64,000 bases of DNA, from IMG/VR virus record IMGVR_UViG_3300025789_000028, positions 1 through 64,000 of that record; one strand, written 5' to 3'. Source of the DNA: a virus. The notes below the pieces were generated by a model, which saw only the letters and a program-made list of their open reading frames with translations, searched no databases and was not told where the DNA came from. Made by a program: the position numbers and the translations under genes. Of the stretch, positions 1 to 64,000 are shown piece after piece (the stretch's first letter is position 1; each line of letters opens with the position of its first letter).

Positions 1-2
1 AT

Positions 3-119
3 TGGTATGCCGCAATGTGTAGAAAATTTGGTAAAGAAAAAGTGGATGAATGTTATTCTGCTGAAGATTGTTTACAAGATTGGATAGTTGTTCATTGGGC
101 TTGGGAAAGTAAAGAATGA
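3..119 (+). CDS. partial hypothetical protein (C-terminus)
   Basis: Open frame from window edge ending ...DWIVVHWAWESKE*, ATGA overlap with next gene. Confidence 0.6.
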   Translation, partial: WYAAMCRKFGKEKVDECYSAEDCLQDWIVVHWAWESKE

Positions 120-385
120 ACGAACGATTAAAACAACTTGCTATCGAGTCTAAATTGATTGCTCCAGAATATAATGGTTTTGACCATACACGCTTGTCAA
201 TATCACAACAAAGGTTCGCCGAGTTGATTGTAGGGGAATGTATCAACCGTGAAGAATTGCTGGGTGCTATTGCTCGTGGTTGGTGTAGTGAAAAGAACAG
301 TCATAAAGAAATGGATTCAGATTTGGCTCTTGCTATTTTTGATGAAGTTGAACAACATATTCGGCAACAGTTTGGAATCAAATGA
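116..385 (+). CDS. MNERI..FAELIV..FG family small protein
   Basis: Shares MNERLKQLA / RFAELIVGEC / QQFGIK blocks with 4 paralogues in window. Confidence 0.8.
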   Translation: MNERLKQLAIESKLIAPEYNGFDHTRLSISQQRFAELIVGECINREELLGAIARGWCSEKNSHKEMDSDLALAIFDEVEQHIRQQFGIK

Positions 386-621
386 GAGTAGAGTTTCATC
401 AAGGTGTGCCCGAAGGCTGTACCGAATGGTTAAACAAACATGTGGGCAAGGGTAATATAACTGGCTTTGTTGATGATGACGATTATGCTTGGTTCTACGA
501 GAGAATAGAACAGGTAATACCAAGTACTGATCCTTCTATGGATTCTAATGTTCGATGTATACCCACTATCACAGTCAAAGATCCAAAGTTGGCTATGTTA
601 TTTGTGTTACGATGGAGTTGA
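382..621 (+). CDS. hypothetical phage protein (C-terminal F-x-LRWS)
   Basis: ATGA-coupled ORF. Confidence 0.75.
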   Translation: MRVEFHQGVPEGCTEWLNKHVGKGNITGFVDDDDYAWFYERIEQVIPSTDPSMDSNVRCIPTITVKDPKLAMLFVLRWS

Positions 622-624
622 AGA

Positions 625-849
625 ATGAACGAACGAATTAAGGAACTTGCTGTTGAGGCTGAATTTTCTGAAAAAGACCTACACATTCAAGGTGATAATT
701 TTCAAAAGTTTGCCGAGTTGATTGTCAAGGAATGTGCTCAAGCGTTTGAAGCAGAAGTAGATACTTGGAAAGAAATGGTGCCATATCAAGGCAGTATGAA
801 ACGCAAGGGCACACAAGCGATTAAACAACATTTCGGAGTTGGAGAATGA
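625..849 (+). CDS. MNERI family small protein
   Basis: MNERIKELA, KFAELIVKEC, KQHFGVGE. Confidence 0.8.
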   Translation: MNERIKELAVEAEFSEKDLHIQGDNFQKFAELIVKECAQAFEAEVDTWKEMVPYQGSMKRKGTQAIKQHFGVGE

Positions 850-1082
850 ACAAAGATATTACACTTACTGGATTGACTGCAAAGCAAGTAATTTTGTTAA
901 ATGAAATGTGGTCTAAGGACACACAAGAAGAGTTTGATGAATGGAAAGAGTCATTGTCTTTGGCTAGTCTTAAACAAGTACTGTTACTAACCGAGTTGGT
1001 CAACTTAGAAATTCTTGACCAACAAGTAACAGATTATTCAGTGGCTAAAAAACTAATTGAGGATATAAATGCAAGAAAGTAA
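846..1082 (+). CDS. hypothetical protein
   Basis: Coupled ORF, GGAG upstream. Confidence 0.75.
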   Translation: MNKDITLTGLTAKQVILLNEMWSKDTQEEFDEWKESLSLASLKQVLLLTELVNLEILDQQVTDYSVAKKLIEDINARK

Positions 1083-1374
1083 ATTATTGTGCAAAGATTG
1101 TAATCACAGTCTTGTACCTTTGAGTGATAGGATTGCAAACACATTGTTTTTTACTCCTATTCCTAGGCATAGTTACAAATGCAAACTGTCATATAAAGAA
1201 AAATTAATCGAATATGATCCTGTACTTGGGGCTAAAAAGGTAGAGGCTCATTACGAAACATGTGGTGTATATAGGATACGAGAAAGTGACTGTGGACCTG
1301 AAGGCATTCACTGGACACCAAAGCATAAGAAAGATTTATTCTTAGCAATTACAAGAGGAAAAATTAATGAGTGA
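1069..1374 (+). CDS. Cys-rich hypothetical protein
   Basis: CKDC...C...C...CGPEG; GAGG RBS. Confidence 0.75.
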   Translation: MQESKLLCKDCNHSLVPLSDRIANTLFFTPIPRHSYKCKLSYKEKLIEYDPVLGAKKVEAHYETCGVYRIRESDCGPEGIHWTPKHKKDLFLAITRGKINE

Positions 1375-1822
1375 ACTAATAGCAAAGCCGGTGGTAAAGA
1401 ATCAGTTTTGGATCGTTACTGATGGCGAAAAGAAAGTTGGAAATGTAACTGCAAACAATCAGGGATATGGTGTGCAACTCAATGGCACATTTATTCAGTT
1501 TGATAACACAGATCAGATTAAAAAATCTACCAAGATCAAATTTCAACCTATTAAGTCAAACAACACTAAGGCTGAAATGCCTTATCCAGAGTATCCTACA
1601 ACATCTAAAGTATATAACTCGGTGTTTGATATTAAGCGTGGTTTACATCTATACACGAAGACTAAAAAGAGTAAATGCAATCATGTTGCAGGATGGTTTG
1701 TTATTGATCAAAACGGTGTCAAGCAAACAGTTTTTTGCCCTAAATACATTTTTATTCAACGATATGAGTATAAAGGTCCCTATAAAACTGAATCCGAAGC
1801 AAAAAGTGAGATAAATATCTAG
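1367..1822 (+). CDS. hypothetical protein
   Basis: GAGG RBS, operon continuity. Confidence 0.8.
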   Translation: MSELIAKPVVKNQFWIVTDGEKKVGNVTANNQGYGVQLNGTFIQFDNTDQIKKSTKIKFQPIKSNNTKAEMPYPEYPTTSKVYNSVFDIKRGLHLYTKTKKSKCNHVAGWFVIDQNGVKQTVFCPKYIFIQRYEYKGPYKTESEAKSEINI

Positions 1823-1827
1823 ATATT

Positions 1828-2037
1828 ATGATTCATATAAAGCGTTTTGTGGACAAAGTATCACTTATTGAAGCAAGGCAAGCAAAGGATGTTGTTTTGC
1901 CAATAAGTGAGGCTAGAGGTCTACGGGACGAAATTGCTAGTATGTTAGCAGATTTAAATTCGTTGAACAAAACAGATAAAGAAAATAAAACAAACGAGAT
2001 TATTGAGGTACAGATTAAAGGCGGATCTTTCAAATGA
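1828..2037 (+). CDS. hypothetical protein
   Basis: Follows ATAAATA box at 1811. Confidence 0.75.
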   Translation: MIHIKRFVDKVSLIEARQAKDVVLPISEARGLRDEIASMLADLNSLNKTDKENKTNEIIEVQIKGGSFK

Positions 2038-2339
2038 GTAGAACACAACCAAAAGTATTATTAGAGTATGTAGAAAAGAATACATACAAGTGCGACCAGA
2101 TTGTAGAAGCATCTGGCATTTGGGCTGTATTCTATGAGGGCCAGCCAATTAATCTAAAGTCTTCACATTACCTACACAACGATGCTGCTCCTAAATATAA
2201 AAAGACTAGTTTTAGTAATCCAGGTCATGCTAGAAACCTATGTCGTAAGTTGAATGCACAATTCAAATCAGACAAATTTACAGTAGTCTTTATGAATTCG
2301 GGACGCACAGTTTATCCCGATGACTTATCACAAAACTAA
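2034..2339 (+). CDS. conserved-looking hypothetical protein
   Basis: ATGA coupling; KYKKTSFSNPGHA motif. Confidence 0.8.
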   Translation: MSRTQPKVLLEYVEKNTYKCDQIVEASGIWAVFYEGQPINLKSSHYLHNDAAPKYKKTSFSNPGHARNLCRKLNAQFKSDKFTVVFMNSGRTVYPDDLSQN

Positions 2340-2727
2340 GTACGAAATAACTAACGCTATAATAAAAGAATTACCACATTCTCAATGGCATGAAATGCCC
2401 TTGGATGATGTGGTTTTCCGTTGGTGGGTCACTGGCAGAGGTGGAGAAGGATTGCGTTTATCTGATGAGGGTATGAATGCATTTTTGCAATCTAATATTG
2501 AATACTATGAATTTCCAATTGGTACTCTGTGGAATAAAAAGGATAAGTTTTTAAGACCTGAATTGATCACACATGAACTATCTAAGAAAATTAAGTGCCC
2601 GTTTTATTTGGGTGTAAATAAAAGTGGGGACAACAAAGGCCCCTACGTTAAACTATTTGACAGTAAAATAGCAATGGTTGTAACATTATATGGTAACTTA
2701 AAAGAGTACTTAGATTCCGTAAGATAG
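2320..2727 (+). CDS. hypothetical protein
   Basis: Overlapping operon ORF. Confidence 0.75.
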   Translation: MTYHKTKYEITNAIIKELPHSQWHEMPLDDVVFRWWVTGRGGEGLRLSDEGMNAFLQSNIEYYEFPIGTLWNKKDKFLRPELITHELSKKIKCPFYLGVNKSGDNKGPYVKLFDSKIAMVVTLYGNLKEYLDSVR

Positions 2728-2736
2728 GAGAATATC

Positions 2737-2898
2737 ATGGACAAAAAAGAAAACAAACCAAACCCAATGGCAGAAATTTTAGCAAAGAAAAAAGCTAAAC
2801 AAGTATTTCAAGTTAAACAAGCAGGTGGAAAACCCGTACCCAAATCAGGTAAAGGTTTTGGTGGTGCAATGATTCGCAGAACTGGGCGAGGTGGTTGA
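2737..2898 (+). CDS. 53-aa basic microprotein (not in ORF track)
   Basis: AGGAG RBS; MDKKENKPNPMAEILAKKK...MIRRTGRGG. Confidence 0.7.
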   Translation: MDKKENKPNPMAEILAKKKAKQVFQVKQAGGKPVPKSGKGFGGAMIRRTGRGG

Positions 2899-2904
2899 AA
2901 TTCT

Positions 2905-2938
2905 TGTCAACAGGAATACAGTCTGAGGCGTTGTATAT
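2905..2938 (+). promoter_or_regulatory. ECF-sigma-like promoter motif, copy 1
   Basis: TGTCAACAGGAATacagTCTGAGGCGTTgTATAT; 29/34 identical to 63778-63811 (minus). Confidence 0.5.
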
Positions 2939-2980
2939 ATAACAGAACTTAATTTCTGTTATAACTTAAAGGAAACTGAT

Positions 2981-3172
2981 ATGAAAACTCTAGCAACATT
3001 GATCGCAACATTGGTAACTGTAACTGCATTTGCCGCAGAAACTGTACCCGCTCCTGCTCCAGCACAACAAGAAATGAAATTGGCTAAGAAGGTGGATCAC
3101 ACCAAAAGCCAGCCTGCTAAAAGCAAGGCCCCTAGCAAAGATACCAAGAAAGCCGAAGCTACTAAGAAGTAA
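2981..3172 (+). CDS. small secreted Lys/Ala-rich protein (Asr-like composition)
   Basis: Signal peptide ending AFA; basic tail; AAGGA RBS. Confidence 0.75.
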   Translation: MKTLATLIATLVTVTAFAAETVPAPAPAQQEMKLAKKVDHTKSQPAKSKAPSKDTKKAEATKK

Positions 3173-3371
3173 TCCATTAAGGTTATCATTACTTAACAAT
3201 GGTGATGAAACTGGTTTTGAATATGATGACGAAGCCATTATAGTAAGACGAGAAAAAATCACCGTTGTTAAAGATAACATTGATGAAATTGAAGTAAGTG
3301 AACATGCTAAATTTAGATTGTTTTTAGCAAGAACACTGGCAATGAAAAAGTATCAGGAGAAATGGGCTTAA
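3078..3371 (+). CDS. start-less +1-frame ORF overlapping the secreted-protein gene
   Basis: 97 sense codons ending KFRLFLARTLAMKKYQEKWA*, immediately followed by terminator. Confidence 0.5.
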   Translation, partial: NWLRRWITPKASLLKARPLAKIPRKPKLLRSNPLRLSLLNNGDETGFEYDDEAIIVRREKITVVKDNIDEIEVSEHAKFRLFLARTLAMKKYQEKWA

Positions 3372-3388
3372 TGCCCATTTTTCTTTTG
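3360..3388 (+). terminator. intrinsic terminator
   Basis: AAATGGGC-TTAAT-GCCCATTT then T-rich run. Confidence 0.75.
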
Positions 3389-3463
3389 TCTATGCAATTG
3401 ACATGGACTAAATATTAATGTAGAATAGTTCTACACACAACATATACACACAGAGGAAAAATT

Positions 3464-3736
3464 ATGTTTAACACTTTCGCACATACCGGCGTAGACGCCA
3501 TTCAAACCGCTAAGAAACAAATCGTTGAAACTCTTAGTCCAAACGAGCAAGTAAAAAAAATCGCAACAGATTTTGTTGATGCTCAAACCCAATATACTAA
3601 ATCTGCTATCGATGCTGGATTCAAAGCAATGACAAGCATTGGTGAGTTGGTAACAGACCGTACACCATATGTTAAGTTGATGGAACAAATTCAATCATTT
3701 TTCCCAACAGCAAGTTCAACTAAAAAAGCCAAGTAA
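3464..3736 (+). CDS. phasin-like amphipathic helical protein
   Basis: Size and helical pattern (FVDAQTQYTK) recall PHA-granule phasins; GAGG RBS. Confidence 0.45.
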   Translation: MFNTFAHTGVDAIQTAKKQIVETLSPNEQVKKIATDFVDAQTQYTKSAIDAGFKAMTSIGELVTDRTPYVKLMEQIQSFFPTASSTKKAK

Positions 3737-3738
3737 TC

Positions 3739-3927
3739 ATGTCTAGTATAGTAGCTACCATACTTACAATTGCAGGGTTCGGTACATTTTTTGGTTTGAT
3801 TGCCATGTTTACTGATAAGCGTGAATCAAAACTTGAAAGATATATCAATAGTCGTAATCCAATCAACAATGTTGATGTGGATACATTCACAAGAGAATTT
3901 GAACTAAAGCACAGCCGTTTGCCATGA
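3739..3927 (+). CDS. small membrane-anchored protein (DUF3563-like C-terminus)
   Basis: N-terminal TM; LERYINSRNP..DVD...REF. Confidence 0.5.
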   Translation: MSSIVATILTIAGFGTFFGLIAMFTDKRESKLERYINSRNPINNVDVDTFTREFELKHSRLP

Positions 3928-4511
3928 TGCAAGTCCACCACACCAATATATACAAGATTGGTGATTATAGTCGTCATTTGAAGGCACTAGAACCTGAGGA
4001 TAAACTCTCACGTTTTGGTTACCCTGCAAATGACCACTCTATTGATCAACTTATACTTAATATGTGCTATCATCCCAAAGACCATGAACTATGGTATGCA
4101 CGTGATGATGGTGAGCGTGTGGGATGGGGACACATGGCAAGAAATAGTGATGATTCTTGGGAACTGGCAGTGTCAGTTAACAAAGACTATCAACGTCAAG
4201 GCATCGGTAACAAATTAATTAGTGAAATGCTTGCATGGGCCAAGTTTCATAAAATCAATGAAGTGTATATGCATTGCATTGAGGATAACAAAGTTATCCA
4301 ACATTTGGCTGGCAAGAATGAACTTAAAACAAGAAGTCGAGGAGATGGTGAGCGTACTGCATCTATTGAAGTACCAGAACCTAGTTTCTTTGAAGTCAAT
4401 ACACAGTTGCTAAAAGAACAAAACGAGATATTAAACCAAATCAACATTTTGCGTAAGAAATTAACCAAACTATGGTTAAATCCAATACATCAATATGTTG
4501 ACAATGATTAA
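3924..4511 (+). CDS. GNAT acetyltransferase
   Basis: ELAVSV..YQRQGIG acetyl-CoA motif A; N..(I)..LA motif B. Confidence 0.85.
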   Translation: MMQVHHTNIYKIGDYSRHLKALEPEDKLSRFGYPANDHSIDQLILNMCYHPKDHELWYARDDGERVGWGHMARNSDDSWELAVSVNKDYQRQGIGNKLISEMLAWAKFHKINEVYMHCIEDNKVIQHLAGKNELKTRSRGDGERTASIEVPEPSFFEVNTQLLKEQNEILNQINILRKKLTKLWLNPIHQYVDND

Positions 4512-4544
4512 AAAACATAATACAATACACACAGGAGAACACAC

Positions 4545-4811
4545 ATGACATTTGAAACACCTAAACTACCCGAAGTAAAATTCAATAAAAACGGCTACGA
4601 AATTCGTAGTGATGTACTTGCAATGGCAAAAGACATTGTTATGCAAGAGTATCAAGTAAAATTTGCAGGATGGGAATTGACTGCCAAAAAAGACGAAAAG
4701 ACAGGGCAACTTGTTAATTCAATAGCAGTTCCAGAGTTTCCGGGACTAGACAAGATCCTAGAAACAGCAGAAAAAATGTATGGTTTTGTGAATCAAAGCA
4801 CTAAAAAATAA
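4545..4811 (+). CDS. hypothetical protein
   Basis: AGGAG RBS; NGYEIR..VL.MAK. Confidence 0.8.
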   Translation: MTFETPKLPEVKFNKNGYEIRSDVLAMAKDIVMQEYQVKFAGWELTAKKDEKTGQLVNSIAVPEFPGLDKILETAEKMYGFVNQSTKK

Positions 4812-4814
4812 CAC

Positions 4815-4843
4815 TTGACAATAAATCCATAGTGTGTGATAAT
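4815..4843 (+). promoter_or_regulatory. early sigma70-type promoter
   Basis: TTGACA-17-GATAAT with ATAAAT spacer start. Confidence 0.65.
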
Positions 4844-4869
4844 AATAACATCACAACTATGGATTTGCC

Positions 4870-6246
4870 ATGCGTACACTACTTTCATTAATTCTTGTTT
4901 CATTCTTAGTTGCCTGCGGTGGAGGGGGAGGTTCGTCTCCTGTCAATCCCACCCCAACTCCCACTCCGGTCCCAACTTGCACAGTTGACTACACGGCAAC
5001 GTATCCAAGTTCATATTTGGGTACTCACACAATGCCCACAGCAAGTGGTGTACTTCCCAGCATTTGGCAAAAGGGTATTGGCTTCAAAGACTATAGCCCA
5101 TATTGGATTTACGGTAATGCATTGAATAAAACGGCAATACACAATTGCACTGCCGATCAATATGCGCAGTTAATGTATACCCAAGCATTGGATAAACTTC
5201 AACAAGACGGTGTTACATTTACGTGGCTTTATAATTCCGGTCCTTGGGATGATGCTAGTGCATCTAATCTAACTATTAGTCCTGCTAATTATAATATTCC
5301 CGAATACATGGTTCAGTTTGTTGTAACTGAGGCAAAGAAACGAAATATTGACATTTATTATATTTGGCAACTTTGGCCCAATGACGTAAATGGTAACACA
5401 GTTGCCGCCTTAGAAAGTGCTCCTGATAATGCAACCATCACACGTATTATGCATGGTTGGGATACTCAAGCAATTGAAATGGCTAAATTTGCACAGACCT
5501 CAGGCATCAAGGGTATGATGGTTGATTGGAATGCATATGGGCTTAGTAATTTGGCTGATCCTATTATTCATGAGACATATGTAACCAATTTAAGTGCAAC
5601 TATTGACCATGTAAAGGCAAATTTTTCTGGTAAATTGTTTTATAGTCAAGGTGGTCGACCATGGAGTGATCCACGAATCGTAGACAAAGTTGATGCTATT
5701 GTTTTTAGTTTCATGAGTCCACACATGAATCAAGCTGACAATGCAAATCTGTCACCAGAACTTATTCAAAATTACATGAATATTCAACTAAATAATTTTT
5801 ATAGTTCATATCATTGTTTGGGTGCTAATACTGGTTCAATTACATGTGGTCCCAACGGTCCTTCAACCAAGCAAGTACCTATGTTATTTGACCTTGCAGT
5901 TCAATCTAACAGTTTGTATTGGTTAGAAGGCTGGCATGAGGATGGGTTCTGTGATTCTGTTGGTCCCAATGTCGTTACTAGTTTGTTGAGTGCAGATTCA
6001 ACACCACAAACATGTGTTGCATTGAATTGGTCTCCTGATTTTTCTAGTCAAGCAATTGGTGTTGAAGGCATTATGAGAACAATTTCTCAACAAACATTGT
6101 TTACTGTATATGGAGTTGGTCTGAGTTGCAGTTATTGGTTGAGTGACACACTTGTTCCAAGTGCACAGGGTTTTTCAGATTTAAGTGAAAGTATTCGTGG
6201 CAAGCCTGCAGAAGGTATTATTAAACATTGGTTTACAGGAAATTGA
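4870..6246 (+). CDS. lipoprotein with putative glycoside-hydrolase-like TIM barrel
   Basis: Lipobox LVA/C+GGGGG, PT linker; alpha/beta barrel pattern resembling GH113/GH5 (NFSGKLFY, IRGKPAE). Confidence 0.55.
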   Translation: MRTLLSLILVSFLVACGGGGGSSPVNPTPTPTPVPTCTVDYTATYPSSYLGTHTMPTASGVLPSIWQKGIGFKDYSPYWIYGNALNKTAIHNCTADQYAQLMYTQALDKLQQDGVTFTWLYNSGPWDDASASNLTISPANYNIPEYMVQFVVTEAKKRNIDIYYIWQLWPNDVNGNTVAALESAPDNATITRIMHGWDTQAIEMAKFAQTSGIKGMMVDWNAYGLSNLADPIIHETYVTNLSATIDHVKANFSGKLFYSQGGRPWSDPRIVDKVDAIVFSFMSPHMNQADNANLSPELIQNYMNIQLNNFYSSYHCLGANTGSITCGPNGPSTKQVPMLFDLAVQSNSLYWLEGWHEDGFCDSVGPNVVTSLLSADSTPQTCVALNWSPDFSSQAIGVEGIMRTISQQTLFTVYGVGLSCSYWLSDTLVPSAQGFSDLSESIRGKPAEGIIKHWFTGN

Positions 6247-6247
6247 T

Positions 6248-6448
6248 ATGCGTAAAGGTGAAATGATTTTAATTAAAAGTGAGTCGGGTAAAGGTATTGA
6301 TTGCCCAATCATTGACGTAGAAGGCGATAAGATTTGGGTTAGATTCCCAACATCACAGGTAATAGAAATGACCTACAATTCTAAATCTAAAGTTTACGTA
6401 GGTAAATTAGCTAGGATCGAGTTTACGGCAAAACCAAATGACAGTTAA
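6248..6448 (+). CDS. hypothetical protein
   Basis: ATG after AGGA; beta-rich. Confidence 0.7.
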   Translation: MRKGEMILIKSESGKGIDCPIIDVEGDKIWVRFPTSQVIEMTYNSKSKVYVGKLARIEFTAKPNDS

Positions 6449-6461
6449 ATAGGAGAAAGGA

Positions 6462-6611
6462 ATGTATTTTTTTAGAAGTGAGGTACTAGAGTTAGCACGT
6501 GAAGGATATAACCCATATAGCATTGCATGTATGTTAAGTATGCCAATTGATGATGTTTTCAAAATTCTCAATGAAGAATTTTCTGATGAAGACTATGAGG
6601 AGTTAGCATGA
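6462..6611 (+). CDS. 49-aa HTH-like microprotein (not in ORF track)
   Basis: AGGAG RBS; VLELAREGYNPYSIACMLSMPIDDV. Confidence 0.65.
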   Translation: MYFFRSEVLELAREGYNPYSIACMLSMPIDDVFKILNEEFSDEDYEELA

Positions 6612-6823
6612 AAGTTGAAAGTTCTTTTTACAATTTGCAATTACAGCAACAAATATTGCATTGCAATAAAGTTTTTCAGGAACGTCTAGTAAATGACAGA
6701 GAAGGTGCTCAACGAGTTTTCCAAGATCAACAAGTTGAACAAATTCAATATGAGACTAGAATGCATTATAGTAGCGACAGTATCAAAGGCACCAAAGGCA
6801 CCAAAGTGGATGTAACAGTATGA
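6608..6823 (+). CDS. hypothetical protein
   Basis: GAGGAG RBS, ATGA coupling. Confidence 0.65.
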   Translation: MKVESSFYNLQLQQQILHCNKVFQERLVNDREGAQRVFQDQQVEQIQYETRMHYSSDSIKGTKGTKVDVTV

Positions 6824-6996
6824 ACAACAATGAACTAAATACACTTATTACTCAAATTAATAATGCAGTTGAACGTATTAGCAATAATGCTACGCCTGAG
6901 GAAATTAGTAAAACGCTTAAGACAGTAGCGGCATTATGTACCCATCAGGCCAAAAAAGTTGATCGATATATCGAAGATACAAAGGAAGAAGATTAA
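6820..6996 (+). CDS. 58-aa helical hypothetical protein
   Basis: Fills gap, ATGA coupling. Confidence 0.6.
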   Translation: MNNNELNTLITQINNAVERISNNATPEEISKTLKTVAALCTHQAKKVDRYIEDTKEED

Positions 6997-7581
6997 ATGG
7001 CAGCAATTTATAACATTTTAGCACGATCAGGGTCTAATGGGGAATTAATTCAAAAATTATTTTGGGAGTTTGGATTAAGTTGTGAATATAACATTCAACC
7101 AAATATTCCTAAAATTAAAAATGCGGTGGTAGTTACATATGGATATGATTTATTACCATATGTTATGACTAGTCATTTACTTGAAGTCGTAGGTGATGCA
7201 TATGCAGAAGGTAATAAAGAAGTATGGGACCAATTTAAAGAGCATTATAGTGGATCGGGTATATATGATAATCCAAACGATATCACACCAGAACATTGGG
7301 CTGAACATGTTAAAAATAGCATGAATTTTATAATTAGTAATTTTAATCTATTCAACGGTAATGCTGACAGCGTATTAGAATTAATAGAGGGTTACACTGG
7401 TCCCAAATATAATATTAAATTAGAAGATATATTAAATAATCCAGAATCCGTGTTAAAACAAATATCTGAGATTACTGATGAACCAATTCCAGACGGCGTA
7501 TTGGATTATTACAAAAAAGAACTGGAAACCCAACAACTTAGACTTGCTCCCTATCTAGAGGCCTATCAAAAAATTAGTTGA
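6997..7581 (+). CDS. sulfotransferase-fold-like protein
   Basis: N-terminal ARSGS (PRSG-like); C-terminal IKLEDILNNPESVLKQI. Confidence 0.45.
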   Translation: MAAIYNILARSGSNGELIQKLFWEFGLSCEYNIQPNIPKIKNAVVVTYGYDLLPYVMTSHLLEVVGDAYAEGNKEVWDQFKEHYSGSGIYDNPNDITPEHWAEHVKNSMNFIISNFNLFNGNADSVLELIEGYTGPKYNIKLEDILNNPESVLKQISEITDEPIPDGVLDYYKKELETQQLRLAPYLEAYQKIS

Positions 7582-7630
7582 CAATAAATGGGTTTGGCGA
7601 TATACTACATGTATTGATTGATTAAAGGAG
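7578..7630 (+). promoter_or_regulatory. early promoter+RBS cassette repeat
   Basis: TTGACAATAAATGGGTTTGGCGATATACT..GTATTGATTGATTAAAGGAG. Confidence 0.85.
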
Positions 7631-7636
7631 CGATAC

Positions 7637-7969
7637 ATGTTGACAGAAATTGAAACAAATCACAAACCCGCAGGTCAATTTGCTTGGTTCGCCGAGCGTG
7701 ATGCACGATTGCGTAGTGCAGTCAATAGTTCTCTTTACACCAATGAACAAAAAGTTCGTGCCGAACGTGTTAAGTTGGGTCTTGAATTGGTGTACAATGC
7801 TGAAAAAGTGTATGTTGAGTTTCGCAAAAAGTTCATTAGCGTTAAAGTCAACAAGCCCGTATTGAAGGACCGCAAGGGTCTTGCATTGTTAGAAATGACA
7901 TATAAAAACGAGGGTTTTGTGAAGTGCAAGACTTCACAGGGCTTTACATATCGGTTGTTCATGGCTTGA
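7637..7969 (+). CDS. early hypothetical protein
   Basis: Behind cassette; stop inside next TTGACA. Confidence 0.8.
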   Translation: MLTEIETNHKPAGQFAWFAERDARLRSAVNSSLYTNEQKVRAERVKLGLELVYNAEKVYVEFRKKFISVKVNKPVLKDRKGLALLEMTYKNEGFVKCKTSQGFTYRLFMA

Positions 7970-8016
7970 CAATAAATGGGTTTGGGTATATAATAGAATC
8001 TTAATCAGTTGAAAGG
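7966..8016 (+). promoter_or_regulatory. early promoter+RBS cassette repeat
   Basis: TTGACAATAAATGGGTTTGGGTATATAAT. Confidence 0.85.
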
Positions 8017-8022
8017 TATATT

Positions 8023-8232
8023 ATGTACGACATTGACAAATTTGTGAACACTAACAAAGCGAATGTAAGTTATGATGAAGAATCTGATGAGGTCCAGTGT
8101 GCTACTGAGTTTGAGAAACTAGTAAAGTTTGATGAAATCGATTCTAGCGCATACCCAGTGCTTGTTTATAAAATGAATGATAAAGTGGTAGCTTGGTACG
8201 ACATTGAAATGTTTATGGGCTATGCTCAATAA
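8023..8232 (+). CDS. early acidic hypothetical protein
   Basis: Behind cassette. Confidence 0.75.
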   Translation: MYDIDKFVNTNKANVSYDEESDEVQCATEFEKLVKFDEIDSSAYPVLVYKMNDKVVAWYDIEMFMGYAQ

Positions 8233-8233
8233 G

Positions 8234-8285
8234 TTGACAATAAATCGTTTTGGGCATATAATACTTGTATTGATTGATTAAAGGA
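8234..8285 (+). promoter_or_regulatory. early promoter+RBS cassette repeat
   Basis: TTGACAATAAATCGTTTTGGGCATATAATACTTGTATTGATTGATTAAAGGA. Confidence 0.85.
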
Positions 8286-8291
8286 ACAGAA

Positions 8292-8522
8292 ATGTTAAAC
8301 ATCAAAGCAGGCGATACGATTATGTACACTAGCGCAGCCGGCACACGCCCAGCAGTAGTAAACAGTATTACTATTGGTGCTACTGCAAAACCCAATCATT
8401 CTATTGCATGGTTGAATATTACTGTTCCCGCTGATATCAAACTTGGTCGCAGGTTTGATTCTAGTGTTAGCATCCCGGCTGATCCCAATTCACTGAAAAT
8501 GTTCAAGGTTACCAAAATTTGA
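8292..8522 (+). CDS. early hypothetical protein
   Basis: ATG 8292 after AAAGGA; stop in next -35 box. Confidence 0.75.
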   Translation: MLNIKAGDTIMYTSAAGTRPAVVNSITIGATAKPNHSIAWLNITVPADIKLGRRFDSSVSIPADPNSLKMFKVTKI

Positions 8523-8570
8523 CAATAAATCATTTTGGGTATATAATACTTGTATTGATTGATTAAAGGA
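8519..8570 (+). promoter_or_regulatory. early promoter+RBS cassette repeat
   Basis: Near-identical to 8234-8285. Confidence 0.85.
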
Positions 8571-8577
8571 CTACAAA

Positions 8578-8799
8578 ATGGCTTTCGAAAAAATCGTTCT
8601 CGACAAAGTTGCTAAGGTACTCAAAGATGACAATCGTGCCGCATTTATCTGTGGTACTCTTTTTGTTGAATGTTCGGAAGTTGAGGCACGCAAGGTGTTT
8701 CACAAACTGAGCAAAGACTATGGTCTTGGTAAGGTTCAAGTCAGTGGCCCTATCAATGGTCCTGTAATGCCCGAGTTTGCATACGATTTTGTTGCTTAA
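8578..8799 (+). CDS. early hypothetical protein
   Basis: Behind cassette. Confidence 0.8.
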   Translation: MAFEKIVLDKVAKVLKDDNRAAFICGTLFVECSEVEARKVFHKLSKDYGLGKVQVSGPINGPVMPEFAYDFVA

Positions 8800-8811
8800 G
8801 GAGTATTTGTA

Positions 8812-9585
8812 ATGGCTGGATTTGTTGATGTTAGTGGTATGACATATGAACAGGTTCGCCGCATGGGTCATGCTGACGATTGTGACGAACCTAAAACTTT
8901 CAACCGTAACCCTTACGCATATCGTAAGCCTGTAAAAAAGACGAATACGGTTGTTACCAGCTACAACGCTACTGATGTTTGGGCCGCGGCAGTAGCCAGT
9001 CAACGTATCAATGGTAGTTATGTTAAACTAAGTGTTATTTCTGAATCCGATCCTGATCTGACTAAAAAGTCTAATCGTATGCTTGTACAGGAACTGTTGT
9101 CTGATGCTTCACGTATCACCGATGAGGATCGTGAACAAGGTCTTAAGGTTCGTAGTTTCTTTCAAGGCTATACTTTTAAGGTACTTAAGGGTACCCGGTT
9201 GAGTGAATTTGACAACACAGCAATGTTACTTGCAAACAAGGAAACAATTGATAGTGCATACGATATTGCAGTTATCGCAAGTTTGCCATCAGTATATGAG
9301 CGTGGCATTGTACGCCAAACAGTAGAACAACGTGTTGCGTTTGCTACTGGTGGATTCATTGGCAATGTAAATGATAAGGTATCTACTGCAATTGAAGTAC
9401 TCAAGTCTGTATACTCAATGAAGTGGAACACACATTACATTACTGGTATTAATAGTGATGATCAGGTTGTGTTTTTTGCGTACAAGGAAGAACTGCCTGT
9501 AGGTAAGATGTTTGATATTTACTGTACTGTTAAAGCACATCGTGACAACAGCACCCAACTCAATCGTGTAAAGGTGATTGTATGA
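8812..9585 (+). CDS. hypothetical protein with C-terminal OB-fold-like region
   Basis: AAGGAG RBS; TVKAH..TQLNRVK. Confidence 0.7.
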   Translation: MAGFVDVSGMTYEQVRRMGHADDCDEPKTFNRNPYAYRKPVKKTNTVVTSYNATDVWAAAVASQRINGSYVKLSVISESDPDLTKKSNRMLVQELLSDASRITDEDREQGLKVRSFFQGYTFKVLKGTRLSEFDNTAMLLANKETIDSAYDIAVIASLPSVYERGIVRQTVEQRVAFATGGFIGNVNDKVSTAIEVLKSVYSMKWNTHYITGINSDDQVVFFAYKEELPVGKMFDIYCTVKAHRDNSTQLNRVKVIV

Positions 9586-9707
9586 ATTTTTTAACCGGTG
9601 TTATTGTAGGTATTATTGTTGCTACAGTAGGCTTTGGTGGCATCGCTAAAATAGCCGACAAAGGTGTGGACAAACTCAAAGAAGTTACTATTGAACAAAC
9701 ACGGTAA
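9582..9707 (+). CDS. 41-aa membrane microprotein
   Basis: MNFLTGVIVGIIVATVGFGG; ATGA coupling. Confidence 0.65.
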   Translation: MNFLTGVIVGIIVATVGFGGIAKIADKGVDKLKEVTIEQTR

Positions 9708-9719
9708 TAGGATTATATA

Positions 9720-10079
9720 ATGGCAGGCTATAACGCAGTATTAGAATTTCGTAGGCTTGAAAAAGCCATAGACGACCTTGGCTTTATGCTTTGCGCACCT
9801 AAACATGGAAGTTGGGGGTCAGAGGACACCGGTGATAGAGTTGCAATCAAACCTAAGGATACAGACAGCTTACCTATTTACAGCCGTGATGCAGAAGTGT
9901 TTACAGGTACATTGGAACAACTACAAACATGGATTCGTGGTGTAGCCTGGGCCCGTGAATATGACATGATGCTAAAGTTGAGTGACGATAGAAAGCGACA
10001 ACGTAAAGAGCAGGATGCACGTAATCAGCAATTAGTCAGGATTCTAAAGAACGAAAAAGCGGAATATAAGGGTAATTAG
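9720..10079 (+). CDS. hypothetical protein
   Basis: AGGA RBS. Confidence 0.8.
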   Translation: MAGYNAVLEFRRLEKAIDDLGFMLCAPKHGSWGSEDTGDRVAIKPKDTDSLPIYSRDAEVFTGTLEQLQTWIRGVAWAREYDMMLKLSDDRKRQRKEQDARNQQLVRILKNEKAEYKGN

Positions 10080-10917
10080 GATTTGTTTCATACAATGCTA
10101 AGTCAACATAATATGGATCAAGATTAAATTCATTTACCAATCTGTTATAGATGGTGTCTAAATGTGTTTTATCTAGGTAATGTCTTTTTGATATTACTAA
10201 TGATCCATATACTTTCGGATCAGCATCTTGTAATACATCAATGCAGGTGTCTAAATATTCTCTACGTATGGGTTCCATTCTTTTATAGAAAAATTCATAG
10301 GCAACAAATTCACTAGGCAGTCTATGTTTTACACTTGCTGTCTCTAGGAATATCTCCTCAACATTTACTGATGCTAATAACTGACGCACAGTTTCGGTAT
10401 CTAAAATAAAAGGGGTCGTAGGATATCTACACACCTTAGGAATAGGCAAATTTGTTTTGTTATGAAATATTTCAGCAAATTGTTTCCAAGTGTCCATGTC
10501 TGGATTAGACCAATTGCGATATATCATCATTGGTTCAAAGTTTAAAAAATTGTATATTGATCTAGTTTGTACTAAAAGATTTTTGCTATCAAATATAGTG
10601 TATTTGGGTGTATATATAACTTGAGAAACATATAGTTTTATGATTTGCTGTCTGAGCCAGCCGTTGTCTTTTACAAACTCTACACCATCCAATAGTGTAG
10701 GGAATACATATGGATGTGTTTCTTTGGTCATTAATACCAATTTATGTTTAACATAAATTTTTTGTAAATCAGATTTCCATTTGTTTATATCATGCTTTGT
10801 GGATTCTATGACAACAATATGTTGCACTGGCTCATCCAAATATTTTTCAAAACTATGTGCTTGTAGGTATAATTGATATCTATCTCTATCACAGGTAACG
10901 GTTACGATTGTTTCCAT
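10036..10917 (-). CDS. DUF6492-like glycosyltransferase-fold protein
   Basis: GWLRQQIIKL and DSKN motifs; start METIV 4 nt after ATAAATA. Confidence 0.55.
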   Translation of the reverse strand: METIVTVTCDRDRYQLYLQAHSFEKYLDEPVQHIVVIESTKHDINKWKSDLQKIYVKHKLVLMTKETHPYVFPTLLDGVEFVKDNGWLRQQIIKLYVSQVIYTPKYTIFDSKNLLVQTRSIYNFLNFEPMMIYRNWSNPDMDTWKQFAEIFHNKTNLPIPKVCRYPTTPFILDTETVRQLLASVNVEEIFLETASVKHRLPSEFVAYEFFYKRMEPIRREYLDTCIDVLQDADPKVYGSLVISKRHYLDKTHLDTIYNRLVNEFNLDPYYVDLALYETNPNYPYIPLFRSLES

Positions 10918-10940
10918 CACATATTTATTAGACAAAAGGC

Positions 10941-10969
10941 TTGACTTTAAATAGATTTTGTTGTATACT
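10941..10969 (+). promoter_or_regulatory. early promoter for ligase
   Basis: TTGACT-17-TATACT. Confidence 0.65.
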
Positions 10970-10999
10970 GTTATTAATACGGTTAATAGGAGTTGATGA

Positions 11000-12346
11000 A
11001 TGAGTGCAAGTTGGATTAATAAACTAAACGAAAGTGACAGTCGCCTACACAAGGAAGATGTTATTCGTCAGGCGCTTGAGGCAAGTGTCCTTGGTAGTAG
11101 TAATTCTATTAACTTCCTTTCATTTGTGAAGGCATGTTACAATCCTTATCTAACATTTGGGGTGCGTCAAATTCCTGACACCATTGGCATCATCGATGCT
11201 GAGAATCCTTGGGAAGACTTCAATGAACTTATGATTCAACTGGGACAACGTAGGTTGTCAGGTCATGCCGCACGTGATGCAATTGATGAATTAAGCCAGC
11301 GTTTTGATAGTAATGAATGGAACACATTCTTAGCTCCAGTACTGCGCCGTGACTTACGTGCAGGTGTTAGTGAAAAAACTATTAACAAAATCTGCAAAGG
11401 TACTGACTATGAGATTCCAGTGTTCGGTTGCCAACTAGCAACCAATAGCGAAGGTCGTCCTGAAATGAAAGGTGTCAAACGTCTTGAGCCTAAACTAGAC
11501 GGTGTTCGTGCATTGTTTGTTGTTATCCCTAGCGACTTTGGTGTCACTACTATTTGCTATAGCCGTAATGGTAAAGTGTTTGAAAACTTTAGTCACATTG
11601 AAGAACAAATTCAATCTGCATATACAAAGATTTGCCGTTCGGCATCACGTGTTGATCAAGGTCGTAGTCTTGTTGATGGCTTTGTATTTGATGGTGAAGT
11701 AATTGGCAATACATTTCAAGAACTTATGCGTCAGGCTCGCCGTAAAGAAAATGCACAAGCAGAGGATAGCGTGTTCAATGTGTTTGATGTTATCCCGTTG
11801 GCTGACTTCCGTCGAGGTTATTGGAATGCACAATTACATAAGCGTATTAATATCCTTGAATCTATTCGAGGTATTATTGATGAATTGCCTAATGTTGAAT
11901 TGCTACCGCACTTGATGGTTGACTTGGATACATCAGAAGGCAAAGACCAACTTGATCGTTATGCTAAAGATCAGGTTAACGCAGGCTTTGAAGGTATCAT
12001 GATTAAAAACGTTGATGCACCTTACGAGTGCAAACGCAGTACATCATGGATGAAGTTTAAGCCTGTTTATGACTATGACCTGACCGTAATCGGTGTTGAA
12101 GAAGGTACCGGTAAGAATCAAGGTCGCATGGGCGCTTTAGTGTGCGAGGGCATTGATGACGGTAAGCATATCACAGTCAATGTTGGTAGTGGTTATACGG
12201 ATGTAGAACGACAATCATACTGGGATGACAAGGAAAGTGTTATTGGTCAGACTGCGGTGGTGATGGCTGACGCTGTTACTCAGAATCAAGACGGGTCATA
12301 TAGCCTACGATTCCCTAGATTCAAGACTTTCCGTGACGATAAGTGA
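11000..12346 (+). CDS. lig: ATP-dependent DNA ligase (T4 gp30-like)
   Basis: EPKLDGVR, FDGE, EGIMIK, KRS..WMK, LRFPRF motifs. Confidence 0.95.
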   Translation: MSASWINKLNESDSRLHKEDVIRQALEASVLGSSNSINFLSFVKACYNPYLTFGVRQIPDTIGIIDAENPWEDFNELMIQLGQRRLSGHAARDAIDELSQRFDSNEWNTFLAPVLRRDLRAGVSEKTINKICKGTDYEIPVFGCQLATNSEGRPEMKGVKRLEPKLDGVRALFVVIPSDFGVTTICYSRNGKVFENFSHIEEQIQSAYTKICRSASRVDQGRSLVDGFVFDGEVIGNTFQELMRQARRKENAQAEDSVFNVFDVIPLADFRRGYWNAQLHKRINILESIRGIIDELPNVELLPHLMVDLDTSEGKDQLDRYAKDQVNAGFEGIMIKNVDAPYECKRSTSWMKFKPVYDYDLTVIGVEEGTGKNQGRMGALVCEGIDDGKHITVNVGSGYTDVERQSYWDDKESVIGQTAVVMADAVTQNQDGSYSLRFPRFKTFRDDK

Positions 12347-12418
12347 TTTACAGTTATCAAAGTGCCAACGAACCATCGCTGATTTGCCACCAGTAGCATT
12401 ACAATGTGGACATGACAC
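12305..12418 (-). pseudogene. zinc-finger remnant of homing endonuclease C-terminus
   Basis: VSCPHCNATGGKSAMVRWHFDNCK directly behind CATAAATA. Confidence 0.5.
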
Positions 12419-12437
12419 AATTATTTATGCCAAATAC

Positions 12438-12490
12438 TTGACAATAAATAAATTTGGTGCTATACTATAGTCATAGTAACAAAACAGGAG
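12438..12490 (+). promoter_or_regulatory. early promoter+RBS cassette
   Basis: TTGACAATAAATAAATTTGGTGCTATACT..AGGAG. Confidence 0.8.
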
Positions 12491-12496
12491 TTCAAC

Positions 12497-12685
12497 ATGA
12501 ACGAACGAATCGCAAAACTATATGACCAAGCAACCATTTTAGAAGGCAATGGCGACTACGTGGCAGGTGAGTTGGATCCTGTAAAGTTCGCCGAATTGAT
12601 TGTTCGGGAATGTATTGATACTGCCTTTCATAAAGGTCATCCCGATTTAGAATTTTTGTTGAAACATTTCGGAGTTACAGAATGA
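12497..12685 (+). CDS. MNERI family small protein
   Basis: KFAELIVREC, KHFGVTE. Confidence 0.8.
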   Translation: MNERIAKLYDQATILEGNGDYVAGELDPVKFAELIVRECIDTAFHKGHPDLEFLLKHFGVTE

Positions 12686-12909
12686 ACAAACGAATTGTGA
12701 GACTTATTGACCAAATGGATCAATCGGGTATTCCATATCAGGCTGGCGATAACTTAATGACGATCACAGACAGATACTTGGAAAAGTTCGCCGAGTTGAT
12801 TGTTAGGGAAATGTTAGATATTTTTGATAAACGTGCCGAACCAGGTACAGGTTTTTATGAACCGCAAGAACCTGCTGAGATGATTCGACAACATTTTGGA
12901 GTTGAATGA
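12682..12909 (+). CDS. MNERI family small protein
   Basis: KFAELIVRE, QHFGVE. Confidence 0.8.
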   Translation: MNKRIVRLIDQMDQSGIPYQAGDNLMTITDRYLEKFAELIVREMLDIFDKRAEPGTGFYEPQEPAEMIRQHFGVE

Positions 12910-13121
12910 TGACCAATCAAGAACTTGTTGATACACTGAACACAGCCAGTGAAAGTGCTGGTGGCAATATTGCCCTGTCCATGCTTTTGAAAATTGCCGC
13001 AGACCGTATTCTAGAATTGGATGACCGATGTGATGAATTGGCCGCAGACAAAGGTACTTATTTTAGGTTATATGAAGCATTGTGTATTAAAGTTGAATCA
13101 GACAAGAGGGCAAAAGAATGA
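12906..13121 (+). CDS. hypothetical protein
   Basis: ATGA coupling; AADRILEL. Confidence 0.75.
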   Translation: MMTNQELVDTLNTASESAGGNIALSMLLKIAADRILELDDRCDELAADKGTYFRLYEALCIKVESDKRAKE

Positions 13122-13330
13122 ACGAACGAATTAAAGAACTTGCTGAACAGGCTGGTGGAGAATTTTATGAAGGATTTGCTGGAGGTACGAACTTTGTCAA
13201 ATTTGCAGAAGATGATTTTGAAAAGTTCGCCGGGTTGCTTGTTAGGGAATGTGCCGTAATGACTCGCAATCTATCAGCACACGGCGAACTTGCTGAAAAG
13301 GCAGTTAAAGAACATTTCGGAGTTAAATAA
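13118..13330 (+). CDS. MNERI family small protein
   Basis: MNERIKELAEQA, KFAGLLVREC, EHFGVK. Confidence 0.8.
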   Translation: MNERIKELAEQAGGEFYEGFAGGTNFVKFAEDDFEKFAGLLVRECAVMTRNLSAHGELAEKAVKEHFGVK

Positions 13331-13335
13331 ATTAT

Positions 13336-13408
13336 ACCCCGGTAGCTCAGATGGTAGAGCAGAGGATTGAAAATCCTTGTGTCGGTGGTTCAACTCCATC
13401 CCGGGTGA
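13336..13408 (+). tRNA. trnF: tRNA-Phe(GAA), imperfect acceptor stem
   Basis: GCTC/GAGC D arm, GAGGA-TTGAAAA-TCCTT anticodon arm, TTCAACT T loop; top 2 acceptor pairs mismatched, no full CCA. Confidence 0.8.
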
Positions 13409-13424
13409 CCTTTAATAAAGATAA

Positions 13425-13529
13425 ATGATGAGCAATGACCGATTTTTTTATGGATGTATACTAGCATTATTTTTGGTGATGGCTGGTCATCCTATACTGG
13501 CATTTCTCCTATTTCTTTGCGTACTATAA
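13425..13529 (+). CDS. 34-aa hydrophobic microprotein
   Basis: FFYGCILALFLVMAGHPILAFLLFLCVL. Confidence 0.45.
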   Translation: MMSNDRFFYGCILALFLVMAGHPILAFLLFLCVL

Positions 13530-13564
13530 TATTTTATAGTATAATATAATTTTAAGGAACAGTT

Positions 13565-14242
13565 ATGGTAACTTTGGTTAAACACGAATGGCATCAAGTA
13601 GATAGCCAGTTTGCTTATGAACTTGATATGGATACTCTTGCGCAGATTTATCCTGACATGAAGAAACGTGAACTCAAGGCGTTGATGAAACAAATTGAAA
13701 AGGGTGAATACGATATTGATGATTTGCTTAATGATGCATACGACAATGATGTAGAAATTGAATGGGAACGTCAGTATGATGATTGGTGGACTGATCGTAA
13801 GGGTGGATATGATGTTACATATGAATTAGGTAATGAAGATAGTTGGCATAATGAATCTCCTCCAACTGAACCAACACACAAATGTACAAAGTGTAAGTGG
13901 ATTGGTCAACGATATCAAACAATTACACAACATTTACGTGAAGATGGCACAGTAATTGAAGATTACTATTCCTCTGAAGAAATTTCAACTAGTACAAAAG
14001 ATGTTTGCCCTATGTGTGATAGTGAACTCAAATTGACTGAAGAGGGTATCAAGGAAGAACAAGAACGACTAGAACGTGAAGCACAATGGGCTAAATGGGA
14101 AGCAGACAATCTTGAAGTTAATGACGATAACGAACAAGAAGTTGTCGATGCCATTGCAGAACTAGAAACTGCATTTGCAGAACTTGACAAAGCCATTGAA
14201 ATAGAAAAGAAAGTCAAGAAAGTTAAAAAGACTAAAAAATGA
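13565..14242 (+). CDS. acidic hypothetical protein with Zn ribbon
   Basis: CTKC...CPMC; AAGGA RBS. Confidence 0.8.
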   Translation: MVTLVKHEWHQVDSQFAYELDMDTLAQIYPDMKKRELKALMKQIEKGEYDIDDLLNDAYDNDVEIEWERQYDDWWTDRKGGYDVTYELGNEDSWHNESPPTEPTHKCTKCKWIGQRYQTITQHLREDGTVIEDYYSSEEISTSTKDVCPMCDSELKLTEEGIKEEQERLEREAQWAKWEADNLEVNDDNEQEVVDAIAELETAFAELDKAIEIEKKVKKVKKTKK

Positions 14243-14508
14243 CAGATGATGAAGAAATGAACTTACTGATCCAGCGTGACAAAGAATATGTTGCTGGTGA
14301 AAGTGCAAAGTATTTAGGTAAAAAATACACGTTTCCTGATGGGAACTATATTGAAGTAATTCAAATCAAAAGTCGTGGCCCTGGACAAAACTATATCACG
14401 TACCACATCAAGCAAGGCCCTGGCATTGATAGAAAATTGATTATACCTTTATCAGAGTTTGGTGGAACGTATGGACATTTGTTTCAGGGAAACGCGGAGA
14501 AAAAGTAA
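14239..14508 (+). CDS. hypothetical protein
   Basis: ATGA coupling. Confidence 0.75.
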   Translation: MTDDEEMNLLIQRDKEYVAGESAKYLGKKYTFPDGNYIEVIQIKSRGPGQNYITYHIKQGPGIDRKLIIPLSEFGGTYGHLFQGNAEKK

Positions 14509-14518
14509 TAAATATAAC

Positions 14519-16165
14519 ATGTCCACTCTAAAAAAGATATTCAGTTTATCAACACTTACACTAGCAGTAGCACTTACATTAAGTGTTATTGCCGCCTGGT
14601 ATAGTATCCAAGGCTTGGTAGCAATTTTCGCCGCGGCGGTTGTTCCCATTATGATCATGGGAGGCTCATTGGAGTTTGCCAAAGTTGTGACTACATTGTG
14701 GCTGCATACCTATTGGAATCGTGCATCAATATTACTACGATTATATCTAGTGCCTGCGGTCGTGTTTTTAGCACTACTAACAAGCATGGGTATCTTTGGA
14801 TTTTTAAGTAAAGCACATAGTGATCAAAGTTTAGTTAGTGGTGATGTCGCTGCCAAACTTGCAATCTACGATGAAAAGATTAAAACTGAAAAAGATAATA
14901 TTGAAACTGCACGTAAAGCCTTGCAACAAATGGATGCACAGGTTGATGCTAGATTAAGTCGTAGTGACGATGATAAGGGCGCCGAACGTGCGGTTGCCAT
15001 TCGTAAGCAACAAGCAAAAGAACGTGCAGACTTACAGAAAACTATCAGCGATTCACAAAATAAGATTTCACAAATAAATGAAGAACGTGCTCCGGTTGCG
15101 GCTGAAAATCGTAAGGTCGAGGCTGAAGTAGGTCCTATCAAATACATTGCCGCATTAATCTATGGTGATAATCCAGACAGTAGTTTACTTGAACGTGCTG
15201 TGCGTTGGGTTATTATATTGATTGTGTTTGTATTTGACCCACTAGCACTTACCCTTGTGTTGGCAAGTACATCAAGTTATGAATGGATGAATGAAGAAGA
15301 AACAAAGGTTGAAGAACCTAAAGTTGAAACTGACCCAGAACTTGAAGAGTTTGAAAAAGCATTTGATGAGGGTTTTGAGGATGAACCCACAGTAGAAGAA
15401 ATAGTGGAAGAAGTAGAAGACGAACCTATTCTTTGCTATAAGTGTAATACACCATTACTTAACGCTCCGGGTATAGGACCATTCTGTCCTAACAAGTCAT
15501 GTGACGTTATCGATGGTCCTTTTATGGAGGAAGAAAATGTTACAGATGTACAAACAACTATTGTTGAACCAAATGGAGTGGTGGGAGAAGAATTACCAGA
15601 ACAAGATACTACCCATGCAGACGAACCTAATGTGGACGATGTTCACAGAGTGGAGCCAATTGAAAACGAAATTACAGAAGTAATTACTACTGATGCAGAA
15701 ATTACAATTGATCAAGTTGAGCCAATTAAAGAATTGCCCCCACAGCCTGAAATTAGAACTGAAGGTGTTACACTAGAAGAAGTACACGAAGGTTATGTGC
15801 AGTTTGAAGGTAAGTCAATTACCAAACATGCATTACAAGAAATGCGTCCTGATTTATTCAGATTGTCATTGACTGATGGACATCCTGTAAGCACAAACTT
15901 TGGAACACAATTCCCTAAGTTTGCTGAAAAAGGAAGTATCTTTGTACGTGTAGATGTTTTACCTAATCGTGTTTACAAGTTTGATGGTAGTAGATGGATA
16001 GAGACAAATAAAGATCAAAGTGATTCATACCTATATGATGAACACTACATACAACATTTAATTCATAAAATTGACACTGGTGAATACGATATTGAATTGC
16101 TTTCTGAAAAAGAAAAAGCACAAATCGAATCATATTTGAGCGAACAAAATTCGCAAGATAAGTAA
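14519..16165 (+). CDS. multi-pass membrane protein with coiled coil, acidic region and Zn ribbon
   Basis: N-terminal TMs, coiled coil, TM (FDPLA), CYKC..CPNKSC; start MSTLKK. Confidence 0.8.
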   Translation: MSTLKKIFSLSTLTLAVALTLSVIAAWYSIQGLVAIFAAAVVPIMIMGGSLEFAKVVTTLWLHTYWNRASILLRLYLVPAVVFLALLTSMGIFGFLSKAHSDQSLVSGDVAAKLAIYDEKIKTEKDNIETARKALQQMDAQVDARLSRSDDDKGAERAVAIRKQQAKERADLQKTISDSQNKISQINEERAPVAAENRKVEAEVGPIKYIAALIYGDNPDSSLLERAVRWVIILIVFVFDPLALTLVLASTSSYEWMNEEETKVEEPKVETDPELEEFEKAFDEGFEDEPTVEEIVEEVEDEPILCYKCNTPLLNAPGIGPFCPNKSCDVIDGPFMEEENVTDVQTTIVEPNGVVGEELPEQDTTHADEPNVDDVHRVEPIENEITEVITTDAEITIDQVEPIKELPPQPEIRTEGVTLEEVHEGYVQFEGKSITKHALQEMRPDLFRLSLTDGHPVSTNFGTQFPKFAEKGSIFVRVDVLPNRVYKFDGSRWIETNKDQSDSYLYDEHYIQHLIHKIDTGEYDIELLSEKEKAQIESYLSEQNSQDK

Positions 16166-16169
16166 TAGT

Positions 16170-17369
16170 ATGGCAGAAAAGAAATTAACTCATTGCTCTT
16201 TTTGTGGCAATCATAAAGACCAGGTTTCAAAATTAATTGTCGGAGATGATGTTGCTATTTGTAGCGCATGTATCGACTTGTGCAACAATCTTATTGTTGA
16301 CGAGAAAACCGCAGATGAACCTAAAAAGATTGAATCAAATGATTTTGACGCATACACTATTAAAGATCATTTAGATAGTCTTGTTATTGGACAAGACAAT
16401 GCTAAAATGGTATTAAGCGTTGCTATTGCTAATCACTATAAGCGTATCAATTATCCTCCCAAAGATTTAGAAATTCAAAAAGGTAATGTGTTACTGGTTG
16501 GTCCTACTGGTAGTGGTAAAACATTACTTGCACGTAGCGTTGCCAAATATCTTAACGTTCCTTTTGTAGTTGCTGATGCAACCAGCTTAACAGAAGCAGG
16601 TTATGTTGGTGAAGACGTTGAAAGTATGATTAGCATGTTGCTTGCTATGGCTGACGGTGATGTTAAACTAGCAGAACGTGGCATTATCTTTATTGACGAA
16701 GTTGACAAGATCAGCCGTAAAAGCGAAAGCGCAAGTATCACACGTGACGTAAGCGGCGAAGGTGTTCAACAAGCATTGCTTAAACTAGTAGAAGGTACAA
16801 AGTGTCGTGTAACTGCTAATGGCAAACGCAAGAATCCACAAGGTGATATGATTGAAGTTGATACTAAAAACATACTATTCATTGCCGGTGGCGCATTTGT
16901 TGGATTAAATGAAATCATTAAAAATAGAGTACAAGGTAGTGGCATGGGTTTTGGTGCAACTATCAAACCTAAAGATCAAGCAGTAGATTTATCAAAATCT
17001 ACTCCTGATGACTTGGTTAAATTTGGTATGATTCCTGAATTCATTGGTCGCTTTACTACTACCATTGCACTAGAAGAATTGTCATTAGAACAATTAGTAT
17101 CTGTATTAACCAATGTTAAAAACAGTTTCATTGACCAATACAAATACTTGTTTAGTATTGATAACATTGAATTGTCATTTACTGATGATGCCATCAAACA
17201 ACTTGCTCAAAATTGTATTGATTTAAAGACAGGTGCACGTGGTCTACAAACAGAATTAGAAAAAGTATTGATGCCGCATATGTTCCATATTCACAAATAC
17301 AAGAAAAATAATATCACCGAGATAAATATTACTACAAATTTGGTAAAGGAACCCAAGGCAGGTATATGA
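16170..17369 (+). CDS. clpX: ClpX ATPase
   Basis: CSFC..C..C Zn finger, GPTGSGKT, GYVGEDVE, IDEVDK, RDVSGEGVQQALLK, GARGL. Confidence 0.97.
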   Translation: MAEKKLTHCSFCGNHKDQVSKLIVGDDVAICSACIDLCNNLIVDEKTADEPKKIESNDFDAYTIKDHLDSLVIGQDNAKMVLSVAIANHYKRINYPPKDLEIQKGNVLLVGPTGSGKTLLARSVAKYLNVPFVVADATSLTEAGYVGEDVESMISMLLAMADGDVKLAERGIIFIDEVDKISRKSESASITRDVSGEGVQQALLKLVEGTKCRVTANGKRKNPQGDMIEVDTKNILFIAGGAFVGLNEIIKNRVQGSGMGFGATIKPKDQAVDLSKSTPDDLVKFGMIPEFIGRFTTTIALEELSLEQLVSVLTNVKNSFIDQYKYLFSIDNIELSFTDDAIKQLAQNCIDLKTGARGLQTELEKVLMPHMFHIHKYKKNNITEINITTNLVKEPKAGI

Positions 17370-17587
17370 AATCATTCGGTAGAAAAGTATTAGTACAAGA
17401 CGGTAATTTTGAAAAAGCACTACGCAAACTAAAGAAAAAAGTTACAGAGTCTAATTTGCTTCAAGAAGTGCGTGACCGTGAAGCATACGTTAAACCAACC
17501 ACAAAAAGAAAAATCGCAAAGAGCCAAGCCAAGAGCCGTTGGCGCAAACATATTCGTTCACAAGAACTTCCACCCAAACTATTTTGA
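17366..17587 (+). CDS. rpsU: ribosomal protein bS21
   Basis: FEKALRKLKKKV...EVRDREAYVKPTTKRK. Confidence 0.9.
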   Translation: MKSFGRKVLVQDGNFEKALRKLKKKVTESNLLQEVRDREAYVKPTTKRKIAKSQAKSRWRKHIRSQELPPKLF

Positions 17588-17632
17588 CCAAAATAGTTTA
17601 TTTTTTTGCGTAATAGTGTATAATAAATAATG

Positions 17633-17692
17633 TTGTAGATGCCGATAGTCGGGTCTACAATAGTCATATTTGCTTATAGGAGAAATAAAATG
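17633..17692 (+). ncRNA. ROSE-like 5'UTR structure (putative RNA thermometer)
   Basis: TTGTAGA..TCTACAA hairpin, then TTGCT 3 nt before AGGAG, upstream of sHSP gene. Confidence 0.5.
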
Positions 17693-18145
17693 ACAAACAC
17701 ACTAACCCTTCGCTCCCTTGACATTCCGTCAATTCACAAATTTGCAGTTGGTTTCGACAACATGTTTGACGAAATAATGCGAACATCTCAAGCTAACACA
17801 AATTATCCCCCATACAATATCGTTAAACACGATGAAGACAACTTCAGCATTGAACTTGCTGTGGCTGGCTTTGATGAGGGTGAAATTGACGTTCAATTGA
17901 ATAACAATCAATTGGTAATTAATGGTCAAAAGGCTGTGGAATTAACAGAAGACGGTGACGTTAAATCTGTTGAATATCTACACCGCGGGATTAGTTCACG
18001 TGATTTCTCTCGCACGTTCACACTTGCGGATCATGTAGAAGTAGTAACTGCAACGGTTGCTAATGGTATCTTACGTATTGACCTTGAACGCAAAATTCCT
18101 GAGGAAAAGAAACCCAAGAAGATTGCAATCAATTACAATAAATAA
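17690..18145 (+). CDS. small heat shock protein Hsp20/IbpA-like
   Basis: NYPPYNI, ELAVAGF, YLHRGIS.R.F.R.F.L, NGIL.I.L. Confidence 0.95.
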   Translation: MTNTLTLRSLDIPSIHKFAVGFDNMFDEIMRTSQANTNYPPYNIVKHDEDNFSIELAVAGFDEGEIDVQLNNNQLVINGQKAVELTEDGDVKSVEYLHRGISSRDFSRTFTLADHVEVVTATVANGILRIDLERKIPEEKKPKKIAINYNK

Positions 18146-18160
18146 TATAATGTAAGAACA

Positions 18161-18186
18161 GTTCGCGGTGTACTACCGCGAACTTA
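18161..18186 (+). terminator. hairpin/terminator
   Basis: GTTCGCGGT-GTACT-ACCGCGAAC. Confidence 0.6.
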
Positions 18187-18207
18187 TAACTCTAGGAAAT
18201 ATTTAAC

Positions 18208-18522
18208 ATGGCAAACGCAAGCCCAGAAGTTCGTAATCTTATTAAACCTAACTTGGCTCTAAAAGAACCTCCATTGTTTAGAATCATCTACCTTAATGAT
18301 GAACATACAAGCATGGAATTTGTAATTCATACACTAGTTGAATATTTTAATTACAATTCTGATACAGCAAGTCAAATTACTGTTGATATCCATGAAAAGG
18401 GTAGTGCTATTGTTGCTGTTTTGCCCTTTGAAATTGCAGAACAAAAAGGCATCGAAGTTACATTAGATGCTAGGGCACAAGGTTATCCACTACAAGTTAA
18501 AGTGGAAGCAGAATCAAACTGA
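18208..18522 (+). CDS. clpS: ClpS adaptor
   Basis: YLNDEHTSMEFV, IHEKGSAIV, EIAEQK, GYPL. Confidence 0.92.
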   Translation: MANASPEVRNLIKPNLALKEPPLFRIIYLNDEHTSMEFVIHTLVEYFNYNSDTASQITVDIHEKGSAIVAVLPFEIAEQKGIEVTLDARAQGYPLQVKVEAESN

Positions 18523-19209
18523 TATATTGATTCGTTTAGCCCAATAGGGGCTTTTATGTAGGTAGGGATTGTTTACATACCCTACATTATTTAAAGTAGT
18601 ATCAACTGATTTTTCATAACTACCAAATACCCAATACTTAATTTTCTTTTCAGTATCATGCTTTAAAGTTTTTTGTAAGGGTATTTGGTTTTTAGTTATT
18701 TCAGGCTTTTCCCCGAAGTATAATTTTTCATCAGGGACTGCGTTAGTGACAACTATAATTTGTTTTACATCTAAATGTCGTTGTAATTTTTCAACGGATT
18801 TATTTAGATAAGTCAAGTCATCAAATCGTGCCGCAGTATAAACCATATCTTGTAATGTATTGGTATCACTATTGTTCCAACCATTGGCTCCAACAATAGC
18901 AACACCATCTACGATTACCACACTATGATGCATCATGTGAACAGTAGGCAAGTGTTTGAGTAAACTCATCAAATGTTCTGTTCTTCCTGGTAAGTCAACT
19001 GTATTAGAATATTCAGATGTTCCTGGCACATAAAAAACACCTTGATAGAATCTACCAAGGTGTGCTAATGTTTGTACTGTAGTGCGAATATCGCTACTAA
19101 CGTTACCTGCTACCAAACAGTATAAACTTGTGCTTTTGCCTTCCCAGTTAAAATTATCCTCAGGGGATAGATTTAAATCGCTGATAACATCAAAGCCAAT
19201 GTCTTGCAT
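18514..19209 (-). CDS. degenerate calcineurin-like metallophosphoesterase
   Basis: ISDLN, AGNV, PGTSE, WVFG, NNP at positions of DxH, GD, GNHE, HGH, NP. Confidence 0.65.
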   Translation of the reverse strand: MQDIGFDVISDLNLSPEDNFNWEGKSTSLYCLVAGNVSSDIRTTVQTLAHLGRFYQGVFYVPGTSEYSNTVDLPGRTEHLMSLLKHLPTVHMMHHSVVIVDGVAIVGANGWNNSDTNTLQDMVYTAARFDDLTYLNKSVEKLQRHLDVKQIIVVTNAVPDEKLYFGEKPEITKNQIPLQKTLKHDTEKKIKYWVFGSYEKSVDTTLNNVGYVNNPYLHKSPYWAKRINISV

Positions 19210-19583
19210 TATTTTGCAATAGTCATCTTTGGCTTGCGTGGTGCACGTGGTTTCTTTTCAGCAGGAGTGATTGCTGGAGTAGCTGCCTTTTTTGCTCTAG
19301 GAGCACGTGGCTTTTTCTCTTCAACTACCTCTGCTTTTGGTTTTCTTGGGGTGCGAACAGCCTTAGGTTTAATTGCAGGTGCAACTTCTGGTTCAGGTTC
19401 TGCTTGTTCCAATTTAACTAAGGGCAACTCAACTTCACTAGCGATAGGTGTTTCAACCTTATAAGGTGCTTGTGCATCTGATTCTGTTTCTGCCTTAGCC
19501 TTTTTAGCTTTGCTATCATTGTAAAAATATACACCGGCTGCAATAATAACTACGGTTACGGCAATAATTGTAAAAAACTCCAT
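19209..19583 (-). CDS. membrane-anchored Lys/Ala/Pro-rich protein
   Basis: N-terminal TM; KKPRAPR repeats; AGGAG RBS; TATAAATA upstream. Confidence 0.8.
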   Translation of the reverse strand: MEFFTIIAVTVVIIAAGVYFYNDSKAKKAKAETESDAQAPYKVETPIASEVELPLVKLEQAEPEPEVAPAIKPKAVRTPRKPKAEVVEEKKPRAPRAKKAATPAITPAEKKPRAPRKPKMTIAK

Positions 19584-19675
19584 TTTTTATCTCCTAAAAA
19601 TATATTTATATCCAAAAGTAATTGACACAATAATTTAATAACCTATATACTAAATACACTAAGGAAGGGCTATTT

Positions 19676-20170
19676 ATGAGTTCCAAAAAGATCCTAGCAT
19701 ACATGAGCGAAGAATTACCCACAATTCCTGCTCAAAAACGTTTAGTATATAGAACAGACGAAAAAGAAATTCGAAAACTGTTTAAGGTATTAAATGCGAC
19801 TATATTCAATGGAGAACTTCCCACTCCTAGATTTAGGATCATTAAGCGAACAACTGATTACTGGGGTCAATGCGAAGCAGATGACTTTAATCCAAATCCC
19901 AACACTAAAAGATCAAACTGTATCATACATTTGTCAAACAAATGGTATTGCAAACAATGGTTGATTGACTCCTTAGCCCACGAGATGTGTCACCAATATC
20001 AATGGGATGTTCTTAGTAAAGAACGTGCTAAACAAGGGTTACCACCTATCATGAGTCATGGTCCTAGTTTTTATATATTCAGAGATAAATTAAGAGAGCA
20101 TGGAATCCCACTTAAAAGATATCATAGAATACACAAATGGTGGAAACATCAAAATCTCTTTAAGTGCTAA
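19676..20170 (+). CDS. SprT-like zinc metalloprotease
   Basis: LAHEMCH ... HGPSF. Confidence 0.85.
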   Translation: MSSKKILAYMSEELPTIPAQKRLVYRTDEKEIRKLFKVLNATIFNGELPTPRFRIIKRTTDYWGQCEADDFNPNPNTKRSNCIIHLSNKWYCKQWLIDSLAHEMCHQYQWDVLSKERAKQGLPPIMSHGPSFYIFRDKLREHGIPLKRYHRIHKWWKHQNLFKC

Positions 20171-20188
20171 AATGCATAAATACATACT

Positions 20189-21742
20189 ATGCGAGACCTC
20201 ATTAACCAAATCAACTTCTTATTAGAAGACCGTACACTTAGCGCCGGTGTAATTAAAAAATATCCTGAACGTTTTGATAAATTTATCCAAATGATTCGTG
20301 ACGGTGTTCCTTTCTATAATACAGATCAAGAACAAGTCATTGCGGATCCAAGCGAAGCAGACAGATTCCAAGACATGTTTGACAACGATATGTTTAAAGG
20401 TTCATTGTCAATGAAATTAGATGACGGAAGCCTGATTCCATTAAGCAAGTTATTAAAGACTAGCGATTTGGGTGGCCAAGCAAGTACAGGCGAAGAAGGT
20501 GAAGAGACAGGTAAGGAAGCAGCATTATTGAAACCAAGTCAAATTGGCATCTGTGACCGTGACATTCCTGCTAGTGAATTAGGTGATGAAATTATTAACA
20601 ATCAAGTATTGCAATCAACTGATTATGGTCGTGTTGTAATCGCTATGGCTGAAGAAATTGTTGGTGGGGCAAATCCAGTTATCCCCAAAGAAGTTCCTAC
20701 AAAGATTAAAGACAGTATCATTGACTATGCCGGTGAATATTTAGGTGTATTAGCATTGGTATCAGGTACATCACGTTTCCCTAGACAGAAGGGCTTTACT
20801 GAATGGCTTGGTGCTGATGTTAGTGACTTAACATTAAACTTCCCACTAAAAGCAAATACTCCACTTGCTGATAGTTTTGCGACAATCGGTAATCAAAAAA
20901 CTCAACACAAAGTACATATCTCAAGTAAAGGTAAAGGGGGTGGTGCTCCACCTAGTATAAGTAGTTTGGTTGTTCCGCAAGAAATTCGTGACAACCCTGC
21001 ATATGAAGCTGTTGTTGCTTTTATTGATTTGTGCAATGCAGAAGGTGGGGGAAGATACAATTTACCTTCTCCCAAAACAGTATCACAGGTATTTCAAGCA
21101 ATGAACTTATTATATCAATATGCACCAGAGTCAATACCAGAAAAGTTCAATGAATTTTTACCATGGCCAAGTGATGTTGTTAACCAAGTAACAACTAGCA
21201 TGGATGCATTTAAAAAGAAAAAGAATGTTCCACTTCCAGAATATCAATCATTGTGGAGTGATATTAACTTTAAGAAACCAAGTAGCGACGGTGGCAAATT
21301 AACACATGCTGTTAAGTTAGCAGTTATGCAAGCAGTTAACGAAGGTAGTGCATTGCCTGAATTCCAAAACGTTGTTTTAGCTGTATTGGATATGAACTTT
21401 GTTCAACAATATGCTGACTTTGACCCTAAGAGTAGAGTTATGAGTTTTGCTACACAATGGCCTGCTAAACTAGACGGTAACATCACACTTGAAAGTAAGA
21501 GTGGTGCAACTGATCCTACTAAAGGTGGATTTAGTTTCAAACTAAGTCCTGTTGCACCTAAAACTGTTTTGGCTGAACCAAATGAGTTGGGTGTTCAAGA
21601 ACCAGATTCAATTAGTGTTGGCAAAAAAGACTTTGCTAAAAACGCACAAAAGATTGCAACTGGACATCGTGACACTCCAAAACACGGTCTAGGTGCTGGT
21701 TCTAAAATGGGTGATGTAGGAAGAAAATTGCGCAAAGTTTAA
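20189..21742 (+). CDS. late protein, possible PD-(D/E)xK-like domain
   Basis: CATAAATA 6 nt upstream; GEYLG..PLADSF..ISSKG; N-terminal FLLE. Confidence 0.55.
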   Translation: MRDLINQINFLLEDRTLSAGVIKKYPERFDKFIQMIRDGVPFYNTDQEQVIADPSEADRFQDMFDNDMFKGSLSMKLDDGSLIPLSKLLKTSDLGGQASTGEEGEETGKEAALLKPSQIGICDRDIPASELGDEIINNQVLQSTDYGRVVIAMAEEIVGGANPVIPKEVPTKIKDSIIDYAGEYLGVLALVSGTSRFPRQKGFTEWLGADVSDLTLNFPLKANTPLADSFATIGNQKTQHKVHISSKGKGGGAPPSISSLVVPQEIRDNPAYEAVVAFIDLCNAEGGGRYNLPSPKTVSQVFQAMNLLYQYAPESIPEKFNEFLPWPSDVVNQVTTSMDAFKKKKNVPLPEYQSLWSDINFKKPSSDGGKLTHAVKLAVMQAVNEGSALPEFQNVVLAVLDMNFVQQYADFDPKSRVMSFATQWPAKLDGNITLESKSGATDPTKGGFSFKLSPVAPKTVLAEPNELGVQEPDSISVGKKDFAKNAQKIATGHRDTPKHGLGAGSKMGDVGRKLRKV

Positions 21743-21760
21743 GCATAGATATATATTTCT

Positions 21761-22669
21761 ATGTATAGTGAACTGCACATTGAATACTCTGATCCCACAT
21801 CCCTTTTAGATCCCCTAACCGTTCGTTACAAACTATACGATTATCCCATTGTGCAGAAATGGGCCTCACGATTAGCTGAGGCATTAGCCAAACAATACAA
21901 CATTGACGACCCAAAAAGATTCGTGGGGTTTAGTGATTACACCACAGATAAAACTAATGCCGTAAATGCTATTAACAAGTGCTGTGAAATCATAGATAAG
22001 TATAGCCCTGGATTTGTTAATAGAAGAATAGATGCAAATAATATCGATCAAGATACATTAAACTATCTACACAACATCTTTGAAACATATCACGGTACAT
22101 TAAACACACCTCATCAATTTTTTACTGATGCGCCTGATGAAGTCAAATATGCATTGGCTCAACTTAACATAGAAGTACACCGTTGTGAATCATTTGTTGA
22201 AGGTAATAGAAAACCATTGCCCAGACATACTGTAACTTATTTTGCAATGGAAAAATCTCAAGAATACACTTACGCCATAGAAGACTACCAATACTTTAAT
22301 GACATGATTGAGTTTGGAACTGTGTATTTGTTGTATACTGAGATTGGGAAAACATTGCAGGATATGGCAATAGACAATGACCAACACATGCAACCAACAG
22401 CATACAAACCTTATAGACATTACAGTGCCGATTTTGTAGTTAGATTTTATAATACATCACATGAAACTTGGATTAATAATCGTAAAAAATATAAAAAGTA
22501 TTATGATACTAACTCTATTTACTTTTTGAATCACGGGTATGATTACAGTCATCCATACAATCGTCCCGGTGATATCCCATTAGCAAAAATTATTCCAAAC
22601 CCACAAATACCAAACATAGTTGATATGATTGCCAAACGACAACATGTAAGTTCGGTGAAATTAGTTTAA
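21761..22669 (+). CDS. hypothetical protein
   Basis: Long ORF; LNYLH..FE, LN..VH.CE. Confidence 0.8.
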   Translation: MYSELHIEYSDPTSLLDPLTVRYKLYDYPIVQKWASRLAEALAKQYNIDDPKRFVGFSDYTTDKTNAVNAINKCCEIIDKYSPGFVNRRIDANNIDQDTLNYLHNIFETYHGTLNTPHQFFTDAPDEVKYALAQLNIEVHRCESFVEGNRKPLPRHTVTYFAMEKSQEYTYAIEDYQYFNDMIEFGTVYLLYTEIGKTLQDMAIDNDQHMQPTAYKPYRHYSADFVVRFYNTSHETWINNRKKYKKYYDTNSIYFLNHGYDYSHPYNRPGDIPLAKIIPNPQIPNIVDMIAKRQHVSSVKLV

Positions 22670-22732
22670 CCATATCTGTTGTATTTTTTATACATTTAGT
22701 GTATCATTAGTTTTTACATAAAAGGATTTTAT

Positions 22733-23329
22733 ATGAGCCTAGTTCCAATGGTACTTGAACAAACTTCCCGCGGTGAGCGTAGTTATGATATCTATAGCCG
22801 ATTATTGCGTGACCGTGTTATTTTGCTTGAAGGTGAAGTACATGACCAAATGGCAAACTTGATTGCCGCACAATTATTGTATCTTGAATCAGAAGATCCA
22901 GAAAAGGACATCAGTCTTTACATTAACAGTCCCGGCGGTAGTGTAACTGCTGGTATGGCTATCTATGATACCATGCAATTTATTCGCCCCGATGTTCAAA
23001 CAATCGTTATGGGTCAAGCATGTAGTATGGGTAGTTTACTTGCTCAAGCAGGTGCAAAGGGTAAGCGTATGATTCTTCCCAATGCACGACACATGATTCA
23101 TCAACCTTCAGGTGGTGCACGTGGTCAGGCAACTGATATGTTGATTCAAGTCAACGAAATCATTGAAATGAAAAAAAACCTCACACAAATTTATGTTAAA
23201 CATAATAGTGCAGGCAAGACTTTTGAACAGTTGGCCGCAGATATGGAACGTGACTTTTTCATGAGTGCAGAGGATGCAGTAATGTATGGGTTGGCAGACA
23301 AAGTGTTAGACAAGCGTCCTACTACTTGA
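22733..23329 (+). CDS. clpP: ClpP protease
   Basis: [19 protein letters not shown] (Ser), MIHQP (His), ERD. Confidence 0.97.
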
Positions 23330-23377
23330 CATTTAATCCAATACTTGATATAATACAAGTTCTTAAACAGTAAAGGA
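23326..23377 (+). promoter_or_regulatory. early promoter+RBS
   Basis: TTGACA-17-TATAAT; clpP stop inside -35. Confidence 0.75.
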
Positions 23378-23383
23378 ATCATT

Positions 23384-23482
23384 ATGGAATGTACTCATTG
23401 CCGCAAGTGGCACTTTCAAGGTATTTTGAATTGCCCAACTGCACCCAAAACTCTTGCCCCATTGCCCCTTAAGCAATCTTGA
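23384..23482 (+). CDS. 32-aa Cys/His microprotein
   Basis: MECTHCRKWHFQGILNCP; own promoter and AAAGGA RBS. Confidence 0.6.
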   Translation: MECTHCRKWHFQGILNCPTAPKTLAPLPLKQS

Positions 23483-23495
23483 TTAGGAAATAATA

Positions 23496-23714
23496 ATGGA
23501 AAAAATTCTTGTAATCGTTGGTGCAATTGTATTGGGTCTTGCAGGACTTGTACTACTTAGTTTTTTACTGAGTTGGCCAGTCTATATGCTATGGAACGGT
23601 TGTTTGGTTGGTGCTGTTGATGGTGTACATCAAATTGACTGGATGACTGCTTGGGGTATCAATATTTTGTTTGGCATTTTGTTTAAAACTACAGTATCAA
23701 AAGAATCAAAGTAA
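23496..23714 (+). CDS. membrane protein
   Basis: Two hydrophobic segments. Confidence 0.8.
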   Translation: MEKILVIVGAIVLGLAGLVLLSFLLSWPVYMLWNGCLVGAVDGVHQIDWMTAWGINILFGILFKTTVSKESK

Positions 23715-24023
23715 ATGGATCGAGTTGTTCGAGGTAAAAATGTTGCAGTAGTTATTAGTCCAGAGTACGGTGCAGGCTGGTACTCTTGGAGTAATGATAT
23801 TACTATGCTATTTGATCCGGGCCTAGTTGGATTGGTTGAAGAGGGTGATGAAGGAAAAATTCATACCTATGTCAGTCTTAAATGGGCCGGAGAATACCTC
23901 GAAGGTTCCGAACGAGGACTAGAAGTATGGTGGGTTCCCCTAGGCAAAAAGTTTCGTATACATGATTACGATGGTGCCGAAACTATAGAAATGATGGATC
24001 AAATCGATTGGATAACTGCTTGA
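23715..24023 (+). CDS. conserved phage hypothetical protein
   Basis: VAV.ISP.YGAGW.SW; F.I..YDG.E. Confidence 0.8.
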   Translation: MDRVVRGKNVAVVISPEYGAGWYSWSNDITMLFDPGLVGLVEEGDEGKIHTYVSLKWAGEYLEGSERGLEVWWVPLGKKFRIHDYDGAETIEMMDQIDWITA

Positions 24024-24029
24024 AGTTTT

Positions 24030-24060
24030 AAAGTGTTGTATTTTTACAACACTTTTTTTT
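24030..24060 (+). terminator. hairpin terminator / palindrome
   Basis: AAAGTGTTGTA-TTTT-TACAACACTTT + T run. Confidence 0.7.
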
Positions 24061-24071
24061 GGATAAAAAAT

Positions 24072-24123
24072 TTGACAATAAATGGGCGATCTGATATACT
24101 ATGGGTAAGTTAAAGAAAAGGAG
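24072..24123 (+). promoter_or_regulatory. early promoter+RBS cassette
   Basis: TTGACAATAAATGG..TATACT..AAGGAG. Confidence 0.8.
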
Positions 24124-24129
24124 TCCAAA

Positions 24130-24276
24130 ATGAAAGTAAAAGAATTGATAGAGTTGTTGTCCAAGTATGATGGAAACTTGGAATTGATGATGGAACAAAA
24201 CGGTGGAGAATACGAATCCGATTTAGAATTCATGGTGGTCGACCAAATAGACGGAAAAGTTTGGTTGTTAGACTAA
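24130..24276 (+). CDS. 48-aa microprotein
   Basis: MKVKELIELLSKYD; behind cassette. Confidence 0.7.
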   Translation: MKVKELIELLSKYDGNLELMMEQNGGEYESDLEFMVVDQIDGKVWLLD

Positions 24277-24280
24277 AAGG

Positions 24281-24337
24281 TTGACAATAAATCGTTTTGG
24301 GTGTACAATACTTGTATTGAATGATTAATTAAAGGAG
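24281..24337 (+). promoter_or_regulatory. early promoter+RBS cassette
   Basis: TTGACAATAAATCGTTTTGGGTGTACAATACTTGTATTGA..AAAGGAG. Confidence 0.85.
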
Positions 24338-24342
24338 TCGAT

Positions 24343-24585
24343 ATGGTTATCAAGCGTTTCAAACAGAACCAAAAGTTTCGTATTTGCATTGGTTCTACTG
24401 TTTCATTCTATGCTACTGCCAAGCAAATCCGTGCAGGGGTAGGTGACTTTTCTACTTGTAATGCGGCTACGCAAAAAGCCCTTGAGGTATTGGAAGTATA
24501 TCGTTCCGGTGACGGTGTTGAAATGTGTTCAACTGGTCTCGGTGGTACTTGGGAAGGCCTGCAAGTTCAACTCAACATGGCATAA
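24343..24585 (+). CDS. early hypothetical protein
   Basis: Behind cassette. Confidence 0.8.
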   Translation: MVIKRFKQNQKFRICIGSTVSFYATAKQIRAGVGDFSTCNAATQKALEVLEVYRSGDGVEMCSTGLGGTWEGLQVQLNMA

Positions 24586-24590
24586 AAAGG

Positions 24591-24646
24591 TTGACAATAA
24601 ATCGGTTTGGGTATATAATATATCTTATCAACAGTTAATTAAAGGA
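24591..24646 (+). promoter_or_regulatory. early promoter+RBS cassette
   Basis: TTGACAATAAATCGGTTTGGGTATATAAT. Confidence 0.85.
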
Positions 24647-24653
24647 CTAAAAA

Positions 24654-25121
24654 ATGGCAACACGTTCTACAATCGCAATCGAATTCGCTGACGGTACTGT
24701 TCAACAAGTTTACTGTCACTGGGATGGTTACTTGGAAAACAACGGTCGTATCCTGCAAGAATCTTACATGGATCCTTTCAAGGTTCGTGAGTTGATCGAT
24801 TTGGGCGATATTTCAGGTTTGCGTGAAGAAATCGGTGTCAAACATCCCTTTAGTTCTTATGAGATTGAAGGTCTGTCTTATGATGAATATAAGGCTAATT
24901 ACGGTAACATGACTACATTCTACGGTCGTGATCGTGGTGAAGATGGTGTAAGTGCCCGTAAGTTTGCTGATTTTGCAGACTACAAAGACAATCACAGTTA
25001 TGAAGAATTTGAATACATTCTCCGTCAAGTTGATGGTAAGGCAGTTTGGTTTGTCAATGATCACGGTGATGGTTATGTTGAATTGACAAAGGCATTGGAA
25101 CAGGTAAAGGAAGCTGCCTAA
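24654..25121 (+). CDS. conserved phage hypothetical protein (YCHWDGY)
   Basis: MATRS.I..YCHWDGY motif. Confidence 0.85.
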
Positions 25122-25122
25122 T

Positions 25123-25449
25123 ATGATCGCCTTGCAAGAAGTTACAGTTTGGGAAGATAGTATTTCCTGCAATCACACATACCTTATGGATGGTGAAAGT
25201 GCTGTTGCATATATCAAGCAGGGCGATACTGAGCCTTTTTACTTTAAACGTCCCTTGCGTATTGACAAACGTGGTCGCAAGTTTGTGACACTTAAAGTAA
25301 ACCCATTCAAAATAAAAATTGTAAGTAGTTTGATTGAAGTTATTGGTAGCAAGGGTGACAAATACTATGTTGACCCTGATGCTAAAACTTGCACATGTTC
25401 AGGATTCACATACCGCGGTACTTGCAAACATTTAACAAAGGTGTTATAA
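25123..25449 (+). CDS. SWIM zinc-finger protein
   Basis: CTCSGF.YRG.CKH. Confidence 0.85.
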
Positions 25450-25456
25450 TACTACT

Positions 25457-25852
25457 ATGACAATGCATTTACATCATCCTGCTCTTAGTCTTTCTGGCAA
25501 AAAGAAAGGCAAAGTTAAATTCCGTAATGCTGATGAGGCACGTAAGGCACGTGAACTTGATGCCAGTTGGAAAGAATTGCAAAAGCGTTGGGATGTAGAG
25601 GCAGAAGATAAAAAGCGTAAACGTGCATTAAGTGCAGAGCCATTAAAGTATTCATTGGCAACCCCTGTTGGTCGTACTAACACACATCATATTCCCAGTC
25701 GAGGCGACACTGGTGGTATTGCTAGTCTTGCTCCAGCTAAGGTGTACACAGGTACTAAGGTCAAGGGTATTGGTACTATGCACAAAAGTAATGCTGTGCC
25801 TATCTTTAGTGATGAAGAGGCACATGATATCGCAACCATGCGTAGAGGATAA
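25457..25852 (+). CDS. conserved T4-like hypothetical protein
   Basis: YTG..VKGIGTMHKSNAVP. Confidence 0.8.
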   Translation: MTMHLHHPALSLSGKKKGKVKFRNADEARKARELDASWKELQKRWDVEAEDKKRKRALSAEPLKYSLATPVGRTNTHHIPSRGDTGGIASLAPAKVYTGTKVKGIGTMHKSNAVPIFSDEEAHDIATMRRG

Positions 25853-25854
25853 TA

Positions 25855-26697
25855 ATGAAGGTAGCATTAGCAAGTGACTTACACTTAGAGTTTGAGGATA
25901 TTAATTTAAAGAACACAGAAAATGCTGAGGTTCTATTGTTGTCCGGCGACATTTTAGTTGCTCAGGATCTACATGATCATCCTGAACTGAATCCTATGGA
26001 TCCAGTTAATATTATTAACTTGGGTCGTAGGCAGGCTACTGCCCTTCGTTTCCGTGACTTTCTCAAGCGTTGCAGTTTTCAATTTCCTCATGTTATCTAC
26101 ATTGCAGGCAATCATGAGTTTTATCATGGCAAGTGGAAAGCATCATTGCAATACTTACGTGACGAATGTGCTAAATTCAATAATGTTTACTTCCTTGAAA
26201 AAGATGTAAAAGTAATTGATGATGTTACCTTTATCGGTGCAACATTGTGGACTGATTGCAACAAAGGTGATCCATTGACACTTCATGCACTAGCCGATAT
26301 GATGAATGATTACAAAATCATTCGTAATGACGAGCATGGATATACTAAGTTGCGTCCTGCGCACACAATGTATCGTCATCAACAAACACTTAGTTATCTT
26401 AAAGCGTTAATGCCTGATATGAAGGATAAAAAGGTTGTGTTTGTAGGGCACCATGCACCAACAAAACAAAGCACACATCCTAAATACGTAAATGATTATT
26501 TGATGAACGGTGGTTATAGTAGTGATTTAAGTGAATTCATACTAGATAATCCACAAATCAGATTATGGACTCATGGTCATACCCATGATCCTTTTGATTA
26601 CATGGTTGGTGAAACCCGTGTGGTATGTAATCCTCGTGGTTATGCTGGTTGGGATGAACACGCTGATGTGTTTGAATTAAAGTTTTTGGACATCTAA
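25855..26697 (+). CDS. calcineurin-like metallophosphoesterase
   Basis: SDLH, SGDI, GNHE, HHAP, HGHTH, NPRGY all intact. Confidence 0.92.
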   Translation: MKVALASDLHLEFEDINLKNTENAEVLLLSGDILVAQDLHDHPELNPMDPVNIINLGRRQATALRFRDFLKRCSFQFPHVIYIAGNHEFYHGKWKASLQYLRDECAKFNNVYFLEKDVKVIDDVTFIGATLWTDCNKGDPLTLHALADMMNDYKIIRNDEHGYTKLRPAHTMYRHQQTLSYLKALMPDMKDKKVVFVGHHAPTKQSTHPKYVNDYLMNGGYSSDLSEFILDNPQIRLWTHGHTHDPFDYMVGETRVVCNPRGYAGWDEHADVFELKFLDI

Positions 26698-26795
26698 GTT
26701 AATCTAGGTAGCCAATATATTTGTATTCAAACTCAACTTGTAATATAATGTTTATACGTTGTGAGAGATACTCAACGAACATTAAAGGAAATTTT

Positions 26796-27053
26796 ATGAT
26801 GACAACTAAAACTGATCGCCTCTTAGAGGCACTACAACAAGGTGAGCAACTCACCGCAAAGCAAATTGCCGCACGTTTCGGCATTGCTAATCCAACTGCA
26901 ACTATTAGCAACATTCGTTTTGCTGGCTACGCAGTTTATGCTAACGAGCATACTGATACTAAGGGTCGTGTTACCACTAAGTATCGTTTGGGCAAGCCTA
27001 GCCGCGCAATCGTTGCCGCAGGCTATCGTGCAATGTCAATTGGTCTAGTTTAA
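26796..27053 (+). CDS. winged HTH DNA-binding protein
   Basis: LTAKQIAARFGIANP.ATIS.IR; AAAGGA RBS. Confidence 0.8.
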   Translation: MMTTKTDRLLEALQQGEQLTAKQIAARFGIANPTATISNIRFAGYAVYANEHTDTKGRVTTKYRLGKPSRAIVAAGYRAMSIGLV

Positions 27054-27062
27054 GACTATAGG

Positions 27063-27090
27063 TTTGCGGATCCTTAAAATCCGCAATTTT
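27063..27090 (+). terminator. intrinsic terminator
   Basis: TTGCGGAT..ATCCGCAA + TTTT. Confidence 0.65.
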
Positions 27091-27113
27091 GAATTTTCTA
27101 CGAAAGGTACAGT

Positions 27114-27632
27114 ATGGGTTTGTTACACAATTTAATGAATAAATTAGGTAGATACCGACTGATTCCTGATCGTAGAACCGGTGCTGACTACATGCATCGG
27201 TATTACCTTTTCTTAAAGGATCGTAAATGGTTCCCATTTAATGTCACTCTACATAAGATTGTACGTAGTGATGATCCTATCTTTCACGACCACCCGTGGC
27301 CTTATATGACGGTTATTTTAAAGGGCGGTTACTATGAGCATACATTAGTATGCAATAGCAAAGGAGAAAAGATTGGAGAATTCAAAGAGTGGAAGGGTCC
27401 CGGAAGTATTATCATGCGTGGTGCGGGTGAGTTTCATTGGCTAGAATTAGATGATGAACAACCTGTCACTACACTATTTTTTATGGGTCCACAACAACGT
27501 GAGTGGGGTTTCTTAACTGAAACTAAAACTGGTAAAAGTCGTTGGGTCAAGCATAATCATTATCTTGAACACTGGAAACCATATCACGAAAAGAATGTAG
27601 CTCCTAAGATGGCAAATAGGAAAGTAAAATGA
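27114..27632 (+). CDS. cupin-like protein
   Basis: LHK..RSD...HDHPW..L.GGY.E..H..EWGF. Confidence 0.75.
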   Translation: MGLLHNLMNKLGRYRLIPDRRTGADYMHRYYLFLKDRKWFPFNVTLHKIVRSDDPIFHDHPWPYMTVILKGGYYEHTLVCNSKGEKIGEFKEWKGPGSIIMRGAGEFHWLELDDEQPVTTLFFMGPQQREWGFLTETKTGKSRWVKHNHYLEHWKPYHEKNVAPKMANRKVK

Positions 27633-27656
27633 TCAACAACATGCCAAAACAATAAA

Positions 27657-27959
27657 ATGGTACATCAGATAGTCAATAATATTAGTCCTGAAACTATTGA
27701 AACACTAGTCATTCTACAAGAAGAATGTGCTGAGGTTATCGTAGAAATCAGTAAAGTCTTTAGATTTGGTCCTGACCAAATGATGGAAGGCAGTAATGAA
27801 ACTAATATGCAACGTTTAGAAAAAGAACTTGGTGATGTGTTAGCAATGTTAAAGTTGTTAACCGAACAAGAAGTCGGAGTAACTATGGAAGGCATGCAAA
27901 CAGGTGCTGAAAATAAGTTAGAAAAGTTGAAACGTTTTAGCAATATCAGGGTTAAATAA
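27657..27959 (+). CDS. MazG-like nucleotide pyrophosphohydrolase
   Basis: EECAEV...EKELGDV. Confidence 0.8.
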   Translation: MVHQIVNNISPETIETLVILQEECAEVIVEISKVFRFGPDQMMEGSNETNMQRLEKELGDVLAMLKLLTEQEVGVTMEGMQTGAENKLEKLKRFSNIRVK

Positions 27960-27963
27960 TTAT

Positions 27964-28338
27964 ATGGAATTGTATCTAGATTTATTCATTATGTTTTGTT
28001 TTGGCTTTTATATAGGTCAAAAAGTCTTTATCTACCAATTGCGTAACACTCTTAAACAAGAGGCTGCTAAATTGGGCATCGATTTAGAACAAGAAACCAC
28101 TGAAGAAGAATTAGAATCGTTGCCTCCCCGTTGCGTAATTGAAAAGCACGGTGATCAACTATATCTATACGACAAAGACACAAACGATTTTTATTGCCAA
28201 GCACGTAATCTAGAATCATTAGCAGAAGCATTATATAACAACCGCAAGATCGACCTTGCTCATGTGGTTAACAATAACGATAAGATGTGGTTTGTTAAAG
28301 GTAAGATTAGTCAATCGGTAGTAATCAATGAAGGTTAA
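27964..28338 (+). CDS. membrane-anchored hypothetical protein
   Basis: N-terminal TM. Confidence 0.75.
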   Translation: MELYLDLFIMFCFGFYIGQKVFIYQLRNTLKQEAAKLGIDLEQETTEEELESLPPRCVIEKHGDQLYLYDKDTNDFYCQARNLESLAEALYNNRKIDLAHVVNNNDKMWFVKGKISQSVVINEG

Positions 28339-28864
28339 TTTAGGCAAATTCCCTAAAACACAAGGGGCAAGAAAAATTGATATTGAGATTGAAAGTCATG
28401 ACACATGGAGTCTTGACCACAGTTTAGCATACATTATTCTTCCTGCACTTATTCAATTAAAAGAAACTAAACATGGAATCCCCGGCGAGTTTGCTGACGT
28501 AGGTGGAGAAGATTGGACTGACCAACAACCTCTTGACTTTTATAAAGAATCATATGCAGAAGCATTTGAAGAAGGATGTAAGCGTTGGGATGAAGTGTTA
28601 GATAAAATGATCTGGAGCTTTCAACAACTTGCATTGGAAGACTATGATCAACTTTATCATCATGGCAAGGTTGAACTTGATTGGGAAAAAACTGATAAAA
28701 CATTTCCTAATCCCGTAACAGGAGTTGATGAAGCTACGTATAGAATGGTAGATAAGAATCCCGATGAACATTGGTATGATAGTGTGGGTCATAAATTACA
28801 TGAAGAACGCATCCAAGAAGGCATTGATTTGTTTGCAAAATATTACCGCAGTCTTTGGGATTGA
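28328..28864 (+). CDS. conserved phage hypothetical protein
   Basis: DTWSLDH.LA.II.P.L; LFAKYY..LWD. Confidence 0.8.
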   Translation: MKVNLGKFPKTQGARKIDIEIESHDTWSLDHSLAYIILPALIQLKETKHGIPGEFADVGGEDWTDQQPLDFYKESYAEAFEEGCKRWDEVLDKMIWSFQQLALEDYDQLYHHGKVELDWEKTDKTFPNPVTGVDEATYRMVDKNPDEHWYDSVGHKLHEERIQEGIDLFAKYYRSLWD

Positions 28865-28865
28865 T

Positions 28866-29138
28866 ATGTTTAATACCATTGCTAAACAATTAGAATTACA
28901 GTCATTGGGTAAACATACTATTGATCAATCTGTTTCTACAGAAGAGTACGACCAATTTTGCAAAGAATACATCTTTGATATGCTTAAAGACAACGAAGAA
29001 ACGTTTGGTGAAGCGTTTTGTAAAAGATTTAATATACATAATTATGTACTAAGTACATTGCAAAGCAGAGAATCCGCAGATAAACACATAAAGAAATTTT
29101 ATATAAATGACACACGTAGTAACAGAAAATTGCATTAA
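28866..29138 (+). CDS. hypothetical protein
   Basis: Start MFNTIA; FGEAFCKRF. Confidence 0.7.
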
Positions 29139-29433
29139 ATGTAAGCACACTGATTGTGTTAAGGTTTGCCCTGTAGATTGTTTCTACGAGGGCCCCAACT
29201 TTTTAGCAATCAATCCAGACGAATGTATTGACTGTGGGGTGTGTATTCCCGAATGCCCCATTGATGCTATTGTAGTAGATAATGACAAGACTGTACCTAA
29301 TCTACAGTTTTGGATTGACTTGAATGGTGAATTAGCAAGTAAGTGGCCCAATATCACTAAGCAAAAGCCTCCATTGCCCGATGCGGCTGAGTGGAAAAAC
29401 AAGCCAAACAAAATTGATTTGCTAGAACGATGA
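29107..29433 (+). CDS. fdxA: 7Fe ferredoxin
   Basis: [17 protein letters not shown]; CIDCGVC.PECP. Confidence 0.95.
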
Positions 29434-29918
29434 AACAAAAGTTTATTGACTACTTCATGAAGGTCGCAACTTTAACTAGTAATCTTAGTTATGCAAAGCG
29501 ACTTCAAGTAGGTGCTGTTATTGTTAAGGGTGATAAAATCTTGGCAACGGGCTACAATGGTATGCCTACTGGTTGGGAAAACAATTGCGAAGATACTCAA
29601 ACTACTTTTGATGAACGTGATACTTATAATTCCACAGACTGGAAGTATGATGAGATAAAGAAACAATACTATAGGTTAAAGACTAAACCAGAAGTATTGC
29701 ACGCCGAAAGTAACGCAATCGCTAAAGTGTCCAGGTCTACTGAAAGTAGCGAAGGAGCCACACTATTTTGCACTCATGCACCTTGTAGAGACTGTGCCAA
29801 ACTGATTTATCAAGCAGGCATATCCAAAGTCTATTACAAAGAAAAATACAGGGACGACAGAGGTCTAAACTTTTTGCGTTTAGGTGAGGTCGAAGTAATT
29901 GAGTACGACAAGTTATAA
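29430..29918 (+). CDS. dCMP deaminase
   Basis: VGAVI, GYNG, HAE.NAI, PC..C. Confidence 0.93.
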
Positions 29919-30096
29919 TACTTCAATTGAAATTCCTTGGGGGCACTTGCGTGAAATCATTGACTGGTGCGAAACCAATTGTGAATTAGATTGGCATTTT
30001 CAAGTAATCAATGCTGCAGGAACAACCCCGGGTAGATATTCTTTTATGTTTGATTCGGAAAAAGATTATGTTAATTTTTTGATTTGGAAGAAATAA
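29899..30096 (+). CDS. hypothetical protein
   Basis: WCE.NC..W..F.F..E.D..F.W pattern like 382-621. Confidence 0.7.
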   Translation: MSTTSYNTSIEIPWGHLREIIDWCETNCELDWHFQVINAAGTTPGRYSFMFDSEKDYVNFLIWKK

Positions 30097-30363
30097 ATGA
30101 AAACATTCATGTTTAAAAGAGAGTCAGACGACTTCAAGGATATATTGAATGACAAGAATGTTAAAAAGTACATAAAGACTAAGATATCTTTTTACCAACA
30201 TCTTATTATTCAAGTAGAAGAAAAAGATGTTACTAAGGTTGAAGCATATATCTTGTTAATGTACGGGGACGAGTTGCAAAACTTTAACAAACTCATCCCT
30301 GATCGTAGTCCAGTAATGTACAAAGATTACTGGCCTAATAAGCCTAAAAAGATTGTGCATTAA
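30097..30363 (+). CDS. hypothetical protein
   Basis: Abutting ORF. Confidence 0.7.
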   Translation: MKTFMFKRESDDFKDILNDKNVKKYIKTKISFYQHLIIQVEEKDVTKVEAYILLMYGDELQNFNKLIPDRSPVMYKDYWPNKPKKIVH

Positions 30364-30950
30364 AACCAGAGGAACAATCCTTGGCTTGCTAGTAATACGC
30401 CAATAGCCGCAACTACAAAACTACCCCAGAACATACTCATGCTAACTGCCAAGATACTAGCAGACAATATTACAATGCTTAATTGGAATGCTGTGCTTGC
30501 ATAACTAATCCATGGGCTACGAGTTTTGGCATCATTACGTGCATCTTCTAATTTATGAGCCTTAGCCAATAATTCTTTTTTACCTTCACCAGTTGCAGGA
30601 TCGCTTTCATAACGTTGAATCTTTGCTTGCAACTTTTCAATCTTTGCTGTATCTTTACGTAGAACTGCATCATCCAAACTTTGTTCTGCTAGTGTTTGCT
30701 TGATTGATTTTGCTTGATAGAAACTATAAGTGTCGCTGGCTTGAATAGTATTAGTCAATACAGTACCGCTTAATTTACCAGCATACCATGAATTTAGTGC
30801 AAGCAACAATGCAAATACGTTAATTACCATACCAGCTTTGTCTTTAATCTTTGCTTCACGTTCACTACGACTGCCCGGTGCAGGTTTAGGTGCGCTAGGG
30901 TCTTTAGGTTGTTTTGTAATTAAGTTTAGTACTGAGTCTAATAACGCCAT
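30360..30950 (-). CDS. DUF4337-like membrane protein
   Basis: FYQAKSIKQ, TM-coiled coil-2TM; AGGAG RBS. Confidence 0.75.
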   Translation of the reverse strand: MALLDSVLNLITKQPKDPSAPKPAPGSRSEREAKIKDKAGMVINVFALLLALNSWYAGKLSGTVLTNTIQASDTYSFYQAKSIKQTLAEQSLDDAVLRKDTAKIEKLQAKIQRYESDPATGEGKKELLAKAHKLEDARNDAKTRSPWISYASTAFQLSIVILSASILAVSMSMFWGSFVVAAIGVLLASQGLFLWF

Positions 30951-31031
30951 GATGTTCTCCTAATATTGTTGTTATTTTGTATTTATGCTTGACACCGTCA
31001 TTAACATCTGCTATAATGATAAATATAAACT

Positions 31032-31586
31032 ATGAAGATAACTGAAGTATTAATGGAAGAAACTACCAACAAAAAGCCACACTTGTACCTAGACATGGAT
31101 GGTGTGCAAGCCGATTTTTTTGGGCGTTGGGCTGAGATTGAGGGTGTGCCTCATTACTCACATATCAATGACCACGAAGCAGCCATTGGTAGACTTGCCA
31201 AAGCAGGGCCCGAAAAAGTATATGACTTCTTTAAAAACTTAGAACCACTACAAGGTGGACTAAAAATCATTAGCTGGTTGCATCAACATCATATTCCTTT
31301 TACTGTGTTAAGCGCACCATTAAGAATGGAAGGTGCAGCAAGCATCAAGGGCAAACGTGAATGGTTGGACAAATACAATCCGGGCACTAGTGGAAATGCA
31401 ATTTTTACATCAGCCAAATACAAATATGCTACTGACAAAGACGGAAACCCCAATGTGTTAGTAGACGATTACGGCAAATATCTTAATGCCTGGCGTGATC
31501 ATGGTGGTATTGCTATCAAGCATGAAGATGGTAATACCGAACATACTATCCGTGAATTAGAAAAGATTTACCTAAAAGATAAATAA
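31032..31586 (+). CDS. HAD 5'(3')-deoxyribonucleotidase-like
   Basis: DMDGV, LSAP, K..W, LVDD. Confidence 0.85.
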   Translation: MKITEVLMEETTNKKPHLYLDMDGVQADFFGRWAEIEGVPHYSHINDHEAAIGRLAKAGPEKVYDFFKNLEPLQGGLKIISWLHQHHIPFTVLSAPLRMEGAASIKGKREWLDKYNPGTSGNAIFTSAKYKYATDKDGNPNVLVDDYGKYLNAWRDHGGIAIKHEDGNTEHTIRELEKIYLKDK

Positions 31587-31590
31587 TAGT

Positions 31591-32037
31591 ATGAGTAATA
31601 TACAACAATTAATGGAAAGTTTGGATCGTCTTAGTGACGAAGCCACATTGGCTATTCAACTACACGACAGTTTTGATATTGAACTGGGCGAACATTTTGT
31701 TATTGAAACAGGTGTTGTAGGATTTACTGATGACGGTATCATCTTAGAATCTGACGATGATATGCTAGAATACTTGTCATTGCATGACATGCTCACAGAA
31801 GCAGAATATCAGGGACGCAAAGTTCCATTAGGCAAGCCTATGCAAGGCGATGTCAAAAAGAGCAAAGTATATGTGCGCAAGCCAAATGGCAAAGTAGTCA
31901 AAGTTAACTTTGGCGACAAGAACATGCGTATCAAAAAGAACAGTCCGGGCCATCGTAAATCATTTCGTGCCCGTCATCACTGTGAAAATCCCGGGCCACG
32001 TTGGAAGGCACGTTATTGGTCATGCCGCGCTTGGTGA
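31591..32037 (+). CDS. conserved T4-like late protein, probable head component
   Basis: Acidic N-half, LTE|AEY, basic VNFG..RKSFRARH.C..YWSC..W. Confidence 0.7.
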   Translation: MSNIQQLMESLDRLSDEATLAIQLHDSFDIELGEHFVIETGVVGFTDDGIILESDDDMLEYLSLHDMLTEAEYQGRKVPLGKPMQGDVKKSKVYVRKPNGKVVKVNFGDKNMRIKKNSPGHRKSFRARHHCENPGPRWKARYWSCRAW

Positions 32038-32090
32038 TCAGTTTACCCGTTATCATTGACCTTAGTCACCACACTCTATAAAATATAAGC

Positions 32091-32273
32091 ATGGCAACTA
32101 AACCAGGTCAAGATCAAACACGCTACGAAGTTATTACCCAAGAAGATAATGAATCGGGGGATATGATTATCCCTCTTCCCATGGTCCTATTAGAACAATT
32201 AGGCTGGAAAGAAGGCGATAACTTAGAGATCGGTTTTGACAAAGACGGCCAAATTTTCTTAAAAAAGGGATAA
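32091..32273 (+). CDS. AbrB/MazE-like protein
   Basis: IPLP..LL..LGWKEGD.L. Confidence 0.75.
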   Translation: MATKPGQDQTRYEVITQEDNESGDMIIPLPMVLLEQLGWKEGDNLEIGFDKDGQIFLKKG

Positions 32274-32277
32274 CAAA

Positions 32278-32880
32278 ATGAACGACAACGATACAATTAC
32301 AATTACCTCGGCCTTATCAGCGGATGACCTATATGGATCAACAGGCGCTATGGGTGCTACTGTTAGTGTGACAGATCACTGGGGTTATGGTAACTTAACA
32401 AGTCTTACTCCTGCAAGTATTCCTCCCCTTACTACACAATCAATTGCAAGTTTGTCTACTACATTAGGAAATGTGTCCAATGTTACCGGTGGGTTAACTG
32501 CTAGTACAACTGTAACCGGGGCATCACCCTATTATTATGGTAATTTGTCTAACGTAGGTCAATCAGGACAAGTTCTTACGACAAATGGTACTGGTAACTA
32601 TGGTTGGAACTATGCTAATGTAACATTAAACCCAAACACATACTTAAACGGACATTCACTAAAGGTAGCTGGCAATGCTGACTTTGATGGTGATGTAACT
32701 GTCAAGGGTAAAAGTTTAATGCAGACATTAGAAAAGATTGAACAAAAATTAGCAATCTTTAAACAGAATCCTGAACTTGAAGAAAAGTGGGATGAATTGC
32801 GTGAACTTGCAGAAAAATACAAGGCACTAGAAAAAGACATCATTGAAAAGGAAAAGATGTGGGATATACTAAAGAAATGA
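32278..32880 (+). CDS. low-complexity protein with C-terminal coiled coil
   Basis: Thr/Gly-rich N-part; LEKIEQKL..LEEKW. Confidence 0.75.
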   Translation: MNDNDTITITSALSADDLYGSTGAMGATVSVTDHWGYGNLTSLTPASIPPLTTQSIASLSTTLGNVSNVTGGLTASTTVTGASPYYYGNLSNVGQSGQVLTTNGTGNYGWNYANVTLNPNTYLNGHSLKVAGNADFDGDVTVKGKSLMQTLEKIEQKLAIFKQNPELEEKWDELRELAEKYKALEKDIIEKEKMWDILKK

Positions 32881-32896
32881 TTGAGCAATAAGTTAT

Positions 32897-33112
32897 ATGG
32901 CTAAAGAAACAGGTATTAAAATAGAAGGGCAGGTAGTTGACGTTCAAAGGAACGCCGTCTTTACTGTGAAACTAGATACAGGGCATACTGTGATAGGACA
33001 TGTTTCTGGCAAAATGCGTCAGCACGAAATTCGCATATTGTTAGGCGACAAAGTAGAAATGGAAATGAGTCCTTACGACATGAGTAAGGGCAGAATCGTA
33101 AGAAGAAAATAA
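32897..33112 (+). CDS. infA: translation initiation factor IF-1
   Basis: MAKE..I.IEG.V..N..F.V.L..GH...HVSGKMR...IRIL.GD.V..EMSPYD..KGRI. Confidence 0.95.
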
Positions 33113-33762
33113 TGGAATTAATTAAACCATTTGGTCCTGAAATAGGACATACTCAAATTAGTGACGAAGACAACAATACTCTACTAGAGATAATTGAAAA
33201 AAATAAAGATGACCCGACGAAAAGGACCACCAATCTAGTATCAGGGTACATTGATTGGGTATTCACAATTAGAGATTCACTACCCCCTAAATTTGTAAAC
33301 ACTATTGCAAAATTAGTCGCAGAATATGCTAATAATGCTACATCATTGTATTCGCCGGATATACGAATAAATTCTCAAGAATTAACTTGTGTCTCCGCTT
33401 GGTGCAACATACAAGAATCAAGTGAATTTCACCTCATACATACTCATCCCATTAATGATTTAGTTTGTGTTATATACCCCAAAGTAGATATCCCTCACAA
33501 AAAATCAATATATGATGAGGCTCTTGGGTCTGATGTTCTTAAGCCTGGCAGCATTGTGTTTCAACACGGTGCGACAGTAAACAATTTTGGTTCTAGTATG
33601 CATACTGTTTTTCCTAAAACAAAGGATGTTTACATATTCCCTTCTGACATGCCACATTATACTATTCCGGTATGGGATGAAAATTATTCTAGACTTTCTG
33701 TGAGTTTTAATTTTGTATTCAATGACCTATTTTATCAAAGAAGAAAACTTCACGGGTATTGA
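33112..33762 (+). CDS. 2OG-Fe(II) oxygenase-like
   Basis: AWCN, HTH, IFPS..PH, R.SVSFN. Confidence 0.75.
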   Translation: MELIKPFGPEIGHTQISDEDNNTLLEIIEKNKDDPTKRTTNLVSGYIDWVFTIRDSLPPKFVNTIAKLVAEYANNATSLYSPDIRINSQELTCVSAWCNIQESSEFHLIHTHPINDLVCVIYPKVDIPHKKSIYDEALGSDVLKPGSIVFQHGATVNNFGSSMHTVFPKTKDVYIFPSDMPHYTIPVWDENYSRLSVSFNFVFNDLFYQRRKLHGY

Positions 33763-34388
33763 TAATGCAATTTGTTGATGGCTTAATGGGCAACGATCCT
33801 GACACGGGTCTATATAATTCTAATGGACATAGATGCAAAGAGTTGTCAGAATTAAACCTACAAAATTATATATTGTTTGTAGGTGATAACGCTAATCTTG
33901 CACTAGACTTACCCATTGAAAAAACATATCCATATCTGATAGCAAATGAACTAAAATCTGACTATTACAATCTCAGCGTATTCAATGGTGGCATGGACAG
34001 TATACGATATAACTTAGTATCTTGGTATTTTAAGTTTAAACAACGACCCAAAGCAATTATTGCAGGATGTGAATTTTTAAATTCAATAATAGTTAGTGAT
34101 ACTGATAACACCTATTTTAAATCAGCAGACTACAATGATGATGCAATCCAAGAACTATCTCATAACGGAAATATATGTGGATTTTTTAACGGAAGAAACG
34201 AACTAGCAAACAATATCTTTTATCACTTGATATACACACCGATTTATCAAATTAGGTTTAAAGAAAAACTACCAATTTTTACCTCTGAAAAAGTTATTGA
34301 TATTAAATGTGAATTTAATGATCAAGTTGGCATAGCAACATCTATTTCAAACGAAATAAAAAAACGTTCAACACAAGCAAGACCATAA
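33759..34388 (+). CDS. degenerate SGNH-like protein
   Basis: YNSNGHR, FVGDN, YYNL; paralogue of next gene lacking GCS. Confidence 0.5.
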   Translation: MIMQFVDGLMGNDPDTGLYNSNGHRCKELSELNLQNYILFVGDNANLALDLPIEKTYPYLIANELKSDYYNLSVFNGGMDSIRYNLVSWYFKFKQRPKAIIAGCEFLNSIIVSDTDNTYFKSADYNDDAIQELSHNGNICGFFNGRNELANNIFYHLIYTPIYQIRFKEKLPIFTSEKVIDIKCEFNDQVGIATSISNEIKKRSTQARP

Positions 34389-35131
34389 TGCAATTTAATA
34401 AAAATTTTATAGGTAATCCTTGGCCCAATAAAATTATGAATTTTTTGTGGGGTACTGATAGTCAAGAACTGTATTTAAAAAATGCAGAGACTCAACCAAC
34501 CGACTGGTATTACAGGGATCGTGAACTTATATATTCTTATAATGAATATGGACATCGAAGTAAAAACATAAGTGATATAGATTTAGACAATTACATATTA
34601 TTTACCGGATGTAGTCATACCGAAGGTGTAGGTTTAGAATTAGAAAAAACTTACCCCTATCAAGTGGCACAAAAGTTAGGGTGCGATTATTATAATCTTG
34701 GATTAGGTGGCACTGGCATAGATGTAGTTGAGCATAATTTAATACAATGGTTTTTAACTGTGCAAAAGAAACCTAAACACTTGTTTATTCAATGGCCTGA
34801 TCATAGTAGATTTATATCTCAAAATAACAATCCTAGATATACCAATCTAGTAGAAGAAGGAACTTGGGCCAAACCTAATAGTGAAACTTTTAGATTTATC
34901 GTCGGTGCTGAGGAATCTGGATTTAATTTTGCTAGAAAAGAATTATACAAACGTCTTATATTAGAAATAGCTAACTGCCCTGTAACAACAGTGGGGGCAT
35001 CATCCAACATGCCATATGATTCGTCTAGTATCTACTTATTTCAAAAAGATTTAGCCAGAGACTTATCACATTTTGGTAATATATCTCATCGTGCATTAGC
35101 AGATGATATTTTGAGTTCTATTATTGTATAA
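34388..35131 (+). CDS. SGNH/GDSL hydrolase-like
   Basis: GCSHTEG, NLGLGG, D..HFG. Confidence 0.65.
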   Translation: MQFNKNFIGNPWPNKIMNFLWGTDSQELYLKNAETQPTDWYYRDRELIYSYNEYGHRSKNISDIDLDNYILFTGCSHTEGVGLELEKTYPYQVAQKLGCDYYNLGLGGTGIDVVEHNLIQWFLTVQKKPKHLFIQWPDHSRFISQNNNPRYTNLVEEGTWAKPNSETFRFIVGAEESGFNFARKELYKRLILEIANCPVTTVGASSNMPYDSSSIYLFQKDLARDLSHFGNISHRALADDILSSIIV

Positions 35132-35138
35132 ATACAAT

Positions 35139-35693
35139 ATGCGTGATATTATTACATTACTTGAGGAAAAAGCTAAGCCTCAAGACATAGAAATCATCCC
35201 ACTCAATTTCACACCCAATGAAGTTGAACCCATAATGGGCAAGGATACCCTTGAATTGCACTATGACAAACTTGCTAAGGGCTACGCAAAACGATTTAAC
35301 GACAAAGAGGGTGATCCTACATTCAACTATGCAGGAGCATTTTTACATAACATGTGGTTCCCACAGTTCCGTGAAGTTCGTACTAATAATAAACCAAACG
35401 GCCCTATGTTAGGTTTTATCAACAAACATTTCAAGAGTTACGACCAATTCAAAAATGAGTTTGAAACTCTAGCAATGACAATTCAAGGCTCAGGTTGGGT
35501 CTATCTAGCATATGATGGTAAACTAAAAACTATCAAAAACCATGAAGTACGTGATGACATACTATTGCTTGTAGACTGGTGGGAACATGCCTGGATATTA
35601 GACTACGGCAGTGATAAGAAAAAGTATCTAAAAGAACTTTGGAAGATTATTAATTGGAACGTTATTAACACACGATGGGGTAAAAGTTTATGA
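35139..35693 (+). CDS. sod: Fe/Mn superoxide dismutase
   Basis: LHY, LHNMW, GSGW, DWWEHAW: metal ligands retained. Confidence 0.9.
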   Translation: MRDIITLLEEKAKPQDIEIIPLNFTPNEVEPIMGKDTLELHYDKLAKGYAKRFNDKEGDPTFNYAGAFLHNMWFPQFREVRTNNKPNGPMLGFINKHFKSYDQFKNEFETLAMTIQGSGWVYLAYDGKLKTIKNHEVRDDILLLVDWWEHAWILDYGSDKKKYLKELWKIINWNVINTRWGKSL

Positions 35694-36013
35694 TTACAGT
35701 AACCGAATCAGCACAAGAAAAAATTAAACAAGTTTTGTCAGAGGAAGGCCCTACAGCCAAACTACGAATGTTCATTCAAGGTGGCGGATGCGCTGGCTTT
35801 AGTTATGGATTTGCAATTGAAGACGATCAAAACGATGATGATTTTGTAGTTCCTGCAGGCCCGTCAACTATTTTAATAGATGCAATGTCTATTGAATATC
35901 TAAGAGGTGCAACCGTAGACTTTAAAGATGACCTAGAAGGTTCACGTTTCGCAATTGTTAATCCTCAGGCGACAAGCACATGCGGATGTGGCTCAAGTTT
36001 CTCAGCTGGATAA
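35690..36013 (+). CDS. erpA: A-type Fe-S carrier ErpA/IscA
   Basis: GGGCAGFSY, NP..TCGCGSSF. Confidence 0.9.
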   Translation: MITVTESAQEKIKQVLSEEGPTAKLRMFIQGGGCAGFSYGFAIEDDQNDDDFVVPAGPSTILIDAMSIEYLRGATVDFKDDLEGSRFAIVNPQATSTCGCGSSFSAG

Positions 36014-36381
36014 TACTTGTATTGGCATTTAATAGTGCCTATGCTCAGTCACGTTCTTGGACTGATGAAGAAATATTATGGGGCGCGGCTGCAGGTTCTG
36101 CTCTAGTAATTGATTATAGCCAAACAACATGGGCTGCAAAACATAATTGGGGTCCAACTGCGCAACACCATAATGGTATTCATGAAAATAACTTTTTATT
36201 AGGAAAAAGTCCGTCAACTGCCAAAGTTAATAATTATTTTGCAACAGTTACTCCATTATTATTCTTTGCGGCAGACCGTTGTCCAGAGTATCGTAAGCCA
36301 ATTTTAATAGCAATAACTGTGCTAGAAAGCGTAGTTATTGTTAACAACAACATAAATGTGGGAATGCAATTTAGTTTCTGA
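35980..36381 (+). CDS. secreted/membrane protein
   Basis: Signal-like AYA; hydrophobic segments; terminal F. Confidence 0.65.
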   Translation: MRMWLKFLSWIILVLAFNSAYAQSRSWTDEEILWGAAAGSALVIDYSQTTWAAKHNWGPTAQHHNGIHENNFLLGKSPSTAKVNNYFATVTPLLFFAADRCPEYRKPILIAITVLESVVIVNNNINVGMQFSF

Positions 36382-36408
36382 CTGATAAATACAGTATAAG
36401 GGCTAAAA

Positions 36409-37515
36409 ATGAGCATACCAAATCAACAGAACATTAATATTGGGCTTCCAAACGAATCTATCGGAAGCGATTCATTATTCACGGCATTTACAAAAACACA
36501 AGACAACTTCAGTCAGTTATTTTCTTGTGCTAGTCCATACGTATCATTCATAGGTAACACCGGCATCAATACCAGTGCTAATGTTAGCAACGGATCAATT
36601 ACTATTACTAACACCGGTGTCACAGAATTAGTTGCTGGTACAGGGGTTACATTGTCAGGAAACACCGGGGTCGTTACTATTTCTAGTAGCGGTGGTGGTA
36701 ATGGCGGCGGCGGAACCGTAACAAGCATAGCTGTAATTCCAGTGTCAAACACACGACTAACTGTGTCAGGAAGTCCTATCGTATCAGAAGGCAATATATA
36801 TGTAGATTTAGCGACAAGCAATGTTAGTGCTGGTACATATACAAATCCAACAGTTACAGTAGATGCATATGGAAGAATCACTAGTGCTTCAAACAACACA
36901 GTATCAGGTACTGTTACGAGCATTGGATTGACTCCTGGACCGGGCATACAAATCAACGGTGGACCAATCACAAGCAATGGTAACATTACTGTTACTAACA
37001 CAGGTGTTACAAGATTAAATCAAGGTCCTGGTATTGCATTGTCAGGTGGCAACGGTAACGTTACTATTAGTGCAACTACATTAGGTGGAACAGTAACAGG
37101 TGTAAGCGTAGCAAGTAACGCATTAGTGGTTACAGGAAGTCCAGTAACTACATCAGGTACTATCACAGTTGATTTGCCAGCAAATGTTCCTGTGACAGGA
37201 CAACTATTACTAAGTGGTAGTGATAATTTAGGTAACGGTGCTGCCGCAAACTTAAATGTAACAGCAAGTTATTTCTCAACATCAGGTGGTCCTTATACAG
37301 CAACATTAGCCGCAGGTACAACAGGACAAATCAAAACATTTATGTGTGCAAGTCATGCGTTGGGATATGACATGGTAATCACAGTTACTAACGCAGGATG
37401 GAAATCAAGCGGTACCGGAACAATCACATTTACTGCTACAGGACAAGGATGCACTCTTCAATATATTAATAGTAAGTGGTTCTGTATTGGCAACAACGGC
37501 ACAACATTCGCATAA
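36409..37515 (+). CDS. fibre-like structural protein with gp9/gp10-like N-terminus
   Basis: INIG..N..G.DSL..AF.K..NF..L; GTVTS repeats; TVDAYGRIT. Confidence 0.75.
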   Translation: MSIPNQQNINIGLPNESIGSDSLFTAFTKTQDNFSQLFSCASPYVSFIGNTGINTSANVSNGSITITNTGVTELVAGTGVTLSGNTGVVTISSSGGGNGGGGTVTSIAVIPVSNTRLTVSGSPIVSEGNIYVDLATSNVSAGTYTNPTVTVDAYGRITSASNNTVSGTVTSIGLTPGPGIQINGGPITSNGNITVTNTGVTRLNQGPGIALSGGNGNVTISATTLGGTVTGVSVASNALVVTGSPVTTSGTITVDLPANVPVTGQLLLSGSDNLGNGAAANLNVTASYFSTSGGPYTATLAAGTTGQIKTFMCASHALGYDMVITVTNAGWKSSGTGTITFTATGQGCTLQYINSKWFCIGNNGTTFA

Positions 37516-37539
37516 TAAGAATAATAGGAATTATAGACC

Positions 37540-40500
37540 ATGGCAAATATTGGAAACATAGACAGTATTAAAATCACACAGTTAACGAGTATAGGAGCTA
37601 ATATTGCTGCCAATACACTAATCCCTGTGGTTAACATGGCTAACTTGAGCAATCCTATTACTCAGAAAAGCACATTACAAAATGCTGCCAATTATATATT
37701 AAACAATGCAGGTACTGCTACATTTCCCCCTGCATTGCAATCAAATCTTGCACTATCTGTTGCAAACGCTGCACAACCAAACATTACTAGTGTAGGTACA
37801 TTACAATCATTAACTGTTGCAGGTAATACAGTATTACCTGATGTTAGTTTAGTAAAAATTCAAGGTGGCAACAACGGACAGTTCTTACAGACAAACGGCA
37901 ATGGCGTATTAGATTGGGCTATTCCACCTAGTGGTAATGTTACTAACTATCCAGGTGGTGCCAATACTCAGATACAATTTAACACTAGTGGCACATTTGC
38001 AGGTAGTGATGCATTTACGTTTGACGGTAATAATGTTGCTATCACAGGTGCTAATTTTATAGCCAATCCAGGTGCATATATATTATAAGTATACGGTGAC
38101 AGTGCATACATGGGTTCACTAACAGACGGTGGTGTTTTAGTACAAACTGCTAACACAACTATTAATACTGATAACACAACAATTGGTTCTAGTAATGTAT
38201 GGAATTTCAATAGTACTACAGGCAATTTAACATTACCAGGTAACACATTTGCAGTTAACTATGCCAATGGTGATCAAGTATCATTAGGTGGCACTTCAAA
38301 CACTATTCAAGAGGGCCCGTCACTAGCATACATTGATGGCGTTGGTGGTAATTTTGTTGTTAGTATTAGCGACTCTGATTCAGTATGGACATTTGGTGTA
38401 GGTGGTGACATTACATTCCCTGGCGGAGGTGTTCAACATGGTGCATACGGTGGTCCTGACTTCCCATCAGTAACTGGTAACAGTAGCAAATACTTATATA
38501 CTGACGGCACTCAACTACTTTGGGAAACTGTGTCAGGCGGCAATGGTTCACCTGGTGGCAACACAACAGAGATTCAATACAACAGTAATGGTGCATTTGC
38601 AGGCAGTGATGCATTTACTTTTGATGGTGGTAATATTACAATCACCGGTGCAAACTTTGTAGCCAATCCTGGTGCATACATATTAGAAGTCTATGGTGCT
38701 AATGCATTCATGGGTTCATTTACTGATGGTGGTGTTTTGGTCGAAAATGCCACTACAACAATCAATACAGGCAACACAGTTATTGGTAGTACAGGAAGTA
38801 CTTGGACATTTGATAACACCGGTAATTTAACATTGCCCGGAAATACATTTACTATTAATTATGCCAATGGTGCGCAAGCACAATTAGGTGGTTATATTGC
38901 TAACTTTATATTCCCTACACCAAGTAGTAACACAAGCACAATAGGTGTCAATGACGGTAGTGATATTGTTATTAATCCAACATATGGTGGTAGTAGCCCA
39001 GCATATATCAATGTTCCCGGTAGCATCAATGGACCAACCACTGAAGCACTTCAAATTTATAATGGCTATTCTTTAGGTAATGGTAGTGCCGCCGCAGTAT
39101 CAATTGGTGCTAGTGCAATTGATGGTATCACTATATTTGGTGATGGTAGCGTTGTAACATCAAACACATTAACTGTGCCAGCTAGTGACAATGGTAGTAT
39201 CATATTCAGCGACAACGGCACAGACAATAACGGTAGTTTAAAGGTAGACGGCGGTCTTAACATGACATTAAGTGCTAATAGCAACTTCTATGTTAAACAA
39301 GCAGGACAAGACAGACTTGCTATAACAGATGGCAATACTGATTTAATGGGAAGTACCAATGTTGTTATTCATTCAAACAAGGCAGGTACTGAATATAACT
39401 GGGTATTTAGTAATACAGGTAGTTTAGCAGTTCCTGGCAATATTACCAATGCTAATGTTATTTCTGCAAACGTAGTTAATACTGCAAATGTGAATACTGA
39501 TTTTATATATGCAAATAATGGGTTGCAATTATCAGGAGTAAGTGCAAACATATTAATGAACGGTGGTTACATCCTTGGTGCTAGTGAAATTCAAATTGGC
39601 AATACAGATGCGTTACTGCTAGGTCAAAATGCAGTATTACTTATGACTGGTAATAGTGCAAATTATGTCGAAGCCGCATTAATTAATCAAAATTCAAACT
39701 CATCAGGAGACTTTACTGTATACGCTGACAACGGCAACGCTGATGCAGGTTATGTCGATATGGGTATTACAGGATCTGCATACAATGTACCTAACACAGG
39801 ATTGACACAACCCGGTGATGGATATTTCATTGTTTCTGGCGTACCAACTTCAGGTGGTAATTTAATTATCGCAACTGCAGGTACAGGCTCAAACAATGAC
39901 ATTGTATTTGGTAACGGATATGACACCGGTAATGAAGTAATGCGTTTTGAAAACACATTGCAAACATTCCAAATTAAACCTAATACAGTTTCAAGTAATA
40001 CAACAACTGGTGCATTAACAGTAGCAGGTGGTGTAGGTATCGGTGGTGATCTAAACATAGGTGGCAACTTAACACTTCCAAACAATAGTGTTATCAATGA
40101 AACTACTATAGTAGTTAGTGGCGCCAACACAACTGCAATCACATTAACCCCGGCGACTGGATCGAATGCAGATCAAAAATTATTAGTCTATCCTACAATA
40201 TTAAGTGACAACAATCATCTACACTTAACATCAGGCAACTTATATAACACTGAGTTATATTTTGGTAATGATGACTTGTATGTGAAATTAGCAAATACAG
40301 GTAACATCATTATCAACAGTAACAATGGTAATGGAAATAGCGGTCAATGGGAATTCGGAGTTGATGCTACATATGGTTTTGGATTGTTGAAGGGAACCGG
40401 TAATGGCGGTGGTTTGTATACAGATGGAGATTTTGTAGGCGTATATGCTGAGGATCTAAATCACAATGGTATTGAGATGTTTGCAAACTCTCATACAACC

Positions 40501-41958
40501 ATTCAAGGTGTTAGTAATGTAGCCATCCACACAAACACCGGTACATCTCCATTACAATCTTGGATTTTTGATGACACAGGTAATCTAACATTACCGGGTA
40601 ACACGTTTGCTATCAACTATGCTAATGGACAACAAGTACCAATCAGTGGCGGTGGTGGTAGTTATGGTGATAGTAATGTTGTAACACTATTAGCAAGTTA
40701 TGGTAGCAATACTATTACTACAACAGGTAATGTTACAACCGGTAATGCTAACATCGGTGGTAATTTAATATTAGCAAGTTCATCAGTTATTACATCAGTT
40801 TCAGGCAGTAACGCTAACATAAATATTGACCCAGATGGTACCGGTGCAGTAGTTATTAATGGCAACATTGTTGCAAACGGTGTTTACGCTAATATCACCA
40901 ATCCAACTTCTGGTGGAACATTAACAATAGCATCTAACGCAGGACCAACTTCAACCACAAGAATTTATAGTAGTGCGTCAACTGTAATCTATAATAATGT
41001 CAGCGGTGTTCCTGTACAGGCATTGGCTATTACAGCGGCCGGTATCGGAACATATGCTAACATATCACCAGGCGGTAATATTGTAATGGCTGCTGGTAAA
41101 AATATTAGTTCTACAAACGGTAGTAACGCTAACATTAATATTGATCCAGATGGTACAGGTAATGTTAATATTGTAGGCAATGCCAATGTAAGTGCTAATA
41201 TCAGTGCTAACTACTTTATAGGTAACGGTAGTCAGTTAACAGGTGTCAATGTAAGTTTGATTGGCAATGTAACAGGTACGACTCCTAATGTAACATTAGT
41301 TGCAGGTAGTTATAACTATGTGTTTGACAATACCGGTAACTTCACATTACCTACAAACGGTGACTTAATATTCTCTGCTAATACTACATTAGGTAGTGTT
41401 GCTGGTTCAAACGGTAACATCACAATTAATCCTGATGGTACAGGTCAACTTATAGTTACAAGCACGACACCTGCTGTTTTTGGTAATACGTTGAATGTCA
41501 GCGGTAATATAACCGCTAGCGGTTCTGCAGGTGTCATTACTCCTAATCGTCCGGCGTTTAGAGTATACGGCAGTAGTGGAACAATTTGGAGCACTACAAC
41601 CAATACTAATGGTATATTAAATGCTAACAATTGGACTGTTGATTACAATCAAGGTGGATACTTAAATTCAAGTACAGGGGTTTTCACTGCGCCTGTTGCA
41701 GGATTATATCAATTAAATCTTGTTTGTCGTGTGGCAAATAATACTTCACTTAGTGCACAGGCAATCGTTATCAAAAACTATGGTTCAGGTAATGTAAATC
41801 AAGTTATGTGGGAATCGGCTAATAACCCTACTATTAATCACTTTGGTGTAAGTACAGTATCAAAACTTGCGGCTGGAGACACGCTTACACTTAAAGTAAC
41901 TGTTGGTTCACTTATTTTTGATGGTAATGACAACTGGTCAGTAGCGTACTTAGGATAA
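37540..41958 (+). CDS. long tail-fibre-like protein with C-terminal C1q-like domain, interrupted by in-frame TAA at 38086-38088
   Basis: ORFs 37540-38088 and 38110-41958 are in one frame; W.F..TGNLTLPGN repeats; PAF..FTAPVAGLY..L.AGD. Confidence 0.8.
37951..38890 (+). repeat. internal ~110-codon duplication (copies at 37951 and 38551)
   Basis: PGG.T.IQ.N..G.FAGSDAFTFDG..NPGAYIL..TDGGVLV..NLTLPGNTF..NYANG twice, 600 nt apart. Confidence 0.85.
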
Positions 41959-41960
41959 TC

Positions 41961-42677
41961 ATGATTGTACAGGGTATCACATTAAACGGCGGAACTGTAA
42001 TTGATGCAGGTATCCCAACATCAAATAGCATGTTACTATATCTTGATGCGGGTAATTCAAGTAGTTATCCCGGCAGTGGCACAACATGGTATGACATAAG
42101 CGGTAACAATAATAATACTACAGGCACATCAAATACTGTATACAACAGTGGCAATGGTGGTTATTTTAATTTTACTGATCCAGGATATTTTACTACTGCT
42201 AGTTCAAAATACAATATAACATACACTGGTAAAAGTATGTTCATGGCCGGTAAGTTAACTGGTGCTATGGCTAATTATACATATCGCTGTTTGTTTGGAA
42301 GTAACAACGGTAATAGAAATTTTAACTTATATTTCTATTACAATGGTAGTTCATATCAATTACACTTTGCAAATGGCCCCGCCGGCGGTAGCGGTGGTAT
42401 AAGTAACAATTTAACTTATACATTTGGTAATTGGTTTACTTGCGGAGTCACAATGACTACTGGTGGCGCAATGATTTATTACTTCAACGGACAACCCGTT
42501 GGCACATCAACAGGTACATTCTATCAATACCTATCAAATACTACAGAAAATGTGGGGGCCGCTGATAACTATTGGAGTGGCCCAATTTCAATTGCTTGTA
42601 TCTATGGTTCTGTATTGACAGGACAACAGATGCTACAAGCACATAATTCAGTTAGAACAAGATATGGCTTATCATGA
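41961..42677 (+). CDS. LamG/concanavalin-like domain protein
   Basis: LYLDAGN.SSYPGSGTTW.D.SG; Y.NG; R.RYG. Confidence 0.8.
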   Translation: MIVQGITLNGGTVIDAGIPTSNSMLLYLDAGNSSSYPGSGTTWYDISGNNNNTTGTSNTVYNSGNGGYFNFTDPGYFTTASSKYNITYTGKSMFMAGKLTGAMANYTYRCLFGSNNGNRNFNLYFYYNGSSYQLHFANGPAGGSGGISNNLTYTFGNWFTCGVTMTTGGAMIYYFNGQPVGTSTGTFYQYLSNTTENVGAADNYWSGPISIACIYGSVLTGQQMLQAHNSVRTRYGLS

Positions 42678-42720
42678 TAGTGGTGGGTAAGCATAAATAC
42701 TATATAAAAGGATATTAATC

Positions 42721-45700
42721 ATGATTATAGGACCAGGTGTAGTAATTGGCTCAGGAGCAACAATGGGTGCAGGTAATGCAGGCCCAACCGGAAACATTAT
42801 TTTTGAGTATGCAATGGGCAATAGCGCAAGTTATAACGGCCAAGGACTTGATTTAAGTCGTAATGGATTTCTTGGTCCAGTTGGCAGTACAGTAGGCACT
42901 AATTTTATGTTCGATATTTCAGCAGATTATGCAAATGGCGCTGTTGGTAATATTGGACAATATTTTAACGGTTACGGTGGCAATAGTGGCAGCGGTAATG
43001 CTTTTATTACTCACGGCCCAATGAGTTATCTAAGTTTTGATGGCAATGCCGCTGATCAATATGTTGATAGCAACTATGTCAATGGTTATAACATTCCATC
43101 AGGTAGCAGTTACTCAATTTTTGCTGTTGTAAGATTGAAGGGTTTTACTGGTTCCGGTGGTACATTTAACGGTGGCGGTATAGTAGGTGGAGATAATATG
43201 TATTTTCAATTTGTTCCACCGGGACTCCTTGGAAATCCTTATCCAGTGTTATGTGCAAACAATACCAACACCTATCCAGCAGTTGCTGATTTTGACACAC
43301 AATATCAACTCAATACATGGTATGCTGTAGCACTTACATATGATTCTGTATCTCAAACAATGAGACTGTATGTTAACGGACAAGCAATCGGTGGTAGTGG
43401 TGTTTCAACAAGTGTTATGCCTATCAGTGGCAATGAACCATTATATTGGGGTACACTAGAAGGTCAAAATTATTTGAACGGTGACCTTGGTGTTATGACA
43501 GCATGGAACTATGCATTAAGTCCTAGCGAGATTGCTAGTTATACTACTGATTATGGATATCAATATGGTATTCAAATAGCTAAACAAGACAACGATATGC
43601 CTGCACAATCATATAGTCAATTGTTCTCAGTACCAGGTCAATATACATTCCAAGTGCCACAAGGTGTAAGTAATGTTAGTATGGTGGCAGTTGGTGCAGG
43701 TGGCGGTGGTACTTATGCTGGTTACAGCCCTCCAGGTGGTGACAGTTATGTTTATTCTCAGTGGTCTCATTTCAATGTAAACATGAACACAAATGCTGGC
43801 TATAGTGGCGCGCCATTCATTACATTTGATTGTACTACTGGTAATAATAATGCGTTATTGGGTAATGTTGCCCCAGGTTGGTTGTTTACTAGTATTGACT
43901 TAAACAATTATTATCCCAACAGAGCATTAATTGAAGGCAATGTATACGGTATTGTCTTAGCAGTAGATAGTACTGATACAGCAAACGTTGTATTGACTAT
44001 TTCTCCTAGTGTAGATTCGGTCAGTGGTAACGTTTATAATTTCTTGGGTCAAACTATTGTTGGTGCACAAGGTGCACTTGAAATAAATAATAGCCAATAT
44101 TATACTAACAACAATGGTACTCCTGGACCACGTGCTAAACCATTATGGGGTGACAGCGGAGGTAAGGGTGGTGTAGTTGATTCACTAGGTTCTTGGCCAA
44201 TCGGTGGCGCTGGGGCTGGTGGTTATGGTACGAATGATGCTGTTGTAGCATTCGATCCTACACAAACTTATGTATATGATGGCGGTGGTAACTATGGTAC
44301 TGGTGAACCAAATATTATATTAGGTCTATCTAACTATAACTTGTCAGTTGAAGCAACAGCAAACAACAGTAGTTATCCTGGTATCGCTACTGGTACATAC
44401 GATATTACATTTGGTCAAAAAGTAATGTTCAGTTTAACTGTAGATACATCTGCTAGTTCAGGCAGTCAATGCATTGGATTTGGTGGTAGTGGTGCTGAAT
44501 TACAAAGTTATGTGGGCGGTACTACAGATAGTGGTGGATTCTATAATGATGGTGGTTTTTATTCAAACGGCGCGCCAGCTTATTCAGGTTATCCAACATT
44601 TACTACAGGTGATGTAGTTGATATTGCTATTGATAACTCCAATGCATTAGGTCAATTAACATGGGTTAGAGTTAACGGCGGTGATTGGATGGGAGATCCA
44701 GTGGCTAATCCAGCAACAGGTACTAATGGTATAACAATTTCTGTGAACACAGAAGATGGATCAATTTACTTGATGACTACACAAGGAGATGCCGGTGATA
44801 TCGGTAAGTGGAGTATCAATACAAGCAATACATATTCAACTCCAAGCGGATATACATTTGTTGCTGGACTAGCTAATGCAGGATCAAATGGTGGCGGTGG
44901 TTCTAATCAAGAATTACCAACTTATACAGATGGTCAAGGTACCGGTAGTATCGGTGGTTCAGGTGGCGGAGGCGGCGGACTATATAGTGACATAGGCTCC
45001 GGTGGTGGTGGAGTAGGTGTTTATGGTGTAGGTAATCCAGGCACTCATGGTGGCTGGGTAGACAGCGACACATATGGTGGCAATAATCCTTATTCAGAGT
45101 GGCAAGCTCAAGCGGTTGGCGGTCGCGGCGGTAGTCGAATAGGCAGCTCAGGTACACAAGGCGGCATGGCAAGTGCATGGGCAGGTGGTGCAGGTGGTTG
45201 GCCAGGTGGTGGTGGCGGTAGCGCACCAAGTCTATGGGACGGTGGTAACGGTGGTGCATTAGCATACAAGAATAACGTAACTACTGATCCAGGTACACCG
45301 GGCAATGCAGGTACTGTACTACAAGTTATTGTAGGTCAAGGTGGCTGGGGCGGTGGATTTACTGGTGAAAATTATTATGGTGGTGGTAAGGGCGGTGACG
45401 GTGCAGTACGTATTGTTTGGCCCGGTGATACTAGACAATTCCCTGACACAAGCGTAGGAATAGATGCACTAGTAACTTCACTTACTATTAATCCGGGTGA
45501 TTTTGTATTTGGCGGTGGCTCACCTGCTAACTCAATCACAGTAGGTTCAGGATCGATAGGAAATAATTATGTAACTATATATTCAGCAAATGATGTTGTA
45601 GCACAAAATATTTTTGCTTTCTTTAGATCAGTTGGTGTTTATACTCAGAATTCACTGAACAGCAATAATTCATATGATCCAAATAATTTCAATGCATACA

Positions 45701-45942
45701 TCTTTGAAGTAACATGGGGCGCAGGTAGTACTGTACCAAATGGCTTAGTAAGAATGGGTTATAACGGTACCACTGGTCAACTAAATATTACTACAGTAGA
45801 TCCAACTAATACAGCATACGAAACTGCAAATCCTGCTAATCAAGATCCAGGTGGCGCAACAATACCGGGAACATTCAATTTCTCTGCAACATTTACATTA
45901 CGCACTCCTGCAATTCAATCAGGTGGATTATACTGGTGCTAA
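42721..45942 (+). CDS. multi-domain virion adhesin (LamG + Gly-rich + C-terminal WC domain)
   Basis: W..VA.TYD..LYVNG; VGAGGGG; GG.GAVRIVW; ends YWC. Confidence 0.8.
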   Translation: MIIGPGVVIGSGATMGAGNAGPTGNIIFEYAMGNSASYNGQGLDLSRNGFLGPVGSTVGTNFMFDISADYANGAVGNIGQYFNGYGGNSGSGNAFITHGPMSYLSFDGNAADQYVDSNYVNGYNIPSGSSYSIFAVVRLKGFTGSGGTFNGGGIVGGDNMYFQFVPPGLLGNPYPVLCANNTNTYPAVADFDTQYQLNTWYAVALTYDSVSQTMRLYVNGQAIGGSGVSTSVMPISGNEPLYWGTLEGQNYLNGDLGVMTAWNYALSPSEIASYTTDYGYQYGIQIAKQDNDMPAQSYSQLFSVPGQYTFQVPQGVSNVSMVAVGAGGGGTYAGYSPPGGDSYVYSQWSHFNVNMNTNAGYSGAPFITFDCTTGNNNALLGNVAPGWLFTSIDLNNYYPNRALIEGNVYGIVLAVDSTDTANVVLTISPSVDSVSGNVYNFLGQTIVGAQGALEINNSQYYTNNNGTPGPRAKPLWGDSGGKGGVVDSLGSWPIGGAGAGGYGTNDAVVAFDPTQTYVYDGGGNYGTGEPNIILGLSNYNLSVEATANNSSYPGIATGTYDITFGQKVMFSLTVDTSASSGSQCIGFGGSGAELQSYVGGTTDSGGFYNDGGFYSNGAPAYSGYPTFTTGDVVDIAIDNSNALGQLTWVRVNGGDWMGDPVANPATGTNGITISVNTEDGSIYLMTTQGDAGDIGKWSINTSNTYSTPSGYTFVAGLANAGSNGGGGSNQELPTYTDGQGTGSIGGSGGGGGGLYSDIGSGGGGVGVYGVGNPGTHGGWVDSDTYGGNNPYSEWQAQAVGGRGGSRIGSSGTQGGMASAWAGGAGGWPGGGGGSAPSLWDGGNGGALAYKNNVTTDPGTPGNAGTVLQVIVGQGGWGGGFTGENYYGGGKGGDGAVRIVWPGDTRQFPDTSVGIDALVTSLTINPGDFVFGGGSPANSITVGSGSIGNNYVTIYSANDVVAQNIFAFFRSVGVYTQNSLNSNNSYDPNNFNAYIFEVTWGAGSTVPNGLVRMGYNGTTGQLNITTVDPTNTAYETANPANQDPGGATIPGTFNFSATFTLRTPAIQSGGLYWC

Positions 45943-45965
45943 AAATTAATTATAAGGAACATACT

Positions 45966-46832
45966 ATGGCAAAGCAACCTAGCATTAACGAAACAAACGA
46001 TCCAGGAGTATCACGTATTCCTGTACAACAAAAAATTGTTAAGTCTGTTAGTAACTCATTACCTAAATATCATTGGGTAAGAGACCCTTCATATGCTCTT
46101 GCTGAACAATTTGTTCCACAATTGTCAGAAAGCAGTATTGCCGCAACTGTTGATTTACGTCAATATTGCAGTCCAATCGATGATCAAGGAAACTTAGGTA
46201 GTTGTACTGGTAATGCTATTGCAGGTGCAATTGATTTGTTAGATAGAAAAACACATAACTTGCAAACACGTGTTAGCAGATTATTCATTTACTACTATGA
46301 ACGTGTTCTTGAGAATGATGTAAATTATGATAACGGTGCATATATTAGTGACGGTATCAGAGCAACATCTACATACGGTGCACCGCAAGAAACATTATGG
46401 CCATACAACATTAATATGTTTAGAACCAGACCTAGTTCTGCCGCAATCGCTGATGCAGTAAAACGCAAAGTTACATCAAGCCAAGCGGCAGCAAATTTCA
46501 CAGCAGTACAAAGTGCATTAGCAAGTGGTTATCCTGTTATTGTAGGCTTTGATGTATATTCAAGTTTCGAAGGTGCATGGGGTAATATACCTCATGGTCA
46601 AACAGGATCAGGTATGATGCCTTATCCTAACACAAGAACAGAATCATTGTTGGGCGGACATGCTGTTTGTCTAGTGGGATATAACAACAATACAAATCGT
46701 TTTATTGCAAGAAATAGTTGGGGGACAAGTTGGGGTGACAATGGTTACTTCTATATGCCATATCAAGTGATTCAGAATTCTAGCATGAGCAGTGACTTTT
46801 GGGTTATTAAAACAGTAAATGACCCCGCATAA
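45966..46832 (+). CDS. papain-like C1A cysteine peptidase
   Basis: DQG.LGSC, GGHAV, RNSWG..WG..GY. Confidence 0.93.
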   Translation: MAKQPSINETNDPGVSRIPVQQKIVKSVSNSLPKYHWVRDPSYALAEQFVPQLSESSIAATVDLRQYCSPIDDQGNLGSCTGNAIAGAIDLLDRKTHNLQTRVSRLFIYYYERVLENDVNYDNGAYISDGIRATSTYGAPQETLWPYNINMFRTRPSSAAIADAVKRKVTSSQAAANFTAVQSALASGYPVIVGFDVYSSFEGAWGNIPHGQTGSGMMPYPNTRTESLLGGHAVCLVGYNNNTNRFIARNSWGTSWGDNGYFYMPYQVIQNSSMSSDFWVIKTVNDPA

Positions 46833-46851
46833 ATAAATCAAAGGAAATACA

Positions 46852-47394
46852 ATGTCATTATCAGGAATACAAATTACAGGCGGTTCAGGTGGAATAACAA
46901 TTTCAGGTGGTGGAGTTGTTTTTGGTGACGGTGGTTCTCCTCCCCCTCCACCTCCCCCAGGAACATTAACATTTACATATGGTCAAATCATTGCAAGTCA
47001 AGACCAATCACCTGGAGCAGGTGGTAATGGTACAGGGGTTGTAATTATTAATCCGGTACCGGGGGGAAGTCCTACTCCTGGTGGTCCAGGTATTGCACTT
47101 TCAACTACGTCAAGTCAAGAAACTTATATAGCAGGATTAACCCCTGTTCCAGGATATAGCACTGGTTTTGGCACTTATAATGGTACTCCATTACAATATA
47201 CCGCAACATGGAGTGCAGGTAGTACGTACACAACAACGCCGGTAGAAGTACAATACTATCCAACTTTTGCAGGTACACCTGATGCTTGGGTAATTTATGT
47301 TTTAAATCCTAGTGCTACTGCAGGACAAGCAGGAACATTTAACTTCCCGGTTACTTTTACAGCAACACCTAATACACCAATTACATTATTCTAA
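46852..47394 (+). CDS. Gly/Pro-rich virion appendage protein
   Basis: GIQITGG N-terminus, poly-Pro linker, TW.AGST..GTFNFP.TF. Confidence 0.7.
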   Translation: MSLSGIQITGGSGGITISGGGVVFGDGGSPPPPPPPGTLTFTYGQIIASQDQSPGAGGNGTGVVIINPVPGGSPTPGGPGIALSTTSSQETYIAGLTPVPGYSTGFGTYNGTPLQYTATWSAGSTYTTTPVEVQYYPTFAGTPDAWVIYVLNPSATAGQAGTFNFPVTFTATPNTPITLF

Positions 47395-47404
47395 GGAAAT
47401 AAAC

Positions 47405-47494
47405 ATGTCACAACAAACACCACAACCAATCGGCGATAAAGATTTTTTTAAGAATCTACAAAATAGAACTCCACAACCAACACCAGGGAAATAA
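47405..47494 (+). CDS. 29-aa microprotein
   Basis: AAGGA RBS; MSQQTPQP..TPQPTPGK. Confidence 0.5.
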   Translation: MSQQTPQPIGDKDFFKNLQNRTPQPTPGK

Positions 47495-47496
47495 TT

Positions 47497-48000
47497 ATGT
47501 CATCAATAGGAATAACAATCGAAGGTGGGATTAACGTAGGCGGTGGAATTAATGTTGGTAGTCTACCAACAATTACTATTACTTCAAGTGATTTTACTTA
47601 CGGTGGCGGGGCTGGAGGAACTACTGAATATATAACAAATAGCGGTGGGGATTTGATTTGCCCATTCTATTATCTGAATACCCCCACTGGTTCCATAGGG
47701 ACACAAATCGTGAACTTCTTTGCCGCATGTGGATACGATATCAATACTTCATATGTGTTTCGTGCAACTTTTGCAAGTGCTACACCATTGGGAGGTAGTT
47801 TAACTACTCCATATAATTGTTTAGTTCGTGCAAGTTGGGGTAGCGGACAACTTAATTTGGTTGTAATTGACCAAAGCAATCCAAATTGGAATACTGGAAA
47901 TCCAAATCAAGGTACTCAATTACAAGGAACATTTACTTTACCATTAACACTTACGCCGTACTCTCCTACTGTAAGTATGGGTGCAATCAACTGGTGTTAA
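47497..48000 (+). CDS. stand-alone WC-domain protein
   Basis: Homologous to C-terminus of 42721-45942; ends NWC. Confidence 0.75.
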   Translation: MSSIGITIEGGINVGGGINVGSLPTITITSSDFTYGGGAGGTTEYITNSGGDLICPFYYLNTPTGSIGTQIVNFFAACGYDINTSYVFRATFASATPLGGSLTTPYNCLVRASWGSGQLNLVVIDQSNPNWNTGNPNQGTQLQGTFTLPLTLTPYSPTVSMGAINWC

Positions 48001-48672
48001 ATGATAATACATAGACCTGCAAGTACTAGGGGAAACCCCAGAGCAGATTTTATAAACAGTTATAGAACTTTTAGTTTCCCTAGTTACTATGATAGTCGCT
48101 ATATGAATTTTAGCGACCTTCAAACAATTAATGATGACCGTGTGCAGTATGCTTGGCAAGTGCCATGGCATGAACATAAAAATATGGAAATCTTTGGTTA
48201 TGTAGTTGAAGGTTCTAGTCATCATGTAGACAGTTTAGGTAATGATGTAGAAGTACCTGCAGGGGCAGTTCAGCGTATGAGTAGTGGACGTGGCATAAGT
48301 CACACAGAGGGTAACACAGCAGATACACCCAATCGTTATCTACAGTTATGGATTAGACCTAATGAGTTTGATACTGAACCTAGACATGATTGGCATCAAT
48401 TTACACGTGAAGATAAACTAAACAAGTTTTGCAACATCACAGAGAAGTTACCAATCAAACAAGATGCACGACTACTAGCAGGTATCTTTACAAGTGATTT
48501 TACACACAACCTGGACACTTTGCGAAAATACTATTTGTATGTAGTAACTGGTACACTATCAGTTAACAACATAGATTTGATTGAAGGTGATGGATTAAGT
48601 TTTGTTGATGAATCAGTTATCAACATAACCAATGCAACTGACTCAGAAATAATTTTGTTTGATTTACGATAA
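48001..48672 (+). CDS. pirin family protein (YhhW-like)
   Basis: TFSF..YYD, INDD.V, H.H..MEI, H.DS.GN, H.E.N, LQLWI.P. Confidence 0.92.
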   Translation: MIIHRPASTRGNPRADFINSYRTFSFPSYYDSRYMNFSDLQTINDDRVQYAWQVPWHEHKNMEIFGYVVEGSSHHVDSLGNDVEVPAGAVQRMSSGRGISHTEGNTADTPNRYLQLWIRPNEFDTEPRHDWHQFTREDKLNKFCNITEKLPIKQDARLLAGIFTSDFTHNLDTLRKYYLYVVTGTLSVNNIDLIEGDGLSFVDESVINITNATDSEIILFDLR

Positions 48673-49376
48673 TGAATTTTAAATACCCGTCAAATTTAAA
48701 TGCTGATGCTTTGATTGATAAAAGCAATGCATCATCGATGCAAGATTTATTTGTTGTAGCAATGTTTAACGGCAAGCATAACGGCACTTTCTTAGAAATT
48801 GGCGCAAACCATCCTGTTGTTGATAGTAACTGTTATTTGTTAGAATCAGAATTCAATTACTCGGGTACCAGCATAGACTTATATGATACATTTGAAAGAT
48901 TTACAGAACCTTTTTCTTGGAAAGAACTAAGACCTAACACTAACTTTGTGAAGTCTGATGCCAGTACATTTGATTATACATCAATACCCAACTATGTTGA
49001 TTACTTACAAATTGACTTAGATCAACCTAAAATAACCTTTGATGTACTAGAAAGAATTACTAACTCAATAACGTTCGGAGTACTGACACTTGAACACAAT
49101 CTATGGAGGGGTAACTACCTTAACCAAGTGTTACCAAAGAACAAAAATTTATGCGCCGACATTTATAATTACAAGAACAAATGTGCTAGTTTATTAAAAA
49201 AATTAGGTTACACAGTGTTGGTAAACAATGTAGGTTTTGATCAAGATGGGATTTTTCATAGTTATGAAGATTGGTATATAAATCTAAACATTGTTTCTAA
49301 AGAAATTATTGATGCTTACAAATGGATTACATGTGATCATAACGCTAAAGATTTTAAAAAAGTACTGTTTAACTAA
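48672..49376 (+). CDS. FkbM-like methyltransferase
   Basis: QD.FV, FLEIGA, DYLQID, EH, EDWY. Confidence 0.7.
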   Translation: MNFKYPSNLNADALIDKSNASSMQDLFVVAMFNGKHNGTFLEIGANHPVVDSNCYLLESEFNYSGTSIDLYDTFERFTEPFSWKELRPNTNFVKSDASTFDYTSIPNYVDYLQIDLDQPKITFDVLERITNSITFGVLTLEHNLWRGNYLNQVLPKNKNLCADIYNYKNKCASLLKKLGYTVLVNNVGFDQDGIFHSYEDWYINLNIVSKEIIDAYKWITCDHNAKDFKKVLFN

Positions 49377-49413
49377 CGTTGCAAACATAAATATATAATA
49401 TAGGAATAAAATC

Positions 49414-49590
49414 ATGCAAACTTTTCATTTAAACACACCCGAGTCTCAGGCAGTAAGACATACATTCAAGGTAGCTGCACAAGAAAAAAGAATGGCTCTT
49501 AAAAATGCTCCTAAAGTTGCTAGACTGTCAAAGCCTGCAGGAGTAAGTAACAGTACTCCTAGAACGCCTTTTAAGGGTGCAGGCAAATAA
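49414..49590 (+). CDS. 58-aa basic microprotein
   Basis: CATAAATA and AGGA upstream. Confidence 0.6.
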   Translation: MQTFHLNTPESQAVRHTFKVAAQEKRMALKNAPKVARLSKPAGVSNSTPRTPFKGAGK

Positions 49591-49603
49591 GTAAAAACCT
49601 ACT

Positions 49604-50239
49604 GTGAGATTAAACGAATTTGACTGTACTGGTGAAAAGCCAATAACTGTTTTTTATACGGATGACTCAAACGGCGGAGGTATGACTTTTGCTCAAGACT
49701 TCATACCCACTATAAAAAGATTGTACCCGAACAGAAAATTTGGTAAAGCATTTGACTGGTGTTCTGGAGCAGGATTCATAGGTTTTTCTTTACTATCGCA
49801 CGGGCTATGTGATAGTTTATGTTTAAATGATTTGTTTAGTCCCGATATATATGCAATAAAACAAACCATTGAACACCCAAGTAATAAATTTACAGATAAT
49901 GTTTCTGTTTATTTGTTGAATGATATAGCAAATTTACCAATCAAAGAAATGTTTGATTTAGTGGTGGCAAATCCTCCTCACTATAAATCTTATATTAGTA
50001 CCGGGCATAATTGGAATAGAATAGGTACTGATTTAGATTGGAAAGCGCATAAAAGTTTTTTTAAAAGTATCAAGTCGCACCTAAATCCCAATGCAGTTAT
50101 ATTATTATTGGAAAGCATAGATGATTCTTCAATAAAAGAATTTGAACCTATGATCAATGATGCGGGATTAAGAATAGTAAATATCCATGATAGCACAGGT
50201 GGGTTGTGTTTCATTGAGATACAGGAAAGCCCCAATTAA
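49604..50239 (+). CDS. class I SAM methyltransferase (NPPH motif)
   Basis: DWCSGAGFIG; FDLVVANPPH. Confidence 0.85.
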   Translation: MRLNEFDCTGEKPITVFYTDDSNGGGMTFAQDFIPTIKRLYPNRKFGKAFDWCSGAGFIGFSLLSHGLCDSLCLNDLFSPDIYAIKQTIEHPSNKFTDNVSVYLLNDIANLPIKEMFDLVVANPPHYKSYISTGHNWNRIGTDLDWKAHKSFFKSIKSHLNPNAVILLLESIDDSSIKEFEPMINDAGLRIVNIHDSTGGLCFIEIQESPN

Positions 50240-50248
50240 GGGGCCTTA
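50227..50248. terminator. hairpin between convergent genes
   Basis: GCCCC-AATTAA-GGGGC. Confidence 0.55.
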
Positions 50249-50265
50249 CTATTTGCAACATTAAT

Positions 50266-50646
50266 TTAGAATGGTGCGGGTTCGGTAGCTTTAAGAATAT
50301 CTTCAACTGTAGTTGTTGCCTTCTTAGCACGAGCCTTGATAGCTTCCATGCTGGGCTTAGCCTTAGACTTAACTTTAACAGTACCTTTGTTTGCTTCTTT
50401 GACACGATCCTCAATAGCATCGTTAATGGTTGCTTGATCTTCGGCTGAAGCAAATTCAGCACATGTCAACATGTGTTTAAGAGCCTCGATCTTAGTCATC
50501 TCACTGGGCAATTCAATAAATTCACAACGAGTAGCCCCGCCCTTTGTGAATTGCTTAACACGTCGGACCATGTCATCAGTAAAACGAACCTTCGCATTAC
50601 CATTGTGAACAGTGATACCAACAACCTTAAACGTCTGTGCAGTCAT
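50266..50646 (-). CDS. hypothetical protein
   Basis: GGAG RBS; TTGACAATAAAT promoter at 50726. Confidence 0.8.
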   Translation of the reverse strand: MTAQTFKVVGITVHNGNAKVRFTDDMVRRVKQFTKGGATRCEFIELPSEMTKIEALKHMLTCAEFASAEDQATINDAIEDRVKEANKGTVKVKSKAKPSMEAIKARAKKATTTVEDILKATEPAPF

Positions 50647-50746
50647 AAAATAAAATCTCCAAGAGAGTTAAACAAATGTGCGATATTGCACGATATAATG
50701 ATAACAGAAACGGAATTTATTGTCAACCACTTCTGTTACCAAAATC

Positions 50747-50893
50747 TTAAATAAGATTAGCCGATTCGCTAATCATGCTTGAGCCGTACATAGCACGGGC
50801 CATTTGATATGCTTGATGGGGGTTGGGAGCCTGAATAGTGATTCGCATGGTACCACCGGCATCATTTCGAACAAGCATCCAATAAGTATACAT
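50747..50893 (-). CDS. 48-aa microprotein
   Basis: GAGG RBS; ITIQAPNPHQAYQMARAMYG. Confidence 0.65.
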   Translation of the reverse strand: MYTYWMLVRNDAGGTMRITIQAPNPHQAYQMARAMYGSSMISESANLI

Positions 50894-51024
50894 GATATTT
50901 CCTCAAGCAGTCAAATAAATTACGTAGATACCAAACAGAAAAAGAATAACAAATGTCAACAATTCTAATTCTGAAATATGAGTATACACCCAAACTTTTA
51001 ATTTGTCAAGCATTTTTTTACCTT

Positions 51025-51450
51025 TTATGCAACAATGTAGGGCTTGTTCCAAGAACCAATGTTGATGTCAACATAGTATGCGGTGTGAAAATAATCCACT
51101 TGTGCATCAGATTCATCGAACCAGTCGGCCGACTTCAATGCCTTCATAGCTTCAGTCAAGAATTCTTTAGCAACACCCGAATAATGTTCATGGAACCAGT
51201 AAGGGTTAATATCCATCGATTGATTCTTGCGAATGTATTCAATTTGATCGGCACGCAACTTGTTGCCATAAATTGTGTTCTTATCGGTTTCGATATAGTT
51301 TTCAATGAAATCAATTGCACCGCTCTTGATGTTCAATGAAATTGTAGAATGATTGCGAACACTAAGGGTACCTTTAACCTTGTACTTTGCAAGAATGGGT
51401 TTCAATGCGATTGCAATCTTAGCCTTTTTGTCTTGATTCATATAAGCCAT
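51025..51450 (-). CDS. early conserved hypothetical protein
   Basis: WFDESDAQVDYFHTAYY..IG.W.KPY. Confidence 0.85.
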   Translation of the reverse strand: MAYMNQDKKAKIAIALKPILAKYKVKGTLSVRNHSTISLNIKSGAIDFIENYIETDKNTIYGNKLRADQIEYIRKNQSMDINPYWFHEHYSGVAKEFLTEAMKALKSADWFDESDAQVDYFHTAYYVDINIGSWNKPYIVA

Positions 51451-51457
51451 TTGTTAA

Positions 51458-51511
51458 CTCCTTTTAATCATTCAATACAAGTATTATATCGCCAAACCGA
51501 TTTATTGTCAA
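51458..51511 (-). promoter_or_regulatory. early promoter+RBS cassette
   Basis: TTGACAATAAATCGGTTTGGCGATATAATACTTGTATTGAATGATTAAAAGGAG. Confidence 0.85.
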
Positions 51512-51516
51512 CCTTT

Positions 51517-51681
51517 TTACTTATTCTTTTCCGATTCTTCAGCCATTTTGCTGATGCCGAGGATCATGACAATAATACCAATAAAACTGAACAGCAAAAT
51601 TTGTGTAACGGTGAGACCTGCATTGTCACTGCCACTAGCAGTAACAAAAAGAATAAAAAATCCAACTAGAAATAACGGCAT
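51517..51681 (-). CDS. small 2-TM protein
   Basis: Behind cassette at 51740. Confidence 0.7.
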   Translation of the reverse strand: MPLFLVGFFILFVTASGSDNAGLTVTQILLFSFIGIIVMILGISKMAEESEKNK

Positions 51682-51711
51682 AGTATACCTTTCAATCAAT
51701 TTATAAGATAT

Positions 51712-51740
51712 ATTATATAGCCAAATTGATTTATTGTCAA
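51712..51740 (-). promoter_or_regulatory. early promoter
   Basis: TTGACAATAAATCAATTTGGCTATATAAT. Confidence 0.8.
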
Positions 51741-51889
51741 GCCAAATCTATTGGTTTTTTGTGCTTGGGCTTGCGTTTGTAAGCAAGTTTGTTTTCAACA
51801 ATTTTGGGCTTAAAGGGGCTGTTGTTGTCAAACAACATTTTATGTGCCCTATGTTTGGGGCGTTCTATCTTAAATGATAAAGTTTTCAT
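51737..51889 (-). CDS. ArfA-like basic microprotein (not in ORF track)
   Basis: 50 aa; MLFDNNSPFKPKIVENKLAYKRKPKH resembles ArfA [16 protein letters not shown].KH; promoter at 51927. Confidence 0.5.
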   Translation of the reverse strand: MKTLSFKIERPKHRAHKMLFDNNSPFKPKIVENKLAYKRKPKHKKPIDLA

Positions 51890-51913
51890 AATACCCTTAT
51901 TGTATACCCAAAT

Positions 51914-52135
51914 TTATTTTTTGTCAACCTTTTTAAATTCTTTGTTGACGTAATATTTAATCAATTCACGTTGCATCATGGTGATCAAGTCGCCATGATC
52001 GTTGTCAATGACAAACCGTACAGGGCAATCACCCCATGACCTAGATTCATTAAAACGTGCGAACCACTGCCGATGGTCTTTGTTAGATGGATTGAACACT
52101 ACGTAGGGTCGACCATAAAGAGCAAGTTTAGACAT
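51914..52135 (-). CDS. hypothetical protein
   Basis: F.P.NK.HR..SWG.CPVRF. Confidence 0.8.
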   Translation of the reverse strand: MSKLALYGRPYVVFNPSNKDHRQWFARFNESRSWGDCPVRFVIDNDHGDLITMMQRELIKYYVNKEFKKVDKK

Positions 52136-52143
52136 ATGTATCC

Positions 52144-52449
52144 TTAAATTTTAAATGAAACGTTTTTGACAGATTTAATTGTAAAACTACGCCACTCATT
52201 CTTTTCCAAGTCAAACACACGCATACTGGTAGTACTTTCCTTGCGAGGTGTTGCATCTTCTTTTAGTTCTACTTTTGGTAGTTTGCTTTCTTCAAGTGTG
52301 CATTCCATAACACGTTCAGTACCATCCTTCTTAGTAAAGGTTACCGTTGCTGGGCCTACCTTTAACATTGACTTAAGCCATGGACCAAACTGTTCCCAAT
52401 CACTATCAGTCATGTTTGGTTTTAGTTGAGGATTTTCACTTACTTTCAT
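52144..52449 (-). CDS. WYL_2/SH3-like beta-barrel protein
   Basis: VTFTKKDGTERVM.CTL; VFDLEK.EWRSF. Confidence 0.8.
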   Translation of the reverse strand: MKVSENPQLKPNMTDSDWEQFGPWLKSMLKVGPATVTFTKKDGTERVMECTLEESKLPKVELKEDATPRKESTTSMRVFDLEKNEWRSFTIKSVKNVSFKI

Positions 52450-52894
52450 TTTGCTCACTCCATGTTGTAAAAAAGTTTTTGATTTTTGTTTCTTCATCCC
52501 ACTCACTACCATATTCATTGCGTTCATCACACAATTTCAATGCCTCTTCTTTAGACACCGTACGGTGATTGAGGATAATATCAGTTGGGCGCAAATGCTC
52601 TTGACTGAATTCTTTTGCTTGTTCCATTGTTACTGTGTCTAATGCATACTCAGTTTTACCTGCAGGCACTTCAACCATGTATGTAACTTTGAATTGACTT
52701 AGTGCTTCAACCAATACCCATTCTGTTTTTTCTTTTTTAGTCAAACTATAACTCCCATCACCGAGGTCTGTCCAAACAATATCGTCTCCTTCAGCCCATC
52801 CTGTTTCTTTTAAAAGATCATCAGGAAATTGAATGATTGCATCTCCTGTTTTAGGATCTTCCTCTACATCTAGTGTCCAAGATTTTTTACTCAT
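52436..52894 (-). CDS. AbrB/MazE-like N-terminal domain protein
   Basis: FP.DLL.E.GW.EGD. Confidence 0.75.
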   Translation of the reverse strand: MSKKSWTLDVEEDPKTGDAIIQFPDDLLKETGWAEGDDIVWTDLGDGSYSLTKKEKTEWVLVEALSQFKVTYMVEVPAGKTEYALDTVTMEQAKEFSQEHLRPTDIILNHRTVSKEEALKLCDERNEYGSEWDEETKIKNFFTTWSEQNESK

Positions 52895-53190
52895 TGTGTT
52901 AGCATCCTAAATAAACCAATGCTGTCAATAGTTACTAAAAGGCCGTAGTTAGCCAACATGCCAAACGATTTCCTGCTATAAGCGCACCAACCGTACATAG
53001 CACAACCAGTAATCCACACAGGATAAAGAATAATGAGAGGGGGATTGGGTGCAGTGGCGGCCATCGTAATACTACAGCCAACGCTGATACCCCAAGCCAA
53101 TACTTCGACAAAAAACCTAAACGGATGCGTTTTGTAATCATCTTTAATCCAGCTAAAAATTCCATATAATAAATCATTCATGTTTGTCAA
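52891..53190 (-). CDS. membrane protein
   Basis: 3 hydrophobic segments. Confidence 0.8.
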   Translation of the reverse strand: MTNMNDLLYGIFSWIKDDYKTHPFRFFVEVLAWGISVGCSITMAATAPNPPLIILYPVWITGCAMYGWCAYSRKSFGMLANYGLLVTIDSIGLFRMLTQ

Positions 53191-53692
53191 TCATTGTTTG
53201 TAGAATATCTTCTACAAGTTGGTTTACTGTGATATCACGTTTGTGAGCCTCTTTAAACAAATCCAACAATAAATCATCTTCAAGGTCTAATTCAATTTGA
53301 ACACGGTTGTCAAATGTTTTGCCGTTCATAATAGCCCTAGCCTTTTCAAAAAAATCTTGTTTAACTTCAAGGTCTACAAACTCAACATCATCATAGGCAA
53401 CACGATATTTGTGATTGCGTTCTACAGCTTCCTTTAAATATGCGTCAAAGTATTCAACATTGAACCAACGATAGGGTCTAGATTTAGAATCACCTAACTC
53501 TCTTACCCACACTTCTGCCTCATATACTGTTTGATCCAATGTGTCAAAAACAATACTACCGCTACCGTATTCAGTTTCAAATTCTAAAAAACGTGCGTGA
53601 TCACCATAGCAGTGCCATAGATAATCTGCGCCACCGGTAATCTTGTATTCAAATGCTTCAATAACTTCTTGTAGGGTCATGCTATGCTCCAA
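53174..53692 (-). CDS. hypothetical protein
   Basis: C-terminal AH.RDIT.NQ.VE (RHH-like). Confidence 0.8.
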   Translation of the reverse strand: MEHSMTLQEVIEAFEYKITGGADYLWHCYGDHARFLEFETEYGSGSIVFDTLDQTVYEAEVWVRELGDSKSRPYRWFNVEYFDAYLKEAVERNHKYRVAYDDVEFVDLEVKQDFFEKARAIMNGKTFDNRVQIELDLEDDLLLDLFKEAHKRDITVNQLVEDILQTMIDKHE

Positions 53693-53741
53693 TTAATATG
53701 TACAGTATACTATGGGTTTGATTTTAGCACAATAGAAACGG

Positions 53742-54344
53742 TCACATTGTAGGACCGTTTCCATTCTTAAAGCCCACAGTTCCACCTTCTGCCTCGATGC
53801 GCTTGATCACATCCTCAAATAAGATGGGCGTAAAGTCGGTTTGTTCCACGCATACGCAATGATAACGTGTGTCAATTTCATCACTATATAAGATAGAACC
53901 AGTTTTAGCATCTACACCACGTGCCTTCTTTACACGACCACTGTGTAAGTGACCATGGATGTTGACACCAAAACGCCCTAAACTTGCCTCATGTAATGGG
54001 ATATGACTTAAAATCATACCGTTCATGACATGATAGGCACGTAATTCACGGAAGTGTTCACGATATTCCTCATCACGGAAGATATCATGGTTACCGCGGA
54101 TTAAGACCTTGTCACCGTTTAATCTGTGCAAGATGCTTAATGACTTGCGGTTGATAACAACATCGCCTAAGTGATAAACTTTATCGTTAGGCCTAACTCG
54201 GTCGTTCCAACGCTTGACCATTTCTTCATCCATTTCATCTGGATCAGTCCATGGCCTAATCTTAGTGACTCCGTCACTTTCTGTGAATTTACACACTCCG
54301 GCATGACCGAAATGTGTGTCACTTGTTAAAAATACACTTGGCAT
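53742..54344 (-). CDS. metallophosphoesterase
   Basis: SDTHFGH, HLGD, GNHD, HGHLH. Confidence 0.92.
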   Translation of the reverse strand: MPSVFLTSDTHFGHAGVCKFTESDGVTKIRPWTDPDEMDEEMVKRWNDRVRPNDKVYHLGDVVINRKSLSILHRLNGDKVLIRGNHDIFRDEEYREHFRELRAYHVMNGMILSHIPLHEASLGRFGVNIHGHLHSGRVKKARGVDAKTGSILYSDEIDTRYHCVCVEQTDFTPILFEDVIKRIEAEGGTVGFKNGNGPTM

Positions 54345-54347
54345 ATT

Positions 54348-54689
54348 TTATCCTTTCTTGCAAAATGTGTTAAGTGCAGGCTTCAATGTGTTGATTAAAT
54401 ACGTTTCACGCTGATGAGCCTCAGCCTTACCACGTACAACTTCAACGATACTATAGGTAAACGATTCAACGCCATGCTCTCTAATAGAACGGCTCAAGCC
54501 CCAATCCTTATCCTCAGCATACGCACGTTGAATGTGCTTTTGAACTCTACGGTGTGCTGTACGACGGGCATTACCTCCGTAACTCAATACAGTTAATCCA
54601 ATGTACTCTTGACCGGTCACGATATTACGCAACAAGTAAATTACTTGATTACGATCTGACCTACGTTTACGTGTACTTTTCGAATTCAT
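54348..54689 (-). CDS. GIY-YIG-like nuclease
   Basis: VIY..N..TG..YIG.T; R..H; E..LI..P.LN; promoter TTGACT-17-TATAAT at 54724. Confidence 0.75.
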   Translation of the reverse strand: MNSKSTRKRRSDRNQVIYLLRNIVTGQEYIGLTVLSYGGNARRTAHRRVQKHIQRAYAEDKDWGLSRSIREHGVESFTYSIVEVVRGKAEAHQRETYLINTLKPALNTFCKKG

Positions 54690-54773
54690 ACATGTATTAT
54701 ATGCCCAAAACCATTTAAAGTCAACCTACTTTTGTTGTTTTTTTGCAACAATTTTCTCGCTATAAATATCAGT

Positions 54774-55409
54774 ATGGCATCATTAACCGATTTTATCACG
54801 CATTGGGGAGAAATAGTTGAACTAGATTTTCCTAAAATGGATTTGAATAAAGTAAAAGACATACTAGACAAGCATCCAGGTTGGAAATATTATCAGCCAC
54901 ATAAACCGGGATATAATCGTTATGGATTAAGTGTTACCAGTTTAGATGGCAATTTCTCAGGGGAACCTGATTTATTTAGTTTACGTGAATATCAAAAGAT
55001 GACAGGTAAATCATATAATGAAATTGATTTTAAAAACAGAACTAACTTAGTACAGTTTATTCCTGAATTAAATGATTTTCTAGATTTTTGGGAACCCAAT
55101 TTAGGTCGTACACATTTCTTAAGATTAGATAAAGGTGGATTCTTTCCACCGCATCGTGATAATGGTGCAATAGTTAATGTACCTACATTTAGAATATTAG
55201 TACCTATATATAATTTTGGTATTAATGATATGAAATGGATTCAGGAAGAGAAAGTAATTCGGTTTGATTTAGGTGCTACTTACTTTGTTAATACTAGTAG
55301 ACTACATAGTCTATTCAGTTTTGTTGACAATTGTTTAATGCTCGTATTAAATGTAAATGTCAATGATTATATTTTAGATAAAATGGTTAAGAAAATTGTC
55401 GCACTTTAA
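54774..55409 (+). CDS. Asp/Asn beta-hydroxylase-like 2OG-Fe(II) oxygenase
   Basis: PPHRD..NT...HS; TATAAATA 5 nt upstream. Confidence 0.75.
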   Translation: MASLTDFITHWGEIVELDFPKMDLNKVKDILDKHPGWKYYQPHKPGYNRYGLSVTSLDGNFSGEPDLFSLREYQKMTGKSYNEIDFKNRTNLVQFIPELNDFLDFWEPNLGRTHFLRLDKGGFFPPHRDNGAIVNVPTFRILVPIYNFGINDMKWIQEEKVIRFDLGATYFVNTSRLHSLFSFVDNCLMLVLNVNVNDYILDKMVKKIVAL

Positions 55410-56376
55410 AGCATTTTATAATGACTGGTTAGATTGTTCAGGCTTAATCAATGGCACCGACGTAGATCATATAGTCAATCTTGATCCTGAGTTTTTTACT
55501 AACTTAAAATTTGATAATGAATCATTAAGACAATATCGCATAGATGCGGCTATTAAATGTAGTGAAACACTAGGAGATAATCCTGCATTATGTTTAAGTG
55601 GGGGCATAGATAGTCAAGCAATGGTACAAGCATGGCATGAGGCTAACTTAAAATTTACAACTGTTATAATGGTGTTCAAAGATGGATTAAACAAACAAGA
55701 TAGTGACCATGCTAAAATGTTTTGCGAAAAAAATAACTATCCTTATATAGAATTACCATTTGATATAGTAAACTTTTTATCCAGAGACAATTATTCAACC
55801 AGTGAAAAATACAAATCGATAAGTCCGCATTTCAATACACACTATCGCATGGCAGAATTATTACGTAATATGGGATATACCGGTGTCTGTTGCGGTGGAT
55901 GTACTCCTTATAATGACAAAGGCGGATATGGTTATAATTTTGAAAAGGCTTCGTTTGATTTTATAAGAATACAAGATATTTTAGGTATAGCCTTTCAGGG
56001 TAGTTTTTTAAGTTTTTACCCTGAACTATCTTGGTCAATAGCTTTTCTAACAGACCCCATTGATGCGAATACTGAATTGAATGATACATGGGAAGATTAC
56101 TTATTTTCCAATCATGAACGATATTTAAAAAAAGTAAAATCATATCAACGTGCAGGTTTTGAAATTATCCCTCAGGAAACTAAGTATACTGGTTTTGAAT
56201 TAGTTAAAAAATATTTTGAGAATTTAACGGGCGATGGATGGACATTCGAACGCAAATTTAGAGTCCCCATCGCAGCTAAATTTGATAAAAATCCTCACGT
56301 ATATAAATTTAATCTTAGTGAAAAACAATTAAAAGCAATTCAACTAAGTTATCTCAATGCATTCGGCACGAACTGA
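55396..56376 (+). CDS. asparagine-synthase C-domain-like ATP pyrophosphatase
   Basis: LCLSGGIDS PP-loop; no glutaminase domain. Confidence 0.65.
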   Translation: MSHFKAFYNDWLDCSGLINGTDVDHIVNLDPEFFTNLKFDNESLRQYRIDAAIKCSETLGDNPALCLSGGIDSQAMVQAWHEANLKFTTVIMVFKDGLNKQDSDHAKMFCEKNNYPYIELPFDIVNFLSRDNYSTSEKYKSISPHFNTHYRMAELLRNMGYTGVCCGGCTPYNDKGGYGYNFEKASFDFIRIQDILGIAFQGSFLSFYPELSWSIAFLTDPIDANTELNDTWEDYLFSNHERYLKKVKSYQRAGFEIIPQETKYTGFELVKKYFENLTGDGWTFERKFRVPIAAKFDKNPHVYKFNLSEKQLKAIQLSYLNAFGTN

Positions 56377-57195
56377 TTCTCCCCTTCCAGGATTAGAATA
56401 CAACCTACCACCTAAATAGTTTATATTTTTAACACGTGTGTTTGATGTTATCCAAGTACCATTATTTAAGTGAAATAAGTAGGGTGATACAGTGCAATTA
56501 ACAAATCTAGTATCATTAAAGGGATTTAAATGCGTAACTAGTATAGGACAGTGTTTTAAACTTAATTCCCAATTTTTAACCATGGCTGCTTCGTCTGAAT
56601 GTTTCTTATTTATCCAATCTTGTGTAGCCCAAACAGGTACCAAACCGTGAGACACATCGGATGTGTCATTGGGTTTTTCTTTGAATTCGTTAATGTTTTC
56701 TTTATGCACTTGTAAAGTAGACATTGGATAGTTTTGAAACCAATATGTGTCTTCCCAATCACCGGTGTATCTATGTATTTTAGGAAATCCATAAGTAGTA
56801 AACACACTAACTGTATAACCATTACGCAATTGAATCGGCATTCCGTTTGGATCGGTAGAGTGCTTCCAATGTAGATTTTTAGGCCAATTAACATCATTTT
56901 TCATTCGTAGTAAAATGTTGTCTTCTAGTTCGTTTTCATATTTGCTTATTTCAAAATAGTACATTTCTTCACCCAAATTATACACAAATTGTACGTCAGG
57001 ATGACTTTCTGCTAATGCATAAGCATACATAAAACCTCGTTTTAACCATGCTGTAGAAATGTTACCATTCAGAACTACAATATCGGCTTCAGTCGGTATT
57101 GTGTAAGGTTCATAGGGCTCATTGGGATGATAATTTGTATCACTTATAACATGTAATTTGAAGGGCATTTGATATTTATATACCGGATGATTCAA
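56344..57195 (-). CDS. degenerate metallophosphoesterase
   Basis: ISDTN, NGNI, LGEE, VTH, SNPGRG. Confidence 0.55.
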   Translation of the reverse strand: MNHPVYKYQMPFKLHVISDTNYHPNEPYEPYTIPTEADIVVLNGNISTAWLKRGFMYAYALAESHPDVQFVYNLGEEMYYFEISKYENELEDNILLRMKNDVNWPKNLHWKHSTDPNGMPIQLRNGYTVSVFTTYGFPKIHRYTGDWEDTYWFQNYPMSTLQVHKENINEFKEKPNDTSDVSHGLVPVWATQDWINKKHSDEAAMVKNWELSLKHCPILVTHLNPFNDTRFVNCTVSPYLFHLNNGTWITSNTRVKNINYLGGRLYSNPGRGESVRAECIEIT

Positions 57196-57250
57196 TTTTT
57201 TAATTATTTCTGAAAAAGATAAATACTACATACAACGGAGCATTCATACC

Positions 57251-59014
57251 ATGGATATTAGAGTTAAATTTAACACACTTGACAGTCAGGCAGCATTTGC
57301 AAAAAAATGGGCGGTAGACGTTACACCGGATATGGTCGATCATTTGGACATTTCTTGGCACCTATTGCAACATGCACTTAGTGCTGAAAGTAATGTTACA
57401 GATTTTGTCCAATTAGACACTACCACCGAGCATGAATTTTTAGTATCTAGTGCTGATGGAAACTTTGGTGATTTAGCAATAAGTTCTACACCGATGAAAA
57501 ATATGGCTGGATGGTATCATGTTGTTAGTACCCAAGGTCTTGCATTAGGTAAAATTGTAAAGTCAATTGACATTACTAGTATCCCAATGACATTCTTAGA
57601 TAATGTCAGTACTATTAATAGTATTAATGTAACACCTGCTACTGTTGATCCTACTAGCAGTGCTGGTCAGTGGGCAAGAATTCGTGTTGCTAGTCAATAT
57701 CGTCCATTGCTAACTTCGTTTGCTACACATGACGTTAATTACTTGAGCAAGCCTGAACTATACATTTTAGACTCTGGTATTAATTTTGAGCACCAAGAAC
57801 TTAATTATGACGGCCTTGACAAAGTAAATTTCTACACATTACCCCAATTCAGTGGTAATTTTGCCGACGACATTGGTCACGGCACTGGTGTTGCAAGTAT
57901 GGCGGTAGGTAAGAATTTAGGTATATGTTCTTATGTTAAGTTAATGAATGTTAAAATTGGTGGCATGGTTAACGGAGAACAATATAATGCAAACTTGTTA
58001 GATGTTGGTCAAGCAATCGATGCTATCATGAATGCCATTGTAGCAGATCCTACAGTTACTAGAGTTATTAACATGTCTTGGGGTATTCCTCGTAGTGCAT
58101 GGCTAGATGCTAAAGTGCAATCATTAATAGATGCCGGTGCATTTGTTGTATGTGCGGCTGGTAACGGACATATTGACGTTGATCAAATTTCACCTGCCGG
58201 AATGAACACAGTAATGACAGTTGGTGCAATCGATCAATACGACATTCCAGCCGGTTTCAATAATATTGCACCAAGTGATTCAGGTTTAACAACCAGTATT
58301 GGTTTGGGATTAGATATTTTTGCTCCTGGTGATAACGTAATGGTTGCAGACGGCATTTCAGGTACTACAAGTTATCATGTAACATCTGGTACATCTTTCT
58401 CAGCTCCTTTAGTGTCAGGTGTTGCGTGTGTAATTGCATCAATGAATTCAAATCCATTGTTTTATTCTGACTTAGTTAAATTAATTGTTAACACTGCCAC
58501 TGAACATGCATTACTATTTGAAGATTCATCGTTCTCAGAAAATCAAAATAGACTAGTTTATTTGGCTACCGCAGATATGGCAGCATCATACAAAGAAACT
58601 AATGCTGTTAGTTATTTGGGTGTCCACGATAAAGAAGATGTTATTGTTGCTGACATTAACTCAAACTTAGACACATCACAAATTGAAAAATTAGCTCCTA
58701 CTGATCCTGTAGTTTTTTCTGTAGAAATGGCTGATGATTCTAAAGACTATGCACAATTTTTAGTTTGCGATCCTGTTACAGGTGTTATTACTATTACAAA
58801 ACCTAATCTTCAATTGCCAGAAGAAACCCGTTTAAAAATGGTAAACTTTATCGGAGTTGCAAAGAATTCATCTATTACTATGAAAACAAATATCTTGTTC
58901 TTCTTTGTTAATAATCCATTATACAAAGACACATTAGAATCTGATATTACATTGGCACTTACTGACGTTAACAGTATCAGTTTCTTCGCTACTTGGAAAC
59001 AAAGTATCAAGTAA
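57251..59014 (+). CDS. S8 subtilase with prodomain and C-terminal beta domain
   Basis: LDSG, HGT.VA, AAGN, SGTS.SAP catalytic motifs. Confidence 0.92.
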   Translation: MDIRVKFNTLDSQAAFAKKWAVDVTPDMVDHLDISWHLLQHALSAESNVTDFVQLDTTTEHEFLVSSADGNFGDLAISSTPMKNMAGWYHVVSTQGLALGKIVKSIDITSIPMTFLDNVSTINSINVTPATVDPTSSAGQWARIRVASQYRPLLTSFATHDVNYLSKPELYILDSGINFEHQELNYDGLDKVNFYTLPQFSGNFADDIGHGTGVASMAVGKNLGICSYVKLMNVKIGGMVNGEQYNANLLDVGQAIDAIMNAIVADPTVTRVINMSWGIPRSAWLDAKVQSLIDAGAFVVCAAGNGHIDVDQISPAGMNTVMTVGAIDQYDIPAGFNNIAPSDSGLTTSIGLGLDIFAPGDNVMVADGISGTTSYHVTSGTSFSAPLVSGVACVIASMNSNPLFYSDLVKLIVNTATEHALLFEDSSFSENQNRLVYLATADMAASYKETNAVSYLGVHDKEDVIVADINSNLDTSQIEKLAPTDPVVFSVEMADDSKDYAQFLVCDPVTGVITITKPNLQLPEETRLKMVNFIGVAKNSSITMKTNILFFFVNNPLYKDTLESDITLALTDVNSISFFATWKQSIK

Positions 59015-59017
59015 TAT

Positions 59018-59782
59018 TTGATGTCATATCAATCATTAGATTTCAATGTTCCATCAAAACATTGGGGTAAGCAAACGTTAAATGGTTGGATTTACAATGA
59101 TGTGTTTGAAGACAGATTTTTTGAACAATTAAAATCTACATCCGAACACATCATACACAAAAGAAATCATTCGACCTACGCCACACATAGAACTAATTTT
59201 AATTTTGGTGGAAAAAATCATAAAATTGTTTCTCATAAACAAAACGATAGAGAACAAGAAGTAATATTTGATTTGACGTTTGAAAAAGATTGGTGGTATC
59301 AAACATCTGATACTATAAAATCTTGGGCAGATACTCAAATAATGACTACACAAAGCCCGATATTATACAAGGCTATCAAAACAATAGAAAAATATCCACC
59401 GTTCTGTGATGAGCCTAATAGTTGGATATGCTATCGTTGGCATATGAATTTTTTGGCGTATAATAAATTTCTAGCATTACATCTTGATGCAAACCACCAA
59501 TATTACAATGTATCAGTGTTTGATGCTAGAATGAGAAGCGTTACCTTTTATTTTGATGATCATATTGAAGGCAACGGTGGAGAGTTTTGGACTGATACAG
59601 GATTTGTATATAAACCAAAAAGAAACTCAGCAATCAACATCAACGGTGGACAAGTAGTACACGGAGTTACTACTAATATGAATCCAGAACCAAGACTGGC
59701 ATTTACACTACGCTTTGCACACAAAGACGATTTGTATTTACCCGGTAGCCCTGATAAGTCAATATATAAATTAGAGTTTTAA
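59018..59782 (+). CDS. 2OG-Fe(II) oxygenase (prolyl-hydroxylase-like)
   Basis: HLD..GGE..HGV..R. Confidence 0.8.
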   Translation: MMSYQSLDFNVPSKHWGKQTLNGWIYNDVFEDRFFEQLKSTSEHIIHKRNHSTYATHRTNFNFGGKNHKIVSHKQNDREQEVIFDLTFEKDWWYQTSDTIKSWADTQIMTTQSPILYKAIKTIEKYPPFCDEPNSWICYRWHMNFLAYNKFLALHLDANHQYYNVSVFDARMRSVTFYFDDHIEGNGGEFWTDTGFVYKPKRNSAININGGQVVHGVTTNMNPEPRLAFTLRFAHKDDLYLPGSPDKSIYKLEF

Positions 59783-60229
59783 ATGAATCATAGAATTACA
59801 ACTATAGAATTTGATGAGATTTTTCCGATATGGAAACGGCTATGGCCCGATAGAACAAGTCCTATCGAGCCAAATAGTGCAATGTGTTATCTAAACGGAT
59901 ATGATATGTATAACATGAACACTAATCCTACATTTTTTGTATACATAGTTAATGATGAAATTGTAGGTGTTAACAGTGGTCACATGTGTAAAGACAATCA
60001 ATATCGTTCACGTGGATTATATGTTGATCCTAAGTTCAGAGGATTAAACATAGCAAAAAAACTATTGATTAAAACCATAGAACAAGGTAAAAAAGAGAAT
60101 GCAGTAATGTGTTGGAGTTACCCTAGAAAAGACAGTTGGATGACATACAACAGTGTAGGGTTTTATTTAGATAGCGATTTCCACCAAAGTGAGACTGGTA
60201 AAAATGCTTATTGTAGTATGAAGATATAG
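59783..60229 (+). CDS. GNAT acetyltransferase
   Basis: LYVDPKFRG..IA..L; Y...GF. Confidence 0.85.
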   Translation: MNHRITTIEFDEIFPIWKRLWPDRTSPIEPNSAMCYLNGYDMYNMNTNPTFFVYIVNDEIVGVNSGHMCKDNQYRSRGLYVDPKFRGLNIAKKLLIKTIEQGKKENAVMCWSYPRKDSWMTYNSVGFYLDSDFHQSETGKNAYCSMKI

Positions 60230-60238
60230 TGATATAGT

Positions 60239-60312
60239 TGGAGCGGGATACCAGAATCGAACTGGTCACTAAACCTTGGCAAGGTTTCGTTTTACCGATA
60301 AACTAATCCCGC
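60239..60312 (-). tRNA. trnG: tRNA-Gly(GCC)
   Basis: Cloverleaf, loop TTGCCAA, encoded CCA. Confidence 0.95.
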
Positions 60313-60321
60313 ATTATTTTC

Positions 60322-60711
60322 TCAATATAGAGGTAAGCCTTGCGCTTTTCTTCCTCTACCTTTATTTGCACCGCCTAAAAATTCAGTTTGACTATGACAA
60401 TTAGGACATATCAATCTTAAATTATCAGGACTATCATTTCCCGGATCACCGTTTACATGATCTACATGAAGTACTAGCTTTTTGTTTTGCCATTCACTTA
60501 CACCGCATACTTCACATTTATAACCTCTGTCTTCTGCTAAATATCTCCTAGCAGTTGACCTTTCAATTCTTTTCAAATTACCGTTATACCATTCTTTTTT
60601 ATGTAAAAAAGATTTATGCAATCCGTTACATACATTAGAACAATATTTTCCTGTTTTATGATGAGGATTAAATTCAAAATCCTTATTACAATTTACACAA
60701 TTTGCTTTCAT
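60322..60711 (-). CDS. HNH homing endonuclease
   Basis: CEVC..VDHVNG..N..NLR.ICPNCH; own TATAAATA and AAGGAG. Confidence 0.9.
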   Translation of the reverse strand: MKANCVNCNKDFEFNPHHKTGKYCSNVCNGLHKSFLHKKEWYNGNLKRIERSTARRYLAEDRGYKCEVCGVSEWQNKKLVLHVDHVNGDPGNDSPDNLRLICPNCHSQTEFLGGANKGRGRKAQGLPLY

Positions 60712-60767
60712 AGTAGAGTTCTCCTTTAGAGTATTTATACTCTACCGCTAAAAACGCATAATTTTAT

Positions 60768-60950
60768 TTAGCTTCCTGTTAAGCTATATAAAATAATTGT
60801 GTTAAACGTTTCACCCTCAAGATTCAAATTAAGTGTGATTTGATCATTGTTAATTCCATACATATCAGGTTCAATAGCATATGACAATGTAAGATTGTCT
60901 TTTAAATACTGCTTAATTTGTGCTTGTAGTGTCGGGTCTAATGGATCCAT
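60768..60950 (-). CDS. hypothetical protein
   Basis: AGGA RBS. Confidence 0.65.
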   Translation of the reverse strand: MDPLDPTLQAQIKQYLKDNLTLSYAIEPDMYGINNDQITLNLNLEGETFNTIILYSLTGS

Positions 60951-60967
60951 GATATTTCCTATGTAAT

Positions 60968-61041
60968 TGGATGCGGGTGACAGATTCGAACTGCCGATGC
61001 ACCTGGCTTATGAGACCGGTGTGGTGACCACCCTACCCGCG
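60968..61041 (-). tRNA. atypical initiator-like tRNA-Met(CAT)
   Basis: C1:A72 mismatch, CTCATAA loop, TTCGAAT, CCA; minimal D-loop. Confidence 0.8.
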
Positions 61042-61049
61042 TAATTTAT

Positions 61050-61232
61050 TTATTCATCTTTGACAGTATCTTTAACTGCCCGAACGTTTTCTTTTTCTTC
61101 TACGACCTCTTCCGGTAACGGTGGAGGTACGTATCTTGGTTTAGGTTCTTTCTTTCCAAAGATAGCATCCATTCTATCATCGAATTCAGACAGAGGAATG
61201 CTCATTGGTCTTGGCCTATCACCCTTACTCAT
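61050..61232 (-). CDS. hypothetical protein
   Basis: MSKGDRPRP..FD...DAIFG. Confidence 0.75.
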   Translation of the reverse strand: MSKGDRPRPMSIPLSEFDDRMDAIFGKKEPKPRYVPPPLPEEVVEEKENVRAVKDTVKDE

Positions 61233-61501
61233 TATGCAGTCCTCTTGACCAAATGATAACCAAACTGTGTTTGAACCGGTCCAACAACAACACCTACCGG
61301 GTTATTGAATGCTGCCTCTTCAAAAGGTTTTACCATTTGTCCTCGACCAAATAATCCTAAATCGCCACCTTGACGACCACTTGGGCACTTGCTATGTTGA
61401 CTTGCTAATATAGCAAAATCAGCGCCGGACTTGATTTGCTCTTGTAAGTTAACTGCTTCTGCTAAAGAAGGTACTAAAATGTGACTTGCTCTTACCTGCA
61501 T
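61232..61501 (-). CDS. ppiC: parvulin peptidyl-prolyl isomerase
   Basis: ASHILV, HS.CPS..GGDLG.F.GQMV..FE, TQFGYH. Confidence 0.95.
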   Translation of the reverse strand: MQVRASHILVPSLAEAVNLQEQIKSGADFAILASQHSKCPSGRQGGDLGLFGRGQMVKPFEEAAFNNPVGVVVGPVQTQFGYHLVKRTA

Positions 61502-61510
61502 AAATTTCCT

Positions 61511-61654
61511 TTATTCTGCTTCTACGTTAGTTGTATTGCCTGCACGTCCGCCGCCTGTTTGTTGCTCTGGTTGTGCTGTTGGGCTTTTTTTGTTTTGTGT
61601 GTATAAGAAAGCGCCGATGATAATTGCTACGATTAATGCTCCAATGATAAACAT
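61511..61654 (-). CDS. 47-aa membrane microprotein
   Basis: AAGGAG RBS; N-terminal TM; GATAAATA upstream. Confidence 0.65.
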   Translation of the reverse strand: MFIIGALIVAIIIGAFLYTQNKKSPTAQPEQQTGGGRAGNTTNVEAE

Positions 61655-61715
61655 AATAATCTCCTTTGTGTTGAGACTAATATTTATCATAATTCTATAG
61701 CATAAAAAATATGAA

Positions 61716-61791
61716 TGGTAGAAGTGGTGAGACTCGAACTCACGATAAACACCGTATGAAGGTGGCGCATTAGCCGCTATGCTACACTTCT
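61716..61791 (-). tRNA. tRNA CAT (Met or Ile2)
   Basis: Cloverleaf, loop TTCATAC, CCA. Confidence 0.85.
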
Positions 61792-61797
61792 ATTGTT

Positions 61798-61872
61798 TGG
61801 TGCGACCTACTGGATTCGAACCAGTCCCGTAAGAATTATGAGTTCTCGGCACTACCTCTATGCTAAAGTCGC
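61798..61872 (-). tRNA. tRNA CAT (Met or Ile2)
   Basis: Cloverleaf, loop CTCATAA, CCA. Confidence 0.88.
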
Positions 61873-61933
61873 ATAATATTTGGTGGACTGTGTAGAAACC
61901 TATGAATTCATAGGTTTTTATGTATAATACAGA

Positions 61934-62125
61934 TTAAGCGTAAGATTCTTGGCCAGCAATCTGCAAAACACAAAGTAATGTGGTAGCCTCATTAAAGATT
62001 TTAGATTGTAAACCTAAAGCCTGTTGTTCTGACGCATATTCATGCGCCTGCGCTAGTGTTTCAAATTCAGTATAATTTACTGAAAGAACATCATCGATCC
62101 AATTTTGTACTGATACTGTAAACAT
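61934..62125 (-). CDS. small protein, paralogue of 62128-62337
   Basis: L.V...EF.....A...A..SKI.; ends YA. Confidence 0.7.
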   Translation of the reverse strand: MFTVSVQNWIDDVLSVNYTEFETLAQAHEYASEQQALGLQSKIFNEATTLLCVLQIAGQESYA

Positions 62126-62127
62126 GA

Positions 62128-62337
62128 TTATGCGTATGTGTTAATTTCTGCGTCAACAAAGAATTCATATAACAAGTGATAATACTCATCATATACCTTT
62201 GTACTGAACCCACGTCCGTGATGTTCTGTTGCGTGTGCAACTGCTTCATCTCTTGAATCAAATTCAAAAGCCTGTACATTCAATGCGCCATCGTCTCCGT
62301 AACTATGAATGTGTGAAATGTGTTTTCTACCGTGCAT
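62128..62337 (-). CDS. His-rich small protein
   Basis: GGAG RBS; ends TYA. Confidence 0.75.
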   Translation of the reverse strand: MHGRKHISHIHSYGDDGALNVQAFEFDSRDEAVAHATEHHGRGFSTKVYDEYYHLLYEFFVDAEINTYA

Positions 62338-62348
62338 GTTATTCTCCG

Positions 62349-63425
62349 TTATTTAAATCTTTTGTACCATATCTCGGCACTCTTATTAGTATATTTAGTC
62401 AAACTAAACTGATTTAGTCTAACATTGATAGCAGGAAAGTTATATGCACGATTCAATGCTTTAGTAATATCTGCGCTATCAGTAGGGTCAGAACACCCTG
62501 TTGCTAACCACGGAATTTCTGTTGTGCCAACTAAAGGGATACCCTCACTAATCAAATCTGCACCAACAATATTAAATGTTTCACTGAAATTACATTGCAT
62601 GCCTATGTCCATATCAGAACACAAATGCAAAAATTCTTCATGGGGTGCCCAATCATGTCTAATTAATCTATGCCCTGCACTATAAAGATGTGCAAAGAAG
62701 CCCTCTAGATTATGTAGTACAGGTTGACCTTTCATTTCAACACGACCTGCATTGATATGAAAATGCAATTTTTTACCTTGTTGAGTAGCAAAGTCAAGTG
62801 CGGCTACTGCTTGAACCATGTGATTCTTTAATGGTCTAACAGCACCAAAACATCCTACATCAATATGGTCCTTAGTCTTATAAATTTTTCTTGGTGGACT
62901 AAATTTCTGTGGATAGTAATTGGGTAGATAAAAGACTTTCTTCAATGTTTCACTATCACTCCAACGATTAACAGTTTGTAAGTAAGTTCTAATTTCACGC
63001 AACATTCTAGGTGCGTTTACACCAATACTAATGTTTTCAAAATGACTATAGTCACCGATCCAATTCATTGCCATGCCTTCGCCAGCCATGAAAGGCATCT
63101 CACTATGAATGCGAACAATCCACTTTACATTAGGATGTAATTTACAAAGTGATGTGAACTTACTGGGAACAACCCATAATGCTTCAATAATAACATAGTC
63201 TGGATTGTGTTTAGTAACTAGTCTGTCAATACAATTATTATCGATTGCAACTTCCATGACTGATTTAATACCAACTTTATTCAGCATTCTATTAACAAAT
63301 GATGCAGAATTGTATAGACCTGTAGTCAATCCAATTTTAGTATCTACTTTTTCACTATAATTTTCTCTGCGTTTGAGAATGAATAAAATTTTCGACATGT
63401 ATGGTGTATTGCTTTCGTTAGTCAA
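62349..63425 (-). CDS. GT-B glycosyltransferase-like
   Basis: G..R.LKN; SETFNIV.AD....G.P.V. Confidence 0.7.
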   Translation of the reverse strand: MTNESNTPYMSKILFILKRRENYSEKVDTKIGLTTGLYNSASFVNRMLNKVGIKSVMEVAIDNNCIDRLVTKHNPDYVIIEALWVVPSKFTSLCKLHPNVKWIVRIHSEMPFMAGEGMAMNWIGDYSHFENISIGVNAPRMLREIRTYLQTVNRWSDSETLKKVFYLPNYYPQKFSPPRKIYKTKDHIDVGCFGAVRPLKNHMVQAVAALDFATQQGKKLHFHINAGRVEMKGQPVLHNLEGFFAHLYSAGHRLIRHDWAPHEEFLHLCSDMDIGMQCNFSETFNIVGADLISEGIPLVGTTEIPWLATGCSDPTDSADITKALNRAYNFPAINVRLNQFSLTKYTNKSAEIWYKRFK

Positions 63426-63472
63426 ATATTTATCGGAATAAACTACGACTGTATATTAAGTTAATGTGACAA

Positions 63473-63546
63473 TGGTACCCAGTAGAGGTAACGCTCCTCT
63501 GTCGCACGATTATCAGTCGTGTGCTCTACTTTTGAGCTAACCGGGT
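63473..63546 (-). tRNA. trnI: tRNA-Ile(GAT) with non-canonical T-loop
   Basis: CACGA-CTGATAA-TCGTG; T-arm AGAGG-AGCGTTA-CCTCT; CCA. Confidence 0.85.
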
Positions 63547-63552
63547 AAATTT

Positions 63553-63630
63553 TGGAGGTGCGAGTCAGATTTGAACTGACGGTTTTACGGATTTGCAATC
63601 CGTTGCATTGGACCACTCTGCCACCGCACC
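63553..63630 (-). tRNA. trnC: tRNA-Cys(GCA)
   Basis: ACGGA-TTGCAAA-TCCGT; CCA. Confidence 0.93.
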
Positions 63631-63633
63631 GTG

Positions 63634-63759
63634 TTAATGATTTAGTTTTGCTATTGCGCCCAAAACACAATGAATGTCTAAATGCAGTCTATGAGCAATT
63701 TCAGTTGCGTCTAGATGCCTATCTAATAACTCTTTAACTTGCATTACGATGTATGACAT
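63634..63759 (-). CDS. 41-aa HTH-like microprotein (not in ORF track)
   Basis: GGGAG RBS; VKELLDRHLDATEIAHRLHLDIHCV. Confidence 0.6.
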   Translation of the reverse strand: MSYIVMQVKELLDRHLDATEIAHRLHLDIHCVLGAIAKLNH

Positions 63760-63777
63760 AGAATCTCCCGTCTATAC

Positions 63778-63811
63778 ATATATAACGCCTCAGAAGTCAT
63801 TCCTGTTGACA
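63778..63811 (-). promoter_or_regulatory. ECF-sigma-like promoter motif, copy 2
   Basis: TGTCAACAGGAATgactTCTGAGGCGTTaTATAT. Confidence 0.5.
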
Positions 63812-63825
63812 TGTTTTGGGTATCT

Positions 63826-63915
63826 TGGTGGAGAGCCAGGGAGTCGAACCCTGTGACCGTATTACTACGGTCTACGGATTAGCAATCCGCTGCATTACCA
63901 TCCTGCCCGCTCTCC
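63826..63915 (-). tRNA. trnS: tRNA-Ser(GCT)
   Basis: Long variable arm, TTGCTAA loop, CCA. Confidence 0.95.
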
Positions 63916-63922
63916 ATTATCT

Positions 63923-64000
63923 TGGAGGAAGATGTGAGATTCGAACTCACGGGACCTTTCGGACCTCTAGTTTTCAAGACTAGTGCAATCGACCACTCTG
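63923..64000 (-). tRNA. trnS: tRNA-Ser(TGA), 5' end beyond window
   Basis: CTAGT-CTTGAAA-ACTAG region, long variable arm, CCA. Confidence 0.88.

Follow-up and report, generated by a model that had tools for sequence, protein, structure and literature searches.

The late promoters of bacteriophage T4 carry the element TATAAATA, which is read by gp55 together with gp33 and the gp45 clamp, and their transcripts start about 5-6 nt past the box. In the Thermus phage phiYS40, the middle and late promoters reportedly consist of a -10-like element only; most transcripts of these two classes are said to lack leaders, and translation has reportedly been proposed to contribute to the temporal switch. 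ATAAATA-related late motifs have been described in cyanomyophages and in Rak2/CBB-type jumbo phages (PMC5259590), and hosts of the Deinococcus-Thermus group normally express their genes without leaders (PMC12340547). Among phage mRNAs, the classic leaderless case is that of lambda cI transcribed from PRM, with +1 on the A of AUG and translation from this 5'-terminal AUG (PMC10491246, PMC4611024). The general idea that phage-encoded bS21 biases initiation towards phage mRNAs has already been published (Mizuno et al. 2019, PMC6375957; Chen et al. 2022, PMC9723584); leaderless mRNAs are mentioned in neither PMC6375957 nor PMC9723584, and promoters or sequence motifs are not mentioned in PMC9723584.

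Here, we analysed the first 64 kb (the window) of a 92-kb IMG/VR record (G000), which represents about 26% of an uncultured giant phage of roughly 350 kb. A first-pass annotation had listed nine ATGs preceded at 4-6 nt by a T4-late-like box and lacking a Shine-Dalgarno sequence (SD). Inspection of all nine sites confirmed this arrangement, with no space left for an SD. Strong AAGGAG-type SDs are found before many other genes, among them those of the early-type cassettes. On both strands of the whole record, ATAAATA occurs 36 times and is followed by an ATG at +4 to +6 in 13 cases, against 2.2 expected (binomial P=1.2e-7). Eleven of these 13 ATGs open an ORF of at least 50 aa, and the box-to-ATG distances for such ORFs are bimodal: five boxes at 4 nt, four at 5 nt and two at 6 nt, then a spread from 16 to 29 nt.

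With an A+T content of 62%, ATAAATA-like strings are common in the genome, so that chance, or miscalled start codons, could be invoked. Both were rejected with near certainty. Indeed, the spacing relative to AT-rich background, set beforehand as the test that could refute the proposal, is far above chance (P=1e-7), AT-rich T4-like phages with 38-66 boxes display no peak at 4-6 nt, and the layout is conserved in orthologues. Moreover, the start codon is forced in 10 of 16 of these ‘flush’ genes by an in-frame stop 6-36 nt upstream with no alternative start, the next ATG lying 7-162 codons downstream in these 10 genes.

Beyond the nine ATGs, flush sites were identified in the window at 57168(-) and, with variant boxes, at 21761 (TATATAT) and 32091 (TATAAAATA), and outside it in the same record at 68225(-), 70572, 75177(-) and 88680(-) (table 1). 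Flush genes mostly encode auxiliary enzymes (ClpX, 5'-nucleotidase, superoxide dismutase, phosphoesterases) rather than the products of classical late genes.

Table 1. Promoter-like boxes and associated genes in the 64-kb window (spacing is counted from the box to the start codon or to the 5' end of the tRNA).
Positions	Strand	Element	Spacing	Start or gene	Product or remark
14508..14521	+	ATAAATA (14508-14514)	4 nt	ATG 14519	548-aa membrane-like protein
16158..16172	+	ATAAGTA (variant)	5 nt	ATG 16170	clpX (399 aa)
20176..20191	+	ATAAATA	6 nt	ATG 20189	517 aa, no known family
21750..21763	+	TATATAT (variant)	4 nt	ATG 21761	302 aa
27952..27966	+	TTAAATA (variant)	5 nt	ATG 27964	124 aa
30989..31034	+	tandem TTGACA-N17-TATAAT, then ATAAATA (31019-31025)	6 nt	ATG 31032	5'-nucleotidase (NT5C)
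31579..31593	+	ATAAATA	5 nt	ATG 31591	148 aa
32078..32093	+	ATAAAATA (variant)	5 nt	ATG 32091	60 aa
35128..35141	+	ATAAATA	4 nt	ATG 35139	Fe/Mn superoxide dismutase (sod)
54762..54776	+	ATAAATA	5 nt	ATG 54774	211 aa; first gene after divergent intergenic region
10915..10928	-	ATAAATA	4 nt	ATG 10917	DUF6492, 293 aa; divergent from ligase gene
57166..57179	-	ATAAATA	4 nt	ATG 57168	274 aa; divergent from 57251
54687..54701	-	early-type -10 TATAAT (in TTGACT-N17-TATAAT)	6 nt	ATG 54689	113 aa
36385..36411	+	ATAAATA	17-nt leader with AAGG	ATG 36409	368 aa, strong codon bias
42693..42723	+	ATAAATA	21-nt leader with AAGGA	ATG 42721	1073 aa, Laminin_G_3, fibre-like
46829..46854	+	leadered box	SD AAGGA	46852	180 aa
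57219..57253	+	leadered box		57251	S8-type protease, 587 aa
17322..17587	+	ATAAATA inside clpX 3' end	37 nt	bS21 gene (17366-17587)	
60968..61053	-	ATAAATA (61053-61047)	5 nt	tRNA 60968-61041	initiator-like tRNA(CAT)
13323..13410	+	TTAAATA	5 nt (aatta)	tRNA 13335-13410	tRNA-Phe
32897..33112	+			IF-1 gene	71 aa; no flush box; orthologues SD-led

The layout is kept in relatives at 45-75% protein identity (orthologues of 20189, 14519, 27964, sod and nt5c), with varying spacers and upstream contexts. Orthologues of 14519 (L009-L013 and L018) retain (A/C)TAAATA 4-7 nt before the ATG, and the box of 20189 is found 5-7 nt before the ATG in seven of the nine related loci with a readable start region, its spacer sequence varying. 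For clpX, whose product has its zinc finger from residue 8 on and for which no start other than ATG 16170 is possible, ATAAGTA or TATATAA is found in orthologues 3-6 nt upstream of the ATG. Similarly, the TATATA element of 21761 is kept in its L013 and L014 orthologues, the L013 orthologue of 27964 displays ATAAATA and 5 nt, and ATAAATA is retained 5 nt (G003) and 4 nt (G005) before the ATG of sod; the G003 orthologue of 31591 is SD-led instead. At the scale of whole contigs, the distance peak at 4-7 nt was retrieved in all five relatives (G001-G005), although these contigs are interrelated, so that counts across them are not independent.

From our analysis, the probable explanation is that these boxes are promoters fused to start codons, giving leaderless mRNAs. 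On sequence grounds, the box behaves as a promoter and not as a ribosome-binding element, because the same heptamer is found upstream of SD-led genes, at leader distance, as well as 5 nt ahead of two tRNA genes, because 54774, 10917(-), 57168(-) and 31032 are the first genes after divergent intergenic regions, and because in some orthologues TTGACA-N17-TAnnnT takes its place with no change in the distance to the ATG. The leadered boxes stand 15-37 nt before the fibre-like genes 36409, 42721 and 46852, the protease gene 57251 and the bS21 gene; at 36409, box, leader and SD are all kept in G003 and G005. The ATG of bS21 overlaps the clpX stop (ATGA), and its box, embedded in clpX, uses ATA, a rare Ile codon, both in the window and in five of five related loci with a readable site. 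The two tRNA genes share an identical spacer (aatta) between box and 5' end. As for the swaps, promoter type changes at constant geometry (TTGACA/G-N17-TAnnnT, 5-6 nt, ATG) in two genes: nt5c, with ATAAATA and 5 nt in G003 and TTGACA-N17-TAAAAT and 6 nt in G005, and 32091, with GTAAATA and 4 nt in G005 and TTGACG-N17-TATACT and 5 nt in G003.

The heptamer might instead act at the RNA level, as an A/U-rich, SD-independent ribosome-binding element (e.g. bound by bS1) located at -5 to -11 on polycistronic mRNAs, with no promoter involved. A/U-rich translation enhancers are known, the heptamer occupies the position of an SD, and the box often lies inside operon-like gene runs (14519, 16170, 27964, 31591 and 35139). 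However, such an element would be out of place 15-37 nt before genes with their own SD or beside tRNA genes, and would not be replaced by a full -35/-10 promoter; furthermore, conservation concerns the exact 7-mer rather than general A/U richness, and several of the flush genes come first in their transcription units, in short divergent intergenic regions with no other obvious promoter. We thus regard this alternative as unlikely.

About one flush box in two overlaps or touches the stop codon of the preceding gene, an arrangement that would also be compatible with a signal for coupling or reinitiation: the TAA in or next to ATAAATA would be the upstream stop, and the ribosome would restart at the ATG a few nucleotides on. 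The five sites located in gene runs do have the upstream stop inside or touching the box. Yet no same-strand upstream gene exists at 54774, 10917(-), 57168(-) or 31032, the upstream stop is 18 nt away at 20189, and a stop codon can explain neither the conservation of the whole heptamer nor its use before tRNAs and SD-led genes. Termination-reinitiation is accordingly a very improbable account of the layout.

If promoters are fused to start codons, ATAAATA would be the -10-like core of a class of phage promoters akin to the T4-type late ones. The box is used in two geometries. In the first, it lies 15-37 nt upstream of genes with an SD-bearing leader (fibre-like structural genes, protease, bS21). 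In the second, the distance to an SD-less ATG is 4-6 nt, rarely 7, and, by analogy with T4, the box would place +1 at the A of AUG or beside it. The resulting leaderless mRNAs would be translated via the 5'-terminal-AUG pathway (AUG-specific, IF2-dependent, IF3-antagonised and 70S-compatible), and an SD-less ORF buried in a read-through transcript would be expected to be poorly translated. All 31 flush starts of the clade are ATG, with no GTG or TTG, which argues for the leaderless reading, as leaderless translation requires AUG (PMC4611024). In its favour too, six annotated coding sequences of phage Mosig, including those of the products annotated as tail tube protein and DNA end protector protein, start exactly 5 nt past the box. 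Against it, the 5' coding regions of flush genes show no less structure than SD-led genes do in theirs. The late timing of flush genes is suggested by analogy only. Auxiliary enzyme genes could in this way be translated strictly when their own promoter fires, a putative insulation logic, and the flush layout would be the most compact expression signal possible for a gene cassette.

The first-pass annotation went further, and proposed that translation is SD-led early and leaderless late, the phage making this switch with the help of its own initiation kit. What stands of this model is a promoter-like box that puts the predicted start on the AUG of SD-less genes, at a non-random and conserved spacing. 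The switch itself is too simple a scheme: late boxes serve SD-led genes as well, and early-type (sigma70-type) promoters likewise adjoin ATGs, at 54689(-) in the window, a candidate for leaderless expression from such a promoter, and in G003-G005, with further cases in G004. Nor are the flush genes, mostly those of auxiliary enzymes, of the classical late kind.

According to the kit idea, phage bS21, IF-1 and initiator-like tRNA would retune host ribosomes towards 5'-terminal AUGs. The presence of bS21 (PF01165, E=1.8e-16), of IF-1 (PF01176, E=2.8e-23) and of a real, atypical initiator-like tRNA was verified, and their genes adjoin flush genes, those of bS21 and the tRNA each with its own box. 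Enrichment of flush late boxes is also seen in two lineages that encode bS21, namely this clade and that of phages Mosig and Melnitz, which display a weaker form of the layout. By comparison, none of the 65 boxes of T4 lies less than 12 nt from an ATG, flush/leadered counts are 0/20 in Syn9, 1/25 in S-PM2 and 1/36 in P-SSM2 (Fisher P=8e-4 for Mosig and Melnitz against these four T4-like phages, compared as whole genomes), and flush spacing is not enriched in the jumbo phage CBB; tblastn gave no bS21 match in T4, Syn9, S-PM2, P-SSM2 or CBB.

However, this co-occurrence, on which the tie to the layout depends, amounts to about two independent lineages and is confounded with host type (Mosig and Melnitz infect SAR11 and OM43). 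In Vibrio phage 2.275.O, which has bS21 and IF-3, exact ATAAATA spacing is not enriched, although its own late-promoter motif may differ from ATAAATA. In addition, the bS21 and IF-1 of the phage can be aligned over their full length with ordinary bacterial proteins, and bS21 belongs to a ClpX-Hsp20-ClpS proteostasis module in which it is itself leadered or coupled to clpX. Escherichia coli ribosomes without bS21 and uS2 are linked by cryo-EM to better, not poorer, leaderless translation of lambda cI (PMC10491246), and, of the initiation factors, it is IF2 and IF3 that are known to be important, not IF-1 (PMC4611024). The tRNA(CAT) carries a C1xA72 mismatch and a CUCAUAA loop, but only two of the three hallmark G:C pairs of the anticodon stem; its D stem has 3 bp and its T loop is odd. 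Finally, the putative ArfA-like peptide, a 50-aa ORF (51737..51889, minus strand), gives no ArfA match. With late boxes before SD-led genes and early-type promoters abutting ATGs, the full model, a switch with ribosome retuning, appears quite unlikely and the kit idea weakly founded: the three genes are real, and their membership in the flush mechanism is not supported.

Compared with T4 late promoters, the boxes share the A/T heptamer core, the lack of a -35 element and the use before structural-type genes with SD leaders of 15-37 nt. This phage does not keep the 5' T of TATAAATA, and no gp55-type late sigma was found in the record or in ten related contigs, all of which are fragments. The box essentially never abuts an ATG in T4, Syn9, S-PM2, P-SSM2 and CBB, whereas about 40% of the gene-proximal boxes do so here. 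Among bS21-encoding phages, the likeness lies in a phage bS21 gene probably expressed from a late-type promoter; those of Chen et al. (PMC9723584) infect SD-ignoring Bacteroidetes, whereas early-type promoters (TTGACA/TATAAT) and strong SDs are found here. As in lambda cI, the promoter is predicted to place +1 on the AUG, but in lambda, a temperate phage, this concerns one regulatory gene, whereas a conserved genome-wide class is concerned here, with at least a dozen genes per 92 kb. The nearest precedent is provided by the middle and late transcripts of phiYS40, from which this phage differs in that the surrounding genes depend on strong AAGGAG SDs, the box resembles that of T4 late promoters, flush spacing concerns only some of the box-driven genes, and bS21 and IF-1 are both encoded.

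Start codons lie flush against late-type boxes in this phage far more often than an AT-rich background would predict. Indeed, 36 copies of ATAAATA are present on both strands of the 92-kb source record (G000), and 13 of them have an ATG at +4 to +6, versus 2.2 expected (binomial P = 1.2e-7), 11 of these 13 ATGs opening ORFs of at least 50 aa; the excess was assessed by this binomial test and by the cross-genome controls described below. The first-pass annotation had listed nine ATGs with a box 4–6 nt upstream and no Shine–Dalgarno (SD) motif, and a direct reading of the sequence bore this out in 9/9. Other such genes were identified within and beyond the window (see table of features). The gap itself leaves no room for an SD, whereas an SD-like motif, often AAGGAG, was found for 96 of the 139 genes of a crude gene call, against approximately 14–16 flush genes, so that the contrast between flush and SD-led genes is real.

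Misplaced starts are hardly conceivable for most of these genes, as the ATG is the sole possible start in 10 of 16, with an in-frame stop 6–36 nt upstream and the next ATG 7–162 codons downstream; in ClpX, the zinc finger begins at residue 8. Flush starts are ATG in 31/31 cases in the clade and in 9/9 cases in phages Mosig and Melnitz, versus approximately 12% of non-ATG starts genome-wide (crude caller). Translation of leaderless messages is described as AUG-specific, IF2-dependent, IF3-antagonized and possible on 70S ribosomes, GUG and UUG failing at the 5' terminus (PMC4611024), and the all-ATG flush starts are consistent with this requirement. Folding of positions +1 to +45 did not significantly separate flush from SD-led genes (Mann–Whitney P = 0.24), and flush genes show no sign of the preference for A(+4) described for lambda cI. 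The 517-aa protein (gene 20189) and the SOD (35139) have in common an N-terminal peptide, MRD(L/I)I..(L/I).E(D/E), also seen in 31032 and 31591, which could be a 5' coding feature common to flush genes.

Coordinates of the features discussed (positions in the window or in the whole record; box and ATG given where reported)
Feature	Box	ATG or span	Strand	Remark
Flush gene		14519
Flush gene, clpX		16170		ATAAGTA
Flush gene, 517-aa protein		20189
Flush gene		27964		TTAAATA
Flush gene, 5'-nucleotidase (nt5c)		31032
Flush gene		31591
Flush gene, sod		35139
Flush gene		54774
Flush gene		10917	-
Additional flush gene		57168	-	ATAAATA-type site
Additional flush gene		21761		variant box, within window
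Additional flush gene		32091		variant box, within window
Additional flush gene		68225	-	beyond window
Additional flush gene		70572		beyond window
Additional flush gene		75177	-	beyond window; metallophosphoesterase
Additional flush gene		88680	-	beyond window
Leadered box	36385	36409	+
Leadered box	42693	42721	+
Leadered box	46829	46852	+
Leadered box	57219	57251	+
Leadered box	60738	60711	-
Leadered box	19609	19583	-
Leadered box, bS21	17322	17366	+	box 17322-17328
Sigma70-type promoter abutting ATG		54689	-
tRNA-Phe (13335)		13323-13410	+	box + aatta
Initiator-like tRNA (61041)		60968-61053	-	box + aatta
Proteostasis module		16170-23329		ClpX, bS21, Hsp20, ClpS; ClpP 3 kb further on
Early-type cassettes		7600-8600; 24300-24660
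RimK-like homologue		73539-74426	-	beyond window
Divergent pair		54774-57168		Mosig: 60328-60990, 92996-94129

In T4 late promoters, TATAAATA spans roughly -13 to -6, so that +1 is the sixth nucleotide past the box. With this geometry, a gap of 4–6 nt would put +1 on or beside the A of the ATG, and the flush box would thereby set the transcription start at or beside the AUG. We infer that the flush layout yields leaderless mRNAs, the predicted start being placed solely by the box-to-ATG spacing. Lacking an SD, flush ORFs would depend for translation on their own promoter, each ORF being translated only when that promoter fires.

Alternatively, the box could act as a signal in the RNA, yet four observations point to a promoter. 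Distances from box to ATG are bimodal, with a sharp peak at 4–6 nt and a broad group at 16–37 nt, and the intervals of the latter group contain an SD. Genes 54774, 10917(-), 57168(-) and 31032 each come first after a short divergent intergenic region, which rules out translational coupling for them. The box also abuts two tRNA genes, and orthologues can exchange one promoter type for another at constant geometry (both described below). The TATAAATA-like core is present as ATAAATA, without a -35 element and with a non-conserved 5' T, and precedes fibre-like genes (encoding Laminin_G_3 and C1q domains) as well as those for ClpX, SOD and the nucleotidase. Sigma70-type promoters also abut ATGs, once in the window and four times in the related contig G004, their -10 boxes sitting 5–7 nt before the ATG in some genes. 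A promoter is thus the favoured reading. Profiles of gp55-type sigma factors (phrog_234, T4 gp55; phrog_12791) matched nothing in G000 and ten related contigs, which are fragments 2–26% complete.

A late-type box followed by an identical 5-nt spacer, aatta, also sits directly before the mature 5' ends of two tRNAs, tRNA-Phe and the initiator-like one, the box lying 7–13 nt upstream of other tRNAs. Transcription of these two may start at the first tRNA nucleotide, in which case RNase P would have no 5' leader to remove. Comparable leaderless tRNAs exist in Nanoarchaeum. In the early-type cassettes, near-identical promoter and leader units are repeated, tttgggcaTATAATac(t/a)tgtattgattgattAAAGGAg, and resemble the promoter–stem-loop shuffling modules of T4-like phages.

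The window covers bases 1–64000 of the record (92,059 bp, IMG/VR; G+C approx. 37%). The record has an estimated CheckV completeness of 26%, implying a phage of approximately 350 kb, and encodes 33 tRNAs, a DNA ligase, the large subunit of ribonucleotide reductase (RNR), an Fe/Mn SOD, a 5'-nucleotidase and long fibre-like proteins with the domains named above. No close cultured relative was retrieved from the phage collection (megablast of 22 kb; tblastn of two proteins), PHROG and Pfam assigned no family to many flush-gene products, and the best cellular matches of ClpX, at 48–55% identity, are spread over so many phyla that they are uninformative on the host.

Among uncultured relatives, the layout is conserved. 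The 517-aa protein was found in ten related IMG/VR loci (45–72% identity), and the box lies 5–7 nt before its ATG in 7 of the 9 loci with a readable start region, two of these seven being identical in upstream sequence; spacers differ around the kept box, and even the upstream neighbour differs. The box is likewise kept before orthologues of 14519, 27964, sod and nt5c, and clpX orthologues display ATAAGTA or TATATAA 3–6 nt before the ATG. In the SD-led genes clpP, ligase, hsp20, clpS and 13565, both the SD and the upstream TATAAT box are conserved. Moreover, promoter type can be swapped among orthologues while the geometry stays constant: nt5c has ATAAATA plus 5–6 nt in G000 and in the related contig G003, versus TTGACA-N17-TAAAAT plus 6 nt and ATG in G005, and gene 32091 has the box variant in G000 and G005, versus TTGACG-N17-TATACT plus 5 nt and ATG in G003. 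Gene 31591 is flush in G000 and SD-led in G003.

The 4–7 nt peak is present in all five related contigs compared whole (G001–G005), and a single script was applied to these and to cultured phages (see table of counts).

Flush (4–7 nt) and leadered (12–40 nt) boxes per genome
Genome	Flush	Leadered	Remark
G000	11	14
G001	3	5
G002	6	9
G003	6	6
G004	5	2
G005	4	4
T4	0	34	65 boxes, none <12 nt
Syn9	0	20
S-PM2	1	25
P-SSM2	1	36
Mosig	6	23	encodes bS21; each flush box at exactly 5 nt
Melnitz	3	18	encodes bS21

In Mosig, flush ATGs coincide with annotated CDS starts, the products being annotated as a fatty-acid desaturase domain protein, a nitroreductase, an Asp/Arg hydroxylase, a UDP-diacylglucosamine hydrolase, a DNA end protector protein and a tail tube protein. 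Divergent pairs with Asp/Arg-hydroxylase-like and metallophosphoesterase-like flush genes occur both in Mosig and in the window, and such auxiliary cassettes may travel together with the minimal fused promoter. Jumbo phage CBB, whose late motif was published as ATAAATA and which has a gp55-like sigma (PMC5259590), displays no flush excess (3 pattern matches versus 5 in the reversed control). In Vibrio phage 2.275.O, which encodes IF-3 and bS21 with a ClpS-like gene adjacent, exact ATAAATA spacing is not enriched (2 versus 2), although this phage's own late motif may differ.

Beyond the leaderless layout, the first-pass annotation had proposed a clean switch from SD-led early to leaderless late translation, served by phage-encoded bS21, IF-1, an initiator-like tRNA and an ArfA-like peptide. 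The layout is supported by the sequence. The clean switch is not, as the box also lies at leader distance before SD-led genes and sigma70-type promoters abut ATGs; the functional role of the encoded factors is unsupported. As components, bS21 (PF01165, 56.8 bits versus a cut-off of 27; residues 12–66 aligned with E. coli-type bS21) and IF-1 (PF01176, 78.4 bits versus 30.2; residues 1–70 aligned with solved IF-1 structures, E = 1.6e-22) are genuine, full-length and ordinary. The tRNA has a C1xA72 mismatch, a CUCAUAA loop (CAU anticodon) and two of the three hallmark G:C pairs of the anticodon stem (G29:C41 and G30:C40, 31:39 being U.G), with a 3-bp D stem, an atypical T loop and a discriminator U. 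The ArfA-like peptide fell away: PF03889 matched nothing when the entire record was searched in six frames, and direct scanning of the 50-aa candidate ORF gave only a sub-threshold DUF7230 match.

The bS21 ATG overlaps the clpX stop codon (ATGA), and an ATAAATA is embedded 37 nt before it in the last clpX codons (Ile-Asn-Ile). This box is spelled with ATA, a rare Ile codon (20% of Ile codons), in the window as well as in 5/5 readable related loci, which suggests an internal promoter whose DNA sequence is under selection. A late-type promoter thus probably drives the bS21 gene, which is nevertheless not leaderless; late-type expression was reported for other bS21 phages (PMC9723584). As for IF-1, the gene in the window has neither a flush box nor a clear SD, and its orthologues in G003 and G005 are SD-led, with a GGAG-type SD unusually far (14–16 nt) from the ATG. 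ClpP lies 3 kb further on in the proteostasis module, and the related locus L015 also encodes DnaK in this region. Directly downstream of flush gene 75177(-), a RimK-like ‘ribosomal protein S6 glutaminyl transferase’ homologue (phrog_2599, E = 1.6e-32) is possibly another ribosome-modifying function.

Flush boxes separate Mosig and Melnitz from bS21-less T4-like phages (Fisher P = 8e-4), and the co-occurrence of flush boxes and bS21 in two lineages is suggestive, host type being confounded with it and the independent events numbering about two. However, cryo-EM linked ribosomes lacking bS21 and uS2 to easier translation of the leaderless lambda cI message (PMC10491246), which disfavours the simplest version of the proposal. 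We regard it as improbable that, late in infection, phage bS21, perhaps assisted by IF-1 and the initiator-like tRNA, remodels host ribosomes towards AUG-initial messages. If it did, flush promoter and bS21, paired recurrently in at least two lineages (the clade and the SAR11/OM43 myophages), would form a functional unit rather than a side-effect of host type.

If transcript starts confirm the flush layout, it would define a class of genes without ribosome-binding site, in which a promoter of 7–8 bp is fused to the start codon, spanning widespread uncultured aquatic giant phages as well as cultured SAR11 and OM43 myophages. Such a class would supplement T4-type temporal control with control at the level of translation, ORFs that lack an SD being silent on read-through and active only from their own promoter, would require changes to start and promoter annotation in these phages, and would offer a concrete, testable set of substrates for the long-standing question of the role of phage bS21. 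Full-text searches on leaderless messages combined with late promoters, jumbo phages, cyanophages or T4-like phages retrieved no account of start codons fused to late promoters of the T4 type, and neither the Melnitz paper nor the bS21 papers mention leaderless mRNAs. Lambda cI is the classic single leaderless case. The closest known parallel is found in Thermus phage phiYS40, whose middle and late promoters reportedly (Sevostyanova, 2007) consist of a -10 element only and give mostly leaderless transcripts.
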